Virus record (IMG/VR): IMGVR_UViG_3300028805_000061
Length of the DNA: 64,000 nucleotides
Origin: a virus
Taxonomy: Duplodnaviria; Caudoviricetes
Strand: one strand, 5' to 3'
The translations under genes were made by a program, and so were the position numbers. Every line of letters begins with the position of its first letter. Position 1 is the first letter of the stretch. Positions 1 to 64,000 of the stretch are shown here, in pieces. A model generated the notes under the pieces. That model worked only from the letters and a program-made list of their open reading frames with translations. It had not been told where the DNA came from and did no database searches.

Positions 1-176
1 GGGCTCAAAATTTCTTCCCCAATGAAAAAATACTCATAAAATGTATTTAGGAGCTCTTAAAAAGCCATCGGAGCAGCTCTAATTAAACATTTTACTTAGA
101 CATTTGAAGATGATTTTAATAGGAAATCTATAAAATTCAAAATAATAGAAAATTGAACAATAAAAGAAAGAGTAAA

Positions 177-674
177 ATGGCAGATTCATACTATAATAAA
201 CAAGAGAAAATAAAAGTGTTAAAGAGCTATTTGAATAACTTATTTATTGATCCGAATGAGTTAAATAGGAACAAATATCAACAAATAAAAGGTAAGTTAG
301 AAAAAATTAAAACTCCTTTAACAAAATTAATAATCTCTAATAATATCAATTATTTAAAGCTGGCTGCTAGTATTTTACTTACTCATAATTTGAGATATCC
401 CCAATATGAAATGATAGATATTGATACACTGATGAATTTATGGTTGGGTTATGATGTAGGGCCAGTAACTAAAGATACAATAAAAACTACAGATACTTTG
501 ATAATACTGAGTTTTGGAAGTTCCTTTTTTAAAAATACAAAAGGATTATTTGAAAGTGTAGTTCAAAAAAGACAATTTGATAAACTTTCCACAATAGTAT
601 TAACTACTAGTTCTGAAAGGAATATTAGTTCAGTTTTTACTAAGACTGACATTATTGATTTTAAAGGCAAATAA
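177..674 (+). CDS. Degenerate DnaC/IstB-like helicase-loader protein
   Basis: C-terminal TDTLIILSFG...LFESVVQKRQFDKLSTIVLTT resembles the DnaC/IstB DLLILDDLG...lf.ii..Ry....TIvTTN segment. Walker A and the Walker B acidic residues are absent. Lies directly upstream of the helicase. ATG at 177 chosen over TTG at 153. Confidence 0.4.
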   Translation: MADSYYNKQEKIKVLKSYLNNLFIDPNELNRNKYQQIKGKLEKIKTPLTKLIISNNINYLKLAASILLTHNLRYPQYEMIDIDTLMNLWLGYDVGPVTKDTIKTTDTLIILSFGSSFFKNTKGLFESVVQKRQFDKLSTIVLTTSSERNISSVFTKTDIIDFKGK

Positions 675-676
675 AA

Positions 677-2197
677 ATGAAAAACAAAAATAAGTCTTTG
701 TATAAACGATTAAGTGAATTAAGTCTAATAGTTTCTGGTAATTTGCCAGAAGTAGACATAGAATATCTTAAAGAGATTAATGAAATAATTCCAAAAACAA
801 GAGTAGCAGTATATTCAAACATTTTTGAAGATGCAATAAAGTATTACAAAACTCAAAAGAAATTACCAGATTTTGATTATGTGAATATGCATTTTTCTGA
901 ATTAATGGAAGATTTAAAAGATGAAGAACCTGCTTGGCATGAAAGCTTTGCTTTGGAATATCTTTCATTATTACAAAAAGATGAATTATTACAAGAAATT
1001 GCATTAGCTCAAGCAGAAGATGATTTAGAAGGAATTGATCAAATCATTTCAAGTAATGAGAAGATATTTAATGATGATATTTCAGGTAAATTACCAACTT
1101 TTGATGAATTGTTTGAAGCCTATGAGAACATTAAAAATTCTAAACCTCCTTTAAAATTTGGTATAAGAGAGTTGGATAAAATGTATAATGGTTTATGTTA
1201 TGGAACATGTAATATTTTAGCCGCTCCCCCTGGTAAATTCAAAACCACTACTGCAAATAGTGTGGCTTATGTTAATTTAAAAGATGGTAAAAAGGTTTTA
1301 TATATTACTTTAGAAGATTCATGGGATGTGATTTACTTTAATATAGCTACAAGAGAAAGTTATGAGCAAGATAGATTACTTAATGCTTCAACTATTAAAA
1401 TTGGTAGATTAGATGAAGAAGATGAACAAACATTAAAAGAAATAATTGAAGATTGTAAAAAGAGATATAACAATAATTTTAGAGTAGCTTGTCAACAATG
1501 CTGGGGAGATTTTAGTCCAGCCGGATTACTTAGACTTTTAAGAAAAGCTAAAAAAGAGATGAATGGACTAGATTTGGTTGTTTTAGATCATGCTAGTTTA
1601 ATGAAGTTTTATAAAGTAAAAGGAGTAAGCGATCCTAAAGAAATAATTAATTTTTATATCAGGTATTTAACAAATTTATCTATTTCTTTTGAAGATAAGT
1701 TTGCTTTATTAGTTGCTATGCAAACAAATAGAGACGGTATAAAAGAATTAGAATCTGGTAAAACTGGTTCATTAACAAATTTAGCAGAAGCAAATGAAGC
1801 AGAAAGATCTGCTTCTACAGTAACATTAATTTATTCTGGTCCTAATGCAGTAGAAAGCAATATTATCAATTTTTACCCAAAGAAAAATAGAAGAGGTTAT
1901 CTATCTGCTAAACCCATTATTAGTTTTATTGAACCTGGAGCTTATTTTGTAGGAGAAAGAGCTATTGAGGGAGATGTTTCTTTAGATGATTTAATGGATG
2001 ACATGGACTCGAAAGAAGATCGAGAAAGTCAAGACAGTATAGAAGATAATGAGATAAAAGGTTTTGCTCACCCACAAAAAATTACTAAGACAGTAGTTAA
2101 AAAGAAAAGATTTAAGACAGAAGATGAAGAAGAATCAAATAATGATAAGCCAAAACCAACTTTAATGAGAAGAAAAATAAAGAAAGTTATTAGATAA
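677..2197 (+). CDS. dnaB: Replicative DNA helicase, DnaB/SF4 family
   Basis: FGIRELDKMYNGL, Walker A AAPPGKFKTT, VLYITLED, Walker B LVVLDH, AMQTNRDG, EAERSAS, KKNRRG arginine finger. Acidic/basic C-terminal tail. Confidence 0.9.
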   Translation: MKNKNKSLYKRLSELSLIVSGNLPEVDIEYLKEINEIIPKTRVAVYSNIFEDAIKYYKTQKKLPDFDYVNMHFSELMEDLKDEEPAWHESFALEYLSLLQKDELLQEIALAQAEDDLEGIDQIISSNEKIFNDDISGKLPTFDELFEAYENIKNSKPPLKFGIRELDKMYNGLCYGTCNILAAPPGKFKTTTANSVAYVNLKDGKKVLYITLEDSWDVIYFNIATRESYEQDRLLNASTIKIGRLDEEDEQTLKEIIEDCKKRYNNNFRVACQQCWGDFSPAGLLRLLRKAKKEMNGLDLVVLDHASLMKFYKVKGVSDPKEIINFYIRYLTNLSISFEDKFALLVAMQTNRDGIKELESGKTGSLTNLAEANEAERSASTVTLIYSGPNAVESNIINFYPKKNRRGYLSAKPIISFIEPGAYFVGERAIEGDVSLDDLMDDMDSKEDRESQDSIEDNEIKGFAHPQKITKTVVKKKRFKTEDEEESNNDKPKPTLMRRKIKKVIR

Positions 2198-3552
2198 TGT
2201 CAAGTATATGGCAAAGCAAAGTAGTAGCAATAAATCCTTTGAAAGAAAATAATGAAATTACTGGTTATGCTATTGTAAGTAAAGAACATAAACATTTTTA
2301 TGGATCAAATATAGATTTAGATCATATTTTAAAAGATGCAAAAGGAAAAATTTATTTTGATGCTCCCAGCGAGAGATATAATTTTAGAGCATTGTATTAT
2401 CAGTTAAAGCCAAATATAAAATTTCAAAATATTTCAGATATTGTAAAGCAAGAATATTATACTACTAATGTAAAAGATATCTTATATTTTGTAAAAAGAG
2501 AAGGAGCAAAACAAGCTGTTATTGAAGCTTGTTTTATGTTAGAGTTTTTCAAGAAAAATTACAAAGAGCGAAATGATAAAATCTATCATTTAGATAAAAA
2601 TCTTTTGAATTTGACAAGTAATTATGAGAGTGAAATTTCTATTAATAAAATTCAATTAAGAACTGATTTAAGTTTATACCAAAAGAAAAGATGGGATACA
2701 GAAAGGAAATTGTTTGAAAAAACAGGTTACCCTATTCAAAATCAATTTTCTATTGATAATCCAAAATTAAGAGAAAGTTCTAGTGTTGTAAAAGTTTTAG
2801 ATCAAATTAAAGACTATAAAAGTAAGGTAAACTATTTAGAAAAATATTTAGATCTTCCTAAAATAGTATTAAACTTTGATATTACTGCTACTGCTACAGG
2901 AAGAATACTCTGTAGAGATAAACAAAATAATATAGGATTATTTGCTCCAGATAAAAACTATAGATATTTATTTCCAGCTAAGAAAGAATTTATTTTTATT
3001 TCAGCTGATTACAAGAGACAAGAAGCTTGTATATTAGCTAAAGTAAGTAATGATAAACAATTAGAACAAGATATACAAGAAGAAGATTTTTATTCTAGAT
3101 TAGCAAGATGGACAATAAGAGAAACTAAAAAACAAATAGGTAAAACTTTATTTTATGCAGTAATTTATGGAGCAAAATCCCAAACAGTTGCAGAAGAATT
3201 AAAGATAGATATTGATACAATAAAGCAAGCAATTAGAAAAATTAAAAATCGATATAAGAGCCTTTCCAGTTGGTTAGAAGATTTTGATGAAAATACTAAT
3301 TATTTTGGTAGACCATTACATAATAATACAGTTAATGCTTATGTACAAAGTACTGCTGCTGATATATTAAAAGATAGATTAATTGCTACTTTTAATTATA
3401 GTCCAGCTTTAATTTTGTCTGATAACATAATTTATCAAATTAAAGATGTAGATATTCAGAGAAAAATTGAAAATATCAAGTTATTATTACAGAAAACTAG
3501 CCCTTTTAATTTGAAAGTTGATATAAAAACTAGTTATAATTTATCTTTTTAA
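2197..3552 (+). CDS. Minimal/divergent family A DNA polymerase (polymerase domain only)
   Basis: TATGRI, motif A FISADYKRQE, motif B KQIGKTLFYAVIYG, NYFGR, NAYVQSTAADILK, motif C LILSDNI. No recognisable exonuclease. Overlaps the helicase stop (TAATG). Confidence 0.8.
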   Translation: MSSIWQSKVVAINPLKENNEITGYAIVSKEHKHFYGSNIDLDHILKDAKGKIYFDAPSERYNFRALYYQLKPNIKFQNISDIVKQEYYTTNVKDILYFVKREGAKQAVIEACFMLEFFKKNYKERNDKIYHLDKNLLNLTSNYESEISINKIQLRTDLSLYQKKRWDTERKLFEKTGYPIQNQFSIDNPKLRESSSVVKVLDQIKDYKSKVNYLEKYLDLPKIVLNFDITATATGRILCRDKQNNIGLFAPDKNYRYLFPAKKEFIFISADYKRQEACILAKVSNDKQLEQDIQEEDFYSRLARWTIRETKKQIGKTLFYAVIYGAKSQTVAEELKIDIDTIKQAIRKIKNRYKSLSSWLEDFDENTNYFGRPLHNNTVNAYVQSTAADILKDRLIATFNYSPALILSDNIIYQIKDVDIQRKIENIKLLLQKTSPFNLKVDIKTSYNLSF

Positions 3553-3651
3553 TATAAATGTTAATTTTTATTAACTCCATTTATTTTTTAATTTAGTTTT
3601 AATATAATTATTTTAATAAAATTTATTTTAATAGTTTATAGGAGAAGAAAA

Positions 3652-4455
3652 ATGACATTAGTATTAGAAGGAAAGACACTAGCAGCAACTAATCCAATTA
3701 GCACAATCAACAGAGACAATTCTTATGTAAAAAGAAATGCTCTTAATTGGAATTCTCAATTATATAAGGAGATTGAAAAAGCTGTTACAATGTACTATAG
3801 TTCTCATAAATTTGAAATGGAGAAATATAGAGTTGAACTTGAAGACTTGATTCAAAAGGTAGCTTTTACTTTTTATAGATGGAAGGGTTTTGATCCAGAG
3901 GCATACGGTAAAAAGATTTCAGCTTATACTTATTACATAATTAATCAAAAATTGATTAAAGATAAACGAAATTATTTTAGAGCAAGAAAAAATATTTCAG
4001 TATCAATGGATGAAGAATTTAATAATCAATCAAGTAAAGATTCTACTGAAACTACAATTTCTGATACAATAGCTGATAATTCATACAGATTTATAGAATT
4101 TGTGGAAGAATGTTTACAAAAGATCCCTGTAGATCACAAGTTCTATATTGATGATGTTTGTTTTAAAACAAGAGATATATTTAGATTATTGTTCAATAAT
4201 TATTCTGGAGAAGAAATAGCTTATGCAGCTAAAGTAGATGGTAAGAAATTTAGAAAAATGAAAAGAACATTAACTAAAGAATTTTATTCAGCTGATATAG
4301 TTGATATATGGAATTCTTTACCATCAAATGTATCATTTAAAGCTGATTACTTTATACCTTATTCAAAAGAAGAAACTTTAGAAAATCAAAAAAGAGAAGA
4401 AGAGTTGAGAAAAAGTTTATCAGGAGAAGTAAAAACCTTTTATATAAATAAGTAG
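3652..4455 (+). CDS. Phage RNA polymerase sigma factor (sigma70-like)
   Basis: Region 2-like LEDLIQ...KGFDPEAYGKKISAYTYYII, ISVSMDEE, and region-4-like HTH NYSGEEIAYAAKV. SD GGAG. Confidence 0.7.
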   Translation: MTLVLEGKTLAATNPISTINRDNSYVKRNALNWNSQLYKEIEKAVTMYYSSHKFEMEKYRVELEDLIQKVAFTFYRWKGFDPEAYGKKISAYTYYIINQKLIKDKRNYFRARKNISVSMDEEFNNQSSKDSTETTISDTIADNSYRFIEFVEECLQKIPVDHKFYIDDVCFKTRDIFRLLFNNYSGEEIAYAAKVDGKKFRKMKRTLTKEFYSADIVDIWNSLPSNVSFKADYFIPYSKEETLENQKREEELRKSLSGEVKTFYINK

Positions 4456-4523
4456 ACAGGTTTTTAATATAGAATAATTTTATTAAAAGCTAATTTATTA
4501 ATAATTAGTTTTAAGAGGTATAG

Positions 4524-4901
4524 ATGAATAAAGAACAGTTATTAAAATCTTGTAATCTAATAAGAGATTATAATGAAGATTTATTTAAAAAATTAAGAGT
4601 AGCAAATAAAGTTATTAAAGGAAAATCTAAAACAAAGAAATATTTGGAAATAGAACAAATACAAGAAATACTTATTTTAATAAGTATTTTACTTTCTGGT
4701 AATATTAAAATAAGATATGAACTAGAAGATTTTATAAAAGAAAATAAAGCTTTTGTAGATCTTTCTTATATTAAAAGTTTATCTACAAATTGTAAACAAG
4801 ATATTGATGCTTTAAAAGCAACTTCCTTTAACATGGTAGAAGTATTAAAAACTATGCGAAATAAGGAAGAAGAACAGAAATATAAAGATAATACTTTATA
4901 A
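4524..4901 (+). CDS. Hypothetical helical protein (possible recombination mediator)
   Basis: ORF with SD GAGG directly upstream of the SSB. Function suggested by position only. Confidence 0.5.
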   Translation: MNKEQLLKSCNLIRDYNEDLFKKLRVANKVIKGKSKTKKYLEIEQIQEILILISILLSGNIKIRYELEDFIKENKAFVDLSYIKSLSTNCKQDIDALKATSFNMVEVLKTMRNKEEEQKYKDNTL

Positions 4902-4949
4902 ATAAGTACATAATATAAAATAATAACAGAAATAGAAAAGGAGAGTCAA

Positions 4950-5846
4950 ATGTCTACATTAAAGAAAAAGAAATTAGGTGAAAGAATTGGTGGAGGTCTG
5001 ATGCAATTGAAGGGTAATGATGAACAAGCCCAAGTATTTTCAATTGTAAGTGATGACATTTTTAGTTACATTTATCATTATGATGATGTTTATGAAACAC
5101 TAGGTAAATTTATGTGTTTATCTGAATATGATGATGATGGTAAAATGGTTAAGAAAGCTGATTGCTGTAAATTATTTAAAAAGAAAACTGAAAGAGTAGT
5201 TATTCCAGTAATTCACTATGAAGGAAAGAAAAAGAATTATCGTAAAATGTCAGAGGGTAAATTCAAATATCTTTCAATTACTTCATATAAATATACTCAA
5301 CTTTGTAAAGATCTAGAAGATGCTGGAGTTACATTTGATGATTGTGATGTAGATATTCTTTTAAAATCAGAAGATGCTGGAAGAGGAAAAATTTCATTTG
5401 AAGTAATTGACTCAGAAGAAGGTGCTCTTTGGAGAGAAGATGAAGATATGAAAAGACAAGTAAAAGAAGCTTTAAAAACTTGGGAAGAAGATGTAGCAGC
5501 AACATTACCTACAGAATATTCATCTATAGAAGCTTTTGAAGAAGCTGTAGAAGAAGCTAAAGAAGCTGGAGAAAAACCAGAAGGAGTTGAGGATGTTGAA
5601 GATGATATCCCTAAGAAAAAGAAAAAATCATCTGATGAACCTAAAGCTACTAAGAAAAAAGTAGAAAAAGAATTAGAGGATGACTTGGATGAAACAGAAG
5701 ATGATGAAGAAGATGAAACTCCTAAAAAGAAGAAAAAATCTGTAAAAGAACAGATAGAGGAAGAAGATTTTGATAATGAAGAGTTAGAAGAAGATGAATC
5801 AGAAGAAGATGAAGAAGATGAGTCTGATTTAGAAGATGAAGACTAA
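4950..5846 (+). CDS. Single-stranded DNA-binding protein, T4 gp32-like
   Basis: His/Cys ligands (YHY...KFMC...DCC), ERVVIPVIHY, very long acidic C-terminal tail, location upstream of resolvase and RecA, strong SD AAGGAG. Confidence 0.65.
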   Translation: MSTLKKKKLGERIGGGLMQLKGNDEQAQVFSIVSDDIFSYIYHYDDVYETLGKFMCLSEYDDDGKMVKKADCCKLFKKKTERVVIPVIHYEGKKKNYRKMSEGKFKYLSITSYKYTQLCKDLEDAGVTFDDCDVDILLKSEDAGRGKISFEVIDSEEGALWREDEDMKRQVKEALKTWEEDVAATLPTEYSSIEAFEEAVEEAKEAGEKPEGVEDVEDDIPKKKKKSSDEPKATKKKVEKELEDDLDETEDDEEDETPKKKKKSVKEQIEEEDFDNEELEEDESEEDEEDESDLEDED

Positions 5847-5871
5847 ACTACTCTACCCTATAAACTAAAAG

Positions 5872-5910
5872 ATAAATAGTTAGTAATTAATTTTACTAAC
5901 TATTTATTTA
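5872..5910 (+). terminator. Hairpin / probable intrinsic terminator
   Basis: ataaatagttagtaa (5872-5886) pairs with ttactaactatttat (5893-5907) after the SSB gene. Confidence 0.45.
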
Positions 5911-5926
5911 TATGAAAGGATTATAT

Positions 5927-6679
5927 ATGTCTAAAAGTAAAAATATTAAAGCTGCAAAACCTTCTATAGAAGAATTAAGAGCTTTACCTGAACCCTTACC
6001 TAAAGAAGAAAAATCTAAAAAGAAAAAATGGGTAAATCCTCATAAAAGAGAGTATGGTATTGAAATAGTAAAAAGAATTAATGAACCTTTTGTAGAAGAT
6101 ATTATTTATAAACTTAGTATAGATATAGGTTTTGCTACTTCAGGTTTAACTTTCTTTAATAGGAATACTAAAGAAGTAAAAAGTATTTATTATAAAAAAG
6201 ATAAAGAGTGTCATGTTAAAGGAGCTGGTATAGTATATTTGTCCAGGTTATGTGAAGAAACTTGGCAAAAATATAAGGAACTGATTCCTAGAGAAATGAA
6301 AATGAATAGAGGGCTATCTCAATTTATTTTGGAAGAACCTTTAGTAATTGCTGGTCAAAGAAGTTTTTCTATTTCTTTATATGTATTGTTGCATTACTTA
6401 ATAGATAAATTACTTTATGAATTCAAATGTCATTCAGTAATATTAATTAGACCAGGGTCAGCTAAAAAATTACTTAATTGGGGTAGATCTAAGATGCCTG
6501 ATAATGAAAAAACAAAATGGATTAAAGAAAATTTACCAGAATGGCAAACTAAAAACAATCATACAGCTGATTCTAATTTTTCAATGATTTTAACTAATTA
6601 TGATGAATTAAGCCAGTTATATCCAAACGTGAAACTATTAACTAAAGTAGACTATAAAGTATATGAAAGTTATTTATAA
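5927..6679 (+). CDS. RuvC-like Holliday junction resolvase
   Basis: LSIDIGFATSG, FILEEP, IRPGSAKK, NNHTADS match the RuvC/RNase H acidic motifs. Confidence 0.7.
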   Translation: MSKSKNIKAAKPSIEELRALPEPLPKEEKSKKKKWVNPHKREYGIEIVKRINEPFVEDIIYKLSIDIGFATSGLTFFNRNTKEVKSIYYKKDKECHVKGAGIVYLSRLCEETWQKYKELIPREMKMNRGLSQFILEEPLVIAGQRSFSISLYVLLHYLIDKLLYEFKCHSVILIRPGSAKKLLNWGRSKMPDNEKTKWIKENLPEWQTKNNHTADSNFSMILTNYDELSQLYPNVKLLTKVDYKVYESYL

Positions 6680-6691
6680 GGAGATGTTTTA

Positions 6692-7867
6692 ATGGCAGGA
6701 CTAAGAAAAATTAAAGCTAAGAAGAAGAAAACCTCTAAAAATGCTACTGTTATGGTATTTAACCCATTTGCTGAAGAACAGTTTATTCCAACTTCATCTA
6801 TAGGGTTTGATGTTCTTCTATCTGAAAATGTAGCTGGAATAGAAGTTGGATCATTAGTAGAATTAAATGGAGATTCGGGGGTTGGTAAAAGTACAAGTAT
6901 GTTTTATATGGCCTGTAATCAAGCCAGAAATTATGGAGTAAAAGTTGTTTATATTGATGCAGAAATGGGTATTAAGCGTTCACATATTAGAATAAATAAT
7001 GCATTTGATCTATTTCATCCTGATACAGAAGAACTTCAAGAGAAATATAGTGATAAATTAGATGAGTTTCTGGAACATGCTTTTGATGATGGCTATTCAA
7101 TGGTTGTATTACAACTGAATTCATTTACTGGTTTAGATAGTGTTACTGATGCTGTTTATAAGTGGACTGAAAATCATGATGAAGCATTGGTATTAGTAAT
7201 TGATTCTCTTGCATTCTTAAATACTACAGCAGAACTGGATGCTGAACAAGCTGATAAGGTTCAGATAGGGCAGAAAGCTAGAGCATGGAGAAGATGGGTA
7301 GTAACAAATAAAATAAATCTTACAGCACACGGTATAACTACTTGGTTTATTAATCACCTGACAACACAAGGTATAGGTGGTAATACTTTCTTAACACATG
7401 AAAAACCTAAAGATGAATCAGCTGGAGGTAAAATTTCTAAATATGGTCCAGATGTAAGAATATTGATTAAAGAAGGCTCAAAAATTAAAGATGAAAATGA
7501 TAATGTTATTGGTAATGAAGCTAAAGTATCAACTAAAAAGAACAGAAACAATATTTCTCATAGACAAATCATTCTCCCTTTAATGAAAGGAGCTGGACCA
7601 GACAATGCCCGTTTTCTTAAAGAAGTTCTTTCAGAAACAGGAGTAGTAAAATTCTCTGCTTGGACTACTTTTGATTTTCCATTTTTAGAAGAACCTGAAA
7701 AAGTAAATGGAGCAGAGAAAGCTTTAACTTGGATTAGAGAACATGAAGAACAAATAACTGAATATTTAAAATCTGAAAATCTTTTATCTTTAGTTGATTT
7801 AGGTGAAGTAGTTGTAGCTGATGACTCAGATGATGCATCTCCAGAACTTTCAGAAGACGATGAATAG
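6692..7867 (+). CDS. recA: RecA/UvsX recombinase
   Basis: IPTSSIGFDVLL, Walker A GDSGVGKST, YIDAE, LVIDSLA, IGQKAR, FINH, AGGKISKY, KKNR. Confidence 0.92.
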   Translation: MAGLRKIKAKKKKTSKNATVMVFNPFAEEQFIPTSSIGFDVLLSENVAGIEVGSLVELNGDSGVGKSTSMFYMACNQARNYGVKVVYIDAEMGIKRSHIRINNAFDLFHPDTEELQEKYSDKLDEFLEHAFDDGYSMVVLQLNSFTGLDSVTDAVYKWTENHDEALVLVIDSLAFLNTTAELDAEQADKVQIGQKARAWRRWVVTNKINLTAHGITTWFINHLTTQGIGGNTFLTHEKPKDESAGGKISKYGPDVRILIKEGSKIKDENDNVIGNEAKVSTKKNRNNISHRQIILPLMKGAGPDNARFLKEVLSETGVVKFSAWTTFDFPFLEEPEKVNGAEKALTWIREHEEQITEYLKSENLLSLVDLGEVVVADDSDDASPELSEDDE

Positions 7868-7927
7868 AGAATTTTAATATTATATAAAGTGTTTGTCATA
7901 CCCTTTTAATTTCTATGTGTTACTATT

Positions 7928-7963
7928 AAACCTGTTCTAAGAAATTTTTAGGACAGGTTTTTT
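7928..7963 (+). terminator. Intrinsic terminator
   Basis: aaacctgttctaa / ttaggacaggttt stem followed by a T-run, downstream of recA. Confidence 0.75.
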
Positions 7964-8005
7964 GTTTAGTATAATAAAAAATACTTATATAAAGGAAATT
8001 AATAT

Positions 8006-9100
8006 ATGAAGTTAAAAATAGAGAATTTTCAATCATTAGAAGGAATTAATGAATTCACTTTCAATCCTGGTATAACAATGATTATTGGGGCTTCAAATTC
8101 AGGTAAAACTGCTATACAAAGAGCTTTAAGGGGATTAATTCTAAATTATATTTCTTCTAGTAAAGCTAAAAAATATATTACACATTTTAAAGATTATTTA
8201 CAAGTAGATTTACAATTTAATGAAGAAATAAAATACTCTTGGTATAAAGATACAAAAAATACTATTTATAGAATAGAAGATATAAATGCTGATCCAGAAA
8301 TACAAATTTTTGAAAAAGCTGGGAATGATGATTTAGAAAGTATTTGTAAAAAATCTGGTCAACTTTTCCCTTTTGTAATAAGAGATAAAAAACTAATAAA
8401 TACACATACAGAGAAAGATAGTTTACCCTTCCCATTCGATTTAAATGATGTTGAATTATTTAAAATGTTTGAAGAATTATATAATGTTTCTTCTTCAGGT
8501 ATAATATTTAAGTTTATGAAATCTCTGGAAACAAAAACTAATTCAGAAATTAAATCAGTTAAAGAACAAATTGACGTAGATAAACAAAAAATAGAAAAGA
8601 TTATTGATCTTGAAGATAAATATGAAATAGAGAAATTAGAAGAATTAAAATTAAAAGCCGAAAAAGTTCAGGCTGGTATGATAGGTATAGATGAAGATAT
8701 TAAAATCGCAGCAAGAAATAATAAAACTTGTAAAATTATAAGAGAATTTTTAGATACTACTCCTTATTTAGAAAATGCTGAAGCAAAATTAAATAAAGCT
8801 TTAACTATTTATAATGAATCAAAAGATATAGCTAAAGATATTAAGATAATAAATAGCAATAATAAAATAGAACAAATAAATGTTTATAAGAAAGAATTTA
8901 ATACAGCTCTTATAAGTGATTTTAATGCTCTATCATCAGATTATAATAAAGCAAAATCTTTAAATAATGAATTAAAATCTGCTCAAGAAGAAATAGATGA
9001 GCTTTTAGAACAGCAAAAAGAGATTAAAGAAGAGTTAGCAAAAGTAGATGTATGTCCATTATGTAAACAACCAATTAAGAGAGGTAAGAATAGTGACTAA
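8006..9100 (+). CDS. SbcC/Rad50-like ATPase, N-terminal half
   Basis: KLKIENFQS, Walker A GASNSGKT, coiled coil ending in the zinc hook CPLC. No signature or Walker B motif. Confidence 0.85.
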   Translation: MKLKIENFQSLEGINEFTFNPGITMIIGASNSGKTAIQRALRGLILNYISSSKAKKYITHFKDYLQVDLQFNEEIKYSWYKDTKNTIYRIEDINADPEIQIFEKAGNDDLESICKKSGQLFPFVIRDKKLINTHTEKDSLPFPFDLNDVELFKMFEELYNVSSSGIIFKFMKSLETKTNSEIKSVKEQIDVDKQKIEKIIDLEDKYEIEKLEELKLKAEKVQAGMIGIDEDIKIAARNNKTCKIIREFLDTTPYLENAEAKLNKALTIYNESKDIAKDIKIINSNNKIEQINVYKKEFNTALISDFNALSSDYNKAKSLNNELKSAQEEIDELLEQQKEIKEELAKVDVCPLCKQPIKRGKNSD

Positions 9101-9299
9101 ACCAGTAATATTAATAAATGCTGATAATTTAAAGTCTTTTACTAAATATATAGGTAAGCAAACTTGTATAAATAGAGAAATTATTAGTTACTTAGATCAA
9201 TTATCTATAAATGGAATTTCAGAAGTAGGTAAATACCACCTGCAAGAAATAAAGAGGTTAGTTAAAGAACAGGGAGATATAGAATGGCAAGTGGAATAA
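9093..9299 (+). CDS. Small hypothetical protein between the SbcC halves
   Basis: GTG at 9093 preceded by GAGG; overlaps both neighbours. Confidence 0.5.
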   Translation: MTKPVILINADNLKSFTKYIGKQTCINREIISYLDQLSINGISEVGKYHLQEIKRLVKEQGDIEWQVE

Positions 9300-9556
9300 C
9301 AGTAGAACAGTTTGAAAAACTACAGAATAAATTAAAAAAGATTGAGCCTAAAATAGCTGAATTAGAAGGTATTAGAAAAACTAAAAAAGCTCAAACAAAA
9401 GAAATATATGAAAAATGGGGAGTAAGTAAACTTTCTGAATTAAAAGAATTAAAAGAAGAAAAAGAAAAAGCTGCTCAAGAGGTTTATGATTCCTTAAAAG
9501 AGTATGTAGATGAAATGAATATAGAATTTGATAAATTAGACGAGGAACTTGTTTAA
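9284..9556 (+). CDS. Coiled-coil protein, probable SbcC-associated subunit
   Basis: Heptad K/E-rich sequence, coupled (TAATG) to the SbcC C-terminal half. Confidence 0.6.
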   Translation: MASGITVEQFEKLQNKLKKIEPKIAELEGIRKTKKAQTKEIYEKWGVSKLSELKELKEEKEKAAQEVYDSLKEYVDEMNIEFDKLDEELV

Positions 9557-10248
9557 TGAAAGAATTATTAGAAAAGTTTAACTATAACTTAGTAAGATTT
9601 AAGAAATTACCAGAAGTAAGAGATTTATATAAAAGTAAAGTTAAACGTGAAAATAAACAATTAGAAGAATTAGAAGATAAAATAACTCTAATTCAAGATT
9701 CAAGATTAGCTTATCAAAAAACTATAGATTTGTTTTATGAACAATCAATAGGCCAATTAGAAAATCTTATTAATTGTGCATTAAGTACTATTTTTATAGG
9801 TAGACATTATAAAATTAAAATATCTTTATCAGATGAATCTAAGAAAGATAAGTCATTTTCATTTGATGTAATAAATGAAGACATAGGAGAATTAGAAGAT
9901 TTAAGAGATGGGTCTGGAGCTGGGATAAGAGCTGTAATAAGTTTTGTAATTCTTAGTTATTATTTAATTGGATTTGGATCTCCTTACATATTTGCTGATG
10001 AATGTTATTCACAGATTTCAGCAGAGTATGTAGATGCTTTCTTTGAATTTGTTCACAAATTATGTGAGGAACAGGGTTTAATATTTGTTTTAATTACACA
10101 TGATCAAAGATTTGTAAATTATGCTGATCAGATAATTCAGGTAGTAGAAGGAAGAGTTACAGTTCATAATAATTTAGATGAAGATAAAATAAGTGAAATA
10201 GTTAAACAGATTGAAGAGTACAACAATGAAAATAAAATTAAAGCTTAA
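9556..10248 (+). CDS. SbcC/Rad50-like ATPase, C-terminal half
   Basis: Signature DGSGAG, Walker B/D-loop YIFADECYSQIS, H-loop VLITHD. Confidence 0.85.
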   Translation: MKELLEKFNYNLVRFKKLPEVRDLYKSKVKRENKQLEELEDKITLIQDSRLAYQKTIDLFYEQSIGQLENLINCALSTIFIGRHYKIKISLSDESKKDKSFSFDVINEDIGELEDLRDGSGAGIRAVISFVILSYYLIGFGSPYIFADECYSQISAEYVDAFFEFVHKLCEEQGLIFVLITHDQRFVNYADQIIQVVEGRVTVHNNLDEDKISEIVKQIEEYNNENKIKA

Positions 10249-10438
10249 AGAAATTTTGGAACAACGGGAAATGACCACTTATCAATTATCTAAAGTAACA
10301 GGTATTAAAATCCCTACACTTGAGAATTGGACAAATGAGAGATCTTTGCCAAGGTTAGACAGTTTAGTCAAATTAGCTTTTGTTTTGGGTATTGAGGTAA
10401 CAGATTTGTATGAGGTATTAAATTATGAAATTGAATAA
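10226..10438 (+). CDS. XRE/Cro-like HTH regulator
   Basis: LKEILEQREMTTYQLSKVTGIKIPTLENW...PRLDSLVKLAFVLGIEVTDL. Confidence 0.85.
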   Translation: MKIKLKLKEILEQREMTTYQLSKVTGIKIPTLENWTNERSLPRLDSLVKLAFVLGIEVTDLYEVLNYEIE

Positions 10439-11369
10439 TAGTATAGCTTTTGTAGGAGATATACATTTACAATTTAATAATCCAACTTCAAGAATAGATA
10501 GTTATTTTGAAGCTATTTTAAATAAAATTTTACAAATAATGAAAACAAATAAATATATTGTTTCATTGGGAGATCTATTTTCTAATCCAGTATTAGATAT
10601 TCAAGGTACAATGATGTTTATTGAATTATTGAAAAAGTATAAAGAACAGGGTGGTACTTGGATAGAGATTATAGGTAATCATACAATTTATAATTGGCAA
10701 TTAAACACAATAAATAAAACTACTTTAGGGCTATTACATAAATTAGGTTTGATTCAAATATTAGATAGATCCCAGCAAATAGAAAACACTTTATCTAAAA
10801 TAGAGATTGAAGATTGGACTATAATTCCTAATTTATTAAATACTCCAAAAGAAATTATAGATGCTCCTACAGATAGATCAATTTTAGTTGGACATTGTTA
10901 TTATGCTTTTGAAAGAGATAAAAAACACTCTTTAGAATATGAAGATTTAAAAGAAAAGGGTTATAAATATTGTTTTCTAGGGCATGATCATCAACCTTAT
11001 AAACCTAAAGTAATTGAAGGTACTACTTTATATAGACCTGGTAGTTTAGCAAGGGAAGCTGCACATTCTTATAACTTTGACAGAAAAATAATTTATTATC
11101 AATTGAATTTAGATACTGATGAAATTAAATCAATAGAAGTAAAAGCTGCAGAAGCTGCTGAGATATTCTCTTTAGAAGTAATTAATAAACATAATGATAT
11201 AACTCCAAAATATGTATATGATATGGAAGAGTTAATGAAAAGTTTTAAACAGAAGAGAACAGTTAATATTTCAATAAAGAAAATGCTTGAAGAGAATAAA
11301 GAAATTCCAGATAGGATAGTTAATTTCATTAAAGATTGTTACGAAGCTTGTGAAATAGAGTTTGTATAG
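10425..11369 (+). CDS. SbcD/Mre11-like metallophosphoesterase nuclease
   Basis: VGDIH, LGDLF, IGNH, LVGH, LGHDH, RPGSL motifs; adjacent to the SbcC halves. Confidence 0.9.
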   Translation: MKLNNSIAFVGDIHLQFNNPTSRIDSYFEAILNKILQIMKTNKYIVSLGDLFSNPVLDIQGTMMFIELLKKYKEQGGTWIEIIGNHTIYNWQLNTINKTTLGLLHKLGLIQILDRSQQIENTLSKIEIEDWTIIPNLLNTPKEIIDAPTDRSILVGHCYYAFERDKKHSLEYEDLKEKGYKYCFLGHDHQPYKPKVIEGTTLYRPGSLAREAAHSYNFDRKIIYYQLNLDTDEIKSIEVKAAEAAEIFSLEVINKHNDITPKYVYDMEELMKSFKQKRTVNISIKKMLEENKEIPDRIVNFIKDCYEACEIEFV

Positions 11370-11384
11370 AAAGGAGAATTTTAA

Positions 11385-12119
11385 ATGATTATTACTTTAT
11401 TTGATAGATACAAAGAGAGTGATTTAATAAATAAAATGTGGGTAGCTGCTAGAACTTGTTATAGTGCAAATAATATAAGAGATTTAAAGATTGAAGCTGA
11501 AAATCTTACTATTGAAGAAAAATTAGACTTAATTAAAAAAGTATTTAAGTCTGGTCACTTATCAATTGCAGAACATATTTCTTTTACTTTTGGGATTTCA
11601 GGAATTAGTAGATCTTGTTCTCATCAATTAGTAAGAAATAGAATAGCCTCTTATTCTCAAGCTTCACAAAGATACATTAATTTTTCTGATAAAAGTTTTG
11701 ATTTTGTAACTCCTCCAGAAATAGATAAAAATCCAGAATTATTAGAAGAGTATATTAATTTTATGAATTTATGTAAAGAAAAATATGATAAATTTGTTAA
11801 AGCTGGTATAAAAGCTGAGGATGCTAGATTTGTTTTACCCAATGCAGCTTGTACTAATATATCTATGACTATGAATTTAAGAGAATTAATGCACGTTATG
11901 GGATTAAGACTTTGTTCAAGAGCTCAGTGGGAAATTAGACAAGTATTTCAAGAAATGCAAAAACAAACAATTGAACAATATCCTTTTCTAAAAGAATATT
12001 TACAACCTAATTGTGAACAATTGGGATTCTGCCCTGAAGGTCATGGGGCTTGTGGTAGAAAACCTAAGAAAAGTGAATTAATAGAATTATATAAAGAATC
12101 ACAAAAAGAAGATAAATAG
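11385..12119 (+). CDS. thyX: FAD-dependent thymidylate synthase
   Basis: AARTCY, GHLSIAEH, ISRSCSHQLVRNRIASYSQASQRY, EDARFVLP, NLREL, LRLCSRAQWEIR. Confidence 0.93.
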   Translation: MIITLFDRYKESDLINKMWVAARTCYSANNIRDLKIEAENLTIEEKLDLIKKVFKSGHLSIAEHISFTFGISGISRSCSHQLVRNRIASYSQASQRYINFSDKSFDFVTPPEIDKNPELLEEYINFMNLCKEKYDKFVKAGIKAEDARFVLPNAACTNISMTMNLRELMHVMGLRLCSRAQWEIRQVFQEMQKQTIEQYPFLKEYLQPNCEQLGFCPEGHGACGRKPKKSELIELYKESQKEDK

Positions 12120-12181
12120 GTCAAATTAATTTGAAACATAATAATAACTATATTAAATATAGTTATTATTTTGGAGGAAAA

Positions 12182-12769
12182 ATGACATTAGAAAGCACTA
12201 TATTACAATACCCTAAACCAAAACAGAGATATTTTGATGAAATGTATATGCAAATGGCAGTAAATATGGCTAAACTTTCCACTTGTGCAAGGGTTCAAGT
12301 TGGTGCTGTTTTAGTAATAGATGACAGGCCTTTGCTAAGTGGTTATAATGGATCACCAAGAGGACACCAGCATTGTATTGATATATTTCAAGAAAAATAT
12401 GAAAAATACTGTAGATCAAATAAAGAACCCATTAGTATATTTACTTTTAAAGATTTTATGAGTTTACCAGAAATAAAAGATGAACATGGTAAATTTTCTA
12501 GATTACATGAAGTACATGCTGAAATAAATATTATAGGTCAAGCTGCTTATAAGGGATTATCTACAAAAGGAGGTAAACTTTATGTAACATGTAGTCCTTG
12601 TAATGATTGTTGTAAATCTATATTAACAGCTGGAATAAAAGAAGTTGTATTTAAAGATTTATATGATAGAGAAACAGAAGGCTTAGAAATATTAGCTCAA
12701 TCAAAAGTATTGATAAGACAATTAATAATAGAGGATAGAGAAGTTAAGGAGAATTTACAATGGCAATAA
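12182..12769 (+). CDS. dCMP deaminase
   Basis: STCARVQVGAV, GYNGSP, HAE, SPCNDC. ATG at 12182 follows SD GGAGG. Confidence 0.92.
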   Translation: MTLESTILQYPKPKQRYFDEMYMQMAVNMAKLSTCARVQVGAVLVIDDRPLLSGYNGSPRGHQHCIDIFQEKYEKYCRSNKEPISIFTFKDFMSLPEIKDEHGKFSRLHEVHAEINIIGQAAYKGLSTKGGKLYVTCSPCNDCCKSILTAGIKEVVFKDLYDRETEGLEILAQSKVLIRQLIIEDREVKENLQWQ

Positions 12770-13164
12770 CGCATATTGATCCAGATTATAGAATTAAGTA
12801 TAAACATTTATTTAAAGAGAGAAAACCTTTTAGAAGCACAATGAGTACTATAAAAGATGAAATAGATAATATTCTTAAAGATTTTAATCAAGAAGTTGAT
12901 TCAGTATTCTATGCTGAAAATAAAATTTTAATTCCAGGGAAAGAGGGGAATCTTCCAAGACATGGTATAATAATTGAACATCAAGGAAAGAATGAAGATT
13001 TTGAAAGAGATTTTAATAATTATATAGAACATATAAAAGAATTAGCTAGAAAATTAGATAGTAAAACTTCAATATATGAATACTCCTTTAAAACAGAATT
13101 CACACAAAAAGATAAATGGGTTTTATATGAAGGAGATTATGTAGCTTATAATTTATCAATGTAA
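12760..13164 (+). CDS. Hypothetical protein
   Basis: ORF with SD AAGGAG in the operon. Confidence 0.6.
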   Translation: MAITHIDPDYRIKYKHLFKERKPFRSTMSTIKDEIDNILKDFNQEVDSVFYAENKILIPGKEGNLPRHGIIIEHQGKNEDFERDFNNYIEHIKELARKLDSKTSIYEYSFKTEFTQKDKWVLYEGDYVAYNLSM

Positions 13165-13176
13165 AGGAGATATAAA

Positions 13177-13704
13177 ATGGCAAAGAAACAAAAGTTAACA
13201 GAAGAAGAAAAAGAACAATTGAGAATTGAACGTCATAATCAAATAATGGCTCTTTATAAAGTAGATAAAGATAAAGTAGAATTTCTTGGACAAGATAAAA
13301 AGAATTCTTATTTCCATAATCCAGATAATGATAGAATTCTTAGGGAAGCAGTTGAAAAAGCTCCATTTACAATTGATTTAAGAGCTTATACTGATATTTA
13401 TATTTTAGACGTATTTATGGAAAAATCAAAGAGTTTTGTTACAATGATTAAAAGAGTAGCTGGTAAAGACTTAACTAATCCTAGATTAGAAGGTAAATCT
13501 CTTATTATGACTATTAATGGTGATGCTTATTATGGTTTAAGCGAACAAAGAAAAAAATACTATTTCTTAAAAGAGTTATCTAGACTATCGTATAATGCTG
13601 AAAAAGAACAATATAAGATTTTAAAATATGAATATCAAAATAATGAAAATCTAATTGATTTATATGGTGTTCATCCAACTGAAGAAGCTATAGCAGATCT
13701 ATAA
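13177..13704 (+). CDS. Degenerate phage metallopeptidase-like protein
   Basis: LIMTINGDAYYGLSEQRKKYYFLKELSRL resembles the iieingd.w..l...qr.ali.HElxH pattern of putative phage metallopeptidases, with both His ligands lost. Confidence 0.4.
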   Translation: MAKKQKLTEEEKEQLRIERHNQIMALYKVDKDKVEFLGQDKKNSYFHNPDNDRILREAVEKAPFTIDLRAYTDIYILDVFMEKSKSFVTMIKRVAGKDLTNPRLEGKSLIMTINGDAYYGLSEQRKKYYFLKELSRLSYNAEKEQYKILKYEYQNNENLIDLYGVHPTEEAIADL

Positions 13705-13715
13705 GGAGGAACATT

Positions 13716-13982
13716 ATGATAAAGAAGTATAGAAAGAAACCAGTAATAATAGAAGCTGTTCAATGGACTGGGGATAATGCTACAGAAATATATCTATTTT
13801 TCAAAACTGTATTGCATAATTATTATTTTGAAATAGATGAAGCTGATCAAGTTATCAGAATTGAAACATTAGAAGGAATAATGACAGCTAATAAAAATGA
13901 CTACATTATCAAAGGAGTGAAAAATGAATTTTATCCTTGTAAACCAGATATATTTGAACAAACTTATGAGGTAGTAGAATAA
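13716..13982 (+). CDS. Conserved small phage protein (KKPVxIEA family)
   Basis: KKYRKKPVIIEAVQW...IETLEG.M.A...DYIIKGVKNEFYPCKPDIFEQTYE, a widespread phage family of unknown function. Confidence 0.8.
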   Translation: MIKKYRKKPVIIEAVQWTGDNATEIYLFFKTVLHNYYFEIDEADQVIRIETLEGIMTANKNDYIIKGVKNEFYPCKPDIFEQTYEVVE

Positions 13983-14512
13983 TGAATTGGTTTGAAAAAA
14001 TAAGAGATAATTTAATTCCAATAGAAAAACTATATAACAAATTTTTCTATACAGATAAAGTAGCTTCTTTATTATTAAAACTTCCAATAAGTGAAGTAGG
14101 AGATGAGACTGCTTTAGTACAATTTTTAAGTAAAGGTTTTTCTAAATACAGTTTACTTAAATTATATAAAAAACAACAAAAATACGAATTATATATAAAT
14201 AAGGCAATGGCTAAATTTAGAGTATATGATTCAAATACTAGAAAATATATTCAACTAATAAGAATACAATATGGTCAAGGTATTGAATATTTGTTACTAG
14301 GAGAAATTTTAGAAAGAGATTATAAATTCAGTTTTAAATTTACTCCACAACAAATAGCTGAAGATAATGGTTATTTATTATGTACTCAAATAGAACAAGC
14401 ATTAAATAGAATGCCAGACTACTTTAAGGATAAAGATAAAAACACTCTTAGAGCTATTAGAAAAATGATAAAAGAAGAACAAATATTAAAGAAATTAGAA
14501 GATGACGAATAA
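13982..14512 (+). CDS. Hypothetical protein
   Basis: Coupled ORF upstream of the TOPRIM gene. Confidence 0.6.
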   Translation: MNWFEKIRDNLIPIEKLYNKFFYTDKVASLLLKLPISEVGDETALVQFLSKGFSKYSLLKLYKKQQKYELYINKAMAKFRVYDSNTRKYIQLIRIQYGQGIEYLLLGEILERDYKFSFKFTPQQIAEDNGYLLCTQIEQALNRMPDYFKDKDKNTLRAIRKMIKEEQILKKLEDDE

Positions 14513-15194
14513 ACAGTTGTTTTATGACAATATATATTTAAAACAATTTATAGAATTATATAAACAATGTAAGATAGCTTCTAATTTAACTAAAGTAAAC
14601 AATGAAGAAAAAAGGGTATTCTCTATTAAAAAGGGTTTACCCATTAAATTTGGTTGTACTAAAAAATTATTAAATTATATTCCACAAAAAGAAGGGATGT
14701 ATAATTTCTGGAAAGAGAATAAATATTTTTGGATTATTCCTTTAGAAATAATGCCAGAGAAAGTATATGGTTTTATTTTAAGAGGATATGAAAAACATTA
14801 TACTGTATTTAGACTAACTAACAATTTACCAGTATTATTTGGTTTATATGATTTTAAAGATTTTGAATTTGGAACTTCTCAGCCTATAATTCTTACAGAA
14901 GGCGTTAAAGATGCATTAGTATTAAAAACAATATATCCTTATACTATTTCATTAAATACAGCTGGACTTACAGTTAATAGTATACAAGTAGTTTCTAGTT
15001 TATCTAATAATTTTATTCTTATTTATGATAATGATAAACCAGGTAAAGAAGCTTCACAGAGAGACATAGAATCACTTACAGAATTAGGTTGTAAAGTTAT
15101 AAATATAATCCCCACTTTTAAAGATGTTGGAAAGTACATTGATAATCCTCTGCAATTAAAAATATTATATTCATCTATAAAACAATATTTATAA
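14502..15194 (+). CDS. DnaG-type primase catalytic (TOPRIM) domain, no zinc finger
   Basis: IIPL...VYGFILR, LFGL, IILTEGVKDAL, ILIYDNDKPG, KDVGK. Confidence 0.8.
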   Translation: MTNKQLFYDNIYLKQFIELYKQCKIASNLTKVNNEEKRVFSIKKGLPIKFGCTKKLLNYIPQKEGMYNFWKENKYFWIIPLEIMPEKVYGFILRGYEKHYTVFRLTNNLPVLFGLYDFKDFEFGTSQPIILTEGVKDALVLKTIYPYTISLNTAGLTVNSIQVVSSLSNNFILIYDNDKPGKEASQRDIESLTELGCKVINIIPTFKDVGKYIDNPLQLKILYSSIKQYL

Positions 15195-15222
15195 ATGATT
15201 TAATTTTTAAGAGGGTTTATAG

Positions 15223-15843
15223 ATGAATCCAGCAATTAAAAGAAATTTTTATAGACAATGTAAAGAAGACATTGATTGGTATATGGCCAATAATAGTAAA
15301 GAAGACTATGCAATGCTTTATAGATTGTTAGGGTCACCGGCTTCTTCAAAATTTGTTAATTTTGAAGGTAGAATGGCTGAAGATTTACTAAAAGAATTAA
15401 GAATGTATTTTGCAAATAAAATGAATGATAGACCAGGACCTGGTCCCCATCCTCATCCTGGTCCATGTCCACCGATCCCTATTCATGATTTAATTAAAAT
15501 TATGGAAGAAATATTTACAAAAGCTTCTACAACAAGACCTGGATTAATAAGAATAGCTACTGATGAAGAAGCATTAAAAGCTACTTCTATTGATACTGCA
15601 ATTACTCCACATACTTTAGCTTTATTTTTAGATACTAAAGGAATAGGAGAAACTTATGAATATGATCTAGGAGGAGTTGCTTCTAATCAGTGGGAGATTA
15701 ATCATAATCTAGGAAGATACCCTACAGTAATAGTAGTAGATAGTTCTGGTAGGGAAGTTATTACAGAAGTACAATATATTGATAAGAATAATTGTATAGT
15801 CTTTTCTAAAGGCGAATTTAAAGGTACAGCTTACTTAAATTAA
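15223..15843 (+). CDS. Virion/tail-fibre-associated protein
   Basis: Pro/His linker, tail-fibre repeat ASTTRPGLIRIAT, C-terminal WEINHNLGRYPTVIVVDS...F.G.AYLN phage domain. Confidence 0.65.
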   Translation: MNPAIKRNFYRQCKEDIDWYMANNSKEDYAMLYRLLGSPASSKFVNFEGRMAEDLLKELRMYFANKMNDRPGPGPHPHPGPCPPIPIHDLIKIMEEIFTKASTTRPGLIRIATDEEALKATSIDTAITPHTLALFLDTKGIGETYEYDLGGVASNQWEINHNLGRYPTVIVVDSSGREVITEVQYIDKNNCIVFSKGEFKGTAYLN

Positions 15844-15865
15844 AATAATAAGGAGGAAAATTAAA

Positions 15866-17470
15866 ATGGCTAAAACCGTACTTTGTGATTTAAACTTAAA
15901 TCAAAATGAATTACAGAATGTTGTAATTCAAAATTTGGCAGATGCCCCAGTAAATCCAGTAGCTGGTCAACATTATTTTAATACAGTTGATCACATAGAA
16001 TATGTTTATGATGGTACTGCTTGGCGTAATTCTTTATCAACTGGAGATTACACTTTTCAAAATGGTATTATTGAATTAACTGGTGCTGATGCTGGTAAAG
16101 TTCAATTAAATATTGCTTCAGGAGATAATGCTGGTAATATTACATTAACAGCTAATGCAAATGGTTTAAAAGCAGATGTAGCAGAAGCAACTAATGCTTT
16201 AAAAGGTATTGTTCAATTTGCAACTGATGCTCAAGCTATTGCTGGGACAGCTGAAGATTTAGTAATTAATCCTAAACAATTAGCTACAGCAATTGATGGA
16301 GATATTGAATTAACTGATTTATCAATTGCAGCTGGTTCAACTGATTACTTAGAGTATAATAATACTAACGGTCAATTCGGTGCTAAAGTTGATACAACTG
16401 TTACAGATTCTTCTACAAACTTAGTTACTTCTGGAGCAGTAGCTACAGCAATTGCTAATTTTATTGAATTAACAGATCTTTCAATTGATTCTGGTTCTAC
16501 TAATTATTTAGGTTATAATAGTTCAACTGGTAAATTTTCAGCTAATGTTGATACAGTAGTTGGTACAGTAGATACAAATTTAGTTACTTCTGGAGCAGTA
16601 GAAACTGCAATTGCTAATTTTATTGAATTAACAGATCTTTCAGTTGCTTCAGCTTCAGCTAACTATTTAACTTACAATAATGCAAACGGAGAATTTGCAG
16701 TAAATGTTGATACTACAGTTACAGATTCTTCTACAAACTTAGTTACTTCCGGAGCAGTAGCTACAGCAATTGCTACAGCTTTAGTTGGTGGAGTTATTTA
16801 TCAAGGTACTTGGGACATTACTGGTGCTACTGATTTTTCAGGAATTACTCTTCCAGTTAAGAAAGGTTACTTATATTATGTAGCTGGTACCGGCCCTGTT
16901 ACAGTTGGTGGTATTGAATGGAATGCTGGAGACTATTTATTAGTTAATGAAGATGTTGCAGCTGGTGGTTCTTTATCTGGTAAAGTTGAAAAAATAGATA
17001 ACACAGAAGCTACAGATATTGTAAGATTAGATGCTACTCAAACATTAACTAATAAAACTATTGATTGTGCTACCTCTGGTGTTGGAGCTGGTAATAACGT
17101 TATTACTAATTTACCATTTAGTTCATTTGCAGCAGCTACAGTAGTTGATTCTACAGCTGGTATTGCAGCTACAGATTCTGCTTCAGATGTAAAAGTAGTT
17201 ACAGAAAAAGCAGTAGCAGCAGCATTAGATGATAAAGCTGGTAAATTGGTAGTAGCTAACACAGCAATTACACCTGATTCAGGAGTTGCTACTTGGAATA
17301 TTTCTAATACATTAGGTACTGCAGATGTAGTATTAATGATAAAAGAAGTAGCTACAGGTGATGAAGTAATAGCAGATGTAAAAGTTTCTGCAGAAAGCAT
17401 CATAATTAAATTTAATGCTTTAGCAGAAGTAGCAGCTAATACTTATAAAGCAGTTATTCTGGGTTGCTAA
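15866..17470 (+). CDS. Tail fibre-like structural protein with internal repeats
   Basis: A/T/G/S-rich, ATNALKGIVQFAT fibre motif, three about 53-aa repeats, YQGTWD...GYLYYV...GDYLL domain, QTLTNKTI. Confidence 0.7.
   Translation: MAKTVLCDLNLNQNELQNVVIQNLADAPVNPVAGQHYFNTVDHIEYVYDGTAWRNSLSTGDYTFQNGIIELTGADAGKVQLNIASGDNAGNITLTANANGLKADVAEATNALKGIVQFATDAQAIAGTAEDLVINPKQLATAIDGDIELTDLSIAAGSTDYLEYNNTNGQFGAKVDTTVTDSSTNLVTSGAVATAIANFIELTDLSIDSGSTNYLGYNSSTGKFSANVDTVVGTVDTNLVTSGAVETAIANFIELTDLSVASASANYLTYNNANGEFAVNVDTTVTDSSTNLVTSGAVATAIATALVGGVIYQGTWDITGATDFSGITLPVKKGYLYYVAGTGPVTVGGIEWNAGDYLLVNEDVAAGGSLSGKVEKIDNTEATDIVRLDATQTLTNKTIDCATSGVGAGNNVITNLPFSSFAAATVVDSTAGIAATDSASDVKVVTEKAVAAALDDKAGKLVVANTAITPDSGVATWNISNTLGTADVVLMIKEVATGDEVIADVKVSAESIIIKFNALAEVAANTYKAVILGC
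16303..16776 (+). repeat. Three tandem 159-nt (53-aa) intragenic repeats
   Basis: IELTDLS...YL.YN...G.F...VDT.V....TNLVTSGAV.TAIA recurs three times with near-identical DNA (ttagttacttc.ggagcagtag). Confidence 0.85.
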
Positions 17471-17516
17471 TAATCAAGAAATTCTAATTCTAAATTACTA
17501 ATAGGAAAAGTAAACA

Positions 17517-17729
17517 ATGAAATATTTGAATTTAGATATAGATAGTACTTTAGGAGGAGATAACGCTAGTGATAGCGTTATCCCTTCCCAAAAGGCTATA
17601 AAAACGTATGTTGATAATGCCGTTCCTCATATTACAGTAGAATCAGATGCCAATGGGAATGTTGTTTTGTCTACTGCTGGTATATATGTATCTGATGATG
17701 GTAGCGGAAATGTAGTTATAGAAATGTAA
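17517..17729 (+). CDS. Small tail-fibre-associated protein
   Basis: LGGDNASDSVIPSQKAIKTYVD fibre motif. Confidence 0.65.
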   Translation: MKYLNLDIDSTLGGDNASDSVIPSQKAIKTYVDNAVPHITVESDANGNVVLSTAGIYVSDDGSGNVVIEM

Positions 17730-17742
17730 ATAGGGGTATAAA

Positions 17743-19482
17743 ATGACATCCAGTTTAAAAGAAATGAAAACCCTTAATTTTGGGGGTCCTGATACATATC
17801 AAATAATAGATGACACTGCTTTACATAGTAGTGATATTACTTCTACTTATTCAGCAACCGGTACTGCAGCAGTAAATGGTACAGCAGTAGCTTCAGCAAT
17901 AAGTGGTAAACAAGATTCAAGTACAGCAGTTACTTATAATGGTAGTGCTACTGGTGGAGTAAATCAAGGAGTTTATATAGACGCTAATGGTTTAGTTCAA
18001 CTTTGTGATGCTGTTACTTCTATATATTTAGCAACTGGTACAGCTCCAGTAAATGGTACAGCAATAGCATCAGCAATTGCTAATCTTGTTCATGATTCTA
18101 GAACAATAAATAATAAAGATTTGAGTTCTAATATTATTTTAGATGCTTCTGATGTTGGTGCTTTACCAAGTACTACAACAATTAATAGTTTAACAAATGA
18201 AGCCCAACAAAATGCTTTAAATTCAGGAGCTAATTCTACTAATATTGGACAAATAGCTACTAATACAAGTGATATATCTACTATTAATGATAAAATCCCT
18301 TCTGCTGCAACAACTCAAAATCAATTAGCAGATAAAGCTTTTGTTAATTCTACAGTTGCAACAAATACAGCTAATTTTATTGGTACATTTAGTAATATTC
18401 CTAGTTTGAATGCCTATTCTGGAACTGTTACTAATAATGATTATGCTTTTGTTGTAAATAGTGTAATTACTGATAGTGGTAATGATTGGGCAAGTTATTC
18501 TGCTTTAAATGCTTACACTAAAAGTTTACTTACAAATTTTGATTATGCTTGGGTTATAAATGGTACAAAATTTGATTTATATAGATTTGATATTATAGAA
18601 CAAACCTGGGATTTAAAAGTTTCTGATACTATAAAAGAAACAGTTACATTAAATACAGCTTATAATAGGTATAAAGCTACAGTATCTGATAGTACAACTA
18701 CTTGGGCTTATGAATTTACTTTAAATAATTCTAGTTTTACAGCTGATCAATGGGCAGCTATTACTTCAGGAATTACTTCTGGAGATGTAGCTTTAATTGC
18801 GACTGCATTACAATCAAGTGATGTAGTAAGTACTTATAATTCTTCTGGAACTGCTCCTATTAATGGTGCTGGGGTTGCTGCTGCATTAGCTACTTTAACA
18901 ATTCCTACTACTACAAATAGTGTAACATCTGGTGGAACTGCTGCTTTAACTTCAGGTGGTGCTTATACAAATTTAGTTAGAAGATTAAGTACTTCAGCTG
19001 CTACTGGTAGTACTTCACAAGGAGTTTATATAGATGCTAATGGTCAAGTTCAAACTTGTACAGCAGTAACATCTACTTATAATTCTTCTGGAACTGCTCC
19101 AGTAAATGGTACAGCAGTAGCATCTGCATTAAGCAATTTAAGCTTTGCTCCTATAAGTTCTATAACTACTCAAGATATTACTACTTTAAATAGCGGTACT
19201 ATAGCACTAACTTCAGGAGTTGCTATTTATAAACATACTCCATCAGCTGCTACTACTTATTCATTTAGTACTAGTAATTTAAGTTTAACAAGTTCAGTAG
19301 CTTATACTTTTGAATTACTTGTAATAATGACAAGCACAGCATACACTCTTACATTTCCTGCAAGTTTAACTTGGCAAGATGGAAGTGCTCCCGATTTAAG
19401 TGCAACTGGTACTTACTATTTTGCATTTAGAACAGTAAATGCTGGTACTAATTGGATTGGTAACTTACAAGGTAAATGGTAA
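17743..19482 (+). CDS. Tail fibre protein
   Basis: T/S/A/N-rich, repeated VTSTYNSSGTAPVNGTAVASA units, RTINNKDLSSNIILDASDVGAL motif, C-terminal LTFPASLTW...PDL...GTYYFAF...W adaptor-like domain. Confidence 0.75.
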   Translation: MTSSLKEMKTLNFGGPDTYQIIDDTALHSSDITSTYSATGTAAVNGTAVASAISGKQDSSTAVTYNGSATGGVNQGVYIDANGLVQLCDAVTSIYLATGTAPVNGTAIASAIANLVHDSRTINNKDLSSNIILDASDVGALPSTTTINSLTNEAQQNALNSGANSTNIGQIATNTSDISTINDKIPSAATTQNQLADKAFVNSTVATNTANFIGTFSNIPSLNAYSGTVTNNDYAFVVNSVITDSGNDWASYSALNAYTKSLLTNFDYAWVINGTKFDLYRFDIIEQTWDLKVSDTIKETVTLNTAYNRYKATVSDSTTTWAYEFTLNNSSFTADQWAAITSGITSGDVALIATALQSSDVVSTYNSSGTAPINGAGVAAALATLTIPTTTNSVTSGGTAALTSGGAYTNLVRRLSTSAATGSTSQGVYIDANGQVQTCTAVTSTYNSSGTAPVNGTAVASALSNLSFAPISSITTQDITTLNSGTIALTSGVAIYKHTPSAATTYSFSTSNLSLTSSVAYTFELLVIMTSTAYTLTFPASLTWQDGSAPDLSATGTYYFAFRTVNAGTNWIGNLQGKW

Positions 19483-19542
19483 TTTTTATAAATTAATACA
19501 TAAAATATAATAGAAAAATACTTTTAAAAGGAGTTTGGTAAA

Positions 19543-20763
19543 ATGGGTATAAAAACAAAATTGGAACCTCTTGGTGGATTCCAAAAAATTGCTGGTGGTG
19601 TAGAACCAAAAGTTGCTTGTTCAGATACTACAACTTGGTACTTAACTAACAACGGTAAACTTTATGGTTGCGGCTCTAATAGTAGCGGTCAGCAAAGTTC
19701 AAGTGATACATCAAATGTTACAACCTTTACCCAAAGAGCAACAAATGTAGCACAAGTTGCTTGCTCAGGTAATACAACTTGGTACTTAACTAACGATGGA
19801 AAACTTTATGGTTGCGGCTCTAATAACTACGGTCAGCAAGGTAGAGGAACATCAACACAGTGGGACATTACATTTTTTACTCAAAGAGCAACAAATGTAG
19901 CACAGATTGCTTGCTTAAGGGAAAAAACATGGTATCTAACTAATGACGGTAAACTCTATGGTTGCGGAAGAAATTATTACGGGGAACAAGGTTCAGGTAA
20001 TACAACAGAGGTTGCAAGTTTTACCCAAAGAGCAACAAATGTAGCACAGATTGCTTGTTTAGATAATACAACTTGGTATCTAACTAACGATGGTAAACTC
20101 TATGGTTGTGGATATGGTGGTAAGGGTGGGCAAGGTTCAGGAAATACCGATAATGTTCTAACTTTTACCCAAAGAGCAACAAATGTAGCGCAGATTGCTT
20201 GCTCAAGTTCTACAGCATGGTATGTAACAAATGATGGTAAACTCTATGGTTGCGGCTCTAATAGTGGCGGTCAGCAAGGTTCAGGAAATACAGATAATGT
20301 TCTAACCTTTACCCAAAGAGCAACGAATGTAGCACAGATTGCTTGCTCAAGTTCTACAACTTGGTACTTAACTAACGATGGTAAACTCTATGGTTGTGGA
20401 TGGGATGACTACGGTCAACAAGGTTCAGGTAATACAACGAATGTTACAACTTTTACCCAAAGAGCAAATAACGTAGCAAAAGTTATTTGTTCAGATGAGA
20501 CAACATGGTATTTAACTAATGATGGTAGACTCTATGGTTGCGGTCATAATTACTTCAAGCAACAAGGTGGAGATGGTGTATATTCTTCTGTTAAAACCTT
20601 TACCCGAAGAGCAAGTAATGTAGCGCAGGTTGCTTGCTCAGATGATACAACTTGGTACTTAACTAATAATGATGAACTCTATGGTTGTGGCCGGGGTTAC
20701 GAGGGTCAACAAGGTAATGGCAGTACTAGCGGTAATGTTACAACCTTCACAAAGCGAAAGTAA
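19543..20763 (+). CDS. RCC1/BLIP-II-like beta-propeller protein (8 repeats), probable receptor-binding adhesin
   Basis: Eight about 48-aa (144-nt) repeats VAQIACS..TTWYLTNDGKLYGCG....GQQG.G....V.TFTQRA. Last gene of the tail-fibre module. Confidence 0.85.
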   Translation: MGIKTKLEPLGGFQKIAGGVEPKVACSDTTTWYLTNNGKLYGCGSNSSGQQSSSDTSNVTTFTQRATNVAQVACSGNTTWYLTNDGKLYGCGSNNYGQQGRGTSTQWDITFFTQRATNVAQIACLREKTWYLTNDGKLYGCGRNYYGEQGSGNTTEVASFTQRATNVAQIACLDNTTWYLTNDGKLYGCGYGGKGGQGSGNTDNVLTFTQRATNVAQIACSSSTAWYVTNDGKLYGCGSNSGGQQGSGNTDNVLTFTQRATNVAQIACSSSTTWYLTNDGKLYGCGWDDYGQQGSGNTTNVTTFTQRANNVAKVICSDETTWYLTNDGRLYGCGHNYFKQQGGDGVYSSVKTFTRRASNVAQVACSDDTTWYLTNNDELYGCGRGYEGQQGNGSTSGNVTTFTKRK

Positions 20764-20856
20764 GGAGAAACTAATAATTAACTACATACAGAGTAAACTC
20801 TAATACCTGCATATATACAAATTATAAATTTCAATTTATAGGAGAGACATATTAGT

Positions 20857-21627
20857 ATGCAAGTATTAGAGGATTTACCAACAATAGAAGAGAAGATTGA
20901 TAAATATGAAGAAGATTCATTGATAAAAAAAGAAGAAAATATTGATGAATCTCCTTTAACGTTTGAAGAAAAATTTAAAACATGGGACCCAGAAAAAGCT
21001 TTAAGAGTAAAAGATCCAAGAGCAAAAGCTTATGTACTAGATCAAATATTTTGGAATCATCCTTTACATCATCAAAGTCCAGAATTTTATACAAGAGTTT
21101 TAGGCTTTATTAAAAAAGCAATAGAAAGATATGGTATAGAGGAACAACAACAAGATGAAGATTTACCAGTTCAAATATATAGTAAAATTTGTGAAGCAAT
21201 AAAGGGTTGGTATGATCCTTACAAAGCAAATGTAGTAACATTTTTACATGCAGTATTATTTAATCATATTAAACTAAGAGCATACCATATTAAAAAATAT
21301 AAAGATGGAACATTTTATAATAGGTTTTATACATACGATAGTATTATAAAAAGCATTACAAAAAGTATAACTACAACAGATTATATAACACTAGATAATT
21401 ATTTTGATCACTTGAAGTACACTAAAGTAAACCCTTCTACAAGAGAGTATTTAAAAAATGACTTAATAAAAATTGCACCAAGAAACAACATATTATTTAA
21501 GGCGGTAGTATGGGAATTACTACAAAATAGTGAGGAGATGAACATTGGAAGGTACAATAATAAATTCACCAACAAGAGAGATACAGAAAGTATTAAAGCC
21601 AGAAGAGCAAAAATACGTAGATCTTAA
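20857..21627 (+). CDS. Second sigma-factor-like protein (region 2-like)
   Basis: EDLPVQIYSKICEAIKGWYDPYKANVVTFLHAVLFNHI resembles sigma region 2.2-2.4. No clear region 4. Confidence 0.45.
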   Translation: MQVLEDLPTIEEKIDKYEEDSLIKKEENIDESPLTFEEKFKTWDPEKALRVKDPRAKAYVLDQIFWNHPLHHQSPEFYTRVLGFIKKAIERYGIEEQQQDEDLPVQIYSKICEAIKGWYDPYKANVVTFLHAVLFNHIKLRAYHIKKYKDGTFYNRFYTYDSIIKSITKSITTTDYITLDNYFDHLKYTKVNPSTREYLKNDLIKIAPRNNILFKAVVWELLQNSEEMNIGRYNNKFTNKRDTESIKARRAKIRRS

Positions 21628-22213
21628 TATAAGTCCAGAAATATTAACCCTATACTATTTGTCATATATAACAAAAATAGATTTATTAACACTAACATTA
21701 GTGTTTGAAAAATTAGGGACAAGTTTATATTATTTATTCTATATGTTAGCAAAAAGGAAAATAAGTTTTCCTAGTGAAGCTAATTTATTAAAGGCAATAA
21801 AGTTTACAGAGACAGTAGAAGCTTTAGATAATAATTATAATAACATAAACAAAATTCCAGAAAAAGATAAAGAAATATTTGAAGATTTAATAAATCATAT
21901 AGTAGATAAAAGATATATTAGAGTAAAAATAGATACAGTAGTAGGAGAAGGAGTAACTTTACCAGTAGTGAAATCAATAACCACTCCAGGTAAATCAGAA
22001 TTGAATAGTTCAATTAAAAAATATATAAGAAAAGAAAAAAGAAAATTAGATAAAATAGGTCAGATGTATACATTATTTGATAAAAATTCAAATAATAGAA
22101 TGATTTTAATAGACAAAATCTATAAGCAATTTTCAGAAAGAATTCCAGAAAATTATAATGAATCAGATCTAAAACAACTCATAGAAATACTTATAGACGG
22201 ATATAATAATTAA
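21545..22213 (+). CDS. Hypothetical protein
   Basis: TTG start after SD GAGGAG; long ORF in the operon. Confidence 0.6.
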   Translation: MEGTIINSPTREIQKVLKPEEQKYVDLNISPEILTLYYLSYITKIDLLTLTLVFEKLGTSLYYLFYMLAKRKISFPSEANLLKAIKFTETVEALDNNYNNINKIPEKDKEIFEDLINHIVDKRYIRVKIDTVVGEGVTLPVVKSITTPGKSELNSSIKKYIRKEKRKLDKIGQMYTLFDKNSNNRMILIDKIYKQFSERIPENYNESDLKQLIEILIDGYNN

Positions 22214-22214
22214 A

Positions 22215-22820
22215 ATGACAGCAAGTAAAAAGAAATCCAAGATAAAAACTAGAAGTATACCTCTTACAAATAGAGAAAGACGGTTACAAAGGGATTTAAA
22301 ATTAAGTCAAGCAATACAAGAAATAATAGATCAAGTAACAGATAATGTTTTAAATATAGAAGAATTATCTGATGAAGCAAAATATTTAGAAATAGTAAAT
22401 AGAGCTAAAACAAATAAATATTTGAATATGTGTTTAACTAGTTCAATGGATAGTTTAATTAAGATACAAGGGATAAATAATTTTATTTTAAATAAAATTT
22501 CTGGTAAGAAAAATATAATAACAACAAAAGAATCTACTAAAACTTTTTTAAAATTAAAAGAATTAGAAAATGAACAAGTAAAACTAATAACAGAACTTTC
22601 CAAAACTCAACAATTTGTTTTGGATGAAAGAGAAAGAGAAATATTAATAATATATAGATCTATTCCAGAAAAATTACAATTATATATGTATGAAACCATA
22701 TTGGAGTTTATAAAACAATGTCCAAAAATTCAAAAAGCAATGCTGAAAACAAAACAAGAACAACTAGAAAAAGAACAAAAGGAAGAAAAGGAAAGAAAAG
22801 AGGTAGAAAAACTAACATAG
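22215..22820 (+). CDS. Hypothetical helical protein
   Basis: Operon ORF. Confidence 0.6.
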   Translation: MTASKKKSKIKTRSIPLTNRERRLQRDLKLSQAIQEIIDQVTDNVLNIEELSDEAKYLEIVNRAKTNKYLNMCLTSSMDSLIKIQGINNFILNKISGKKNIITTKESTKTFLKLKELENEQVKLITELSKTQQFVLDEREREILIIYRSIPEKLQLYMYETILEFIKQCPKIQKAMLKTKQEQLEKEQKEEKERKEVEKLT

Positions 22821-23344
22821 AGAGAAAAATTAGAGATGCCGAAATTCTTTCCAATAATGAAATGCAACAATTAATAGAAGGAAATTCCTTTGTATTAAAC
22901 CCTTTAATTCAAAATAATTGGTTTGATAAATGTTTTGAATTTGAGAAAAAGAAATTATCAAGTACTGAAAAACTACATGATTTAATATTTGATCCAAGTT
23001 ATTTAAAAGACATGGAAGAAAAGAATGTAATTACACTATTTGGTATGATGTTAAAAGATTCTCAATTCCAGAAATCTTCAAATATTAAAATAGCTGAAAT
23101 AAAAGAAAATGCAAGAATTGTAGCTGGCTTAACTAAAATGAAAGCTGAACAAGTTAAACGTCAAGAAATAGAAAGTCAAGACACAACACATGTAGGTTCA
23201 TTAATAAATACTTTATTAGATGAAAGTTTGAGAATAGCAATGAATGATCAATTAGATTTACAAACTGGAGGTTTAAATACATATAGACCACCAGAAAATA
23301 CAGATTATAATATAGTTACACTTGATGAAAATGCAGATGACTAA
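22718..23344 (+). CDS. Hypothetical protein, basic N-terminus
   Basis: ORF with SD GGAG, K/R-rich N-terminus, helical core. Confidence 0.55.
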   Translation: MSKNSKSNAENKTRTTRKRTKGRKGKKRGRKTNIERKIRDAEILSNNEMQQLIEGNSFVLNPLIQNNWFDKCFEFEKKKLSSTEKLHDLIFDPSYLKDMEEKNVITLFGMMLKDSQFQKSSNIKIAEIKENARIVAGLTKMKAEQVKRQEIESQDTTHVGSLINTLLDESLRIAMNDQLDLQTGGLNTYRPPENTDYNIVTLDENADD

Positions 23345-23788
23345 TCAGACAATATACCACTTAGAATAATCATTATTTACTTCTATAGTTTTATACATTA
23401 AGTCTAATTCTTCTAAAGAACTTATATTTAGTTTATTGAATTCTTCTTCAGTTTTTTCATTATATTCTTCAACATAATAATTTATTTTCTTTTCAGAAGC
23501 ATTAGAAATTAAATAACTTAAAGGATCTAATTTCATTATTAATTTTATATAGTGGTAAGCATAATAAGATTTATGTTCCTGGAAACACCATAATTTAATA
23601 GGAGAAACATTAGTATAAAATCTTGCCGAAGGCTTAGAACCAGCTGCTTTACTTTCTCCATGGAAAGGACAATATATGTTTTTTTCTTGAACTTCACCCA
23701 TAAGTTCTTTAATAGAGAAAATATTATTTACAACGTAATACAATTTCTTTGGGTTATTTTTAAGGTCAGACAATAATTGCTTATTCAT
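23345..23788 (-). CDS. Stand-alone CHC2 primase zinc-finger protein
   Basis: NIYCPFHGE...KPSARFY....LWCFQEH is the DnaG CHC2 pattern, with the last ligand apparently His. Fills the gap exactly and is divergent from polA. Confidence 0.75.
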   Translation of the reverse strand: MNKQLLSDLKNNPKKLYYVVNNIFSIKELMGEVQEKNIYCPFHGESKAAGSKPSARFYTNVSPIKLWCFQEHKSYYAYHYIKLIMKLDPLSYLISNASEKKINYYVEEYNEKTEEEFNKLNISSLEELDLMYKTIEVNNDYSKWYIV

Positions 23789-23885
23789 ATAAATAATTAT
23801 ATGTTTTAGTATTTTAACTCAATTAAAATAGTTGAAAGTATAAATAAGCAAATAATAACAATTATAAAATTTATAAGGAAAGAAA

Positions 23886-26168
23886 ATGACAATAGAATTA
23901 ACAGAAGAACAAGAAGTTGATATACAAGTAGAAACTGATAAACAAATAGAAGAAACTAAAGAATATCAAGATCTAAGAGCTCAAATAGAAGCAGAAGTAA
24001 GAGAGAAGATTAAAGCTGAAGAAGCTGAAAAAAGAAAGAAAAGATCTAAGAGTAAAACCAAACAGCCTAAAATAACACCTTCCTGGGATGATGTTTGGCA
24101 GGAAGCTATATGGACAAGAACCTATGATCATATAGAAAAGGACCCAAATTATGATTCTTATTTAGACCAATTAGAGAAAACAAATCAATTATATGTAGAT
24201 TTTGAAACACATACTCCTTTAGCTGTTAGACCAGTAGAAGTAATGGAGACTATTGCTGAAGAGAAAAATTGGAAAAACTGGAAAGGTGTTCTGAATAATA
24301 TAAGAATTGAAGTTACTGGTTATAATAATAAAGGAGAGAGTGTAAGTAATAAGGGTTACCCTCTTGATCCAAAAAGAGGTAAAATTAGATTGGTTCAATT
24401 AGGTGACAAAAAAGATACATTTATTTTTGATAGATATAAATGTACACCACAACAGTGGGAGAGAATAGGTAAACTATTTAAAAATAAATTTTTTATAGGT
24501 CAAAATATTTTATTTGAATGTAGATATATTTGTGAAGAATGGGAACCCAATTATTTACCTTTTCATTGTTATGATACAATGACTGTAGAAAAATTAATAA
24601 TGTGTTCTAAATTAAGTTTTTTAGGAGCAACTAGATTTGACTTACAGTCTATAGCAGAAAGAAGAGCTGGTATTTATATAGCTAAAGGTTATGGTCATTC
24701 AGACTGGGGAAATCCAGATTTAAGTGAAGAACAATACAAATATGCAGCAGAAGATATTGATATATTAAGACCTATAGTAAAAGCTCAATTGCCAGAACTT
24801 AAAAATATGGGTAATAATTTTGTAAGAATAGAAAGAGATCCAGTAAAGGATTTATCTTTCTTATCACCATTAAGAAAATTACATTTAATAGCTGCAATAG
24901 AATGTGATGTAATTCCTTGTTTTGCTAGAATGATGTGGAAAGGTATTCCAGTAAATACAGCAGTATTAGAAAAAGAAATAGCAGAAAGAGCAACTAAAGT
25001 AGAAGAATACAATAATAAATGGGGATTTAATTTAAAAAGTCCAAAACAGACTTTACCAGTATTAATAAATGACTATCACTTAAATATATCAGCTACCAAT
25101 GCTGATGAATTAGCACCTTATTATGAAACTAATGAGTTGGTTAAAGATATTATTGATTCTAATTCAATAGCTACAATAAAGGGTTTAATAGAAGGGTTTT
25201 TAGCTGCTTCACAAGAATATGGAGATGATAGAGTTCATCCAAAATTTACAGTATATCAAGCTTATTCAGGAAGAACTGCTTGTAAAGACCCAAATGTTCA
25301 ACAAATACCTAGAAAAATAAAACCAGTATGGATGATGCCCCCAGAAGGTAAAACTATTATTAATTTAGACTATCCAGCTATAGAGATGAGGATAATGGCT
25401 GCTTATTGTAAAGAAAGAAAAATGTTAGATGCATTTTTACATGGTAAAGATCTCCACAAGATAACAGCTGCTGCAGTAAATAAAATCCCTATAGAAGAAG
25501 TTACTAAAGATCAACGAAAGAAAGCTAAGGCCTGCAACTTTGGATTTTTGTACGGTTGCTCATCTAAGAGGTTTAAACAAACAGCCATGACTAAATATAA
25601 TATTGATTATAGTATTGAAGAAGCTACTCAAATTCGTGAAGCTTTCTTTAAAGGATATCCTGATTTAGATAGACACGTAAGAAGAATGTTTAAATTATTT
25701 CCTTATGGTAGAAAAGATATAAGATATTTAGTTAAAACTTTCTTAGGTAGAAAAATGATGGTAGATGGTTCTGGTAACGCATTGAATTTTCCTATTCAAG
25801 GATCAGGAGCTGATGCTGCAAAATTAGCAATAATAATGCTTTATAGAACTATTAGAACTTATAAAGATGGTAAATATTCTAAGGGTCAAATAGAGCCAAT
25901 AAGTTTCATACATGATGAAATTTTTCTTGAATCTAATATTGAATGTATGAAATTTGCTACTAGAATACTTAAAAAATCACTAGAATCAGCTATGAATTAT
26001 ATAATGATAGACTTTTTTCCAGTAACAGTAGAACCTGAATTAAGTGATTTTAAAGGTGAAAGTTGGAAAAAGAAATATACTGAAGAAGATATACAACAAT
26101 TTATAGAAGAGTTAGGATCTAGTTCTTATACTATTAAAGGTAAAGTTAATTCTATTAAGCCAGAATAG
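23886..26168 (+). CDS. polA: DNA polymerase, family A, with 3'-5' exonuclease
   Basis: ExoI VDFET, ExoII GQNILFE, ExoIII YAAED; SGRTACKDPNVQQIP, motif A LDYPAIEMR, motif B RKKAKACNFGFLYG, NFPIQGSGAD, motif C IHDEI. Confidence 0.95.
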   Translation: MTIELTEEQEVDIQVETDKQIEETKEYQDLRAQIEAEVREKIKAEEAEKRKKRSKSKTKQPKITPSWDDVWQEAIWTRTYDHIEKDPNYDSYLDQLEKTNQLYVDFETHTPLAVRPVEVMETIAEEKNWKNWKGVLNNIRIEVTGYNNKGESVSNKGYPLDPKRGKIRLVQLGDKKDTFIFDRYKCTPQQWERIGKLFKNKFFIGQNILFECRYICEEWEPNYLPFHCYDTMTVEKLIMCSKLSFLGATRFDLQSIAERRAGIYIAKGYGHSDWGNPDLSEEQYKYAAEDIDILRPIVKAQLPELKNMGNNFVRIERDPVKDLSFLSPLRKLHLIAAIECDVIPCFARMMWKGIPVNTAVLEKEIAERATKVEEYNNKWGFNLKSPKQTLPVLINDYHLNISATNADELAPYYETNELVKDIIDSNSIATIKGLIEGFLAASQEYGDDRVHPKFTVYQAYSGRTACKDPNVQQIPRKIKPVWMMPPEGKTIINLDYPAIEMRIMAAYCKERKMLDAFLHGKDLHKITAAAVNKIPIEEVTKDQRKKAKACNFGFLYGCSSKRFKQTAMTKYNIDYSIEEATQIREAFFKGYPDLDRHVRRMFKLFPYGRKDIRYLVKTFLGRKMMVDGSGNALNFPIQGSGADAAKLAIIMLYRTIRTYKDGKYSKGQIEPISFIHDEIFLESNIECMKFATRILKKSLESAMNYIMIDFFPVTVEPELSDFKGESWKKKYTEEDIQQFIEELGSSSYTIKGKVNSIKPE

Positions 26169-26231
26169 GCTTTAATTAAAGACCAGGTAGCATGATGACA
26201 TATTTATTTTTAATAAAAGGAGAAGATAAAT

Positions 26232-27188
26232 ATGCCTGCAAAAAGATTTGATGAAAATGGTAATAGAATTATAGGTATAGCTAAAGCTCGAAACCAGAGA
26301 AGAAAAGAGAATTGGACAAAAGAACAATTAGAAGAAAAAGCTAGAAAAAGACAGGAAGGTAGAAGAGCAAAAAGAGCCAGGAGTTTTGAACCTCTTACTA
26401 AAGAGGAATTAGAATTAATTAAATCAGGTATAGCTGATAAGTCTTTGAAAATAAGATATGCTTGGCAATTAAACAGAGAAAAGTATTGTGAAGCTATTAG
26501 AAAAACCCGAAGTACTAAAGAATCACGAGAATTAACTAGTAAAATTTCTAGTGAAATGATGTCTTCTGAAGAACTTAGAAAAAATATATCTGAAAAAGAA
26601 ATAGCTTATTGTGAAAATCCAGAAGTAAGGGAAAGACTTAGAGAAAATAGTAAAAAGATTTTTGAAAATAAAGATCATAGAAAATGGATTAGTGAACTTT
26701 CTAAAAAACTCTGGGAAAATCCCGAAATAGCTGAAAAACGGTATAATACAATGAAAAAGAATAACTCTTTTACTAAATCTCAAGATGAAGAATATATTGC
26801 TGAATTATTATATAAGAAATTTGGTAAAAGAAATGTAATTAGGCAATATTGTGATCCTAGATATATTAATCCTTATAATAGTAGATTATTCCATTGCGAT
26901 TTCTATATTAAATCTTTAGACTTATTTATAGAATATCAAGGGACTTGGACTCATGGTAAAGAACCCTTTAATGCTAGAAAGAAAGCCCATAGAGAAATAG
27001 TAAGTTTATGGGAAAAGAAAGCTAAAGAAATAAATTTTAAGGGAGAGTTCAAAGAACAATTTTTAAGGGCTAAACAAATATGGACCTATCGCGACCCACT
27101 CAAAAGAGAAATAGCAAAACAGAATAATCTTAATTGGAAAGAATTCTTTACAGTTAGAGATTTAAAAGAATGGTTGAAATCTATTTAG
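26232..27188 (+). CDS. Free-standing homing endonuclease (NUMOD-like repeats + Vsr/DUF559-like PD-(D/E)xK domain)
   Basis: Repeated W.NPE.R..IS units; C-terminal S.DE, FHCDFYIKSLDLFIEYQGTWTHG, DPLKR. Directly downstream of polA. Confidence 0.75.
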   Translation: MPAKRFDENGNRIIGIAKARNQRRKENWTKEQLEEKARKRQEGRRAKRARSFEPLTKEELELIKSGIADKSLKIRYAWQLNREKYCEAIRKTRSTKESRELTSKISSEMMSSEELRKNISEKEIAYCENPEVRERLRENSKKIFENKDHRKWISELSKKLWENPEIAEKRYNTMKKNNSFTKSQDEEYIAELLYKKFGKRNVIRQYCDPRYINPYNSRLFHCDFYIKSLDLFIEYQGTWTHGKEPFNARKKAHREIVSLWEKKAKEINFKGEFKEQFLRAKQIWTYRDPLKREIAKQNNLNWKEFFTVRDLKEWLKSI

Positions 27189-27225
27189 CAATCCCTATAA
27201 TAAATTATACTAAAGGGAGAATATA

Positions 27226-28380
27226 ATGACTCATCCAGGTATATTGAAATTAAATGAATTTTTTAATAATAAACTATCTAAGAATACAGATAATATTAAA
27301 TTTTCCTTAAACTATAAAGCTAATTTTGCAAATAAATCTTTATTTGATTTATTAAGAGAAATTTTATTTGAAGTGGGCTATAAAGATATTAATGGGCAAA
27401 TAGATACAATATTTTGTCTAGTAGATGCATTACAACATAATTATCTTATAGAAGATAGAATTAAAGAAATTAATAAAAATAATAAATTAAAATCATCTGC
27501 AGAGGCAATTATAAGAGCTTTTAAGGAACTTATAAAATTAGGCAAAATAAGTTTTGATAGTAGAATTAGAAGAGATATAATGATGTGCATATATCTTGAC
27601 TCTAATAATGTAAATTTTAAAACATCTCCTTTAAAAAATAATCAACAAAAAATAATATATGATAAATTTATTAATGTGTTAATTAAAAATAGATTAATTA
27701 TATTAAGAAGTGGTGTTGTTAAAATAGATACTGCTGATTTATATCAACAAATTTATGAAAATGCTAAGTCAGTAATTACAAATATGAATTCCAGAGGAAT
27801 GAGTACTTTTGCTATTGCTTGTTATTTTTGGATGAATAATAGAGATTATACACCAAAACCATTTTTATTAAGCTGGACTAACTTGGACTTTATAAATGCT
27901 TTAAAAAGAAACCCTTTATTTGAAACACAAGCTAGTGAAAAAATCAAAAATATATTGGACACCCCTAGAACATACTGGACAGTATTAAGCGAAGTTTCTT
28001 TAATGACTGGTAATGTAGCAAATATTAATCCAGAAAGAAAAGAGATGAATAGGTTAATAAACCAGGTTTTAAATAATGAGGGTGAAAAGTATATTAAAGA
28101 ATATTTAAAAAGCTTAAAGTTAATTCAATCAAGCAATGAGATTATAGAAGAATTTGATGGAGAAGTCACTAATACAAATGGTTTATTTAAAAATATAGAA
28201 AATGCTATAAAGAGAAATCTAATAGATAAAACCACTACCATTCCTTCAAAAGAATTAATCATTGAAGCTATTAAATATCAATTTATGATTTCTAGAGTAA
28301 TTGATATAGATTTTAGTTCTAAAAGAAAAGATCATTTAATTCTTGATAAAGGAACAAGACAAAGGATTTTTGAAATATGA
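27226..28380 (+). CDS. Hypothetical protein
   Basis: 384-aa ORF with SD GGGAG; no motif recognised. Confidence 0.65.
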   Translation: MTHPGILKLNEFFNNKLSKNTDNIKFSLNYKANFANKSLFDLLREILFEVGYKDINGQIDTIFCLVDALQHNYLIEDRIKEINKNNKLKSSAEAIIRAFKELIKLGKISFDSRIRRDIMMCIYLDSNNVNFKTSPLKNNQQKIIYDKFINVLIKNRLIILRSGVVKIDTADLYQQIYENAKSVITNMNSRGMSTFAIACYFWMNNRDYTPKPFLLSWTNLDFINALKRNPLFETQASEKIKNILDTPRTYWTVLSEVSLMTGNVANINPERKEMNRLINQVLNNEGEKYIKEYLKSLKLIQSSNEIIEEFDGEVTNTNGLFKNIENAIKRNLIDKTTTIPSKELIIEAIKYQFMISRVIDIDFSSKRKDHLILDKGTRQRIFEI

Positions 28381-28697
28381 ACATAGCTAAAGAAATAGCT
28401 AAATTAGAGAGAAAACAACAATTACAAAATACTATTAAAAAGGCTTATAATATTATAAAAAGTTTATTATGCCAACATAAAGAATGTTATAGTGAAATAG
28501 TTAATGTTGAGTTAGGAAATTGTTCCTCTTCTATACTAGAAGAAATTTTAGGAAAAGAAGAGTCTATAAAAAAACATAAAATGAAAATTAGAATTATTCG
28601 TTGTGCTAATTGTGGAAGAGAAATAGAGCGAACTTATATTGAAGATGATATTCCTTATGATCAAGAAAAACAAGAAAATATAAAAGTTGATTCATAA
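28377..28697 (+). CDS. Small zinc-ribbon protein
   Basis: CQH...CANCG. Confidence 0.55.
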   Translation: MNIAKEIAKLERKQQLQNTIKKAYNIIKSLLCQHKECYSEIVNVELGNCSSSILEEILGKEESIKKHKMKIRIIRCANCGREIERTYIEDDIPYDQEKQENIKVDS

Positions 28698-28705
28698 TTT
28701 ATTAT

Positions 28706-29089
28706 ATGAACAATGAGAATGAAGAAATAAAATGTTGTGAAGTACTTGATCTTTCTAAGATTAAGAAAAAATGTAAAGAAGTTATAAAACATTGTGAAAT
28801 TTGTGAAGGAGTTATTATAGATCATGATAATGTTCCTGAGCAATACATTGTAGACTACAATGATAGACAAATATATTCTGCTTTAATTAAATGTGTTAAA
28901 TGTGGAGCTAATGTTTGTGAAAATTGTTGTATTACATTAGATGATACATGGGAAAAGATTTATGTGTGCAATAATTGTTATAACAAGTATAAAAAGAAAA
29001 TAGATAAAATACTAAAGCTTCAAAATAAAGCTGAAGTATTGGCAGAAGAGATAGCAGATGAAATCGAGGAATTTTTAGATGGCAAATAA
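28706..29089 (+). CDS. Cys-rich zinc-finger protein
   Basis: Four CxxC pairs followed by a coiled coil. Confidence 0.6.
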   Translation: MNNENEEIKCCEVLDLSKIKKKCKEVIKHCEICEGVIIDHDNVPEQYIVDYNDRQIYSALIKCVKCGANVCENCCITLDDTWEKIYVCNNCYNKYKKKIDKILKLQNKAEVLAEEIADEIEEFLDGK

Positions 29090-29579
29090 GAAAATAGCTC
29101 AATTTGATATTTCTAGAAAAAAAGTAGATGACCCATTAACACTAACTTTTAGTCAAGACTTAAAGAGACTTGATTCTTTTGGAATTGGAATGACCACTCC
29201 AATGTTATGTGAATTATTATGTGTATCAAAATCAGCTGTTGAGAGATGGATAAGAGAAAAATTGATATTTCCTACTATATTAACTACTAAAGAAGGAATT
29301 AAACGTAGAAAGTTTCGCTATAAAGATATTTTAAGAGGATTCACTTTAAAATGTTTAATGAGTGAATTAGGTTTTAGAAAATTTATTGGGGTAAGGCTTT
29401 TATTAGAAATGACTAATCAAGCTATTACTTCTAAAGATGAGCCAGCAAGTACTATAAATAATGAGAGAATAGATAAATATTTAATGAAAGTACTAAATTA
29501 TAGTGTAGAAGATATAGCTTTAATGAGAATGAATAATAATAACAAAAAGAAAGTTAATAAAGATGACAGCATTGAGTAA
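29079..29579 (+). CDS. MerR-like winged HTH DNA-binding protein
   Basis: MTTPMLCELLCVSKSAVERWIREKLIFP...RRKFRYKDI...L...LGF. Confidence 0.7.
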   Translation: MANKKIAQFDISRKKVDDPLTLTFSQDLKRLDSFGIGMTTPMLCELLCVSKSAVERWIREKLIFPTILTTKEGIKRRKFRYKDILRGFTLKCLMSELGFRKFIGVRLLLEMTNQAITSKDEPASTINNERIDKYLMKVLNYSVEDIALMRMNNNNKKKVNKDDSIE

Positions 29580-29877
29580 TTTAGTATCAAAATTAGATTG
29601 TCCACAGCCTGAATTAGAAAAACTATTTACTAGAGAATATTGTTATGTATTATTAAAAAAGATAGATGACAAGGTATTAAATGCTGTAAAAACATTAGTA
29701 GATAATTATGTTAGAAATGAGTTAAAAGAAAATATTATAAATTATAGAATTTATTCTTATAAAACTTTAGAAGGAATTACTGCTGAAATACTTATTCAAC
29801 CAGAAAATTCCAGTATTATTATTCAATATTTGTTAAATATTTCAGAGAAAAATACTAAACTGGTAAGGATCAGATGA
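29563..29877 (+). CDS. Stand-alone tail-sheath C-terminal-domain-like protein
   Basis: LEKLFTREYCYVL...VKTLVDNYV...IINYRI...ITAEILIQPENSSIII aligns by eye with the recalled T4 gp18 C-terminus (LKTNIGRSSKYRL...FRTETAQYL...IYEYRV...FVATFYIQPARSINYI). Confidence 0.55.
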   Translation: MTALSNLVSKLDCPQPELEKLFTREYCYVLLKKIDDKVLNAVKTLVDNYVRNELKENIINYRIYSYKTLEGITAEILIQPENSSIIIQYLLNISEKNTKLVRIR

Positions 29878-29878
29878 A

Positions 29879-30538
29879 ATGAGTTTACATGCTTTAGATA
29901 GAATATTTCAAAGATATAATCAAAGTTTTAGTTGGACTGATGTAAGAAATATTATAAAAGCTATTAAAAAAGAAAGATGTTATTTTGTTGATGCTGCTAA
30001 TAATGATTGTATAGTTGTTTTAGTGAATTATGAACATATACCATTAAAATTAGTTTATTCCTCTACTAAAGATCATAAAGGAGCTATTGTAACAGCTTTA
30101 CCATTAGATATTGATGAATGGAATTCTAATTTAAGTCAAATTCCATTAGTAAAAAGAGAACAAAAGAAAAAGAAAAGCAAAAAGAAAAAAGGAGATATTA
30201 TGGAATCAAAAGAAACACTTGATAATTTTTTAAATGAGGCTGGAATACCTACACAGGATACATTCCAGGGGTTATTAATGCATATTGAATCAAATGGTTA
30301 TAGTGAAGAAAGACTTGAAACAGCTTATAAAGACTGGGAACTTTATTATGAAAACCCTTCAGCAACAAACTTTAATAGTATAGTATGTCATTTGATTTGT
30401 AAAGCAGATTGTGAAAACTTATATAGATTGGCTAAAGGTTTTCCAGAACATGTAAGAGTATTTATTGAAATGCAATTAGTAGGAAATGCTTCACAGGAAA
30501 AATTGAATGAAGTTGGATTAGGTGAAAATAATGAGTAA
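29879..30538 (+). CDS. Two-domain phage protein with internal start
   Basis: N-terminal HA.DR..QR...IVT domain; C-terminal KAD.ENL.RL.KGFPE domain. Internal SD AAGGAG plus ATG at 30200. Confidence 0.6.
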   Translation: MSLHALDRIFQRYNQSFSWTDVRNIIKAIKKERCYFVDAANNDCIVVLVNYEHIPLKLVYSSTKDHKGAIVTALPLDIDEWNSNLSQIPLVKREQKKKKSKKKKGDIMESKETLDNFLNEAGIPTQDTFQGLLMHIESNGYSEERLETAYKDWELYYENPSATNFNSIVCHLICKADCENLYRLAKGFPEHVRVFIEMQLVGNASQEKLNEVGLGENNE

Positions 30539-31055
30539 AAAAGAAGAACTAAATAAACAAGAAATAATTAAATGGGAAGATGTCAAAAGAGAGAGTTCTG
30601 GTGATTCTCTATATGATTTAAGTTGGCTTGATAATAAAAAAGGAACAAGTTTAGCTAAATTAGAAGGAGAAAATAAATTAACAATAAGAGAAAAATTTCT
30701 TGAAGACTTAAATAAACAATTAACAGAAGGAAGAAATATTAATGAATATAGAGAATTAAAAACTTTTTTAGTTGAACAATCAAGCTATATTAGAAATAAA
30801 ACTAATTTAGATAACTCTGATTTACAAAAATATATTGATAAACTTGATGATTTAATATTTAAAACTAATACAGAGAGATACGAAGAAGCTAAGAAGTTGT
30901 TATCAGATGAAGAACAATTTAAACAGCTTGAAGAATTACAACAAGAATATCATAAAACTGTTCAATCTTTAGCATTAGAAACAGTAGTACAAAAACAAAA
31001 TAGACTTACAACTGCAAAAGTAAGTTTATTAGAAATATTAAGAGGAGAAAAGTAA
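30531..31055 (+). CDS. Coiled-coil hypothetical protein
   Basis: Operon ORF with SD AGGTG. Confidence 0.55.
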   Translation: MSKKEELNKQEIIKWEDVKRESSGDSLYDLSWLDNKKGTSLAKLEGENKLTIREKFLEDLNKQLTEGRNINEYRELKTFLVEQSSYIRNKTNLDNSDLQKYIDKLDDLIFKTNTERYEEAKKLLSDEEQFKQLEELQQEYHKTVQSLALETVVQKQNRLTTAKVSLLEILRGEK

Positions 31056-31064
31056 GAGGTAAAA

Positions 31065-31736
31065 ATGTCACATATAGAAAAGAATTTAATTTCAAATAAA
31101 TCAGCTTGTTATATTTTTGATATTGATGGTTGTATGGCTGATGTAAATCATTTAATATTAACTCATAAAGAAGCTTATGAAGCTAATATGAATAAGTATA
31201 AGTTAGCTGAAGAAAAATATCAAAGAGATTATAAAGCTTATGAGTATGAACTTAATCAATTTAACAAAGGTTTTATAAAGGATAAACCTATTGAACCAAC
31301 AAAACCAGATGCTCCATTAAAATATGAAGCAGCTAAAAAAGATAAGATAGATTATAAGTATTTTTATAATAATTTATCTGAAGCAACTCCTATAGAGGGG
31401 GTTATTGACTTATTTATTGCATTAGCATTAACTAAGAAAGTAATAATTCTTACTGGAAGAAATGAAAATAGTCGAAGTGATACTTTAGAATGGCTTAAAA
31501 AAGTAATTGAAGATAAATATAATTCTGATATGTATAGAAGAATTAATTTTCAAATGATATTTAAACCAGAAAAGGATAATAATTCTACAGAAAAATTTAA
31601 AAAGGAAAAAATTCTTGAATTAGCTAAACAGTATAATATTCAACTTATTATAGATGATTGTCCAGCTAATATAGAAGAGTTTACTAAACTAGGTTTTCTT
31701 GTATTATCACCCAATAAAGAGTATAGAGAATTATAA
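31065..31736 (+). CDS. HAD phosphatase (T4 PseT/PNK phosphatase-like)
   Basis: IFDIDG, IILTGR, FKKEK, IIDD, with a helical insertion after motif I. Confidence 0.8.
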   Translation: MSHIEKNLISNKSACYIFDIDGCMADVNHLILTHKEAYEANMNKYKLAEEKYQRDYKAYEYELNQFNKGFIKDKPIEPTKPDAPLKYEAAKKDKIDYKYFYNNLSEATPIEGVIDLFIALALTKKVIILTGRNENSRSDTLEWLKKVIEDKYNSDMYRRINFQMIFKPEKDNNSTEKFKKEKILELAKQYNIQLIIDDCPANIEEFTKLGFLVLSPNKEYREL

Positions 31737-32443
31737 TGAGTAAAAAGAAGAAAAAAACTTTATATGAAGAATTGGAAATCTCTCCTTTAAGTAATAAAGC
31801 CCAAATAAAGAAAGCTTATAAGAAAAAAGTAAGAAAAGTTCATCCAGATAAAGGAGGAGATCCAGAAGAATTTAAAAGAGTAGTGACAGCATATTTAATT
31901 TTGTCTGATAATGAAAGTAGATATAAATATGATTCAACTGGTGAAGAAGAAAAGCCAACAGATAGAAAGCCTATTGATATTGATAAACAAGCAGAAAGTT
32001 TTTTAATAAAAACTATATTTGATATAGTTGATAGGCATGGAGAAAATATATCAAATAAAAATATACAAAAATTATTAATTGAAGTATTTAATAATTTAGA
32101 AAATGAAATAAAGTCAAGACTAAAAGAGAATAAAATGACTTGGAAAGCTGTTGCAAATAAATATAGAGCAGTAAAAAAGAAATTTGAAACAATTAAAAGA
32201 GGATCAACTTTAGAAAATATTTTAAATATGAAACTAAATCATATTGAAACACAGGAATTGTTAAAACTTAGACAAGAGCATAAAAAATTGATGATTGATA
32301 AAAGAATTTGTAATAGATGTCAATATTTAGTTTTAAATGATTGCAGTGATAGTTGTATTGAAATAATAGAAAATAATCCAATGGCAGCATGGGACCAATC
32401 AATGAGATGGGGAACATTTAATCCCACAATAAAAACTTTCTAA
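31736..32443 (+). CDS. J-domain (DnaJ-like) protein
   Basis: LYEELEI...IKKAYKKKVRKVHPDKGGDPEEFK...AY.ILSD..R.KYD..G. Confidence 0.9.
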   Translation: MSKKKKKTLYEELEISPLSNKAQIKKAYKKKVRKVHPDKGGDPEEFKRVVTAYLILSDNESRYKYDSTGEEEKPTDRKPIDIDKQAESFLIKTIFDIVDRHGENISNKNIQKLLIEVFNNLENEIKSRLKENKMTWKAVANKYRAVKKKFETIKRGSTLENILNMKLNHIETQELLKLRQEHKKLMIDKRICNRCQYLVLNDCSDSCIEIIENNPMAAWDQSMRWGTFNPTIKTF

Positions 32444-32453
32444 GGAGAATAAT

Positions 32454-33713
32454 ATGGAAAAGCAAGAGAGAATGAAAATATTAAAAAATTTTATAGAAAA
32501 AGAAATTGCAAATAGTGAAGATAGATATAGTCCTAGTGTAAAAGAAATGCAAACTATATTTGAGAATTCTATTAAAGCAATTGAAGAATTATCTGGAGAA
32601 GAAGTTGATTTAGAAAGATTTAATGAATTTTTAAAATTCTATAAAATAATGAAAGTAGTTGAACAAATAACTGAAAATTTAAGATGTGACAAATATATTG
32701 AAGATTGTAAGAAAGGTAATAAATAATGAATGCAATTGAACATTTGAAAAATGTTATAGATTTTGTAAATAGTGAATTTTGTGAAGTATGTAGGGAAGAT
32801 TGTGATACTTGTACTCATTATGAAAATGGTTCATGCCCTATATTAACTGCAGAAAATTTTTTAACCGAAGAAGGTTATAGTGATGATGAATAATTTACCA
32901 GATCAAACAATAATTCAAAAAAGTTTAAATAATAGAGAAATTATTGGTATAGGTAAAGCTTTACAAGATTATAAAAAAGATGTATTAAAACTACAAAAAT
33001 TACCAATGACAGCAGATGCTTTATTAGAAAGTATTGAAATAGAGAAAAGTTTTAGAAAAGCTCTTGTAAATGATCTAAGAACTTTAATAGAAACAAACTG
33101 TGCTAATTGTCCAATGGGTTATGAGAGAAATACTTGTGAAGCAAAATCTTGCCCCTTTCAAACAATAGATAATATAGTTAATGAGAGATTAAAAGAATTA
33201 AATCAAATACTTCCTGGAGGTATAAATGAATAGATATCAACAAATAGTTAAAGAAATAGATGAACTAAAAGCTAAGCAAGAAGCAAGTAAAGAATTTTAT
33301 GACTCAAGAATTGCTGAAAAACAAAGAGAGTTGAATTCTTGTCCCAGTATGCAGTGTTCTGCTGCAGAAGCTTGGTGTAGATTAACAAATGCTTTAATAG
33401 ATAAGTATAAACATTTAGCTGAAGAAAATCCAGAAAAAGTAATTAAAGAAATTACACAAATAGAAGGTTGTTTAATAACTGGAGGATATTTAACTCAAAA
33501 ACAATTAGAGGAAGCTTTATGATTAAAACTTTTGAAAGTAATATTAAAAAAGTTGAAACATTAATAAACAATGAATTTTTTACATGTATAAGAAGTATAG
33601 ATGAAGAAGGCAAAACTGAATATGGTTTAAAAATGAATTCTTCAATAAGTGCAATAGTAGAACACTTAGTAGAATTATATAATAAAGCAAAACTCTATAC
33701 AGAAACAAAATAG
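32454..33713 (+). CDS. Cluster of small hypothetical proteins (32454-32726, 32880-33233, 33226-33522, about 33519-33713 and a short Cys-rich ORF from 32726)
   Basis: Tightly coupled plus-strand ORFs with SD sites. Confidence 0.55.
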
Positions 33714-33770
33714 ATATAAATTAATTTCCTTATAAAATATTATATACATATAATTTATAAGGAGATGTAA

Positions 33771-34427
33771 ATGCAAGAATTACCTAAAGAAAGTTTAAGA
33801 TATGGAATGATACAAGTTCATAGAACTAATTCAACTGGTTCACATTTAGTTGGTAGTGATATAGAACATCAACAATATATAACATTAAAAATAAGTAAAG
33901 CTATTTATGAGAGAAATTTGAAAAATGATTGGTGGTTTGATAGAGACAATATTATAGAAATAAGTATGACATTGTCCCAGTGGGCTGAGTTTATAAGCTC
34001 TCCCAACACGAGTGGAGTACCTTGTACATTAGATAGAATACAAGGTAGATGTTTATGGAAAGAAGAGGAAGTACCTTTTGTAGATAAAATAAAACTTCAT
34101 GATGAGGAATTTAAGAAACAATGGAGAAATAATATTAATGAGATGAAAAATTTGATAGCAAATTTATCAGATTCATTTGAAAATAAAGAAAGTAGAAAAA
34201 CACAAAGAGAATTAATACATCAACTAGATCTTTTAATTAGAAACTTTATACCAAATGAAAAATTTGCTATAAATGAGTTTGAAGAACATATAGAAAGAAG
34301 AGTAAATCAAGCTAAAACAGAAATAAGTAATTATTTAGCAAGATTTCTTCAAAATAATGCTGAACAGTTATCAGTTAATATGTCACAGAATTTATTAGGA
34401 ATAACTACAAAAGGAGAGAAAGAATGA
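33771..34427 (+). CDS. Conserved phage protein
   Basis: LVGSDIEH...I.L.I.KA..ER.L..DW...IIEISMT.SQWAEFISS.N..GVPCTL is a widespread phage family of unknown function. Confidence 0.7.
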   Translation: MQELPKESLRYGMIQVHRTNSTGSHLVGSDIEHQQYITLKISKAIYERNLKNDWWFDRDNIIEISMTLSQWAEFISSPNTSGVPCTLDRIQGRCLWKEEEVPFVDKIKLHDEEFKKQWRNNINEMKNLIANLSDSFENKESRKTQRELIHQLDLLIRNFIPNEKFAINEFEEHIERRVNQAKTEISNYLARFLQNNAEQLSVNMSQNLLGITTKGEKE

Positions 34428-35179
34428 ATACAGATTTAGAAAATATTAAAGAAAAAATAAAGAGATTAAAATCTTTAGCTAAAGATGAAGCAGCTTCAGT
34501 AGGAGAAGCAGCAAATGCCATAAAGTTAGCAAAGAAATTATGTGATCAGTATAATTTAGTTCTTTCTGAAATAGACGAAAATGAATTAAATAAAGAATTA
34601 AAAGAAAACATTATTGAAAAGAAAATAGAAACTAGGCATAAAAGAATTAATGCAGCTATTTCTATGAGTACAAGAATATGTAAATTTTTTGAATGTGAAA
34701 CATTTTATAGTTGGAATGATGAATATCAAACTATAATAGGTTTAGAGCCAGATATAGAGTCAGCATTATATGCACTTGATATAGCACATAATAGTATGGA
34801 TTTAGCTTGGAAGAGATATATGAATAGTGAAGAATATGAAGAAGCCATAGATGATGGTTTTTCAAGAAGTCAAATAAGAAGAGATTTTTCTAAAGGTTTT
34901 GCTATAGCAGTAATAGAATTAGTAAAACAAATGCAGGCAGATAAAGATGCATTAAAAGAAATTCAAACAAGTAAGTGTACTTCTTTAATAATAAGAAAAT
35001 CACAAGAAATAAATGAATATAAAGGACAAAATTATCCCAATTTAAAGAGTAGAGCTACAACAATTTTCACAAGATCAAGTGGAGCAACAGTTTCAGGTAA
35101 AATAGAAGGAAGTAAAGTAAGATTTAATAAAGCATTAAATCAAACAGGAGAAAATAATAAATGTCTATTACAAGGATAA
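34424..35179 (+). CDS. DUF2786-domain protein
   Basis: KIKRLKSLA...ASVGEAANAIKLAKKLCDQYNL N-terminus; F.KGFA and G..EGSKV C-terminal pattern. Confidence 0.75.
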   Translation: MNTDLENIKEKIKRLKSLAKDEAASVGEAANAIKLAKKLCDQYNLVLSEIDENELNKELKENIIEKKIETRHKRINAAISMSTRICKFFECETFYSWNDEYQTIIGLEPDIESALYALDIAHNSMDLAWKRYMNSEEYEEAIDDGFSRSQIRRDFSKGFAIAVIELVKQMQADKDALKEIQTSKCTSLIIRKSQEINEYKGQNYPNLKSRATTIFTRSSGATVSGKIEGSKVRFNKALNQTGENNKCLLQG

Positions 35180-37962
35180 TGTTAGATAGATGGTTAATTC
35201 CACAATTACAAGAAATAATTCAAATAAAAATGTCTAAAGGGGATATTCAAGCAGAATTAGATTTAACAGATTCAGAAAATAATAGTGTAATAAGAGTAGA
35301 TTTAAAACAGCTATTTATAATAGTACAAGCATTAATACAAGTACCAGGAGAAATAGGTATAGAAGAAAGAAAAGTTTCTTTAATAGAAAACCCTTTAGGT
35401 AGACAATTATTTATAATAAGAAAATATAGAGATGGGTGGCAATTAGTAAAAGATTTAACTAATTTAGGTGTAACACAACAAGATATAGCAATAAGAGATC
35501 AAGCCAGACTAATAAATCACAATTGGAATAAAGAATAAGTCCTTGTAAAGAAATATTAACAGATAAAAACTATTACTATATAAAAATTATAGTAATAATT
35601 TTTTGATATAAAAATAAGAAAGGTAAAGCAACATGAAAAGAAAATCAGTATGGGATGAGAAACCATTAAAAGACTTAGACTTGTTAAAAGAGGTAGAAAA
35701 AAGACAACATAAAGATAGATGGTTAACTAAAATGGATATTTTTAGAGCATTATCAAAAAAGTATAAAAATATTCTTACACCAGATCAGTTTAATTTTAGA
35801 TACAATTATTTAATTGCTAAACAAAGAAAAGAAACTGTTAATAAAGTGAAAGAAGTAGCTAATAGTTTACCAAGTTATATAAATGATGTTTCAAAATCAG
35901 AAAAATCACAATCACTACCAAATTTAAGAAAATATGAAATAATAAATCATGAATTAAGAGATAAAAATCAAAATTTATTAAATATTAATAAAGCACTTTG
36001 GGAAATGATCGATCCCTATAAATTAGTAAAATTTTGTAATACACAATTAGAATTACAAAAAAGAAGAAAATGTAATGGGGGATTTAATATAATTTTTAAA
36101 ACATTAGCAGAAATATTTGATCAAAAACAAGATACAATAAGTTCTAGATTTTATGTAACAAGAAGACAACAAAAAGATGGCAAAAATGCAAAAGAAATAG
36201 AAAATCAAATTCTCCTTGACAAAGATAATCAGATAAATGAATTACAAAACACTATTATAATTCTTACGACTGACAATAATGATTTAAAGAAGGAGATTAA
36301 AGATTTAGAATTTTCCTTAGCAAAAGAGATAAATAATAGACAAATAGAATCAGAATTAAATTCTTTAAAAAATAGACCACTCGTAAAACTATCTCTATTC
36401 ATTAAAAACATAGAACAATTTTTCAAGAGAGAAGTATAAGATGTTGTATTTAATAATTTTTATAATTTTTACAATTGGGATATTATTACCTTTTATAATA
36501 GCTTATAAAATAATTGAAGAGATAAAATTTGATAAATCAATAAAGGATCATTTAAAAGGTGATAAATCTTATCTAGATGTTTTTGATTTAGAAGATAAAA
36601 GTTAAAAAAATTAATTAAAAATAGTATATCTCTATTAAGAGTACTATTTGAAAGGCAATCAGAAGAATGACAAATTATAATGAAAAAATTATAGAGATTC
36701 ATAAAAATATCTGGGTAAAATATAAAGATTTACTCCAAGAAATAAATAAAGTAGTAAATAGAAATGAATATAAAGAAACACAAGCAGGAGTAGCGATTCT
36801 TATAAATAAAGAGGAAGCTAATTCAATAAGTCAAAAAGTTAATAAACTTACTGAAGAAATAAATGCTTTTAACTATTATATTACTTTTTACCCAGATAAG
36901 GATAATATTTGGAAACAAGAAATAGAAGATATAAATCATATTCAAATTATTTTAAATAAACTAGAAATAGACAAATGAATTATAGAATAACTGGAAATAT
37001 TATAATAGAAAAGATAAGTTTAACAGCCCTCGATAAAGTTAAACACTTTTACCCAGTATATAATAACAATATTTATACTGGGTATTATTTTAGGAAATAC
37101 AAAAATAATAAAAATCAATTACAAAATACAATCAAATTATTAATGGAGAAAAACAAGGCATAGCCATTTAGGTGTATAAATATATTAATTTATATAAACA
37201 CTCAATAAAAATAATAAAGGTTCTTAAAAGAGAAAATAGAGTTTCCTTCGAGTGAATATACTTAATAGAGGAGAATCACATGGAAGTATTAATGATAATA
37301 ATAATGTTTATTTTGATATACATAGCAATATTTACAAGCTTAATTTTAATGTGTTTAATGGAAATAAATGACACGACAAGATTTATTAAAAAACAATTTA
37401 GGGAATTGTTGACAAAGGAATTATTACAACATTTAGAGGAAGCATCAAAGCTGGAAAAACAGTTAGAACAAATAGAGCAGCCACATAATAACTAAAATAC
37501 TTATAAATAAGAAGGGAGAATAATATGGAACAAGATTATGTTAAGATAGACAATAATCGGTTTGATTTAGTTAAGTCTATTCATAGAGAAAGAATAGATC
37601 ATAGTATAAGTACTATAGAAAAGGACTTAGGTTATTTAATGGTTCAACACGATAAAATACATAAGCGTATAGACAAAGCATTATCAGCCAGAATATTTCT
37701 ATTTAATCAAGACAGCAAGTTGAGAGAAATAGAACAAGCAAAAACTAATGAAGCTAAGCAAAAAGCTTATGATGATTTTATGAATGTATTTATTAATCCA
37801 TCAACTCCAGCAAATGTTTCAATGTTAGAATGCTTTTGTAGTAAGAAGATAGTAGAAAGCTGGTTAGACAATTTAATAATGTATGCAGATGATGAAGCAC
37901 AACAAGATTTAAAAACTGTATTGGCAATAATAGATAAGTACTATAATAAGGAGGATAAATAA
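35161..37962 (+). CDS. Cluster of hypothetical proteins (35161-35538, 35633-36439, 36667-36978, 36975-37163, 37280-37495, 37525-37962)
   Basis: Plus-strand ORFs, mostly with SD sites. 37280 has an N-terminal TM helix; 35633 has a C-terminal coiled coil. Confidence 0.55.
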
Positions 37963-38750
37963 TGTCAGCAGAAGAAAAGAATGAAGCATTAAATATGTTA
38001 TTCACTGAGAATAATGTAGATCAAAATAAAAATCAAGACTATAAATATAGTTTTCAAGAATTTGATCTACCTGAAAAATATTACTTACTGGAAATGTATA
38101 ATAAACAAAAAGAATTACAACAATTCTTAGCAGATAAAGGTAAAACAGAAACTTTCCCTAATATAGTGACAGATGTAATTCAACCAAATGTACAATTAGC
38201 TATTTATCACTTATTTTGTATGCAAATAGAATTCCAAGAGTTAAAAGTAGAATTACAAAAACTTACAGAACAACCACAAGATAATAACCTAAATACAATA
38301 GACGCAAGATATGAGTTAATAGATATGTTCTTCTTTATGTTTAATGTAGGTATATATACTGGCTTAGATATAATGGCAGTAGTAAATAAGATAGAAGAAT
38401 ATATAAAGACATTTGCTAATACACCAATAGAACAATGGTTAGATGTAAAGTATATTACTTCAGCAATAGAGAACTTAATGAATTATATAGATAAACTTCC
38501 ATGGAAAGCTTGGAAAGATTATGATTTAGCTAATTACAATTTTACTAGTCCCAATATAATAGAGTATTATTCATTAGCACTATATGATATGGTGATATAT
38601 GCAAAGTTTGCATTTAAAGAAACCAATAAAAGTTTATTCGACCTCTATATGAACAAGTGGATCGAAAACAAGCGAAGACAAGAAGATATAAATTCTGGGT
38701 ATGTATTAACAGAAAATATAGAAAACCATTCTCAGGAAGATATTAATTAA
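37962..38750 (+). CDS. All-alpha dimeric dUTPase/dCTPase (MazG-like superfamily)
   Basis: KQKELQ, IEFQELKVE, ARYELIDMFFF, LPWKAWKDY, LYMNKWIENKRRQ....GY. Confidence 0.75.
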   Translation: MSAEEKNEALNMLFTENNVDQNKNQDYKYSFQEFDLPEKYYLLEMYNKQKELQQFLADKGKTETFPNIVTDVIQPNVQLAIYHLFCMQIEFQELKVELQKLTEQPQDNNLNTIDARYELIDMFFFMFNVGIYTGLDIMAVVNKIEEYIKTFANTPIEQWLDVKYITSAIENLMNYIDKLPWKAWKDYDLANYNFTSPNIIEYYSLALYDMVIYAKFAFKETNKSLFDLYMNKWIENKRRQEDINSGYVLTENIENHSQEDIN

Positions 38751-38799
38751 TAATCTTTTCATACTTTCAAGTTATATAAACTTCTCAATCTTATATAAC

Positions 38800-38850
38800 A
38801 AAACCTTGTAAATCCACTTCCTAACAACAAAATTTACAAGGTTTTATTTT
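38800..38850 (+). terminator. Intrinsic terminator
   Basis: 14-bp perfect stem aaaaccttgtaaat / atttacaaggtttt followed by a T-rich tail. Confidence 0.7.
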
Positions 38851-38906
38851 GGTTTATTTATTATAATAGGTTAATTAAATAAGTAGAAATTAAGAAGGAG
38901 ATATAA

Positions 38907-39449
38907 ATGAATTATAAAAGTACAATTGGTATTACTTTAAAAGGTATAATATCATTCTTTATATTAGTTTTATTAGCTGATATGCTTGTATATAAAGTGT
39001 TTATAAGTAAAAAACTAAATAAAATGAATTCTACTATTAAAATTATTGAACAATATACAGGTGATCTGTATAAACAATCTAAAGAAGATAGAAACGAAAT
39101 AATACCAGAAAAACAAATATTAGCAAAACATCTATTTCCAGCAAATTATTTAGGAGTATTCAGATTAACATTTTATACACCACATGAATTAGGAGCAAGT
39201 AATGCTAATGCATTAAGAACAGCAACAAGAACTATTCCAAAAGAGGGAAGAACAATAGCAGTAGATCCAAAATTAATTCCAAAAGGTAGTTTAGTATTTA
39301 TAGAAGGCTGGGGATATTATATAGCAGAAGATACTGGATCAGCTATAGAAGGTAAAAGAATAGATATATTCCTTAATAGTCATAGAATGGCAATCCAATT
39401 AGGTAACAAACAACAAGCAAGAGTATATTTATTAAGAAAGGGTGGTTAA
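38907..39449 (+). CDS. Membrane-anchored 3D-domain (MltA-like) cell-wall protein
   Basis: N-terminal TM helix; TIAVDPKLIPKGS.VFIEGWG..IAEDTGSAI.GKRIDIF. Confidence 0.9.
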   Translation: MNYKSTIGITLKGIISFFILVLLADMLVYKVFISKKLNKMNSTIKIIEQYTGDLYKQSKEDRNEIIPEKQILAKHLFPANYLGVFRLTFYTPHELGASNANALRTATRTIPKEGRTIAVDPKLIPKGSLVFIEGWGYYIAEDTGSAIEGKRIDIFLNSHRMAIQLGNKQQARVYLLRKGG

Positions 39450-39605
39450 TAGTGAGACAGCAACTAGATGAAAACTTATTTAGAATAATTGTAAAACCAG
39501 CAATTATTCTGGGGCAAAACTATCCTAATGATAATGTAGATAGTTTAATAGATATACTAATACATGATATATATGAATTAAATATTAAAAGAGAGGATAA
39601 TTAAT

Positions 39606-40106
39606 ATGAAACAACAAATTAAGTTTATAGAAAGACAAATAAAGTCTTTTATAACTATAGGGCAACCTTCAAGTAAAGGTTTTATATATACAAGAGAACT
39701 AATAGAAGATGTATTAAAACAACAGCAACCCTTAATAGATAATAGAACATTATTTGTAACACTAGGATATACTGGAGACAATATTACAGATATTGACTTT
39801 GATAAAGTAGAAGGATTTGTAACTAAAGCTGAAATAACAGAAGATAATAAGGTAACATATACAATACAGTTTTTAGAAAAAGTAGTTAATCTATATCTAT
39901 CTATACATATTCCTATGTTGGTAGAAATACCTATTAAAGCTAAAATAGATACTAAGAATAATATTATTACAGAAATAGAAACTACAAATTACATAGATAT
40001 GATTTTTAAAAATCCCAAAGAAACACTTGATAAAATTACTAAAGCTATAGATCAAATGAAACCTTTAATAAATTCAGTAAAAGGAGAAGCTAATGAAATT
40101 ACATAA
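39606..40106 (+). CDS. Catalytically inactive T4 gp21-like prohead protease homologue
   Basis: PSSKGFIYTRELIEDVLKQ...IDNRTLFVTLGYT...IDFDKVEGFVTKAEITEDNKVTYTIQFL parallels the gp21 N.NGRIY...GEL.HP...I....VSH.I pattern, but the catalytic His and Ser motifs are missing. Confidence 0.55.
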   Translation: MKQQIKFIERQIKSFITIGQPSSKGFIYTRELIEDVLKQQQPLIDNRTLFVTLGYTGDNITDIDFDKVEGFVTKAEITEDNKVTYTIQFLEKVVNLYLSIHIPMLVEIPIKAKIDTKNNIITEIETTNYIDMIFKNPKETLDKITKAIDQMKPLINSVKGEANEIT

Positions 40107-40386
40107 AATAACTACTTTATGGGAATTCTTACCAGTATGTACTAAAGGATATGATGTTCAAGATACTTTTGGCTATTTTCTTTTTACTATTTTAATGGTA
40201 TTTGGAATAGTTATAATAGTATATAAGAATTTATTCTGGTTTTATAATAATTATGGAATCTTTACTATTAAAATAATAAAACAATTGATTATATATTGGC
40301 TTATAATTACTCCACCTACTTTCTATTTTGCAATTAATGAAGTATATAATCAATATGTAAAAGAATTAAATAGAGAGGAAGATTAG
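40093..40386 (+). CDS. Membrane protein (2 TM)
   Basis: Two hydrophobic segments. Confidence 0.55.
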   Translation: MKLHKITTLWEFLPVCTKGYDVQDTFGYFLFTILMVFGIVIIVYKNLFWFYNNYGIFTIKIIKQLIIYWLIITPPTFYFAINEVYNQYVKELNREED

Positions 40387-40432
40387 TTATATTACTATAA
40401 CTCTCTCTTCTTAATTCTAAATAGTATACAAT

Positions 40433-40464
40433 AAACCCTATTAAAATTAATAGGGTTTTCTTTT
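40433..40464 (+). terminator. Intrinsic terminator
   Basis: aaaccctattaa / ttaatagggttt followed by tcttttc. Confidence 0.7.
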
Positions 40465-40499
40465 CGAGTGGGAAAGCTAGAGATTAATTAAAAAAGTTC

Positions 40500-40629
40500 C
40501 ATAATTTTTGGAGACTTCCAAAAATTCAGAATTAATTATTCTGAATTTTTATGTGAGAAGATAAAAATTTGTTCTGAGATTCTTTCTCGAGATCTCATAA
40601 TTTTGGGTGTCTCCAAAATTCAGAATTAA
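40500..40629. repeat. Two 34-36-nt hairpin-forming direct repeats in a 300-nt non-coding region
   Basis: cataatttttggagacttccaaaaattcagaattaa (40500-40535) and cataattttgggtgtctccaaaattcagaattaa (40596-40629), plus a 13-bp inverted repeat at 40520-40550. Confidence 0.8.
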
Positions 40630-40690
40630 ACAAAGAATTTCTTTAAATATGAATAAATTATTATGTAATCAATTTATAGGGAGACAACAA

Positions 40691-41822
40691 ATGATAAATA
40701 CTAAAAAAGAACCACATAATGTTACTTTAATAGTAAGAGGTTGTGAAAATATTTATGTTTGTGATAGATGTGGTAAAGAAGTAAAAGAAGCAGATGTAAT
40801 AAAATCTTCAGGAGGAAGGGATATTAATTATGCATATTGTCCAGAATGTGCAAAAATATTATTCCCTCATTATAAGAGAGTAGCTAAAGTAGCATTTACT
40901 AATCCTATAATGAAAAACATAATGGCCGAAGCTAATACAAGATTCGAAAAATTAAGATAATGAGTAATTTAAAAGATATAGAAGCTTTACAAATAATAGA
41001 GTTTTATAGAAAATACAATAAGTATGTACCAGATTTTACTAGAAGTCAGTGGGAAACTATAGCAATACATCAAACACTTAAACTATTTATTGTAAATGCA
41101 TTATTAAAAGAAAATCCTTCAAATAAAGTTCTTAAACAAATAATAAAATTAACAGAAGATAATTTACCAGATAAAGAATTACAACAACTATTAGCAGAAG
41201 GTTTAAAGAAAGCAGAAAAGTAAATGGAAGAGTTAGGACCTATCTTATCAGTTATTATAATTATTTTAATTTTATTTATAATACTAAAAGGATAAAATTA
41301 ATGGAAAATGCTTTTATAAAAACAGCTTATATAAAGATAAGAGATCATATAATAAAGTTAGATAGTATAGTAGATATTTTTTATGATGAAGTAACTAAAC
41401 AAATGAACTTGTCTTTAGGAGTATCAGGTTCTATGACCTCTAATGTAATAATAATAAATGCTGAAAAAGAATATAATAAATTAGTAGAAATATTACCAAT
41501 AAGAGAATTATAAGTAATAAGGAGGGATATTATGAAATTAATAGAATTTGCATTAACATTAGTAGACCAAATTAAGTTTGGTATAGCAAAATATGAAAAA
41601 GACTATAAAAATTTAAAAGGACCAGAAAAGATGGCTCATTTAAATCAAGAAATTACTGACTATTTTATTTTTAAATGGGAAGAAGTAAAAATCAATTTTA
41701 TTATAAAAACATTTCTTAAAAATAAAATTAAAAAAGCTATTCCTATTATAACACAAAAGGTATATGATCTAATTGCTGTTAGAATAGAGGGGGTAACAGA
41801 AAAGATTTTACTTATTAAATAA
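40691..41822 (+). CDS. Cluster of small hypothetical proteins (40691-40960 zinc finger, 40960-41223, 41301-41513, 41532-41822)
   Basis: Plus-strand ORFs. The first has CDRC...CPEC and an SD-supported ATG at 40691. Confidence 0.55.
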
Positions 41823-41933
41823 TTTGATAATATTCATGCAATGTTTTATTAGACTCTCTTCTGAATAGCTCTCCACCTTTATAAAATTCAGAAGAGATTT
41901 ATTTTGGCTATAATGAATAAAAGAGGGATAATA

Positions 41934-42341
41934 ATGCAACTTACTAATAAAATAAGACAAATATATTTAGATAAAGACTATAATTTAGAAGAAATTCCTA
42001 GATTTGAACCAATAAATGCTTTTAGTTATTTTTATTTAGCACAATCTATTGTGTTTGGTATGGAAGTTTATTTAGCTAAAGTAGTACAAGTAGTAATAGA
42101 TAAGCCAGAATGTAAAGGGGAAGAAAAATTCTGGATTGAATCACAAGTAAATGTTTTTATAAATAAATACTTAATTTGGTTAAGAACTCTAATAGAAGAA
42201 TTCAGTACTAATATAAGTATAAGTAGAATAGCTTCAATGAAACAAATAATGATACAAATAAAATTGAACTTAATATTTAAAGGAGATAAAACTGAATATA
42301 CACACAGTTATTTCTTTATAAGAAAGGTAAATAATAAATGA
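41934..42341 (+). CDS. Hypothetical protein, weak sheath-C-terminal/gp25-like pattern
   Basis: FYLAQSI...YLAKVV...IESQVNVFINKYL...IEEF...IMIQIKL. SD GAGGG. Confidence 0.35.
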   Translation: MQLTNKIRQIYLDKDYNLEEIPRFEPINAFSYFYLAQSIVFGMEVYLAKVVQVVIDKPECKGEEKFWIESQVNVFINKYLIWLRTLIEEFSTNISISRIASMKQIMIQIKLNLIFKGDKTEYTHSYFFIRKVNNK

Positions 42342-42811
42342 AAAAAGAGAATTTTATAATAAGAGAAGAGATATATTTAGATAAGTTTAAGTATAAACAA
42401 GAGAAAATTGATTTTGGTAAAATATTTAAAGAATATTATAAATCTATAGAAAGTGATATTGCTGAGTATTTACAATTCATTATAAATAATAATATATCAG
42501 AAGAACAAACTATAGAAGAACAGGAAAACAAAATAAGAACCTCCTTAGAAGAATATAAGGATAGAATAAGATTTAATATAAATTATCAAATTCCATGCAT
42601 TCAAAATATAGATATAGATACTAAGGTATCTACAATGAGTGGATCACAAGAAGAGAATATAGTAAAATTAAAAGAATTAATAATAGTAATAATTAAAATA
42701 GAATTCTTTCAACCAAACTACCCAATAAGTAAATCTCTTGTAAAAGAAAATATTTATAGAGTTCAATTTAATTATATTACTAATTTGAAATCTAATAAGG
42801 GTTGGCATTAG
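42338..42811 (+). CDS. Hypothetical protein, weak sheath-C-terminal/gp25-like pattern
   Basis: KSIESDIAEYLQFII...ENKIRTSLEEY...IIKIEFFQP...IYRVQF. Confidence 0.35.
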   Translation: MKKENFIIREEIYLDKFKYKQEKIDFGKIFKEYYKSIESDIAEYLQFIINNNISEEQTIEEQENKIRTSLEEYKDRIRFNINYQIPCIQNIDIDTKVSTMSGSQEENIVKLKELIIVIIKIEFFQPNYPISKSLVKENIYRVQFNYITNLKSNKGWH

Positions 42812-42933
42812 GAATATTCTATTTAATAGATATTTATATAAATGTAAACTCTATAAATATAATACTAATTCTATCCATCACCCCTTTGGGGGTTTTCTTT
42901 TGAGAAAATATATCAAAAAATATATTAATAAAT

Positions 42934-43185
42934 ATGAAAAAACCATTAAATAAAGAAGATTTTCCAGGAAGGTGGACTAAACAAGCTACTTTTTGTTATT
43001 GTATTGGGGCACAATGTTCTATATGTAATATTCCAGAAGATTTCAAAACAAAATGCCAAATGAAAAATACCATACTAGACTTAGTTCAATATAAAGATAA
43101 ACCCCCTAAGAGATTCATAGAAAGTTTAAAAGAAGAATTAGATGATATAGGGATAGATCCAAATAAATTTTTAATAGGAGAATAA
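42934..43185 (+). CDS. Small Cys-rich protein
   Basis: FCYCIGAQCSIC...KCQMK. Confidence 0.55.
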   Translation: MKKPLNKEDFPGRWTKQATFCYCIGAQCSICNIPEDFKTKCQMKNTILDLVQYKDKPPKRFIESLKEELDDIGIDPNKFLIGE

Positions 43186-43380
43186 TATGCAAATAATAAA
43201 TGAAATAAAAGAAATAATAGATAATTGGTATAATGGGAGAAACAAAATAGCTAATAAAATGGCTAATAATTCTTTAATTCAAATAGAATATAAAGCTAAA
43301 ATAGAATTAAAATTAAAAAATTTATTAAATTATATAAAAGAAAATTTTGGTGATAATGTCTAACCATTCCTTTCTTTTCT

Positions 43381-43474
43381 AGGTAGGAATCACTTCCTAC
43401 CTTCTTTCTAGATTTTTAAACTCCGTAATACTATTCATTTCCCAATCTATTTAAACAGATTGGGAATTTTCTTT
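43381..43474 (+). terminator. Two tandem hairpins/terminators
   Basis: aggtaggaa-tcac-ttcctacct (43381-43402) and ttcccaatct...agattgggaa (43439-43466), each followed by a T-rich tract. Confidence 0.65.
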
Positions 43475-43505
43475 AGAATTATAATAAAGAAGAATATTTA
43501 TTTAT

Positions 43506-44459
43506 ATGACAATAAACTTAGAAAAACTGAATAATTATAAACAAGAAATCACTTTTCTTATAAATCGAAAAGGGAAGATCTTTTATCACAAGATAGACTT
43601 ATTTCATGATCATGAAGATTTATTATTTGAAAATAAAGATGAAGTTGGTGAATATGATGTATGCAGATTAGTATATGACCCAAATAGTGATGATGCTAGT
43701 TTTTGTGGAATTCCTGGTATAAGTGCTTCAATGAATGTTAGGTTTAACAACCTTCCTTTTGAATTAAAATCTACACACTTAAATGCTATAGAAAATTGGG
43801 TTAAACAGTATGATGATATAGTTAAATATGCAGAAGAACACAAAGATGAATACAGTTCAGATAATGCTGCACAATTTGTAAGAAGTATGAATAGAATGTA
43901 TGTAGCATTATACAAAAATGATAAAAATAAAAGGGCTTCTTGGGAACAAGTTTGTAAAACTTGGTATAAATGGCAACAACAGTATCCAGTACTTAAATGG
44001 TTAGATGCTGATGAAGAATGTACTAAATTAGATCAATCCGATTTAGTAGGAGTTTTCTTTGAACCTAGAGATCAAGAAGCAATAAATGACTATTTACAAG
44101 ATTGTATTTATAGAGCTGAAGAAAGATATAAAAGAATTTCAATAGAGAAATGCTCATCCTTTATTGAAGAAAAACCAGTTGAAATGCCAGGTAGTACTGA
44201 AACTCATAAAAGTTTTAGAATAGAACAAAAGATGGATCTAGCAAGATTTATTGAAGTAAGTAATCAGATTATACAAGATTCAGGTGAACCAGGTGCTTTG
44301 TATTTCACAATAGGAGGTCAATTACTATATAGTGTAATTACTAGAATTGCTGAAAGAGCTTGTGAAATAAAAGATGAAGAGATTTTACAATTATTACAAA
44401 AACTTAAAATGGTAGAACCTATAGAAGGAGAGGATAGTGAAAAAACAAGAGTATTATAA
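43506..44459 (+). CDS. Hypothetical protein
   Basis: 317-aa ORF; no motif recognised. Confidence 0.6.
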   Translation: MTINLEKLNNYKQEITFLINRKGKIFYHKIDLFHDHEDLLFENKDEVGEYDVCRLVYDPNSDDASFCGIPGISASMNVRFNNLPFELKSTHLNAIENWVKQYDDIVKYAEEHKDEYSSDNAAQFVRSMNRMYVALYKNDKNKRASWEQVCKTWYKWQQQYPVLKWLDADEECTKLDQSDLVGVFFEPRDQEAINDYLQDCIYRAEERYKRISIEKCSSFIEEKPVEMPGSTETHKSFRIEQKMDLARFIEVSNQIIQDSGEPGALYFTIGGQLLYSVITRIAERACEIKDEEILQLLQKLKMVEPIEGEDSEKTRVL

Positions 44460-45702
44460 AAGTTTTCTTAAACCAGAACAAAATAAACTTTCCAGAAAAT
44501 TAAAGAAAAAAGCTAGAAATTTATTTAGAGGTGATAATGGTCCAGTAATAGTGACTAATCTTACCCAATTTTTGAATATTTATAAACCAGATTCAGAAAC
44601 ATATAAAGATACTATAGAAAGATAAGGAGAAGGTAATGAATAATTTAGATCCACAAATACATAACTTAGAAGTAAATATTGATAATCAACCATATTCAGA
44701 TAAAGATTATACTTTATTAGCTATAACAAAATTAATATGGGCTAATCAAAAAGAATTATTTCAAAGAGTAGAATCTTTAGAGAATAGAATAATTGCTGTA
44801 GAATAACTGCTGTAGAAAATATGCAGAAGGTATAAAATATAAAGATTATGAATATGTATAGGTAGATAAAACCTATTAAGGACAAGACAATGAATATTAT
44901 ATTTGCCAAACAGAATTCAAACACTATTGTATTTAGGACACCTCTTTTAGTTCCTAAATTTTATACTACAGTAAATGATTATGTAGAATCAAATCTCCCA
45001 TTACCTCTTTTATTGCACAAGAGTATAATTCAAGCACTTCGGCACTCTCCTTGTGTAAGACTTTTACCAGAAAAAATGTTTGACAAAGAATTTGAGGGAG
45101 AACCAGTTATGTGTTTAGAGGCTACTAATGAAAAAGTATAAAAGAGAAGACTGTTTTTATTTTACTGGTGTATATTGTGAAAATACACATGAATATGAAT
45201 GTGCAAGAGGACATTGTGTTTGTCATGCTTGTTTTGAATATATGAATTGGTGGCAAAGGTTTTGTATGAGAATAGAAGTAGAACTTTTACAAAGAGGAAT
45301 TTGGCTAGATTCTATTTTTCATAAAAGAAAATTATTTATTAAAAGGAAAAGAAAATGAAAATAATACTTAATATATCAGATAAAGTAATTGAAAATTATA
45401 GGAATGAATGGTTTAGTGAAGCAGTTGAACCTTATAAACAAATTCTAGAAGATATAGCCGAAATAATAGCTGAAAGAATTGATTGCATGTATGAAATAGA
45501 TAAAAATTCTAAAAATATAATTAATTATAAATAGGGAGATAAATAATGCCCAGAATAGATAATATATATAAATGTTGTAATTTTAATTGGAATGAAAATC
45601 TTAATAAAACTTGTAACAAAGATAATAAATTCCAAAGATGTATTTTATTAGATGACAACTATTATTGTTATAATTATGAAAATAAAGAAAAAGAGAGAAA
45701 AG

Positions 45703-46113
45703 ATGTATCACATTAAAGAAGATATTGCAGAAATTGTTAAAGATCTACCTCCTAATTTTACAGTAAAACCCATAAAAGAGAAAATATTACAAAAGTGGGG
45801 ATATTGTAGTAATGGTTGGATATCAGAATGTTTAAAAAAATTGGGATATGCTTATAATAGGTCAAGTAAATATTGGTATAAAAAACCAATTATTATAGAC
45901 AGTATTACAATTCAAGCTCATGAGAATATAGTAAAAGGATATAAAGATAAAATAGGTTCTATTATTTCAAGTTTACTAAATAAAGATTACTGTAGTAAAT
46001 GTAAGAAGAAAACCCTTTGTAAATATTATACTGGGTCAAGATTTTCACCTTGTAAAATTTGTATAGGTCATAAAAATTTAATAGAAGAAATAGTAAACTT
46101 AGCAAAAATTTAA
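45703..46113 (+). CDS. Winged-HTH + Cys/His zinc-binding protein, paralogue 1
   Basis: FTVK...SNGWISECLKKLGYAYNRSSKYW; KDKIG...DYCSKCKKK..CK.Y...C..HK.LI.EIV. Confidence 0.6.
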   Translation: MYHIKEDIAEIVKDLPPNFTVKPIKEKILQKWGYCSNGWISECLKKLGYAYNRSSKYWYKKPIIIDSITIQAHENIVKGYKDKIGSIISSLLNKDYCSKCKKKTLCKYYTGSRFSPCKICIGHKNLIEEIVNLAKI

Positions 46114-46605
46114 AATGATAGAACCTATAGAAGGAGACTATACATGGCATATCAGGAATATAAGAAAGGCGGGAATAGTCCTAAATCAAAAAGTTCTAAT
46201 AATCAACGAAGGACAGAAATAAAAGAAAGTTCTTCAAAATTTTATAGAAGAAATGCAAAAGAACAAATAGAACAACAGATAAAGGAGAATTTAGAATGAG
46301 AAGTTATAACAAAAATTGGTCATGGAATAAATTGACTAAAAATGAAAGAAGACTATATTATGAAAAAGAAAAAGAATATAGTCAGAAATATTATAAGGGA
46401 GGTAGCATTGATACAGCAGACAAACTTAGAATATATAATGAAGTCAAAGGTGATAGAGGATTATTCTTTTAATGGGTAAATACATAATAAAGAATTATCC
46501 TACATACAGTGAATGTATTATTGACGAATGTCAAGATTGTACTGACTATGTTATAAAACAGATTGTGGAGTTATGCAAACATTATAAAAAGTATAGTGAT
46601 TGTAG

Positions 46606-46673
46606 TGACTACATTATCAAAGGTGTTAAAAATGAATTTTTCTTGTAAACCAGATATATTTGAACAAACTTAT
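46606..46673 (+). pseudogene. Frameshifted 3' fragment of the 13716-13982 gene
   Basis: tgactacattatcaaaggtgttaaaaatgaatttttcttgtaaaccagatatatttgaacaaacttat matches 13898-13967 with two substitutions and a 2-nt deletion. Confidence 0.85.
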
Positions 46674-46683
46674 AGGGAGGTAA

Positions 46684-47175
46684 TTGATGCATAAATTTGT
46701 AAAAGATGCAAAAGATATAGTAGAAGAAACAGTAAAAGAATTAGAAAAAATAGGTTGTAATGAATTTACAGCTAAACAATTAAGAACACATTTTTATGAA
46801 TCAGTACAAATTAGTTCTGGATGGTTAACTGAATGTCTAAATAGTATAGGTTATTATTATAATAGAGTAAAAAGAGTATGGACAAAAAGACCAGTTACAC
46901 AAATTACTAAAACTACTTATATTAAAGAAGAAGTATATCAAAAGGTAAAATTAAAATTAGATAAATTAAAAGATAAAATAGGGGAAATTTTAACAGGAAT
47001 AGCTAATGATGATTACTGTTCTAGATGTAAAAAGAAAATTACTTGTAAACATTATAATTTAGGAGAAAGTTTTATAATTAGATTATTTGCTAGAAAAGAT
47101 ATATGTAAAGCACATAAAGAATTAATAAATGAGATAGTTGATTTAAGTGGGATTTTATTAGAAAATGAACAATAA
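46684..47175 (+). CDS. Winged-HTH + Cys/His zinc-binding protein, paralogue 2
   Basis: FTAK...SSGWLTECLNSIGYYYNRVKRVW; KDKIG...DYCSRCKKK..CK.Y...C..HK.LI.EIV. Confidence 0.6.
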   Translation: MMHKFVKDAKDIVEETVKELEKIGCNEFTAKQLRTHFYESVQISSGWLTECLNSIGYYYNRVKRVWTKRPVTQITKTTYIKEEVYQKVKLKLDKLKDKIGEILTGIANDDYCSRCKKKITCKHYNLGESFIIRLFARKDICKAHKELINEIVDLSGILLENEQ

Positions 47176-47218
47176 TCAATTTAAAAATTTATTAGAGAAA
47201 TAATAGAGGAAGTAAAAA

Positions 47219-47491
47219 ATGAACCCAACAATAAATCTAGAACAATATGTTAAAAATATTATAAAATATCATATTAATGATTTCGGTCTAGTTGAATTAG
47301 GTAGATTAAGATATGAACTAGATTTATATTTAGCAGCAGGACCAAATAATCTAGAATTTTGCCCTTGTGAAATTTCAGATGAGGGAGAATTAAAAATTTT
47401 ATTTAAAGATAAATTAAAAGATTGTTGGCATAGATTAGATATTACTATTCCAGCAGTAATAGCTGAACAAGAAAGGTTAGAGAATGAATAA
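47219..47491 (+). CDS. Small protein, possible sheath-C-terminal-like domain
   Basis: LEQYVKNIIKYHIND....LGRLRYELDLYL...GELKILFK...LDITI. Confidence 0.35.
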   Translation: MNPTINLEQYVKNIIKYHINDFGLVELGRLRYELDLYLAAGPNNLEFCPCEISDEGELKILFKDKLKDCWHRLDITIPAVIAEQERLENE

Positions 47492-48134
47492 CAATGGATA
47501 ATGAAGAATTTGAAATTAGTTTTTTATTAAAAAGATTGCAAAAAGAGAATAAAGAATTAAGGGAGAAACTTGAAAATGAACAACAATCAGTTCAAAAAAG
47601 TAATAAGAACAAAAATTGAAGAAGAAGTAAATGGTAGACAACTAATTTGTTATTATGTAGATATTAACAATAATACAAGAATAATTTATGTATATAATAA
47701 AGATTTTGAAATAAAAGGAACCATTAGTCTTTATTTGAATGATCGAGACTGTTCATTAGAATATTCTTTAAATAAAAACAAATTAGTAAGTATTTGTAAT
47801 TATGAATGCAAGTTTTCTGGTTCGTATTTGGAATTAGATAAGATATTTAATTCTATAGAAATAATGATTGAAGCTATAAAAAGGAATTAAGATGAAAATA
47901 ACTTTTGAATTTGATGATAATGAACCTAGATTTTATGAAAATCATGAATCAACAAAACTTTATGCAATGGAAAATGCTGAAATATTAGGATTTTCATTAC
48001 AACAAATATTTAATAAAATAAAATATTGGGAAAAGAATGAAGATAAATATAATGTTTCTACAGATGAAGTAAGAGATGCTTTAGTAGAAATACTAGATAA
48101 TAATGGTATAAATTTAGAAAGGTTAGGATATTAG

Positions 48135-48629
48135 ATGAGTAATGAGAATATTAAAAGTTTAATTAAAGAGATTATTGAGAAAAGAAAAGAAGCTTTTAGT
48201 ACACAAATTATAGCAGATGAACTTACTACTAGAAATATTACAGCTTATAAAAATACTATAACTAAAATACTAAAGGAATTAGGTTATTCTTTTGATAAAA
48301 GCAGTAAAACTTGGAAATGTAAAAAAGAAAAATCTTTAGAATTACCAGAAACAATAAAAGTGTTTACTCCACATATAATTACTTATATTTTTAATGGAAC
48401 TAAATTAGAAAAAATGGATCATCACTTCCTGGGAGTATTCTATAAAAAAGAAGATGCAGAAGCACATTTGAGATTACAAATAGATTTTTATGCAAAAATA
48501 GCTAAAACTATAACTGATAATAATCCTGAAGCTAAATTCAACATTAGTGTCCACTTATATGAAATGGATGCACATAAATCAGATAAAGGATTTATATTTG
48601 CTACAGAATTTATGGGAGAAAATAAATAA
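48135..48629 (+). CDS. Winged-HTH paralogue 3 with a different C-terminal domain
   Basis: FSTQIIADEL...ITKILKELGYSFDKSSKTW; FLGVFYKKEDAE domain. Confidence 0.55.
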   Translation: MSNENIKSLIKEIIEKRKEAFSTQIIADELTTRNITAYKNTITKILKELGYSFDKSSKTWKCKKEKSLELPETIKVFTPHIITYIFNGTKLEKMDHHFLGVFYKKEDAEAHLRLQIDFYAKIAKTITDNNPEAKFNISVHLYEMDAHKSDKGFIFATEFMGENK

Positions 48630-49732
48630 TGAATAATGAAGAATCACTAGATAAAATGCTTGAAGAATTTTCACAAGAAGAATTAAATTCTAAATCTGAT
48701 AAAGAGAAAATAGCTGATTTAATTGTAGAAAATCAAATGCTAGAACATAAGATGATGGTTTTAGCAGCATTAGCTATAGGGGCTTCTAAAGTACTTGATT
48801 ATTATGCAAGTTCTAGTCTAGCTAAACCCACATTTACTATGGTGGATTATTCAAAAGAAGACCAACCCTTATATAGTAAAGCTAAATATAAAGTAACAGA
48901 AGTATTAGATACAAAAGGTCCAGATAAAGAATTTTTAGTAGGAATGAATATGTATGATCTAAATATAGATACTGAAACTGCACAAAAAACTTCACAACAA
49001 ATTTTAGAAAAAATTAAAGAATTAGGTATTATTATAGAAGAAAAATATGAAGAACCTACAGAAGAATCTTTCGAATCAAAAGATAAACAGTTACACTTAG
49101 ACTTTAATGAAGGTGAAATAGATGAGAACTAAATGGGGTAAAAATTATAATAAACCAACAAAAAGCTTTATTAAAAATCAAGCTATGAATAAATTTAAAG
49201 AGCGTTTAAAGCAAATTCTTATTGCTACATTGGATGTACCTTGTGGGTATATAGATGTTTCTACACATTCAAAAGCTGAAGAAGAATTATTATATAAAGA
49301 AAAAGTTGAACCAGTAAGAAAACAAGTTTTAAATGATTATGGTGAGATAACTAAAGATTTACCAAGAAAAGAGAAAAAGAGACTAAGAAAGACCCATCAG
49401 GAGATTATAGAGATATGGTAAAAGACAATTGTCATGATTGTAAACATAGAGAATTAGGTATTAATTATACAAATTGTAAAAGAAAATGCTCTTATAAATA
49501 TAAAATGCAAAGATATAGATCTAATAAAGATATAGAAGAGGTAGTTTGTAATCTATATAAAGATGTAAATAATTATTTAAGAGATTGGGTTAAAGAGAAT
49601 TTTCAGACTAGTGAACAAATAAAAGAGAATCAAGAATTATGTGAAACTTTATTTGATTTTGGGGAATTTGTTCTTAGAAAAATAATTCCTTATTCACCTA
49701 AAATGGATTTTATGAATCATGAATTAATGTAA
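48629..49732 (+). CDS. Cluster of hypothetical proteins (48629-49132, 49122-49421, 49415-49732)
   Basis: Coupled plus-strand ORFs. Confidence 0.55.
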
Positions 49733-49747
49733 GAAAGGAGATTAAAC

Positions 49748-50116
49748 ATGAGAAAAGTTGAAATTGGAACAAGTAATTATACTGAAGTATTTGCTATAGG
49801 TGCTAAAATGTATAATGCTAATCATTATTATGAAGTAAGACAAACACCCAGTGAAGGAGCAACTATTTCTGATAAAGGGATTTATGCTAAAATCAAATTT
49901 CAAGAAGGCCCTATTAAAGAACGTGGTATAAATGGTTGTCACAATGAAGATTTAATTGCAATAGTAATAGATAGACTTCAAAGTTTTCAAGAAAGTTCTT
50001 ATGAATGTAAAGAAAATGCCATGGCAATAACAAAACTTGAAGAAGCTTTACTTTGGTTAAGAAAAAGAACTGATGATAGAATCAAAAGAAATGTAGAAGG
50101 AACAAGTCAGTTATGA
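49748..50116 (+). CDS. tad1: Tad1-family anti-defence cyclic-nucleotide sponge
   Basis: ANHYY...IKFQEGPIKERGINGCHNEDLIAIVIDRLQSFQ...CKENAMAITKLEEALLWLRKRTDDRIKRNVEGT matches the Tad1 pattern as recalled (IKFQ.G...DLL.IV.DRL.SFQ...REN.ALT.EEALMW..R..DR..R.V.GT). Confidence 0.85.
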   Translation: MRKVEIGTSNYTEVFAIGAKMYNANHYYEVRQTPSEGATISDKGIYAKIKFQEGPIKERGINGCHNEDLIAIVIDRLQSFQESSYECKENAMAITKLEEALLWLRKRTDDRIKRNVEGTSQL

Positions 50117-50326
50117 TGCCACAAGGATGTGTAGATATAGGAAATATAATCTGTCCTAGAAAAGATAAATGTTTAAGAAGGGAATCAGCAATTTGTGCAC
50201 CTTCTGGAGTAACACTTTTAGTTAATATGTATGACTATAAAAATGACTGTTGTGAGTACTATATTGAAAATGAAAATATAGAGAAAGGTAATTAGAATGT
50301 TTAATATAAAAAAGGAGGACCATTTA

Positions 50327-51022
50327 ATGGAAGTAATACATAAGAAAACTCAAAATAGATACTATATTGATGATGTTGTAATTGATTCAACCAATGAATT
50401 AGAACCAGAAAAACAAGTAAAAATTCTTTATAGTAATGATAAAGCCGAAAGATTTGTTAGAGAAGCTCATGAGTTTATCGAAAAATTCTATATACCACAT
50501 GGATTTAATATTTTAAGTAAAGCTTGTGAATTAGCAATGCAAGATGTAGAAGAATTTCATAATAGAGTTGAATCAGTAAATAATATACAACATAATAAAA
50601 TAGAAGAAGGTAAACTTACTTGGGAAGATGTTAAAGAATGTGACTGGAGCAATTCTTCTTGTAATGAATGTCAATGCGAAAAAGAGTATATAGGTGAAAT
50701 GATAGATGTAGATGTTTATAATACTTATAAACAAACAGTAGAAAATAGGTGGTATGCTCCACTATCAATAATTAAACTTTGTGCTTATACTCAATTGAAA
50801 GAATTGTTTACTATAAGATGTTCTGATTTTGATTTAGTTAAGAAAGATTATGATAATGCAACTAGTGAATATTTCTTATTAGGTTACAGGTATTTAAGTG
50901 ATTTTCGCAAAAATCCTTGTCAAGTATGTAAAATACCTTTTAAAGTATTTAATAAGATTCTAGATGCAATAAATACTAGAGTAGAAAAAGGAGAAGATGA
51001 TGACCAATTCTTTGATGACTAA
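50327..51022 (+). CDS. DUF1653-like N-terminal domain protein
   Basis: VIHKKTQNRY...IDSTN...ILYS....FVREAHEF.EKF. SD AGGAGG before ATG 50327. Confidence 0.55.
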   Translation: MEVIHKKTQNRYYIDDVVIDSTNELEPEKQVKILYSNDKAERFVREAHEFIEKFYIPHGFNILSKACELAMQDVEEFHNRVESVNNIQHNKIEEGKLTWEDVKECDWSNSSCNECQCEKEYIGEMIDVDVYNTYKQTVENRWYAPLSIIKLCAYTQLKELFTIRCSDFDLVKKDYDNATSEYFLLGYRYLSDFRKNPCQVCKIPFKVFNKILDAINTRVEKGEDDDQFFDD

Positions 51023-51311
51023 TAGCGAAGATGTTCAATCAGAAATTTTTAAACAATTAGAAGAAATTCTAACTCCTTATTACAAAGAATTAATAAACGA
51101 GTCTAATTGGAGGGTATTATCATATAGTATAATAAATAAATTTGATTTTTGGCAATGGGAAAATTCTATATTAAATTATAAAATAATATGTAATAATAAT
51201 TGTTCAGATCTTATTTTAGAATATGACATACCCTTTTCTGAAGGATGGTTTCTTTATTGTCATTTAAGAAAAGGTCATTTAATGTTAAAATTTGTACCAA
51301 AAGAATTCTAA
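50997..51311 (+). CDS. Stand-alone tail-sheath C-terminal-domain-like protein
   Basis: IFKQLEEILTPYYKELINESNWRVLSYSIINKFDFWQWENSILNYKIICNNN parallels the sheath i...l..y.fE.n...w..i...i...l......I.dy.viCd..N pattern. Confidence 0.5.
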   Translation: MMTNSLMTNSEDVQSEIFKQLEEILTPYYKELINESNWRVLSYSIINKFDFWQWENSILNYKIICNNNCSDLILEYDIPFSEGWFLYCHLRKGHLMLKFVPKEF

Positions 51312-51725
51312 TACTTTTGTTTAGCTCTAGAACAATTAAAAGTACTTGTTTTATTTAATTATTCAATTAATAATATAAGTACTTTTTAATGAGGTAAATA
51401 TGATTGTTCAAGATTATTATGTAGATGGTACAGATTTTGAAATAATTAATTGTCCAGCTTATGATAAAAATATTACAGAAGGGGCTTGTAGAGCACGATA
51501 TTGTGAGATTACTTGTAGAAAAAATAAAGATTGTATAATCAAATCTCACATGGTAGCTTTATCAGCATTAGTAAATGTAGCTAAAAGAACACCAATAAGT
51601 GCTGAATATATTGGTGCAATGGCTTGTTTTAATAGTTTTATTATTCAGAGATAATAATAATTTTACGAGATTTCTTTTCTACAATATTAAATTATACTGT
51701 ATAACTTAAAATAAGGAGAAATATT

Positions 51726-51872
51726 ATGGCAGTATTTGAATACGACACTCTAGATTTACCTGGAACAGCAGCTCTTGATCCAGAAAAAACGCTTAAAGAT
51801 ATTGGAGTTACTTTAACTAAAGATGATATAGTTGAAGCTGGTGGTGTAGTAGAAGATAATCAAGAAGGTTAA
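51726..51872 (+). CDS. 48-aa protein paralogous to the N-terminus of the next gene
   Basis: Not in the ORF track. SD AAGGAG; MAVFEYDTLDLPGTAALDPEKTLKDIGVTLTKDDIVEAGGVVEDNQEG. Confidence 0.8.
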   Translation: MAVFEYDTLDLPGTAALDPEKTLKDIGVTLTKDDIVEAGGVVEDNQEG

Positions 51873-51877
51873 GAGAT

Positions 51878-53023
51878 ATGATACTAGGATATAATACATT
51901 GAATCTGCCTAATATCGATGCTCTTGATCCAGAAAAAACGCTTAAAGATATCGGAGTTACTTTAACTAAACAGGATCTGATAGATGCTGGAGGTAAAGTA
52001 AAACCCGATGAACCAGAACCACCCTATGTGGAAGTAGAATCTTTAGAAGATTTAAGTAATTTAATTTCTGGAGAAGAAGCAAAAATATATGCAGAAATAA
52101 AACAAGAATTAGCACTTGCTGCTAATGATAGAATAGTTATTCCAGCTGGTAAAGAAGTAAATCTAAAGATAGATAATAAAATCTCTTGTACTAAAACTGG
52201 TTTCTATGTTGAAGATGGCGGTACTTTGAACTTATCTGGAGAAGGTACTATACAAACTTCAAATAAAAGTACTTCTGGAGCAATGATAGAAGTTAAAGGG
52301 GCAAATGCTATTGTAAATATAGAAGATGTTACACTTGATGCTATTACAGTAAATGGTAAATCTACAAATAATCAAGCTTATGGGATTTATGCAATGGATG
52401 ATGCTTCAATTAATTTTAAATCTGGTACTATTAAATGTGCTTATGGATCTTGTATAAGTACAAATAATACTACTGAAGGAGCTACTGTAATTAATGTAGA
52501 AGGTGGGGAATTATTATGTGATGGTTCTTATGCAATTTACCTCCCTTCACAATCTACAGTAAATATTAAAGGCGATGCTAAAGTACAAGGTATTAATGCT
52601 AGAATGGGCAAATTTAATATTAGTGAAAATGCTCAAATACTACCTACAACCATTACAGAAGCTGATTATGATAATATTGGAAGTAATTTCAATACATCAG
52701 GCTGTGTATGGTTAGGTGATACAATAGCAATAATGGCTGGTACATATACTGATGTAGATGGTACTGAATGTATTTTCAATATTAAAGATAATGCAACGGT
52801 TACAAGCAACTTTAGATCAGCAATTGGTATTTATGAAGTAGATACTAAAGAAGCTCAAGTAGTTACATTCAATGTAGCTAATGCAGCAAATGTTACTACT
52901 AGTGATCAAGGATTTGAAAATATTACAGTTTATAATCATGAATATATAGCTGAACAAGCTCAAGCTGCTGGTAAAACCTACAATCCTTCTGTTCAATCTG
53001 ATGTTACTGTCAATGTAGCTTAG
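51878..53023 (+). CDS. Probable virion decoration/adhesin protein: N-terminal anchor peptide + beta-helix-like domain
   Basis: N-terminal about 40 aa shared with the upstream ORF, Pro/Glu linker, then repetitive beta-rich GTLNLSG.G.I / VINVEGGEL / YAIYLP domain. Confidence 0.6.
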   Translation: MILGYNTLNLPNIDALDPEKTLKDIGVTLTKQDLIDAGGKVKPDEPEPPYVEVESLEDLSNLISGEEAKIYAEIKQELALAANDRIVIPAGKEVNLKIDNKISCTKTGFYVEDGGTLNLSGEGTIQTSNKSTSGAMIEVKGANAIVNIEDVTLDAITVNGKSTNNQAYGIYAMDDASINFKSGTIKCAYGSCISTNNTTEGATVINVEGGELLCDGSYAIYLPSQSTVNIKGDAKVQGINARMGKFNISENAQILPTTITEADYDNIGSNFNTSGCVWLGDTIAIMAGTYTDVDGTECIFNIKDNATVTSNFRSAIGIYEVDTKEAQVVTFNVANAANVTTSDQGFENITVYNHEYIAEQAQAAGKTYNPSVQSDVTVNVA

Positions 53024-53052
53024 TCTCATCCTCTACTTTTCTTTCTATTAAT

Positions 53053-53090
53053 ATAAGAGAAACAGTTTAAATAATTGTTTCTCTTATTTG
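53053..53090 (+). terminator. Intrinsic terminator
   Basis: ataagagaaaca / tgtttctcttat stem. Confidence 0.6.
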
Positions 53091-53135
53091 TGCCTATAAT
53101 TTTAATAGTTAAAAATAATAAATAGGAAACTATAT

Positions 53136-54376
53136 ATGACTAAAGATAATATATGTCCTTTTAGAAATTATAATATTATGTTACCAGGACCTCCTATACC
53201 TAATAATTATTGTGATGTTACTCATAGTTATTGTATATGGCCTTGTGAATATGATAGATGTGATCACTATAAAAAAGCTATTAGGGCTAGAGAAATGTTA
53301 GAGAATATTAAGAAAGAAAACAGTAATGCTTAGAAAAAGATTACAAATACTAGAAAAATCTACAACATTAAAAAGTATAGAAGAGATTGATGATTTTATT
53401 AAAAAAGTGATTACTACTACAAATGGTTGGTTTGATCCAGAAACACTATGGGAAGTAGAAAACCCATATAAAGTAATGAATAGATTACATGAATTAGGAC
53501 TAAAAGTTGATACTTATAAGAAAAAAGATAATAAATTTTCCTTAATAGATTTATCTGTACCTTACAAATTAGTAGAAGTATTAGAAGATGATACTTATAT
53601 AAGTGTTTGTCAATATAATAAAGATAATAAAGATGACAATTTTATGCAAGATTTATTTTTATCACATTGGTTAGATAGACAATGTTATTTTTCTAAGATT
53701 GGACCTCACAATGTTTGCTTTATTTGTAACAAAGGAGGAACTTTAAAAGCTTTTCCAGCAAGTTATATAGTAAAAATAGGATTACAAAATCCTAAAATAT
53801 TTGTAAGTACAAAAGAAGGGATAGAAGAAAAGTATAGAAAGGTTTGTTAAATGAAATTAAGACGATTAACAGATAAAATAGGAATTTTTATTTGGGTTAT
53901 AGGTATATTTGTTGTACTATTAACTATAGTGGACATAGTATTTAAACCATTTTCACAATTTTGTATAATCCCTATTCAAGTATTAGGAGTAGCTATACAG
54001 TTGTTATTAATTATAGTAGGGTGTAGAGCTTTTGATAAAAGATGGAAGTTTTCTTCAAAAGTAAGTGATGCTGTATTAACTTGTTATTTTGTTCAAAATG
54101 CTATGCCTACATTAAAAGCTATAGAAGACTATAAAGAGGAGTTAAGAAAGAAGAAAGATGAATAAGTATAAAAATTTAGAGATGTATAAAAAATGTTTTG
54201 TAGAATTTGTTAACAGTTCTGGTAAAAAGTTAGCATTATCTACTCATAATCAAAATAAATATCCTTATTTATTAATTGAATCAGGAGAAGGTAAATATAA
54301 TATTGTAGGAAGAGTAACTAAACCAGAAAAATTAGTAGAATGGTTGAAAGGAGCTAGTTTTAATGAACAAGGGTAA
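53136..54376 (+). CDS. Cluster of small hypothetical proteins (53136-53333, 53326-53850, 53851-54165 membrane, 54158-54376)
   Basis: Coupled plus-strand ORFs. Confidence 0.55.
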
Positions 54377-54767
54377 TAGTCCAGAGAATTATATATTTGT
54401 ACCAGGTACAAAAGCTTATGCTATTCATTTAGGGAGAAGAGATTTAAAAGAAAAATGTAAAGCTTGTAATGGTAAAGGTGAAATAATTTTAGATGGGAAA
54501 AGTTATACTTGTCCAGCTTGTTCTGGTTGGGGCTTCCATCATGTTAAGACACCTGATGAATGGTTACTTACTTATGAAATGCCTAAGGAAATTACTCAGA
54601 TAAATATTAGAGAAAAAGAAATACATTATTTTTTCGGTTGTAATGGTTATAATCAAACTGATGTTTTCCTCACTAGAAAAGAAGCTATAAAAGAAATAAA
54701 TAAAAGAAATAAAAAATTGCAACAAATTCAAGATGCAAAGGAGGCACTAAAAGTATATGAAAACTAA
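54363..54767 (+). CDS. DnaJ-type CxxCxGxG zinc-finger protein
   Basis: CKACNGKG...CPACSGWG. Confidence 0.7.
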   Translation: MNKGNSPENYIFVPGTKAYAIHLGRRDLKEKCKACNGKGEIILDGKSYTCPACSGWGFHHVKTPDEWLLTYEMPKEITQINIREKEIHYFFGCNGYNQTDVFLTRKEAIKEINKRNKKLQQIQDAKEALKVYEN

Positions 54768-55418
54768 AATGGGTATTGATTATATTATGAGAGTAAAAAA
54801 TATAGTTAGATATGCTATTAAAGAACTCTCAGATGGAAAAACTTTTTATAATGAATATTTTAAAGGTAATGAATATTCTATATTAAGTAGAGCTGATAGA
54901 GCTTTATTCATTCTTTCACAAATAGATGGTAATTCTGAATTAGGTCAACCAGAAAATATACCAGCAAGATTAGAACATTTGATAAAAGGATTGAATAATG
55001 AATAGAAATAAGAGAATAATAGATTGCACTCCAAATGAAATATTTAATTTAGGTAAACAGCTTATTGATTATTATTTTGAGAAGAAAAATTATGTAGTAA
55101 GTCAAGATCCTATGGATATATTAAGAAAAATAACACAACATAAACCACAATTTAGAGAAGGAGAAATAGTATGCCAAGATCAAAAGGGACTTTAAATTTA
55201 TATTTTGGATTTCTTCATGAGTCCATATCAAAACAAGTAAAAGAAGAAGGTTATTATTTACCAGAAGAAAAATCTAAATATTTTGATAAATGTTTTGATG
55301 CTATAAATCAATTAAAGTTTTTAATAACTGATTCACAATATTCAGCTATATGTAAAAGACTAAATAAAGAAGTCCATAAAACGGTGGAACAATATTTAAT
55401 GGATGAGAAATTAAAATA

Positions 55419-55835
55419 ATGTATAAAATATATACTAGTTATTTTAGACACAAACAAGTAAAGAAATGGCAACAACCTTCTAGTGATAGACCTTTATTAA
55501 TTCCTATTTGTAGAGGACTAACTAGACTAGATACAGATTTATATTATAGTTGGTATAGGGAATTAGCACCCTCAGAGGAATTACTTACCAGATACAATAA
55601 TGTAAGAATCAAATGCCCTAAAATAAGAAAATGGTTTACTGAGAAATATTTAGAAGAGCTTGATGAGCTTAGATATAATGGACTCTTAGAAAAATTTGTA
55701 AAAGAATTTCAGCATTTAGTAAAATATAATGATGTGATTTTACTATGTTATGAAAAAAGTTCAGAATTCTGTCATAGACATATTTTAGCTTCTTATCTGA
55801 AGAAATATTACAATTTAGATATCCTAGAATATTAA
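55419..55835 (+). CDS. DUF488 family protein
   Basis: KIYTSYF, ELAPS.ELL, LLCYEK..EFCHRHILA. Confidence 0.85.
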   Translation: MYKIYTSYFRHKQVKKWQQPSSDRPLLIPICRGLTRLDTDLYYSWYRELAPSEELLTRYNNVRIKCPKIRKWFTEKYLEELDELRYNGLLEKFVKEFQHLVKYNDVILLCYEKSSEFCHRHILASYLKKYYNLDILEY

Positions 55836-55873
55836 ATTTATTTATAAAATATTTTAAAGGTTAAGGGAAATAA

Positions 55874-56302
55874 ATGTCAGAACAAGATAGTGAGTGCAGA
55901 ATAGATCATAATATGTTAGAGTATTCAATAAATAGACTAACAGAAAAAATAGACGGTATTACTTCTTCTCTAGCAGAAATGAATACTGGCTTACGAGTAA
56001 TGGACTCTAAAGTAGATGATTTTTCTTATAGATTGAAAAAAGTTGAAGAAAGAGATGCTCAAGTACAAAGTTTAATACAAAAAGTAGACATTATTGTGAA
56101 AAAACTTGAGCCAGATGTAGATAGAATTGCTGAAAAACAAAGAAATTTTGAAGATTTGACTAAAGAAGAAGAACATAAATTTGATACCAGATTAACAAAG
56201 ATTGAGAATAATTGGGGTTGGGTAGTAGCTATAGCTGGTATTAGTTCTGGTATAATAGTTGCTGTTGCTCAACATATAATACTACAAATATTTTTTAAAT
56301 AG
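55874..56302 (+). CDS. Coiled-coil protein with C-terminal TM helix (XhlA/holin-like)
   Basis: RLTKIENNWGWVVAIAGISSGIIVAV. Confidence 0.55.
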   Translation: MSEQDSECRIDHNMLEYSINRLTEKIDGITSSLAEMNTGLRVMDSKVDDFSYRLKKVEERDAQVQSLIQKVDIIVKKLEPDVDRIAEKQRNFEDLTKEEEHKFDTRLTKIENNWGWVVAIAGISSGIIVAVAQHIILQIFFK

Positions 56303-56310
56303 GAGAAATA

Positions 56311-56694
56311 ATGGATAATAGAACTTTGATTGAATCTTTAGAATACCATGTTAATATTTTTGAAGAAGAGTCTAAATTGAAAAATGTTGCTGTAGTAGGG
56401 GGTGGAGCAGTTACTGGAGGTTTAGCCGGTAGAGCTATAGGGAGGGGTATAGGTAAACTCCAAGGTGCTAATAAAATAGCTAATACTGTAGCAAAAAATA
56501 GAACTGCTGATATAGCCAAAAAAGCAGTTGGACTAAGTGCTAAAAGTTCTATTAAAGGCCAAATCTTAAAACAGGCTCCTACTATAGGTAAAGGTATACA
56601 AAAACTAGGTAAAGCAGGAGCATTAGGAGGAGCTATAGCTGGAGGAGTTTTAGCAAAGAAAGCTTATGATCACTTTAAGAATAAAAAGAAATAA
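56311..56694 (+). CDS. Glycine-zipper basic protein with acidic leader (possible internal virion protein)
   Basis: Acidic N-terminus ending IFEEES, two GxxxG-rich helices, K-rich remainder. Confidence 0.55.
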   Translation: MDNRTLIESLEYHVNIFEEESKLKNVAVVGGGAVTGGLAGRAIGRGIGKLQGANKIANTVAKNRTADIAKKAVGLSAKSSIKGQILKQAPTIGKGIQKLGKAGALGGAIAGGVLAKKAYDHFKNKKK

Positions 56695-56872
56695 TAAACA
56701 ATGCTAGAACAAGACAAAATTAATTATTCTACACCTGATTTAGAAAAAATAAATTCTAAATCTCTTTTATTAGATAGTGAAAAACCTAAACAAAAGAAAA
56801 GATTCGGCTTTTCATTTTTCTATAATATATTTAATAAATCCTTCAAAATTAATTTTAAATGGAGAATTTAAT

Positions 56873-57550
56873 ATGCCAACAGATAAATCTTTAGTTAAAG
56901 ACTATTTATATCAACAATATGAAATGGCTCCAGAAGAAGCTGAAAGACATGAAATATTTGTTGAACGTGAATTAGCTAGATTAGAAAAAGAGTTTTGGCG
57001 TAAACATAAAAAATTACCAAAAAGAGAAACAGTAGTGGGAGTTGCTTTTTCTCCAGTACCTATATCAAGACACAGAATTATAGAACCACAAGATTATAAA
57101 AATATTTTAAATTATAAAACTAGATACTCTTTAGCAGATGATAAAAAAGAATTTCCTTCAATATTTGACAATGAGTTTGTATTTGGAATAAAAACTACTA
57201 AAAGAGTATTAATTGGTAGAGTTTATAAAAGGTATAGATGGAACAATGCTGATATTATAGGAATTATTCAACTTATTGCAATGTGTTCTAAAGATGATAG
57301 AAGAATAATTCTTGCTTCAGGTTTACATGATTTCCTTTTAGAATATAAATATGAGATATATAATAAGTGGTTTGAACAAGACAGTTCATTAAGTGTTGAT
57401 GAATTTAGGTGGATTACAAGTGATACATTTAGATGGCTTTGTGAAGAACAGGGTTTTAGACACAGTAAAGCTGTTGCTATGGCTAATATAATGGATTGTT
57501 TTCAAAAACATATAGAGAAAAAGAAATGGGACATAGAAATTGAATCCTAA
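56873..57550 (+). CDS. DUF1353-like protein
   Basis: YRWNNADI...ASGLHDFL...SDTFR...GF resembles DUF1353 (F..DgAsi...vlHD.lY...aD.iF). SD GGAG before ATG 56873. Confidence 0.5.
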   Translation: MPTDKSLVKDYLYQQYEMAPEEAERHEIFVERELARLEKEFWRKHKKLPKRETVVGVAFSPVPISRHRIIEPQDYKNILNYKTRYSLADDKKEFPSIFDNEFVFGIKTTKRVLIGRVYKRYRWNNADIIGIIQLIAMCSKDDRRIILASGLHDFLLEYKYEIYNKWFEQDSSLSVDEFRWITSDTFRWLCEEQGFRHSKAVAMANIMDCFQKHIEKKKWDIEIES

Positions 57551-57827
57551 AATTGAAAAAGAAATAAAGAAAGCAGTAGACAATAAAATAATAAGTTGGG
57601 CTTTTATCGAATATCTAAAACATTGTGAAAGAGAAATAAGAGCTAAAATTGTAGAAAAAATTATAATGTATACTTTAGGTTCATTTTTTACATTTAATAT
57701 TCTTAATTTTATTTTCAGAAAAGAAATAGCTGAGATGATAGATGATGTTCAGAACTTAACTAAAGATAAGTTATCTGCTTTTATTGATAAATTAAAGAGA
57801 TTTAGAGCTAAAAAACATAGTAAATAA
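57540..57827 (+). CDS. Small membrane protein
   Basis: Single TM segment. Confidence 0.5.
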   Translation: MNPKIEKEIKKAVDNKIISWAFIEYLKHCEREIRAKIVEKIIMYTLGSFFTFNILNFIFRKEIAEMIDDVQNLTKDKLSAFIDKLKRFRAKKHSK

Positions 57828-57846
57828 AAAGTATAGGGAGAATTTC

Positions 57847-58383
57847 ATGAATTATCATGATATTACTAAGTGTGATATGCTTAATGGGGATGGTTTAAGA
57901 GTAGTTTTATGGGTTTCTGGTTGTAGTCATCATTGTAAAGGTTGTCAAAATCCACAAACTTGGGATGGAAATTCTGGAATTCTCTTTGATGAAAAAGCTA
58001 AACAAGAATTAATTGAAGCTTTAAAACCAGATTATATTAGTGGTATTACCTTTTCTGGGGGTGATCCACTATATTTATACCACAGAAGAGAAATTTTAGA
58101 GCTAATTAAGGAGCTTAAAATTTTATTTCCTATTAAAACTATATGGCTTTATACTGGTTTTACTTTAGAAGAAATAATACAGTGGCCTATAGGAAAAGAA
58201 TTACTTTCTTTAATTGATGTTTTAGTAGATGGAAGATTTATTTTAGAAGAAAGAGATCCTAATTTACAATGGGTGGGGTCACCTAATCAAAGAGTTATTG
58301 ATGTACAAAAAACTCTCCAATCTTCACATATAATAAAACATTGTGAAGTATACTACGATAGTTATAAGGGTAAGAGATATTAA
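57847..58383 (+). CDS. nrdG: Anaerobic ribonucleotide reductase activase (radical SAM)
   Basis: DMLNGDGLRVVLWVSGCSHHCKGCQN, GITFSGGDPL, IWLYTG, DVLVDGRF, GSPNQRVID. Confidence 0.95.
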   Translation: MNYHDITKCDMLNGDGLRVVLWVSGCSHHCKGCQNPQTWDGNSGILFDEKAKQELIEALKPDYISGITFSGGDPLYLYHRREILELIKELKILFPIKTIWLYTGFTLEEIIQWPIGKELLSLIDVLVDGRFILEERDPNLQWVGSPNQRVIDVQKTLQSSHIIKHCEVYYDSYKGKRY

Positions 58384-58416
58384 ATAAAAAGAGGAAGTAG
58401 ATAATTATCTACTTCC
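58382..58416 (-). terminator. Terminator of the minus-strand RCC1 gene
   Basis: Perfect 24-bp palindrome ggaagtagataattatctacttcc (58393-58416) with the T-tract on the minus strand. Confidence 0.7.
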
Positions 58417-58450
58417 AAAGAAGTTTGGTAAAATATTTTGAAGTTCCTCC

Positions 58451-59080
58451 TTAATTTCGCTTTGTGAAGGTTAAAATATCTGTTGTATCACCATTACCCT
58501 GCTGACTATAGCGATTATATCCACAACCATAAAGTTCACCATCGTTAGTTAAGTACCATGTTGTTGTATTTGAACAAGCAAAATCTTTTACATTACTTGC
58601 TCTTTGAGTAAACCTTGTAACATCTGTTGTATCGCCTGAACCTTGTTGACCGTAATTATTCCATCCACAACCATAAAGTTCACCATCGTTAGTTAGATAC
58701 CATGTAACGCTACTTGAACAAGCAACTTGTGCTACATTACTTGCTCTTTGAGTAAAATGTCTAACACTTGATGTATTTCCTGAACCTTGTTGGCCATAGT
58801 TATTACCTCCACAACCATATAATTCACCGTTGTTAGTTAGATACCATGTTGTTATATCTTGGCCAATAATTTGTGCTACGTTACTTGCACGTTGGGTAAA
58901 GGTTAAAACATTCGCTGAACTTCCTGAACCTTGTTGATAATAGTAACTATATCCACAACCATAAAGTTTACCATCGTTAGTTACATACCAAGTTGTATAA
59001 TCTGAGCAAGCAAAATCTTTTACACCACCGGCAATTTTTCGAAATCCTCCAAGGGGTTCCAATTTTGTTTTTATACCCAT
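58451..59080 (-). CDS. RCC1/BLIP-II-like repeat protein (4 repeats), paralogue of 19543-20763
   Basis: Same N-terminus MGIKTKLEPLGGF.KIAGGV, four 48-aa repeats, same end TFTKR. SD AGGAGGTG. Confidence 0.9.
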   Translation of the reverse strand: MGIKTKLEPLGGFRKIAGGVKDFACSDYTTWYVTNDGKLYGCGYSYYYQQGSGSSANVLTFTQRASNVAQIIGQDITTWYLTNNGELYGCGGNNYGQQGSGNTSSVRHFTQRASNVAQVACSSSVTWYLTNDGELYGCGWNNYGQQGSGDTTDVTRFTQRASNVKDFACSNTTTWYLTNDGELYGCGYNRYSQQGNGDTTDILTFTKRN

Positions 59081-59236
59081 AATAATTCACCTCCTAAAAT
59101 ATTTTATCAACATAAAAATACCAGTTAAAAAAAATCCTATATAGGACACTCGAAAAAGCTTTATCTTTTTAACAAAAAGAAAACATTTTTTTCATTTCTA
59201 TATATACTTATAAATAATTCAAATAGGAGAAAAGAA

Positions 59237-60037
59237 ATGAAGATAGATAAATTTCCATCTAGAATTCAAAGTATAATAGAAGAATTTGAATCAAAAGAAA
59301 ATCAGAAAAGATGGAGATATCTTTTAAAGATAGGTAATAAGACATTAGTAGCATCAAGAATAGAATTCAATGAAAATACAAATGAAGCATTTGTAAAATA
59401 TTCAGCGTCATCTTCAAATGGTTATAAAATAAATCCTTTATTCATTGAAAAGCTTTCTGATATACAAATAGAAAAAACAAATATTATTAGAAAGAAATTA
59501 GGATTAAGAGCACCATTAAAAAGAAGACCGATAGAAAGAGATGAATTAGGAATTCCCATTAAAAAACCAAGAAGAGAGAAAAAGAATAAAGAATTATCAG
59601 AATTAGAATTTAAAGCAATGTTTGACCCAAGATTTATTTCTAGTGAAACAAGAGATGAATTATTTGAAGAGAAAAATCTTTCTGGAGGAGCAAGATTACC
59701 AAAGAAAGCATTTAAAAAGATAAAACCTGAATTTAGAGAAGCCGTAAAATCTTTCCTTTCTAAATATATAGATTTACATACTATTACAGCTGATTATAAA
59801 AGAGATAATTATGGAACACTTTCATTAATAGTAGGAAAAACTTTTACTAATAATGGACAAATTGATCCCAGATTTAAAACATATAAAAGCTTTACTTTAA
59901 TACATAGACAAGGTAAACCTTATGTAAAAGTAATTCAGAATTCAGTGAAAACTGGAACAGATACTATATTTTATTTAATAAATGAAGATACTTTATTACA
60001 AGTTAGTAAAAGTCTTAGGTACAGAAATCGTGGTTAA
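59237..60037 (+). CDS. Basic hypothetical protein
   Basis: 266-aa ORF with SD AGGAG. Confidence 0.6.
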   Translation: MKIDKFPSRIQSIIEEFESKENQKRWRYLLKIGNKTLVASRIEFNENTNEAFVKYSASSSNGYKINPLFIEKLSDIQIEKTNIIRKKLGLRAPLKRRPIERDELGIPIKKPRREKKNKELSELEFKAMFDPRFISSETRDELFEEKNLSGGARLPKKAFKKIKPEFREAVKSFLSKYIDLHTITADYKRDNYGTLSLIVGKTFTNNGQIDPRFKTYKSFTLIHRQGKPYVKVIQNSVKTGTDTIFYLINEDTLLQVSKSLRYRNRG

Positions 60038-60200
60038 AGGAGGGTAAACAATGTCAAATGAACAAAATAATTTAAACATTAGAGAAATTGTAAAAGAAGT
60101 TGTTAAAGAAGAAATTAAACCCGAATTAGAAAAAATGAAACAACAACAAACTCAACATTTACAAGAAGGTAATATGTATTTGAATGAATAAAGGAATTTT

Positions 60201-61401
60201 ATGGAAGAAAAACAATTAGTTCCAGTACAAGAAAGAACTCTTAGGATATATAAACCCTTTATAAGATGTGCTACTTGTGTTAGAAATATAGATGGACAAA
60301 AAATGCAACATGGTTTTTATTCTAAGACATATTGTAATCAATTTAAAGAAACGAGACAAGATCAATACAGTGCCGATTATAATATAGAAAAAGATAGAAA
60401 ACTTGCACAACATTGTAAATATTATTTACCAGAAATAGGTACTATTGCTGATTTAACATATCTTGAACCTTACGAAATAGTAGATGATATGTTTAAATTA
60501 GATAAAGAACATGCTAAAAATTTAAGTGATTTATTTGGTAATAAGTTAAATAATTAGATTTTAATATATTTAATAATATTTATATAAATAATAATGATTA
60601 AATATAAGGAGTTAATTTATAATGACTATTTTTAATGGCTTACTAATAATAGCAACTATTTTATTTGTAGATCTTATTATAAACTATTTTTTAATAAATT
60701 ATAGTAATAAAAAATTTGAGAAATATCAAAATAAAATAGATGAATTAGAAAAAGATAATAGAAAATGTTTTGAACAAATTTCAGGTTTGTTAAATACTTC
60801 TGGTAAAACTATAAAATTAATTCAAAAATTTAAAAATCAATCAGGAAATAAATTTCAGAAAATAGATGAAGATTTAAAATCTATTATGAGAATGCATAAT
60901 GATTTAGTAGATATAGTTTATGAAAGTTTTGCTAATGTATATTGTGATCTTAATGAAGAAGATTGTTCTATTTGTGAATATTATGATAGATGTTCTAAAA
61001 GAGATTCCAGTAAAGAAAATGGATTTATAACTTATACAAAAGAACATCCCTCTGAAGATTCTTGTATAGCTTGTAATAGACCTATTAGTTATTCTTCAAT
61101 AATAATAGACCCAAATGATAAAGATTATTTGACTAAGTTAAAATCTACAATGTATAATTCAGGAGTACCAGAACAAGTAATTAGTCATTATTTAACATAT
61201 ATTAAGGCTCTATTAGAAAAATTGAATCTAGAAGGAAAATATATGGAAATTGCTTGGAATTTTAAAGAAACTGATGTAGTCAAAGGGGCTGGAATTATTA
61301 CTAATAAACCTATAGATAAAAATGAAATAGATAAAGAAAAACTAATAGATCCTAATTCAAAAATAGTTAAATCTTTAAATAAACTATATAAACAAGATTG
61401 A
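60201..61401 (+). CDS. Two hypothetical Cys-containing proteins (60201-60557; 60622-61401, TM plus coiled coil)
   Basis: Plus-strand ORFs with SD sites. Confidence 0.55.
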
Positions 61402-61439
61402 TTTATCATTACACTAAAATTCAGAATTCCAGCAATAAT

Positions 61440-61472
61440 AAAACCCTCTATAATATTAAAGGGTTTTTCTTT
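61440..61472 (+). terminator. Intrinsic terminator
   Basis: aaaaccct...agggtttt followed by tcttt. Confidence 0.65.
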
Positions 61473-61525
61473 GTGTTAACTATAAAAAATTCATAAATAC
61501 ATATATAAATTATAAGGAGAAATAA

Positions 61526-62101
61526 ATGACTTTAGAAGAAAATTTTAGTCTTGAACCTGATGAAATTCTAAAAGCTATAGAATTTTCAGTAGAGTCAAGA
61601 ATGAATTTAGAAAGTGATGAACAAGTTACAATAATAACACATCCTTTAACAATAAAAGCTATTAAAATAGGAATTGCTCAAGGTAAAATATTTAAAAATA
61701 TTTATTCAAGAATAATATTTTCTCCAGATAGTAATAGTAAACTTAGTGATTTAGTAATTATTCCAGACCATTTGATAGATGAAGTAGTTCAAGAAGAAAT
61801 AAAAAATCATTTAAATGTTGATAATGAAGTAAAAGAGAAATTGAAAATATTAAATGAAAAAATGGATATCCCTGAAGAAATATTAAATAGAATATCTACT
61901 CTTGAAGACAAAGACCTTACTAATGAAGAATTACAATTAAAATGTGAAATTCAAAATCTAATGTTAGATGTAGGAATGAATATTGATTTACATTTTTCTA
62001 ATACAGATAGTAAAGAACAAAAAGTAAATGAAATAGTAGATAAATTATTAAAAAATAATAAAATACAAAAAGTAGGATTAGAAGGAATTAATAATGACTA
62101 A
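61526..62101 (+). CDS. Hypothetical protein
   Basis: SD AAGGAG. TIITHPLTIKAI segment is weakly like a capsid A-domain. Confidence 0.55.
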   Translation: MTLEENFSLEPDEILKAIEFSVESRMNLESDEQVTIITHPLTIKAIKIGIAQGKIFKNIYSRIIFSPDSNSKLSDLVIIPDHLIDEVVQEEIKNHLNVDNEVKEKLKILNEKMDIPEEILNRISTLEDKDLTNEELQLKCEIQNLMLDVGMNIDLHFSNTDSKEQKVNEIVDKLLKNNKIQKVGLEGINND

Positions 62102-62687
62102 GAAAAGAAAGAGTGAACTTAAAATAGGTTATAATGAACTAAAAAATGGTTGCCCTACTGGAGAAAATGTTTTAGATTTAAAGAACACACCAATCCCTAT
62201 AGAATCACTAAAAGTATTAATGACTGGAGACTCTAATCAAAAGTTTAGAGTATTATCAAAGAAGATAAATAGGGAAAATGTTAAACTAGTATTAAAACAT
62301 AGAGAAACCAATGAAAAACTAAAAATAGTTGCACCAATAGAATTTTTAGAATTTCACAAAATCCCTTATAAAAATCCCAAAATACCTACTAATAAATTAA
62401 TTGAAGGTGTTTTACAAGATAGAGTAAGAAATTGGGAATGTGAAGTAATAATTAAAGATCTATCACAAGAATATGACTTAGTTATTCTAATTGATATAGA
62501 TTCACAAAAAAGAATAGCTTGTAAAGTTCCTATAAAAGAGATTGAAAAAACTAAATTATATATAGAAAAATGTAAAACTTATAAACAAGCTAATTATTAT
62601 GATTATAATAAAATAAATATATGGAGGGAGAATGAATGGCAAAGAGAAGTAATGACTCGCCTAAACTTATTAAAATTAACCCGTTAA
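62094..62687 (+). CDS. Hypothetical protein
   Basis: Coupled ORF. Confidence 0.55.
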   Translation: MTKKRKSELKIGYNELKNGCPTGENVLDLKNTPIPIESLKVLMTGDSNQKFRVLSKKINRENVKLVLKHRETNEKLKIVAPIEFLEFHKIPYKNPKIPTNKLIEGVLQDRVRNWECEVIIKDLSQEYDLVILIDIDSQKRIACKVPIKEIEKTKLYIEKCKTYKQANYYDYNKINIWRENEWQREVMTRLNLLKLTR

Positions 62688-63268
62688 ATAATTCAGATGA
62701 AAGTTTGATTGCTATTGCAATTCTTAATGCTTTAATTATACTAAGAGCTAAAGAAAACAATTTAATAAAAATTCCAGAAAGAAAAGAATTAACTAAATTA
62801 CTAAAAAATGCAAAGTTAGATAATATATTAAAAGCTTTAGATGAGGTTAATGGTATTAAAATAAAAAAAGTATTAGGAGTAGAAGATACATCTCTCACTG
62901 GAATTGTTTATATAAACCATCCTTTAAAGGTATTACCTTGTTTAGTATATAGAAACCCCTCTATAAAAGACGGTCAAATAAAATTAGTTAATTCTGGTTT
63001 AGGAGATGATGAAGTTTTAATAAGTGAACAACTCTTTAATGAAAAATTGTTTGTAGATAATATATTTGCTTATCAGATATTTCTAAATACAGGCACTAAA
63101 GAATTTTTTAAAGATAAAGAATTAAGTTGTAATGATTGTAATCATTATAGTTTTAATTCAGAAGGAGAAGATATTTGTTTATATGATGATATGAACATAA
63201 AAGATTGTAATCAATGTTGTAATAAATTTATTGATTGTTTTAAATGGAGAATACCGAAAGGAGAATAA
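62636..63268 (+). CDS. Hypothetical protein with Cys-rich C-terminus (possible capsid-fragment-like N-domain)
   Basis: SD GGGAG; VYRNPSIKDGQIKLVNSG; CNDCNHY...C...C..F tail. Confidence 0.55.
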   Translation: MAKRSNDSPKLIKINPLNNSDESLIAIAILNALIILRAKENNLIKIPERKELTKLLKNAKLDNILKALDEVNGIKIKKVLGVEDTSLTGIVYINHPLKVLPCLVYRNPSIKDGQIKLVNSGLGDDEVLISEQLFNEKLFVDNIFAYQIFLNTGTKEFFKDKELSCNDCNHYSFNSEGEDICLYDDMNIKDCNQCCNKFIDCFKWRIPKGE

Positions 63269-63269
63269 A

Positions 63270-63956
63270 ATGTCAACAATTCCTGCATTTATAAATGCAA
63301 TTTTTACTCTTAACAAAAAAGGAGAATACCCTTTATATGAAGGTAATATTGATGGTGGTTATACAAAAGTTCTTATAGTTTCTAAAATAGCTTCTGGCTA
63401 TAATACTAGATATTTTAAAGTTAAACAAATTATTGCTTTAGAAGGACAACAAGCTATAATTCAAACTTTTGATCTCCCTTCTCAAGAATTTGCTTATAGA
63501 TTGATTGAAAAATCTATTACTGAAAATGCATATATACAAGGAGGAAATGATGAAGAAAATATACCCATCGTTATTACAGGACAACAACAGCAACAATCAA
63601 AACAACCAGCAAGAATATCAAAGCCTAATATTATTGATCCAGAAAGAATTGGAGAAGATACAGTTTACGCAGAATACAACAATAATAACGTTAATACCTA
63701 TCAGCCAGTTGTCACAGCACAGTCTAGAAAACTTGTTGAAGGACATTCAAAAAGACAAAATATGGACCTCCCAGATTACAATGACGCCGGATTTGATCAA
63801 CTTGCAGCCTTCACCGGTACCCAGTCAGATGAATTCTCCAGTGGAGAAATTAAGATTGCCAACATGTCCAGTTTTGGAAATGGATCAAGCTCAAATAGAA
63901 ATAGAACTAAAGGCAACTACTCTTCCCTTGAAGATGCACTTGACTCTGGATTCTAG
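63270..63956 (+). CDS. Hypothetical protein with disordered Q/N/S-rich C-terminus
   Basis: SD AAGGAG before ATG 63270. Confidence 0.6.
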   Translation: MSTIPAFINAIFTLNKKGEYPLYEGNIDGGYTKVLIVSKIASGYNTRYFKVKQIIALEGQQAIIQTFDLPSQEFAYRLIEKSITENAYIQGGNDEENIPIVITGQQQQQSKQPARISKPNIIDPERIGEDTVYAEYNNNNVNTYQPVVTAQSRKLVEGHSKRQNMDLPDYNDAGFDQLAAFTGTQSDEFSSGEIKIANMSSFGNGSSSNRNRTKGNYSSLEDALDSGF

Positions 63957-64000
63957 ATTACCTAATACAATTTTAATAGATACTAATATAAAGATAGTAA

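Follow-up and report, generated by a model that had tools for sequence, protein, structure and literature searches.

Genome setting and position of the virion genes

The question raised by this locus is whether a phage carries, dispersed among its accessory genes, degenerate look-alikes of its own virion proteins, and which purpose such proteins would serve. The analysed window is a stretch of 64,000 nucleotides, which corresponds to positions 11849-75848 in the genome of a myovirus from the sheep/goat gut that is uncultured, low in GC (26%) and 145 kb long (record 144,741 bp). Coordinates are given as window positions unless marked as genome positions, and ORFs are named by their first position. 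A first-pass annotation had pointed out eight small ORFs as eroded pieces of virion proteins that might act together as decoys. All eight were found where it had located them, in a small-gene accessory block on the + strand (window ~29.5-63 kb). Its statement that they lie far from any head or sheath operon is also correct, since the virion modules are located outside the window, downstream. The intact sheath, protease and capsid genes that it had proposed to look for elsewhere in the genome are all present there, together with gp25:

Genome 91335-92837, outside the window, downstream: S77-like prohead protease, true copy, intact, 500 aa
Genome 101687-103666, outside the window, downstream: sheath, true copy, intact
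Genome 103927-105393, outside the window, downstream: Gp23-type capsid protein, true copy, intact
Genome 119204-119569, outside the window, downstream: gp25, true copy, intact, carrying D-P-R-I

The two ORFs on which most of the following rests, 39606 and 29563, are placed 40-60 kb from these head and tail modules, amid replication and accessory genes. A megablast search of window 29-64 kb against 50,697 phage records resulted in zero matches, and the capsid protein of this phage showed at best 36% identity, to Rhizobium phages. This indicates that the phage has no cultured relative. A scan for sigma-70 promoters yielded 143 sites compared to 150 expected, the AT-rich DNA making such a scan uninformative. 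In a sheep-gut metatranscriptome run, two short contigs matched exactly (42643-42897 and 48987-49137), and the remaining pieces were mostly low-complexity cross-matches. No contig of this run covered 39606 or 29563, the data being too sparse to bear on expression.

A catalytically dead mini-protease

ORF 39606 is part of a unit spanning 38907-40386:

38907..39449, + strand: 3D-domain (MltA/RlpA-like) protein with an N-terminal hydrophobic segment (Pfam 3D, 3.6e-19), first gene of the unit
39606..40106, + strand: 166-aa catalytically dead mini-paralogue of the T4 gp21-type (Peptidase_S77) prohead protease, as predicted from fold and homology
40433..40458, + strand: terminator-like hairpin (11-pair stem, followed by a T-run) ending the unit

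Two related loci, L010 and L009, have the 3D gene, the small ORF and the pseudo-protease in this order as well, L009 being a 20.5-kb syntenic stretch of a related phage. 39606 thus has a cell-wall enzyme of the 3D-domain type and a hydrophobic ORF as companions in its unit; the Tad1 gene described below is not adjacent.

The earlier assignment of 39606 as a protease-dead, gp21-like protein agrees with the structure model, which shows the gp21/assemblin fold with the whole protease core kept, and with the alignments, in which the catalytic His and Ser are gone. On the sequence level, a pairwise comparison with the phage's own protease gave an E of 0.003, and the protein is tied to the S77 family transitively via the intermediate proteins P0051, P0054 and P0055. 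Direct searches with 39606 against PF03420 and phrog_207 gave no match at E <= 1. The PF03420 search of the phage's own genome was empty and has to be regarded as uninformative, since the true protease was missed as well. Likewise, tblastn of 39606 against the 50,697 phage records found nothing, a search for IMG/VR relatives with the 39606 alignment found none, and a profile search of PDB sequences with this alignment returned chance matches only, missing the fold of 39606 itself. gp21 and tail tubes are said to have a common ancestry; a tail-tube-like assignment of 39606 was rejected, as no tube protein occurred among the top fold matches.

The position of the catalytic His (H97 of the phage's own protease) is occupied by Tyr55 in 39606 and by Phe in its homologues, and that of the catalytic Ser (S155) by Pro109 in the BLASTP alignment or by Glu107 in the MAFFT alignment. 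The loss of both residues is common to 19 homologues and 5 distant relatives, and no invariant His or Cys exists across the 19 sequences of the family. Asp131 is nearly invariant and lies near the expected site of the catalytic Asp, where the alignment is ambiguous. Due to the missing His and Ser, 39606 cannot cut.

Compared to T4 gp21 (S77, PF03420, PDB 5JBL), 39606 has other residues in place of the triad His and Ser and is devoid of the C-terminal targeting/scaffold part. The true 500-aa protease of this phage has a long C-terminal coiled-coil part, whereas the 166-aa chain of 39606 stops after one C-terminal helix. Further differences from the S77 family are the lack of a direct Pfam match and the position of the gene outside the head module, ~40 kb upstream of the true protease gene. 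Small cryptic paralogues of the prohead protease are carried by giant phages, namely SPN3US gp117, 201phi2-1 gp206 and PhiPA3 gp143 (Ali et al. 2017, PMC5694885). 39606 resembles the SPN3US gp117 type as a short (135-166 aa), truncated and presumably inactive second copy away from the true protease. The likeness is one of size, truncation and placement, whereas the lineage differs (145-kb ruminant-gut myovirus), and in SPN3US gp117 the Ser and Asp are still present in the alignment, while 39606 contains neither the His nor the Ser.

A free-standing handshake domain

ORF 29563 directly follows a putative regulator gene:

29079..29579, + strand: HTH_17/MerR-like gene (Pfam HTH_17, 1.7e-4), its 3' end overlapping the start of 29563 by 17 nt
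29563..29877, + strand: 104-aa free-standing protein resembling the gp25/sheath C-terminal ('handshake') domain, as predicted from the fold

The same overlap was observed in a related phage (L014/L015), where a 182-aa gene is followed by a 108-aa gene. The proposed relation of 29563 to the sheath C-terminal domain is compatible with the structure model, which displays the gp25/sheath handshake fold over nearly the whole length. Pfam HMMs and hhalign gave no link to sheath or gp25: 29563 did not match PF04965 or PF10934, the PF10934 search of the phage's own genome found none, and an hhalign comparison of the 29563 family with the sheath C-domain of this phage resulted in a probability of ~1%. 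A profile search of PDB sequences with the 29563 alignment returned chance matches only.

In principle, a composition of four helices and a four-stranded sheet could also arise by convergence, and 29563 would then be an unrelated small regulator partnering the overlapping HTH gene. This explanation is rather unlikely, since the top-ranked fold matches belong to one superfamily in four independent libraries and the sole above-chance sequence match of 29563 in the genome, although weak, is the C-terminal end of the sheath C-domain.

The model of 29563 is compact (residues 3-103) and comprises neither N- nor C-terminal linker arms, and the E-P-R-I motif is absent from the 17-sequence alignment. 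Without arms and motif, 29563 cannot polymerise or start a sheath. By its model, 29563 has the alpha/beta handshake fold in common with T4 gp25, T6SS TssE and the sheath C-domain (PF04965, PF10934, PF17482) but differs from them in the absence of EPRI, arms and any HMM match and in its location outside the baseplate/tail module. The phage possesses its own gp25 and sheath. A gp25-fold regulator is known from E. coli, where IraD acts as an anti-adaptor blocking RssB (PDB 6OD1; PMC6546054). IraD keeps the EPRI motif and a long N-terminal tail, whereas 29563 has no EPRI; the two proteins show no sequence similarity, and the IraD partner RssB is a proteobacterial protein.

Conservation of the two proteins

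Both 39606 and 29563 are conserved at the same positions in related ruminant-gut phages. Their homologues show 54-87% identity with many invariant residues, the reading frames are intact, and dN/dS amounts to ~0.3-0.4. The loss of catalytic residues and arms, together with a similarity to the parent genes that is almost erased, would also be expected for decaying relics of old duplications lacking any current function. Considering the intact frames, the confident compact models, the invariant residues and the dN/dS values, this explanation is hardly credible. Altogether, the structure models indicate that two genes outside the structural modules of this phage, 39606 and 29563, code for non-functional proteins resembling virion or assembly proteins.

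The other six ORFs and Tad1

For the remaining flagged ORFs, the picture is different. They are listed here together with the anti-defence gene in their vicinity:

41934..42341, + strand: 135-aa ORF, weak sheath claim, unsupported; no sequence match
42338..42811, + strand: 157-aa ORF, weak sheath claim, unsupported; L009 homologue 28% identical
47219..47491, + strand: 90-aa ORF, weak sheath claim, unsupported; L009 homologue 56% identical
49748-50116, + strand: Tad1 (Thoeris anti-defence 1) homologue
50997..51311, + strand: conserved 104-aa ORF, claimed to be sheath-like; 6 homologues and that of L009 at 49-83% identity
61526..62101, + strand: 191-aa ORF, 'possible capsid A-domain', unsupported; no Gp23/capsid match
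62636..63268, + strand: 210-aa ORF, 'possible capsid A-domain', unsupported; no match

The presence of a Tad1-like gene was verified by full-length homology to PDB 8kbb (phmmer E 8.2e-31, residues 7-122), although the Pfam family Acb2_Tad1_hairpin reached 19.2 bits and thus remained under the cut-off of 27. Known here from its sequence, the protein aligns end-to-end with characterised Tad1 (PDB 8KBB and others) with no notable difference, and it is 85% identical in a related phage. As had been noticed before, one of the flagged ORFs is close to it, two genes lying between Tad1 and 50997.

None of the six ORFs showed a match to sheath, protease or capsid families of Pfam and PHROG at E <= 1, and in a six-frame search of the genome with the HMMs PF17482 and PF07068 the true genes alone were matched. 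In shuffling tests against the phage's own sheath or capsid protein, the z of all ORFs was at most 2.1, with the exception of 42338. The latter reached a z of 3.4 against the sheath C-domain (1 of 300 shuffles), the aligned part lying earlier than that of 29563. ORF 50997 compared to 29563 showed a z of 2.2, which was reached by 11 of 300 shuffles, and 47219 did not exceed 0.5 against sheath, gp25 or 29563. The values of 61526 and 62636 against the phage's own capsid protein (z -0.4 and -0.6, respectively) were even under the shuffle mean. No homologue of 41934 turned up in the 20.5-kb stretch of L009. For 50997, hhalign of its family with the 29563 family gave a probability of 1%, and a Pfam scan of all homologues at E <= 10 revealed no recurring family. 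A profile search of PDB sequences with the 50997 alignment returned chance matches only; this result weighs little, since the same searches miss 39606 and 29563.

Judged by their sequences, the six ORFs are ordinary accessory genes with no detectable likeness to virion parts. The tests are insensitive, as 29563, for which fold support exists, also lacks an HMM match, and the six assignments are therefore not refuted by them. Hence, the idea of eight virion-like fragments stands for 39606 and 29563, based on the fold models, while the other six were left without a sequence match.

According to the most far-reaching interpretation, most of the eight ORFs would be eroded virion domains that are expressed early and saturate sensors or poison co-infecting phages. 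The models of 39606 and 29563 both agree with the call made by eye, and the blindness of the sequence methods even for 29563 could hide further cases. In addition, 50997, when judged by eye, also has its helices placed ahead of its strands, with the faint co-linear signal to 29563 described above, and its neighbourhood to Tad1 would fit. However, neither HMMs nor BLAST nor hhalign lend support to six of the ORFs; together with the scores of 61526 and 62636 and the absence of 41934 from the L009 stretch of the related phage, this makes the interpretation highly unlikely. As the look-alike premise is supported for two ORFs and lacks support for the others, a decoy arsenal of eight members is not established.

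Possible roles of 39606 and 29563

39606 and 29563 are probably diverged, exapted copies of virion-assembly domains that act purely as binding modules. A function as immune decoy is plausible by analogy in the case of 39606, because CBASS senses the activity of the prohead protease. This protease is a CBASS determinant: the CD-NTases are activated when T4 gp21 cleaves their activation loop, for which its active site is required (PMC12991175). A protein such as 39606 would occupy the targets of the protease without cleavage, including the activation loops of CBASS CD-NTases, and with its loops occupied in this way, a defence that responds to the activity of the prohead protease would be weakened. 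Such a non-cleaving occupation of protease targets is tentatively ranked as the most likely role of 39606. Next in rank, as a possible function, is that 39606 holds the phage's own protease in check; a complex prediction of 39606 with the protease domain (residues 30-235) scored 0.01, a value uninformative either way. On the other hand, inactive mini-proteases of this type occur widely (PMC5694885), which points to a general role of these proteins.

Pseudoenzymes commonly regulate their active paralogues. This would be in line with both proteins being morphogenetic helpers, in which case 39606 would be a regulator or chaperone of the true prohead protease or else a minor prohead-core protein, and 29563 would delay sheath polymerisation or aid baseplate assembly. 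Their conservation with the phage lineage fits this explanation, as does the fact that SPN3US gp117 was discussed with regard to how head assembly evolved (PMC5694885). We consider such helpers unlikely, since both genes lie far from the head and tail modules and occupy the same positions in related phages, and 39606 has no C-terminal scaffold-like region.

As a binding module, 29563 would cap the strands of a sheath-type partner or bind a host regulator in the manner of IraD, and one of the two is its likely role. IraD demonstrates that the handshake fold has already been turned into a regulator and thus provides a precedent for a free-standing 29563.

A more specific proposal, which we regard as improbable, is that stripped-down versions of the phage's own assembly proteins serve as immune shields beside the signal sponge Tad1, to which 50997-like ORFs may also belong. 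Here, 39606 would keep head maturation from being 'seen', either by occupying CD-NTase loops or by sequestering free protease, and the arm-less domain of 29563 would cap the sheath-type strands of a sensor, of a tailocin/T6SS or of a competing myovirus.

Reports of small, dead prohead-protease copies date back to 2017, and such copies recur in phage genomes with no role known; the 2026 finding on CBASS and the prohead protease offers the first concrete candidate job, that of a non-cutting competitor (PMC12991175). Should either protein block a defence, it would stand for a class of anti-defence proteins derived from those parts of the phage that are sensed. Otherwise, two conserved protein families would still be described, with fold and loss of function assigned from the models. 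With DSAD1, the inhibitor of DSR2, the concept alone is in common, namely a phage-encoded block on the sensing of a structural protein. To our knowledge, DSAD1 is not a copy of its trigger.

Genome setting and virion genes

The window corresponds to positions 11849-75848 of the source record (IMG/VR; 144,741 bp, rated complete by CheckV), which has a GC content of about 26% and carries nearly all genes on the plus strand. The first 27 kb of the window comprise replication genes, namely a DnaB-type helicase, family-A DNA polymerase ORFs, a UvsX-like recombinase and an SbcC-like protein. Two ORFs matching family-A polymerase families (phrog_17; window 2197-3552 and 23886-26168) lie about 20 kb apart, which suggests a split or duplicated polymerase. 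Between 27 and 64 kb follow about 87 mostly small ORFs with few family matches (PNKP-like phosphatase, DnaJ-domain, 3D-domain, DUF7168/DUF2786, DUF488, NrdG and RCC1 repeats). No close relative was found among GenBank phages; the capsid protein shares 36% identity with that of Rhizobium phages. Gut metagenomes of sheep and goats, produced in several studies, contain near-identical DNA, and ENA assemblies include syntenic relatives of 126-142 kb.

In the small-gene block, the first-pass annotation had read eight ORFs as candidate virion-protein mimics that may serve as immune decoys:

39606-40106 (+), 166 aa, prohead-protease claim
29563-29877 (+), 104 aa, sheath claim
50997 and, more weakly, 41934, 42338 and 47219 (all +), sheath claims
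61526 and 62636 (both +), possible capsid fragments

Intact sheath, protease and capsid genes are present elsewhere, all of them downstream of the window, as are the baseplate and fibre genes.

Virion genes of the phage (genome coordinates)
91335-92837, prohead protease, 500 aa (phrog_207 at 3e-21, Peptidase_S77 at 6e-5)
101687-103666, sheath (phrog_23 at 9e-62, plus PF17482 and PF04984)
103927-105393, Gp23-type capsid protein (PF07068 at 1e-16)
119204-119569, gp25, 121 aa

One homing/HNH endonuclease-like gene lies directly after the capsid gene (genome 105463-106848), and another (genome 93585-94496) follows the prohead-protease gene at a distance of about 750 bp.

None of the eight ORFs matched a sheath, gp25, prohead-protease or capsid family of Pfam or PHROG at E <= 1. 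No such virion family was among the best 25 families per library when all 87 ORFs were scanned, and a six-frame search of the whole genome with PF17482 and PF07068 recovered the true sheath and capsid genes only. When each small ORF was compared by BLASTP with the complete ORF set of the genome, the one relevant match was faint and linked 39606 to the real protease (E 0.33). In Smith-Waterman comparisons with shuffled sequences, 39606 reached a z of 3.4 against the protease and 29563 a z of 4.3 against the sheath (0/100 shuffles in each case); 61526 and 62636 scored under the shuffle mean against the phage's own capsid protein.

A dead mini-protease

The family of 39606 comprises about 25 homologues of 160-167 aa with 54-87% identity and many invariant residues. 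A search of 1.84 billion representatives with its profile yielded five small and distantly related proteins, P0051-P0055, with 135-166 aa. Among these, P0055 matches Peptidase_S77 at 2e-9, above Pfam's cut-off, phrog_207 at 8e-15 and the sequence of the T4 gp21 protease structure 5JBL at 2e-4, while P0051 and P0054 also match phrog_207, to which the phage's own real protease belongs as well. The pairwise alignment of 39606 with this protease (E 0.003) showed the same register as proposed before. H97, which is the catalytic His of that enzyme (in 'TIGHD'), is replaced by Tyr55, and by Phe in homologues, and S155, its nucleophile Ser (in 'ISTRA'), by Pro109 in the BLASTP or Glu107 in the MAFFT alignment. 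The family alignment comprises no invariant His and no invariant Cys, and the catalytic His is absent from all five distant relatives too. Asp131 is nearly invariant and may or may not be the third triad residue. The description of 39606 as a protease-dead gp21-like protein was correct, and the gene extends the known dead mini-proteases to a new phage lineage.

Ahead of 39606 come a 3D-domain gene and an ORF of 50 aa, after it a hydrophobic ORF of 97 aa, the unit ending at a terminator-like hairpin (40433-40458). A related phage keeps the order 3D gene, small ORF, pseudo-protease.

A probable free-standing handshake domain

For 29563, 17 homologues of 104-108 aa with 54-70% identity were found, conserved most strongly in the beta-rich C-terminal half. 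Its AlphaFold2 model (pLDDT 93) consists of four helices and, after them, an antiparallel sheet of four strands. The Foldseek hits have weak E-values but a common theme, being gp25, baseplate wedge, 'sheath initiation protein', tail sheath and IraD/Gp25-like proteins; small uncharacterised phage proteins also occur among them, for example a T4-like cd.3 and a DUF7355 protein. A PDB-wide search without Foldseek was led by gp25-like 2ia7, TssE and IraD, then sheath (7.1-6.4), with an inositol-monophosphatase domain at 6.2. Among ESM Atlas clusters, 8 of 10 rows were Sheath_initiator/DUF2634, GPW_gp25 or Phage_sheath_1C (TM 0.61-0.70 over 91-98 residues), and the Atlas's own low-confidence model pointed in the same direction. 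It is likely that 29563 has the true fold of the handshake domain, i.e. of gp25 and the sheath C-terminus.

The best in-genome BLASTP match of 29563 is the phage's own sheath (659 aa), aligned at residues 571-644 within the PF17482 domain (E 0.017). Speaking against strict membership, neither family HMMs nor hhalign gave a match, linker arms are lacking, and the homologue alignment misses the EPRI motif, which is common to gp25, TssE and IraD (PMC6546054). The start of 29563 overlaps the end of an HTH_17/MerR-like gene by 17 nt. The pair lies a short way downstream from the polymerase module, and its arrangement recurs in a 126-kb relative. Handshake domains of this type, with look-alikes among uncharacterised phage proteins, are less noticed than dead mini-proteases.

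Proposed function

In both proteins a preserved fold has lost its function, 39606 being a protease core that cannot cut and 29563, in its model, a handshake domain unable to interlock. Compared with relatives, dN/dS is about 0.3 for both, at near-saturated synonymous sites. Binding would therefore be the most economical function.

T4 gp21 suffices for the activation of CBASS and its active site is required, the CD-NTase being turned on when its exposed activation loop is cleaved (PMC12991175). CBASS escapers include prohead-protease mutations, according to earlier work as cited in PMC13728456. A non-cutting 39606 could sit on CD-NTase activation loops and might shield the phage by blunting protease-sensed CBASS, which we put forward tentatively, at well below an even chance. 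Alternatively, 39606 could restrain the phage's real protease; such regulation is rated slightly lower than the shield, and the remaining probability falls to other or unknown roles. The main interest lies in the dead-protease/CBASS hypothesis, which is now testable. For 29563, two models are put forward without preference; one would be the capping of sheath-type strands, and another the inhibition of a host regulator in the manner of IraD, a known exaptation of the fold that it resembles.

Tad1 and the other six ORFs

According to the first-pass annotation, Tad1 acts as a sponge for the signals of Thoeris and for some of those of CBASS. ORF 49748-50116 aligns with crystallised Tad1 over residues 7-122 (E 8e-31) and is 85% identical to the copy of a related phage. 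As stated in the first-pass annotation, 50997 lies close by, with two genes in between. It is conserved (7 sequences, 49-83% identity) and by eye shares the layout of 29563, helices then strands. No member of this set matched a family, a profile search with it gave no PDB match, hhalign gave no link to the 29563 family, and the shuffle score against 29563 reached a z of only 2.2. ORF 42338 showed a z of 3.4 against the sheath C-domain, but the aligned part lies earlier in the domain than for 29563. Sequence comparisons revealed nothing sheath-like in 47219 and 41934, the latter not being found in the 20.5-kb syntenic stretch of a related phage, and nothing in 61526 and 62636 against the capsid protein. 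Because sequence tools also miss the structurally confirmed 29563, these six ORFs are unverified rather than refuted, and an arsenal of virion mimics as a system is not established.

Other features of the accessory block

Three paralogous proteins of 153-164 aa are encoded at 45652-46113, 46684-47175 and 48135-48629. The first two share 36% identity (E 1e-23 to 1e-25) and a Cys-rich C-terminal part, and the third resembles both over their ~55 N-terminal residues (1e-4). The three represent a local gene-family expansion. The ~41 N-terminal residues of the 381-aa gene at 51878-53023 recur in the 48-aa ORF that precedes it (51726-51872; 66% identity, E 1e-14), and a related phage has this short form as well (19664-19789 of syntenic stretch L009). 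Two RCC1-repeat proteins are encoded at 19543-20763 (+) and 58451-59080 (-), the latter being among the very few minus-strand genes of the window. A zinc-ribbon protein (Anti-TRAP/DnaJ CXXCXGXG-like; 54363-54767) has a paralogue encoded close to the end of the genome (genome 142333-142824; 32% identity, E 5e-7), and the DUF488 protein encoded amid accessory genes at 55419-55835 belongs to the 'active N3' subclade (PF22751, 4e-15).

Three terminator-like hairpins on the plus strand fall within 600 bp (42880-42893, 43381-43402 and 43439-43466) and are predicted transcription-unit boundaries within the small-gene block; the scanned region held 7 such sites compared to 2.9 expected. A sheep-gut metatranscriptome library contains two contigs that match the window exactly, at 42643-42897 and 48987-49137; they may reflect transcription or carried-over DNA.
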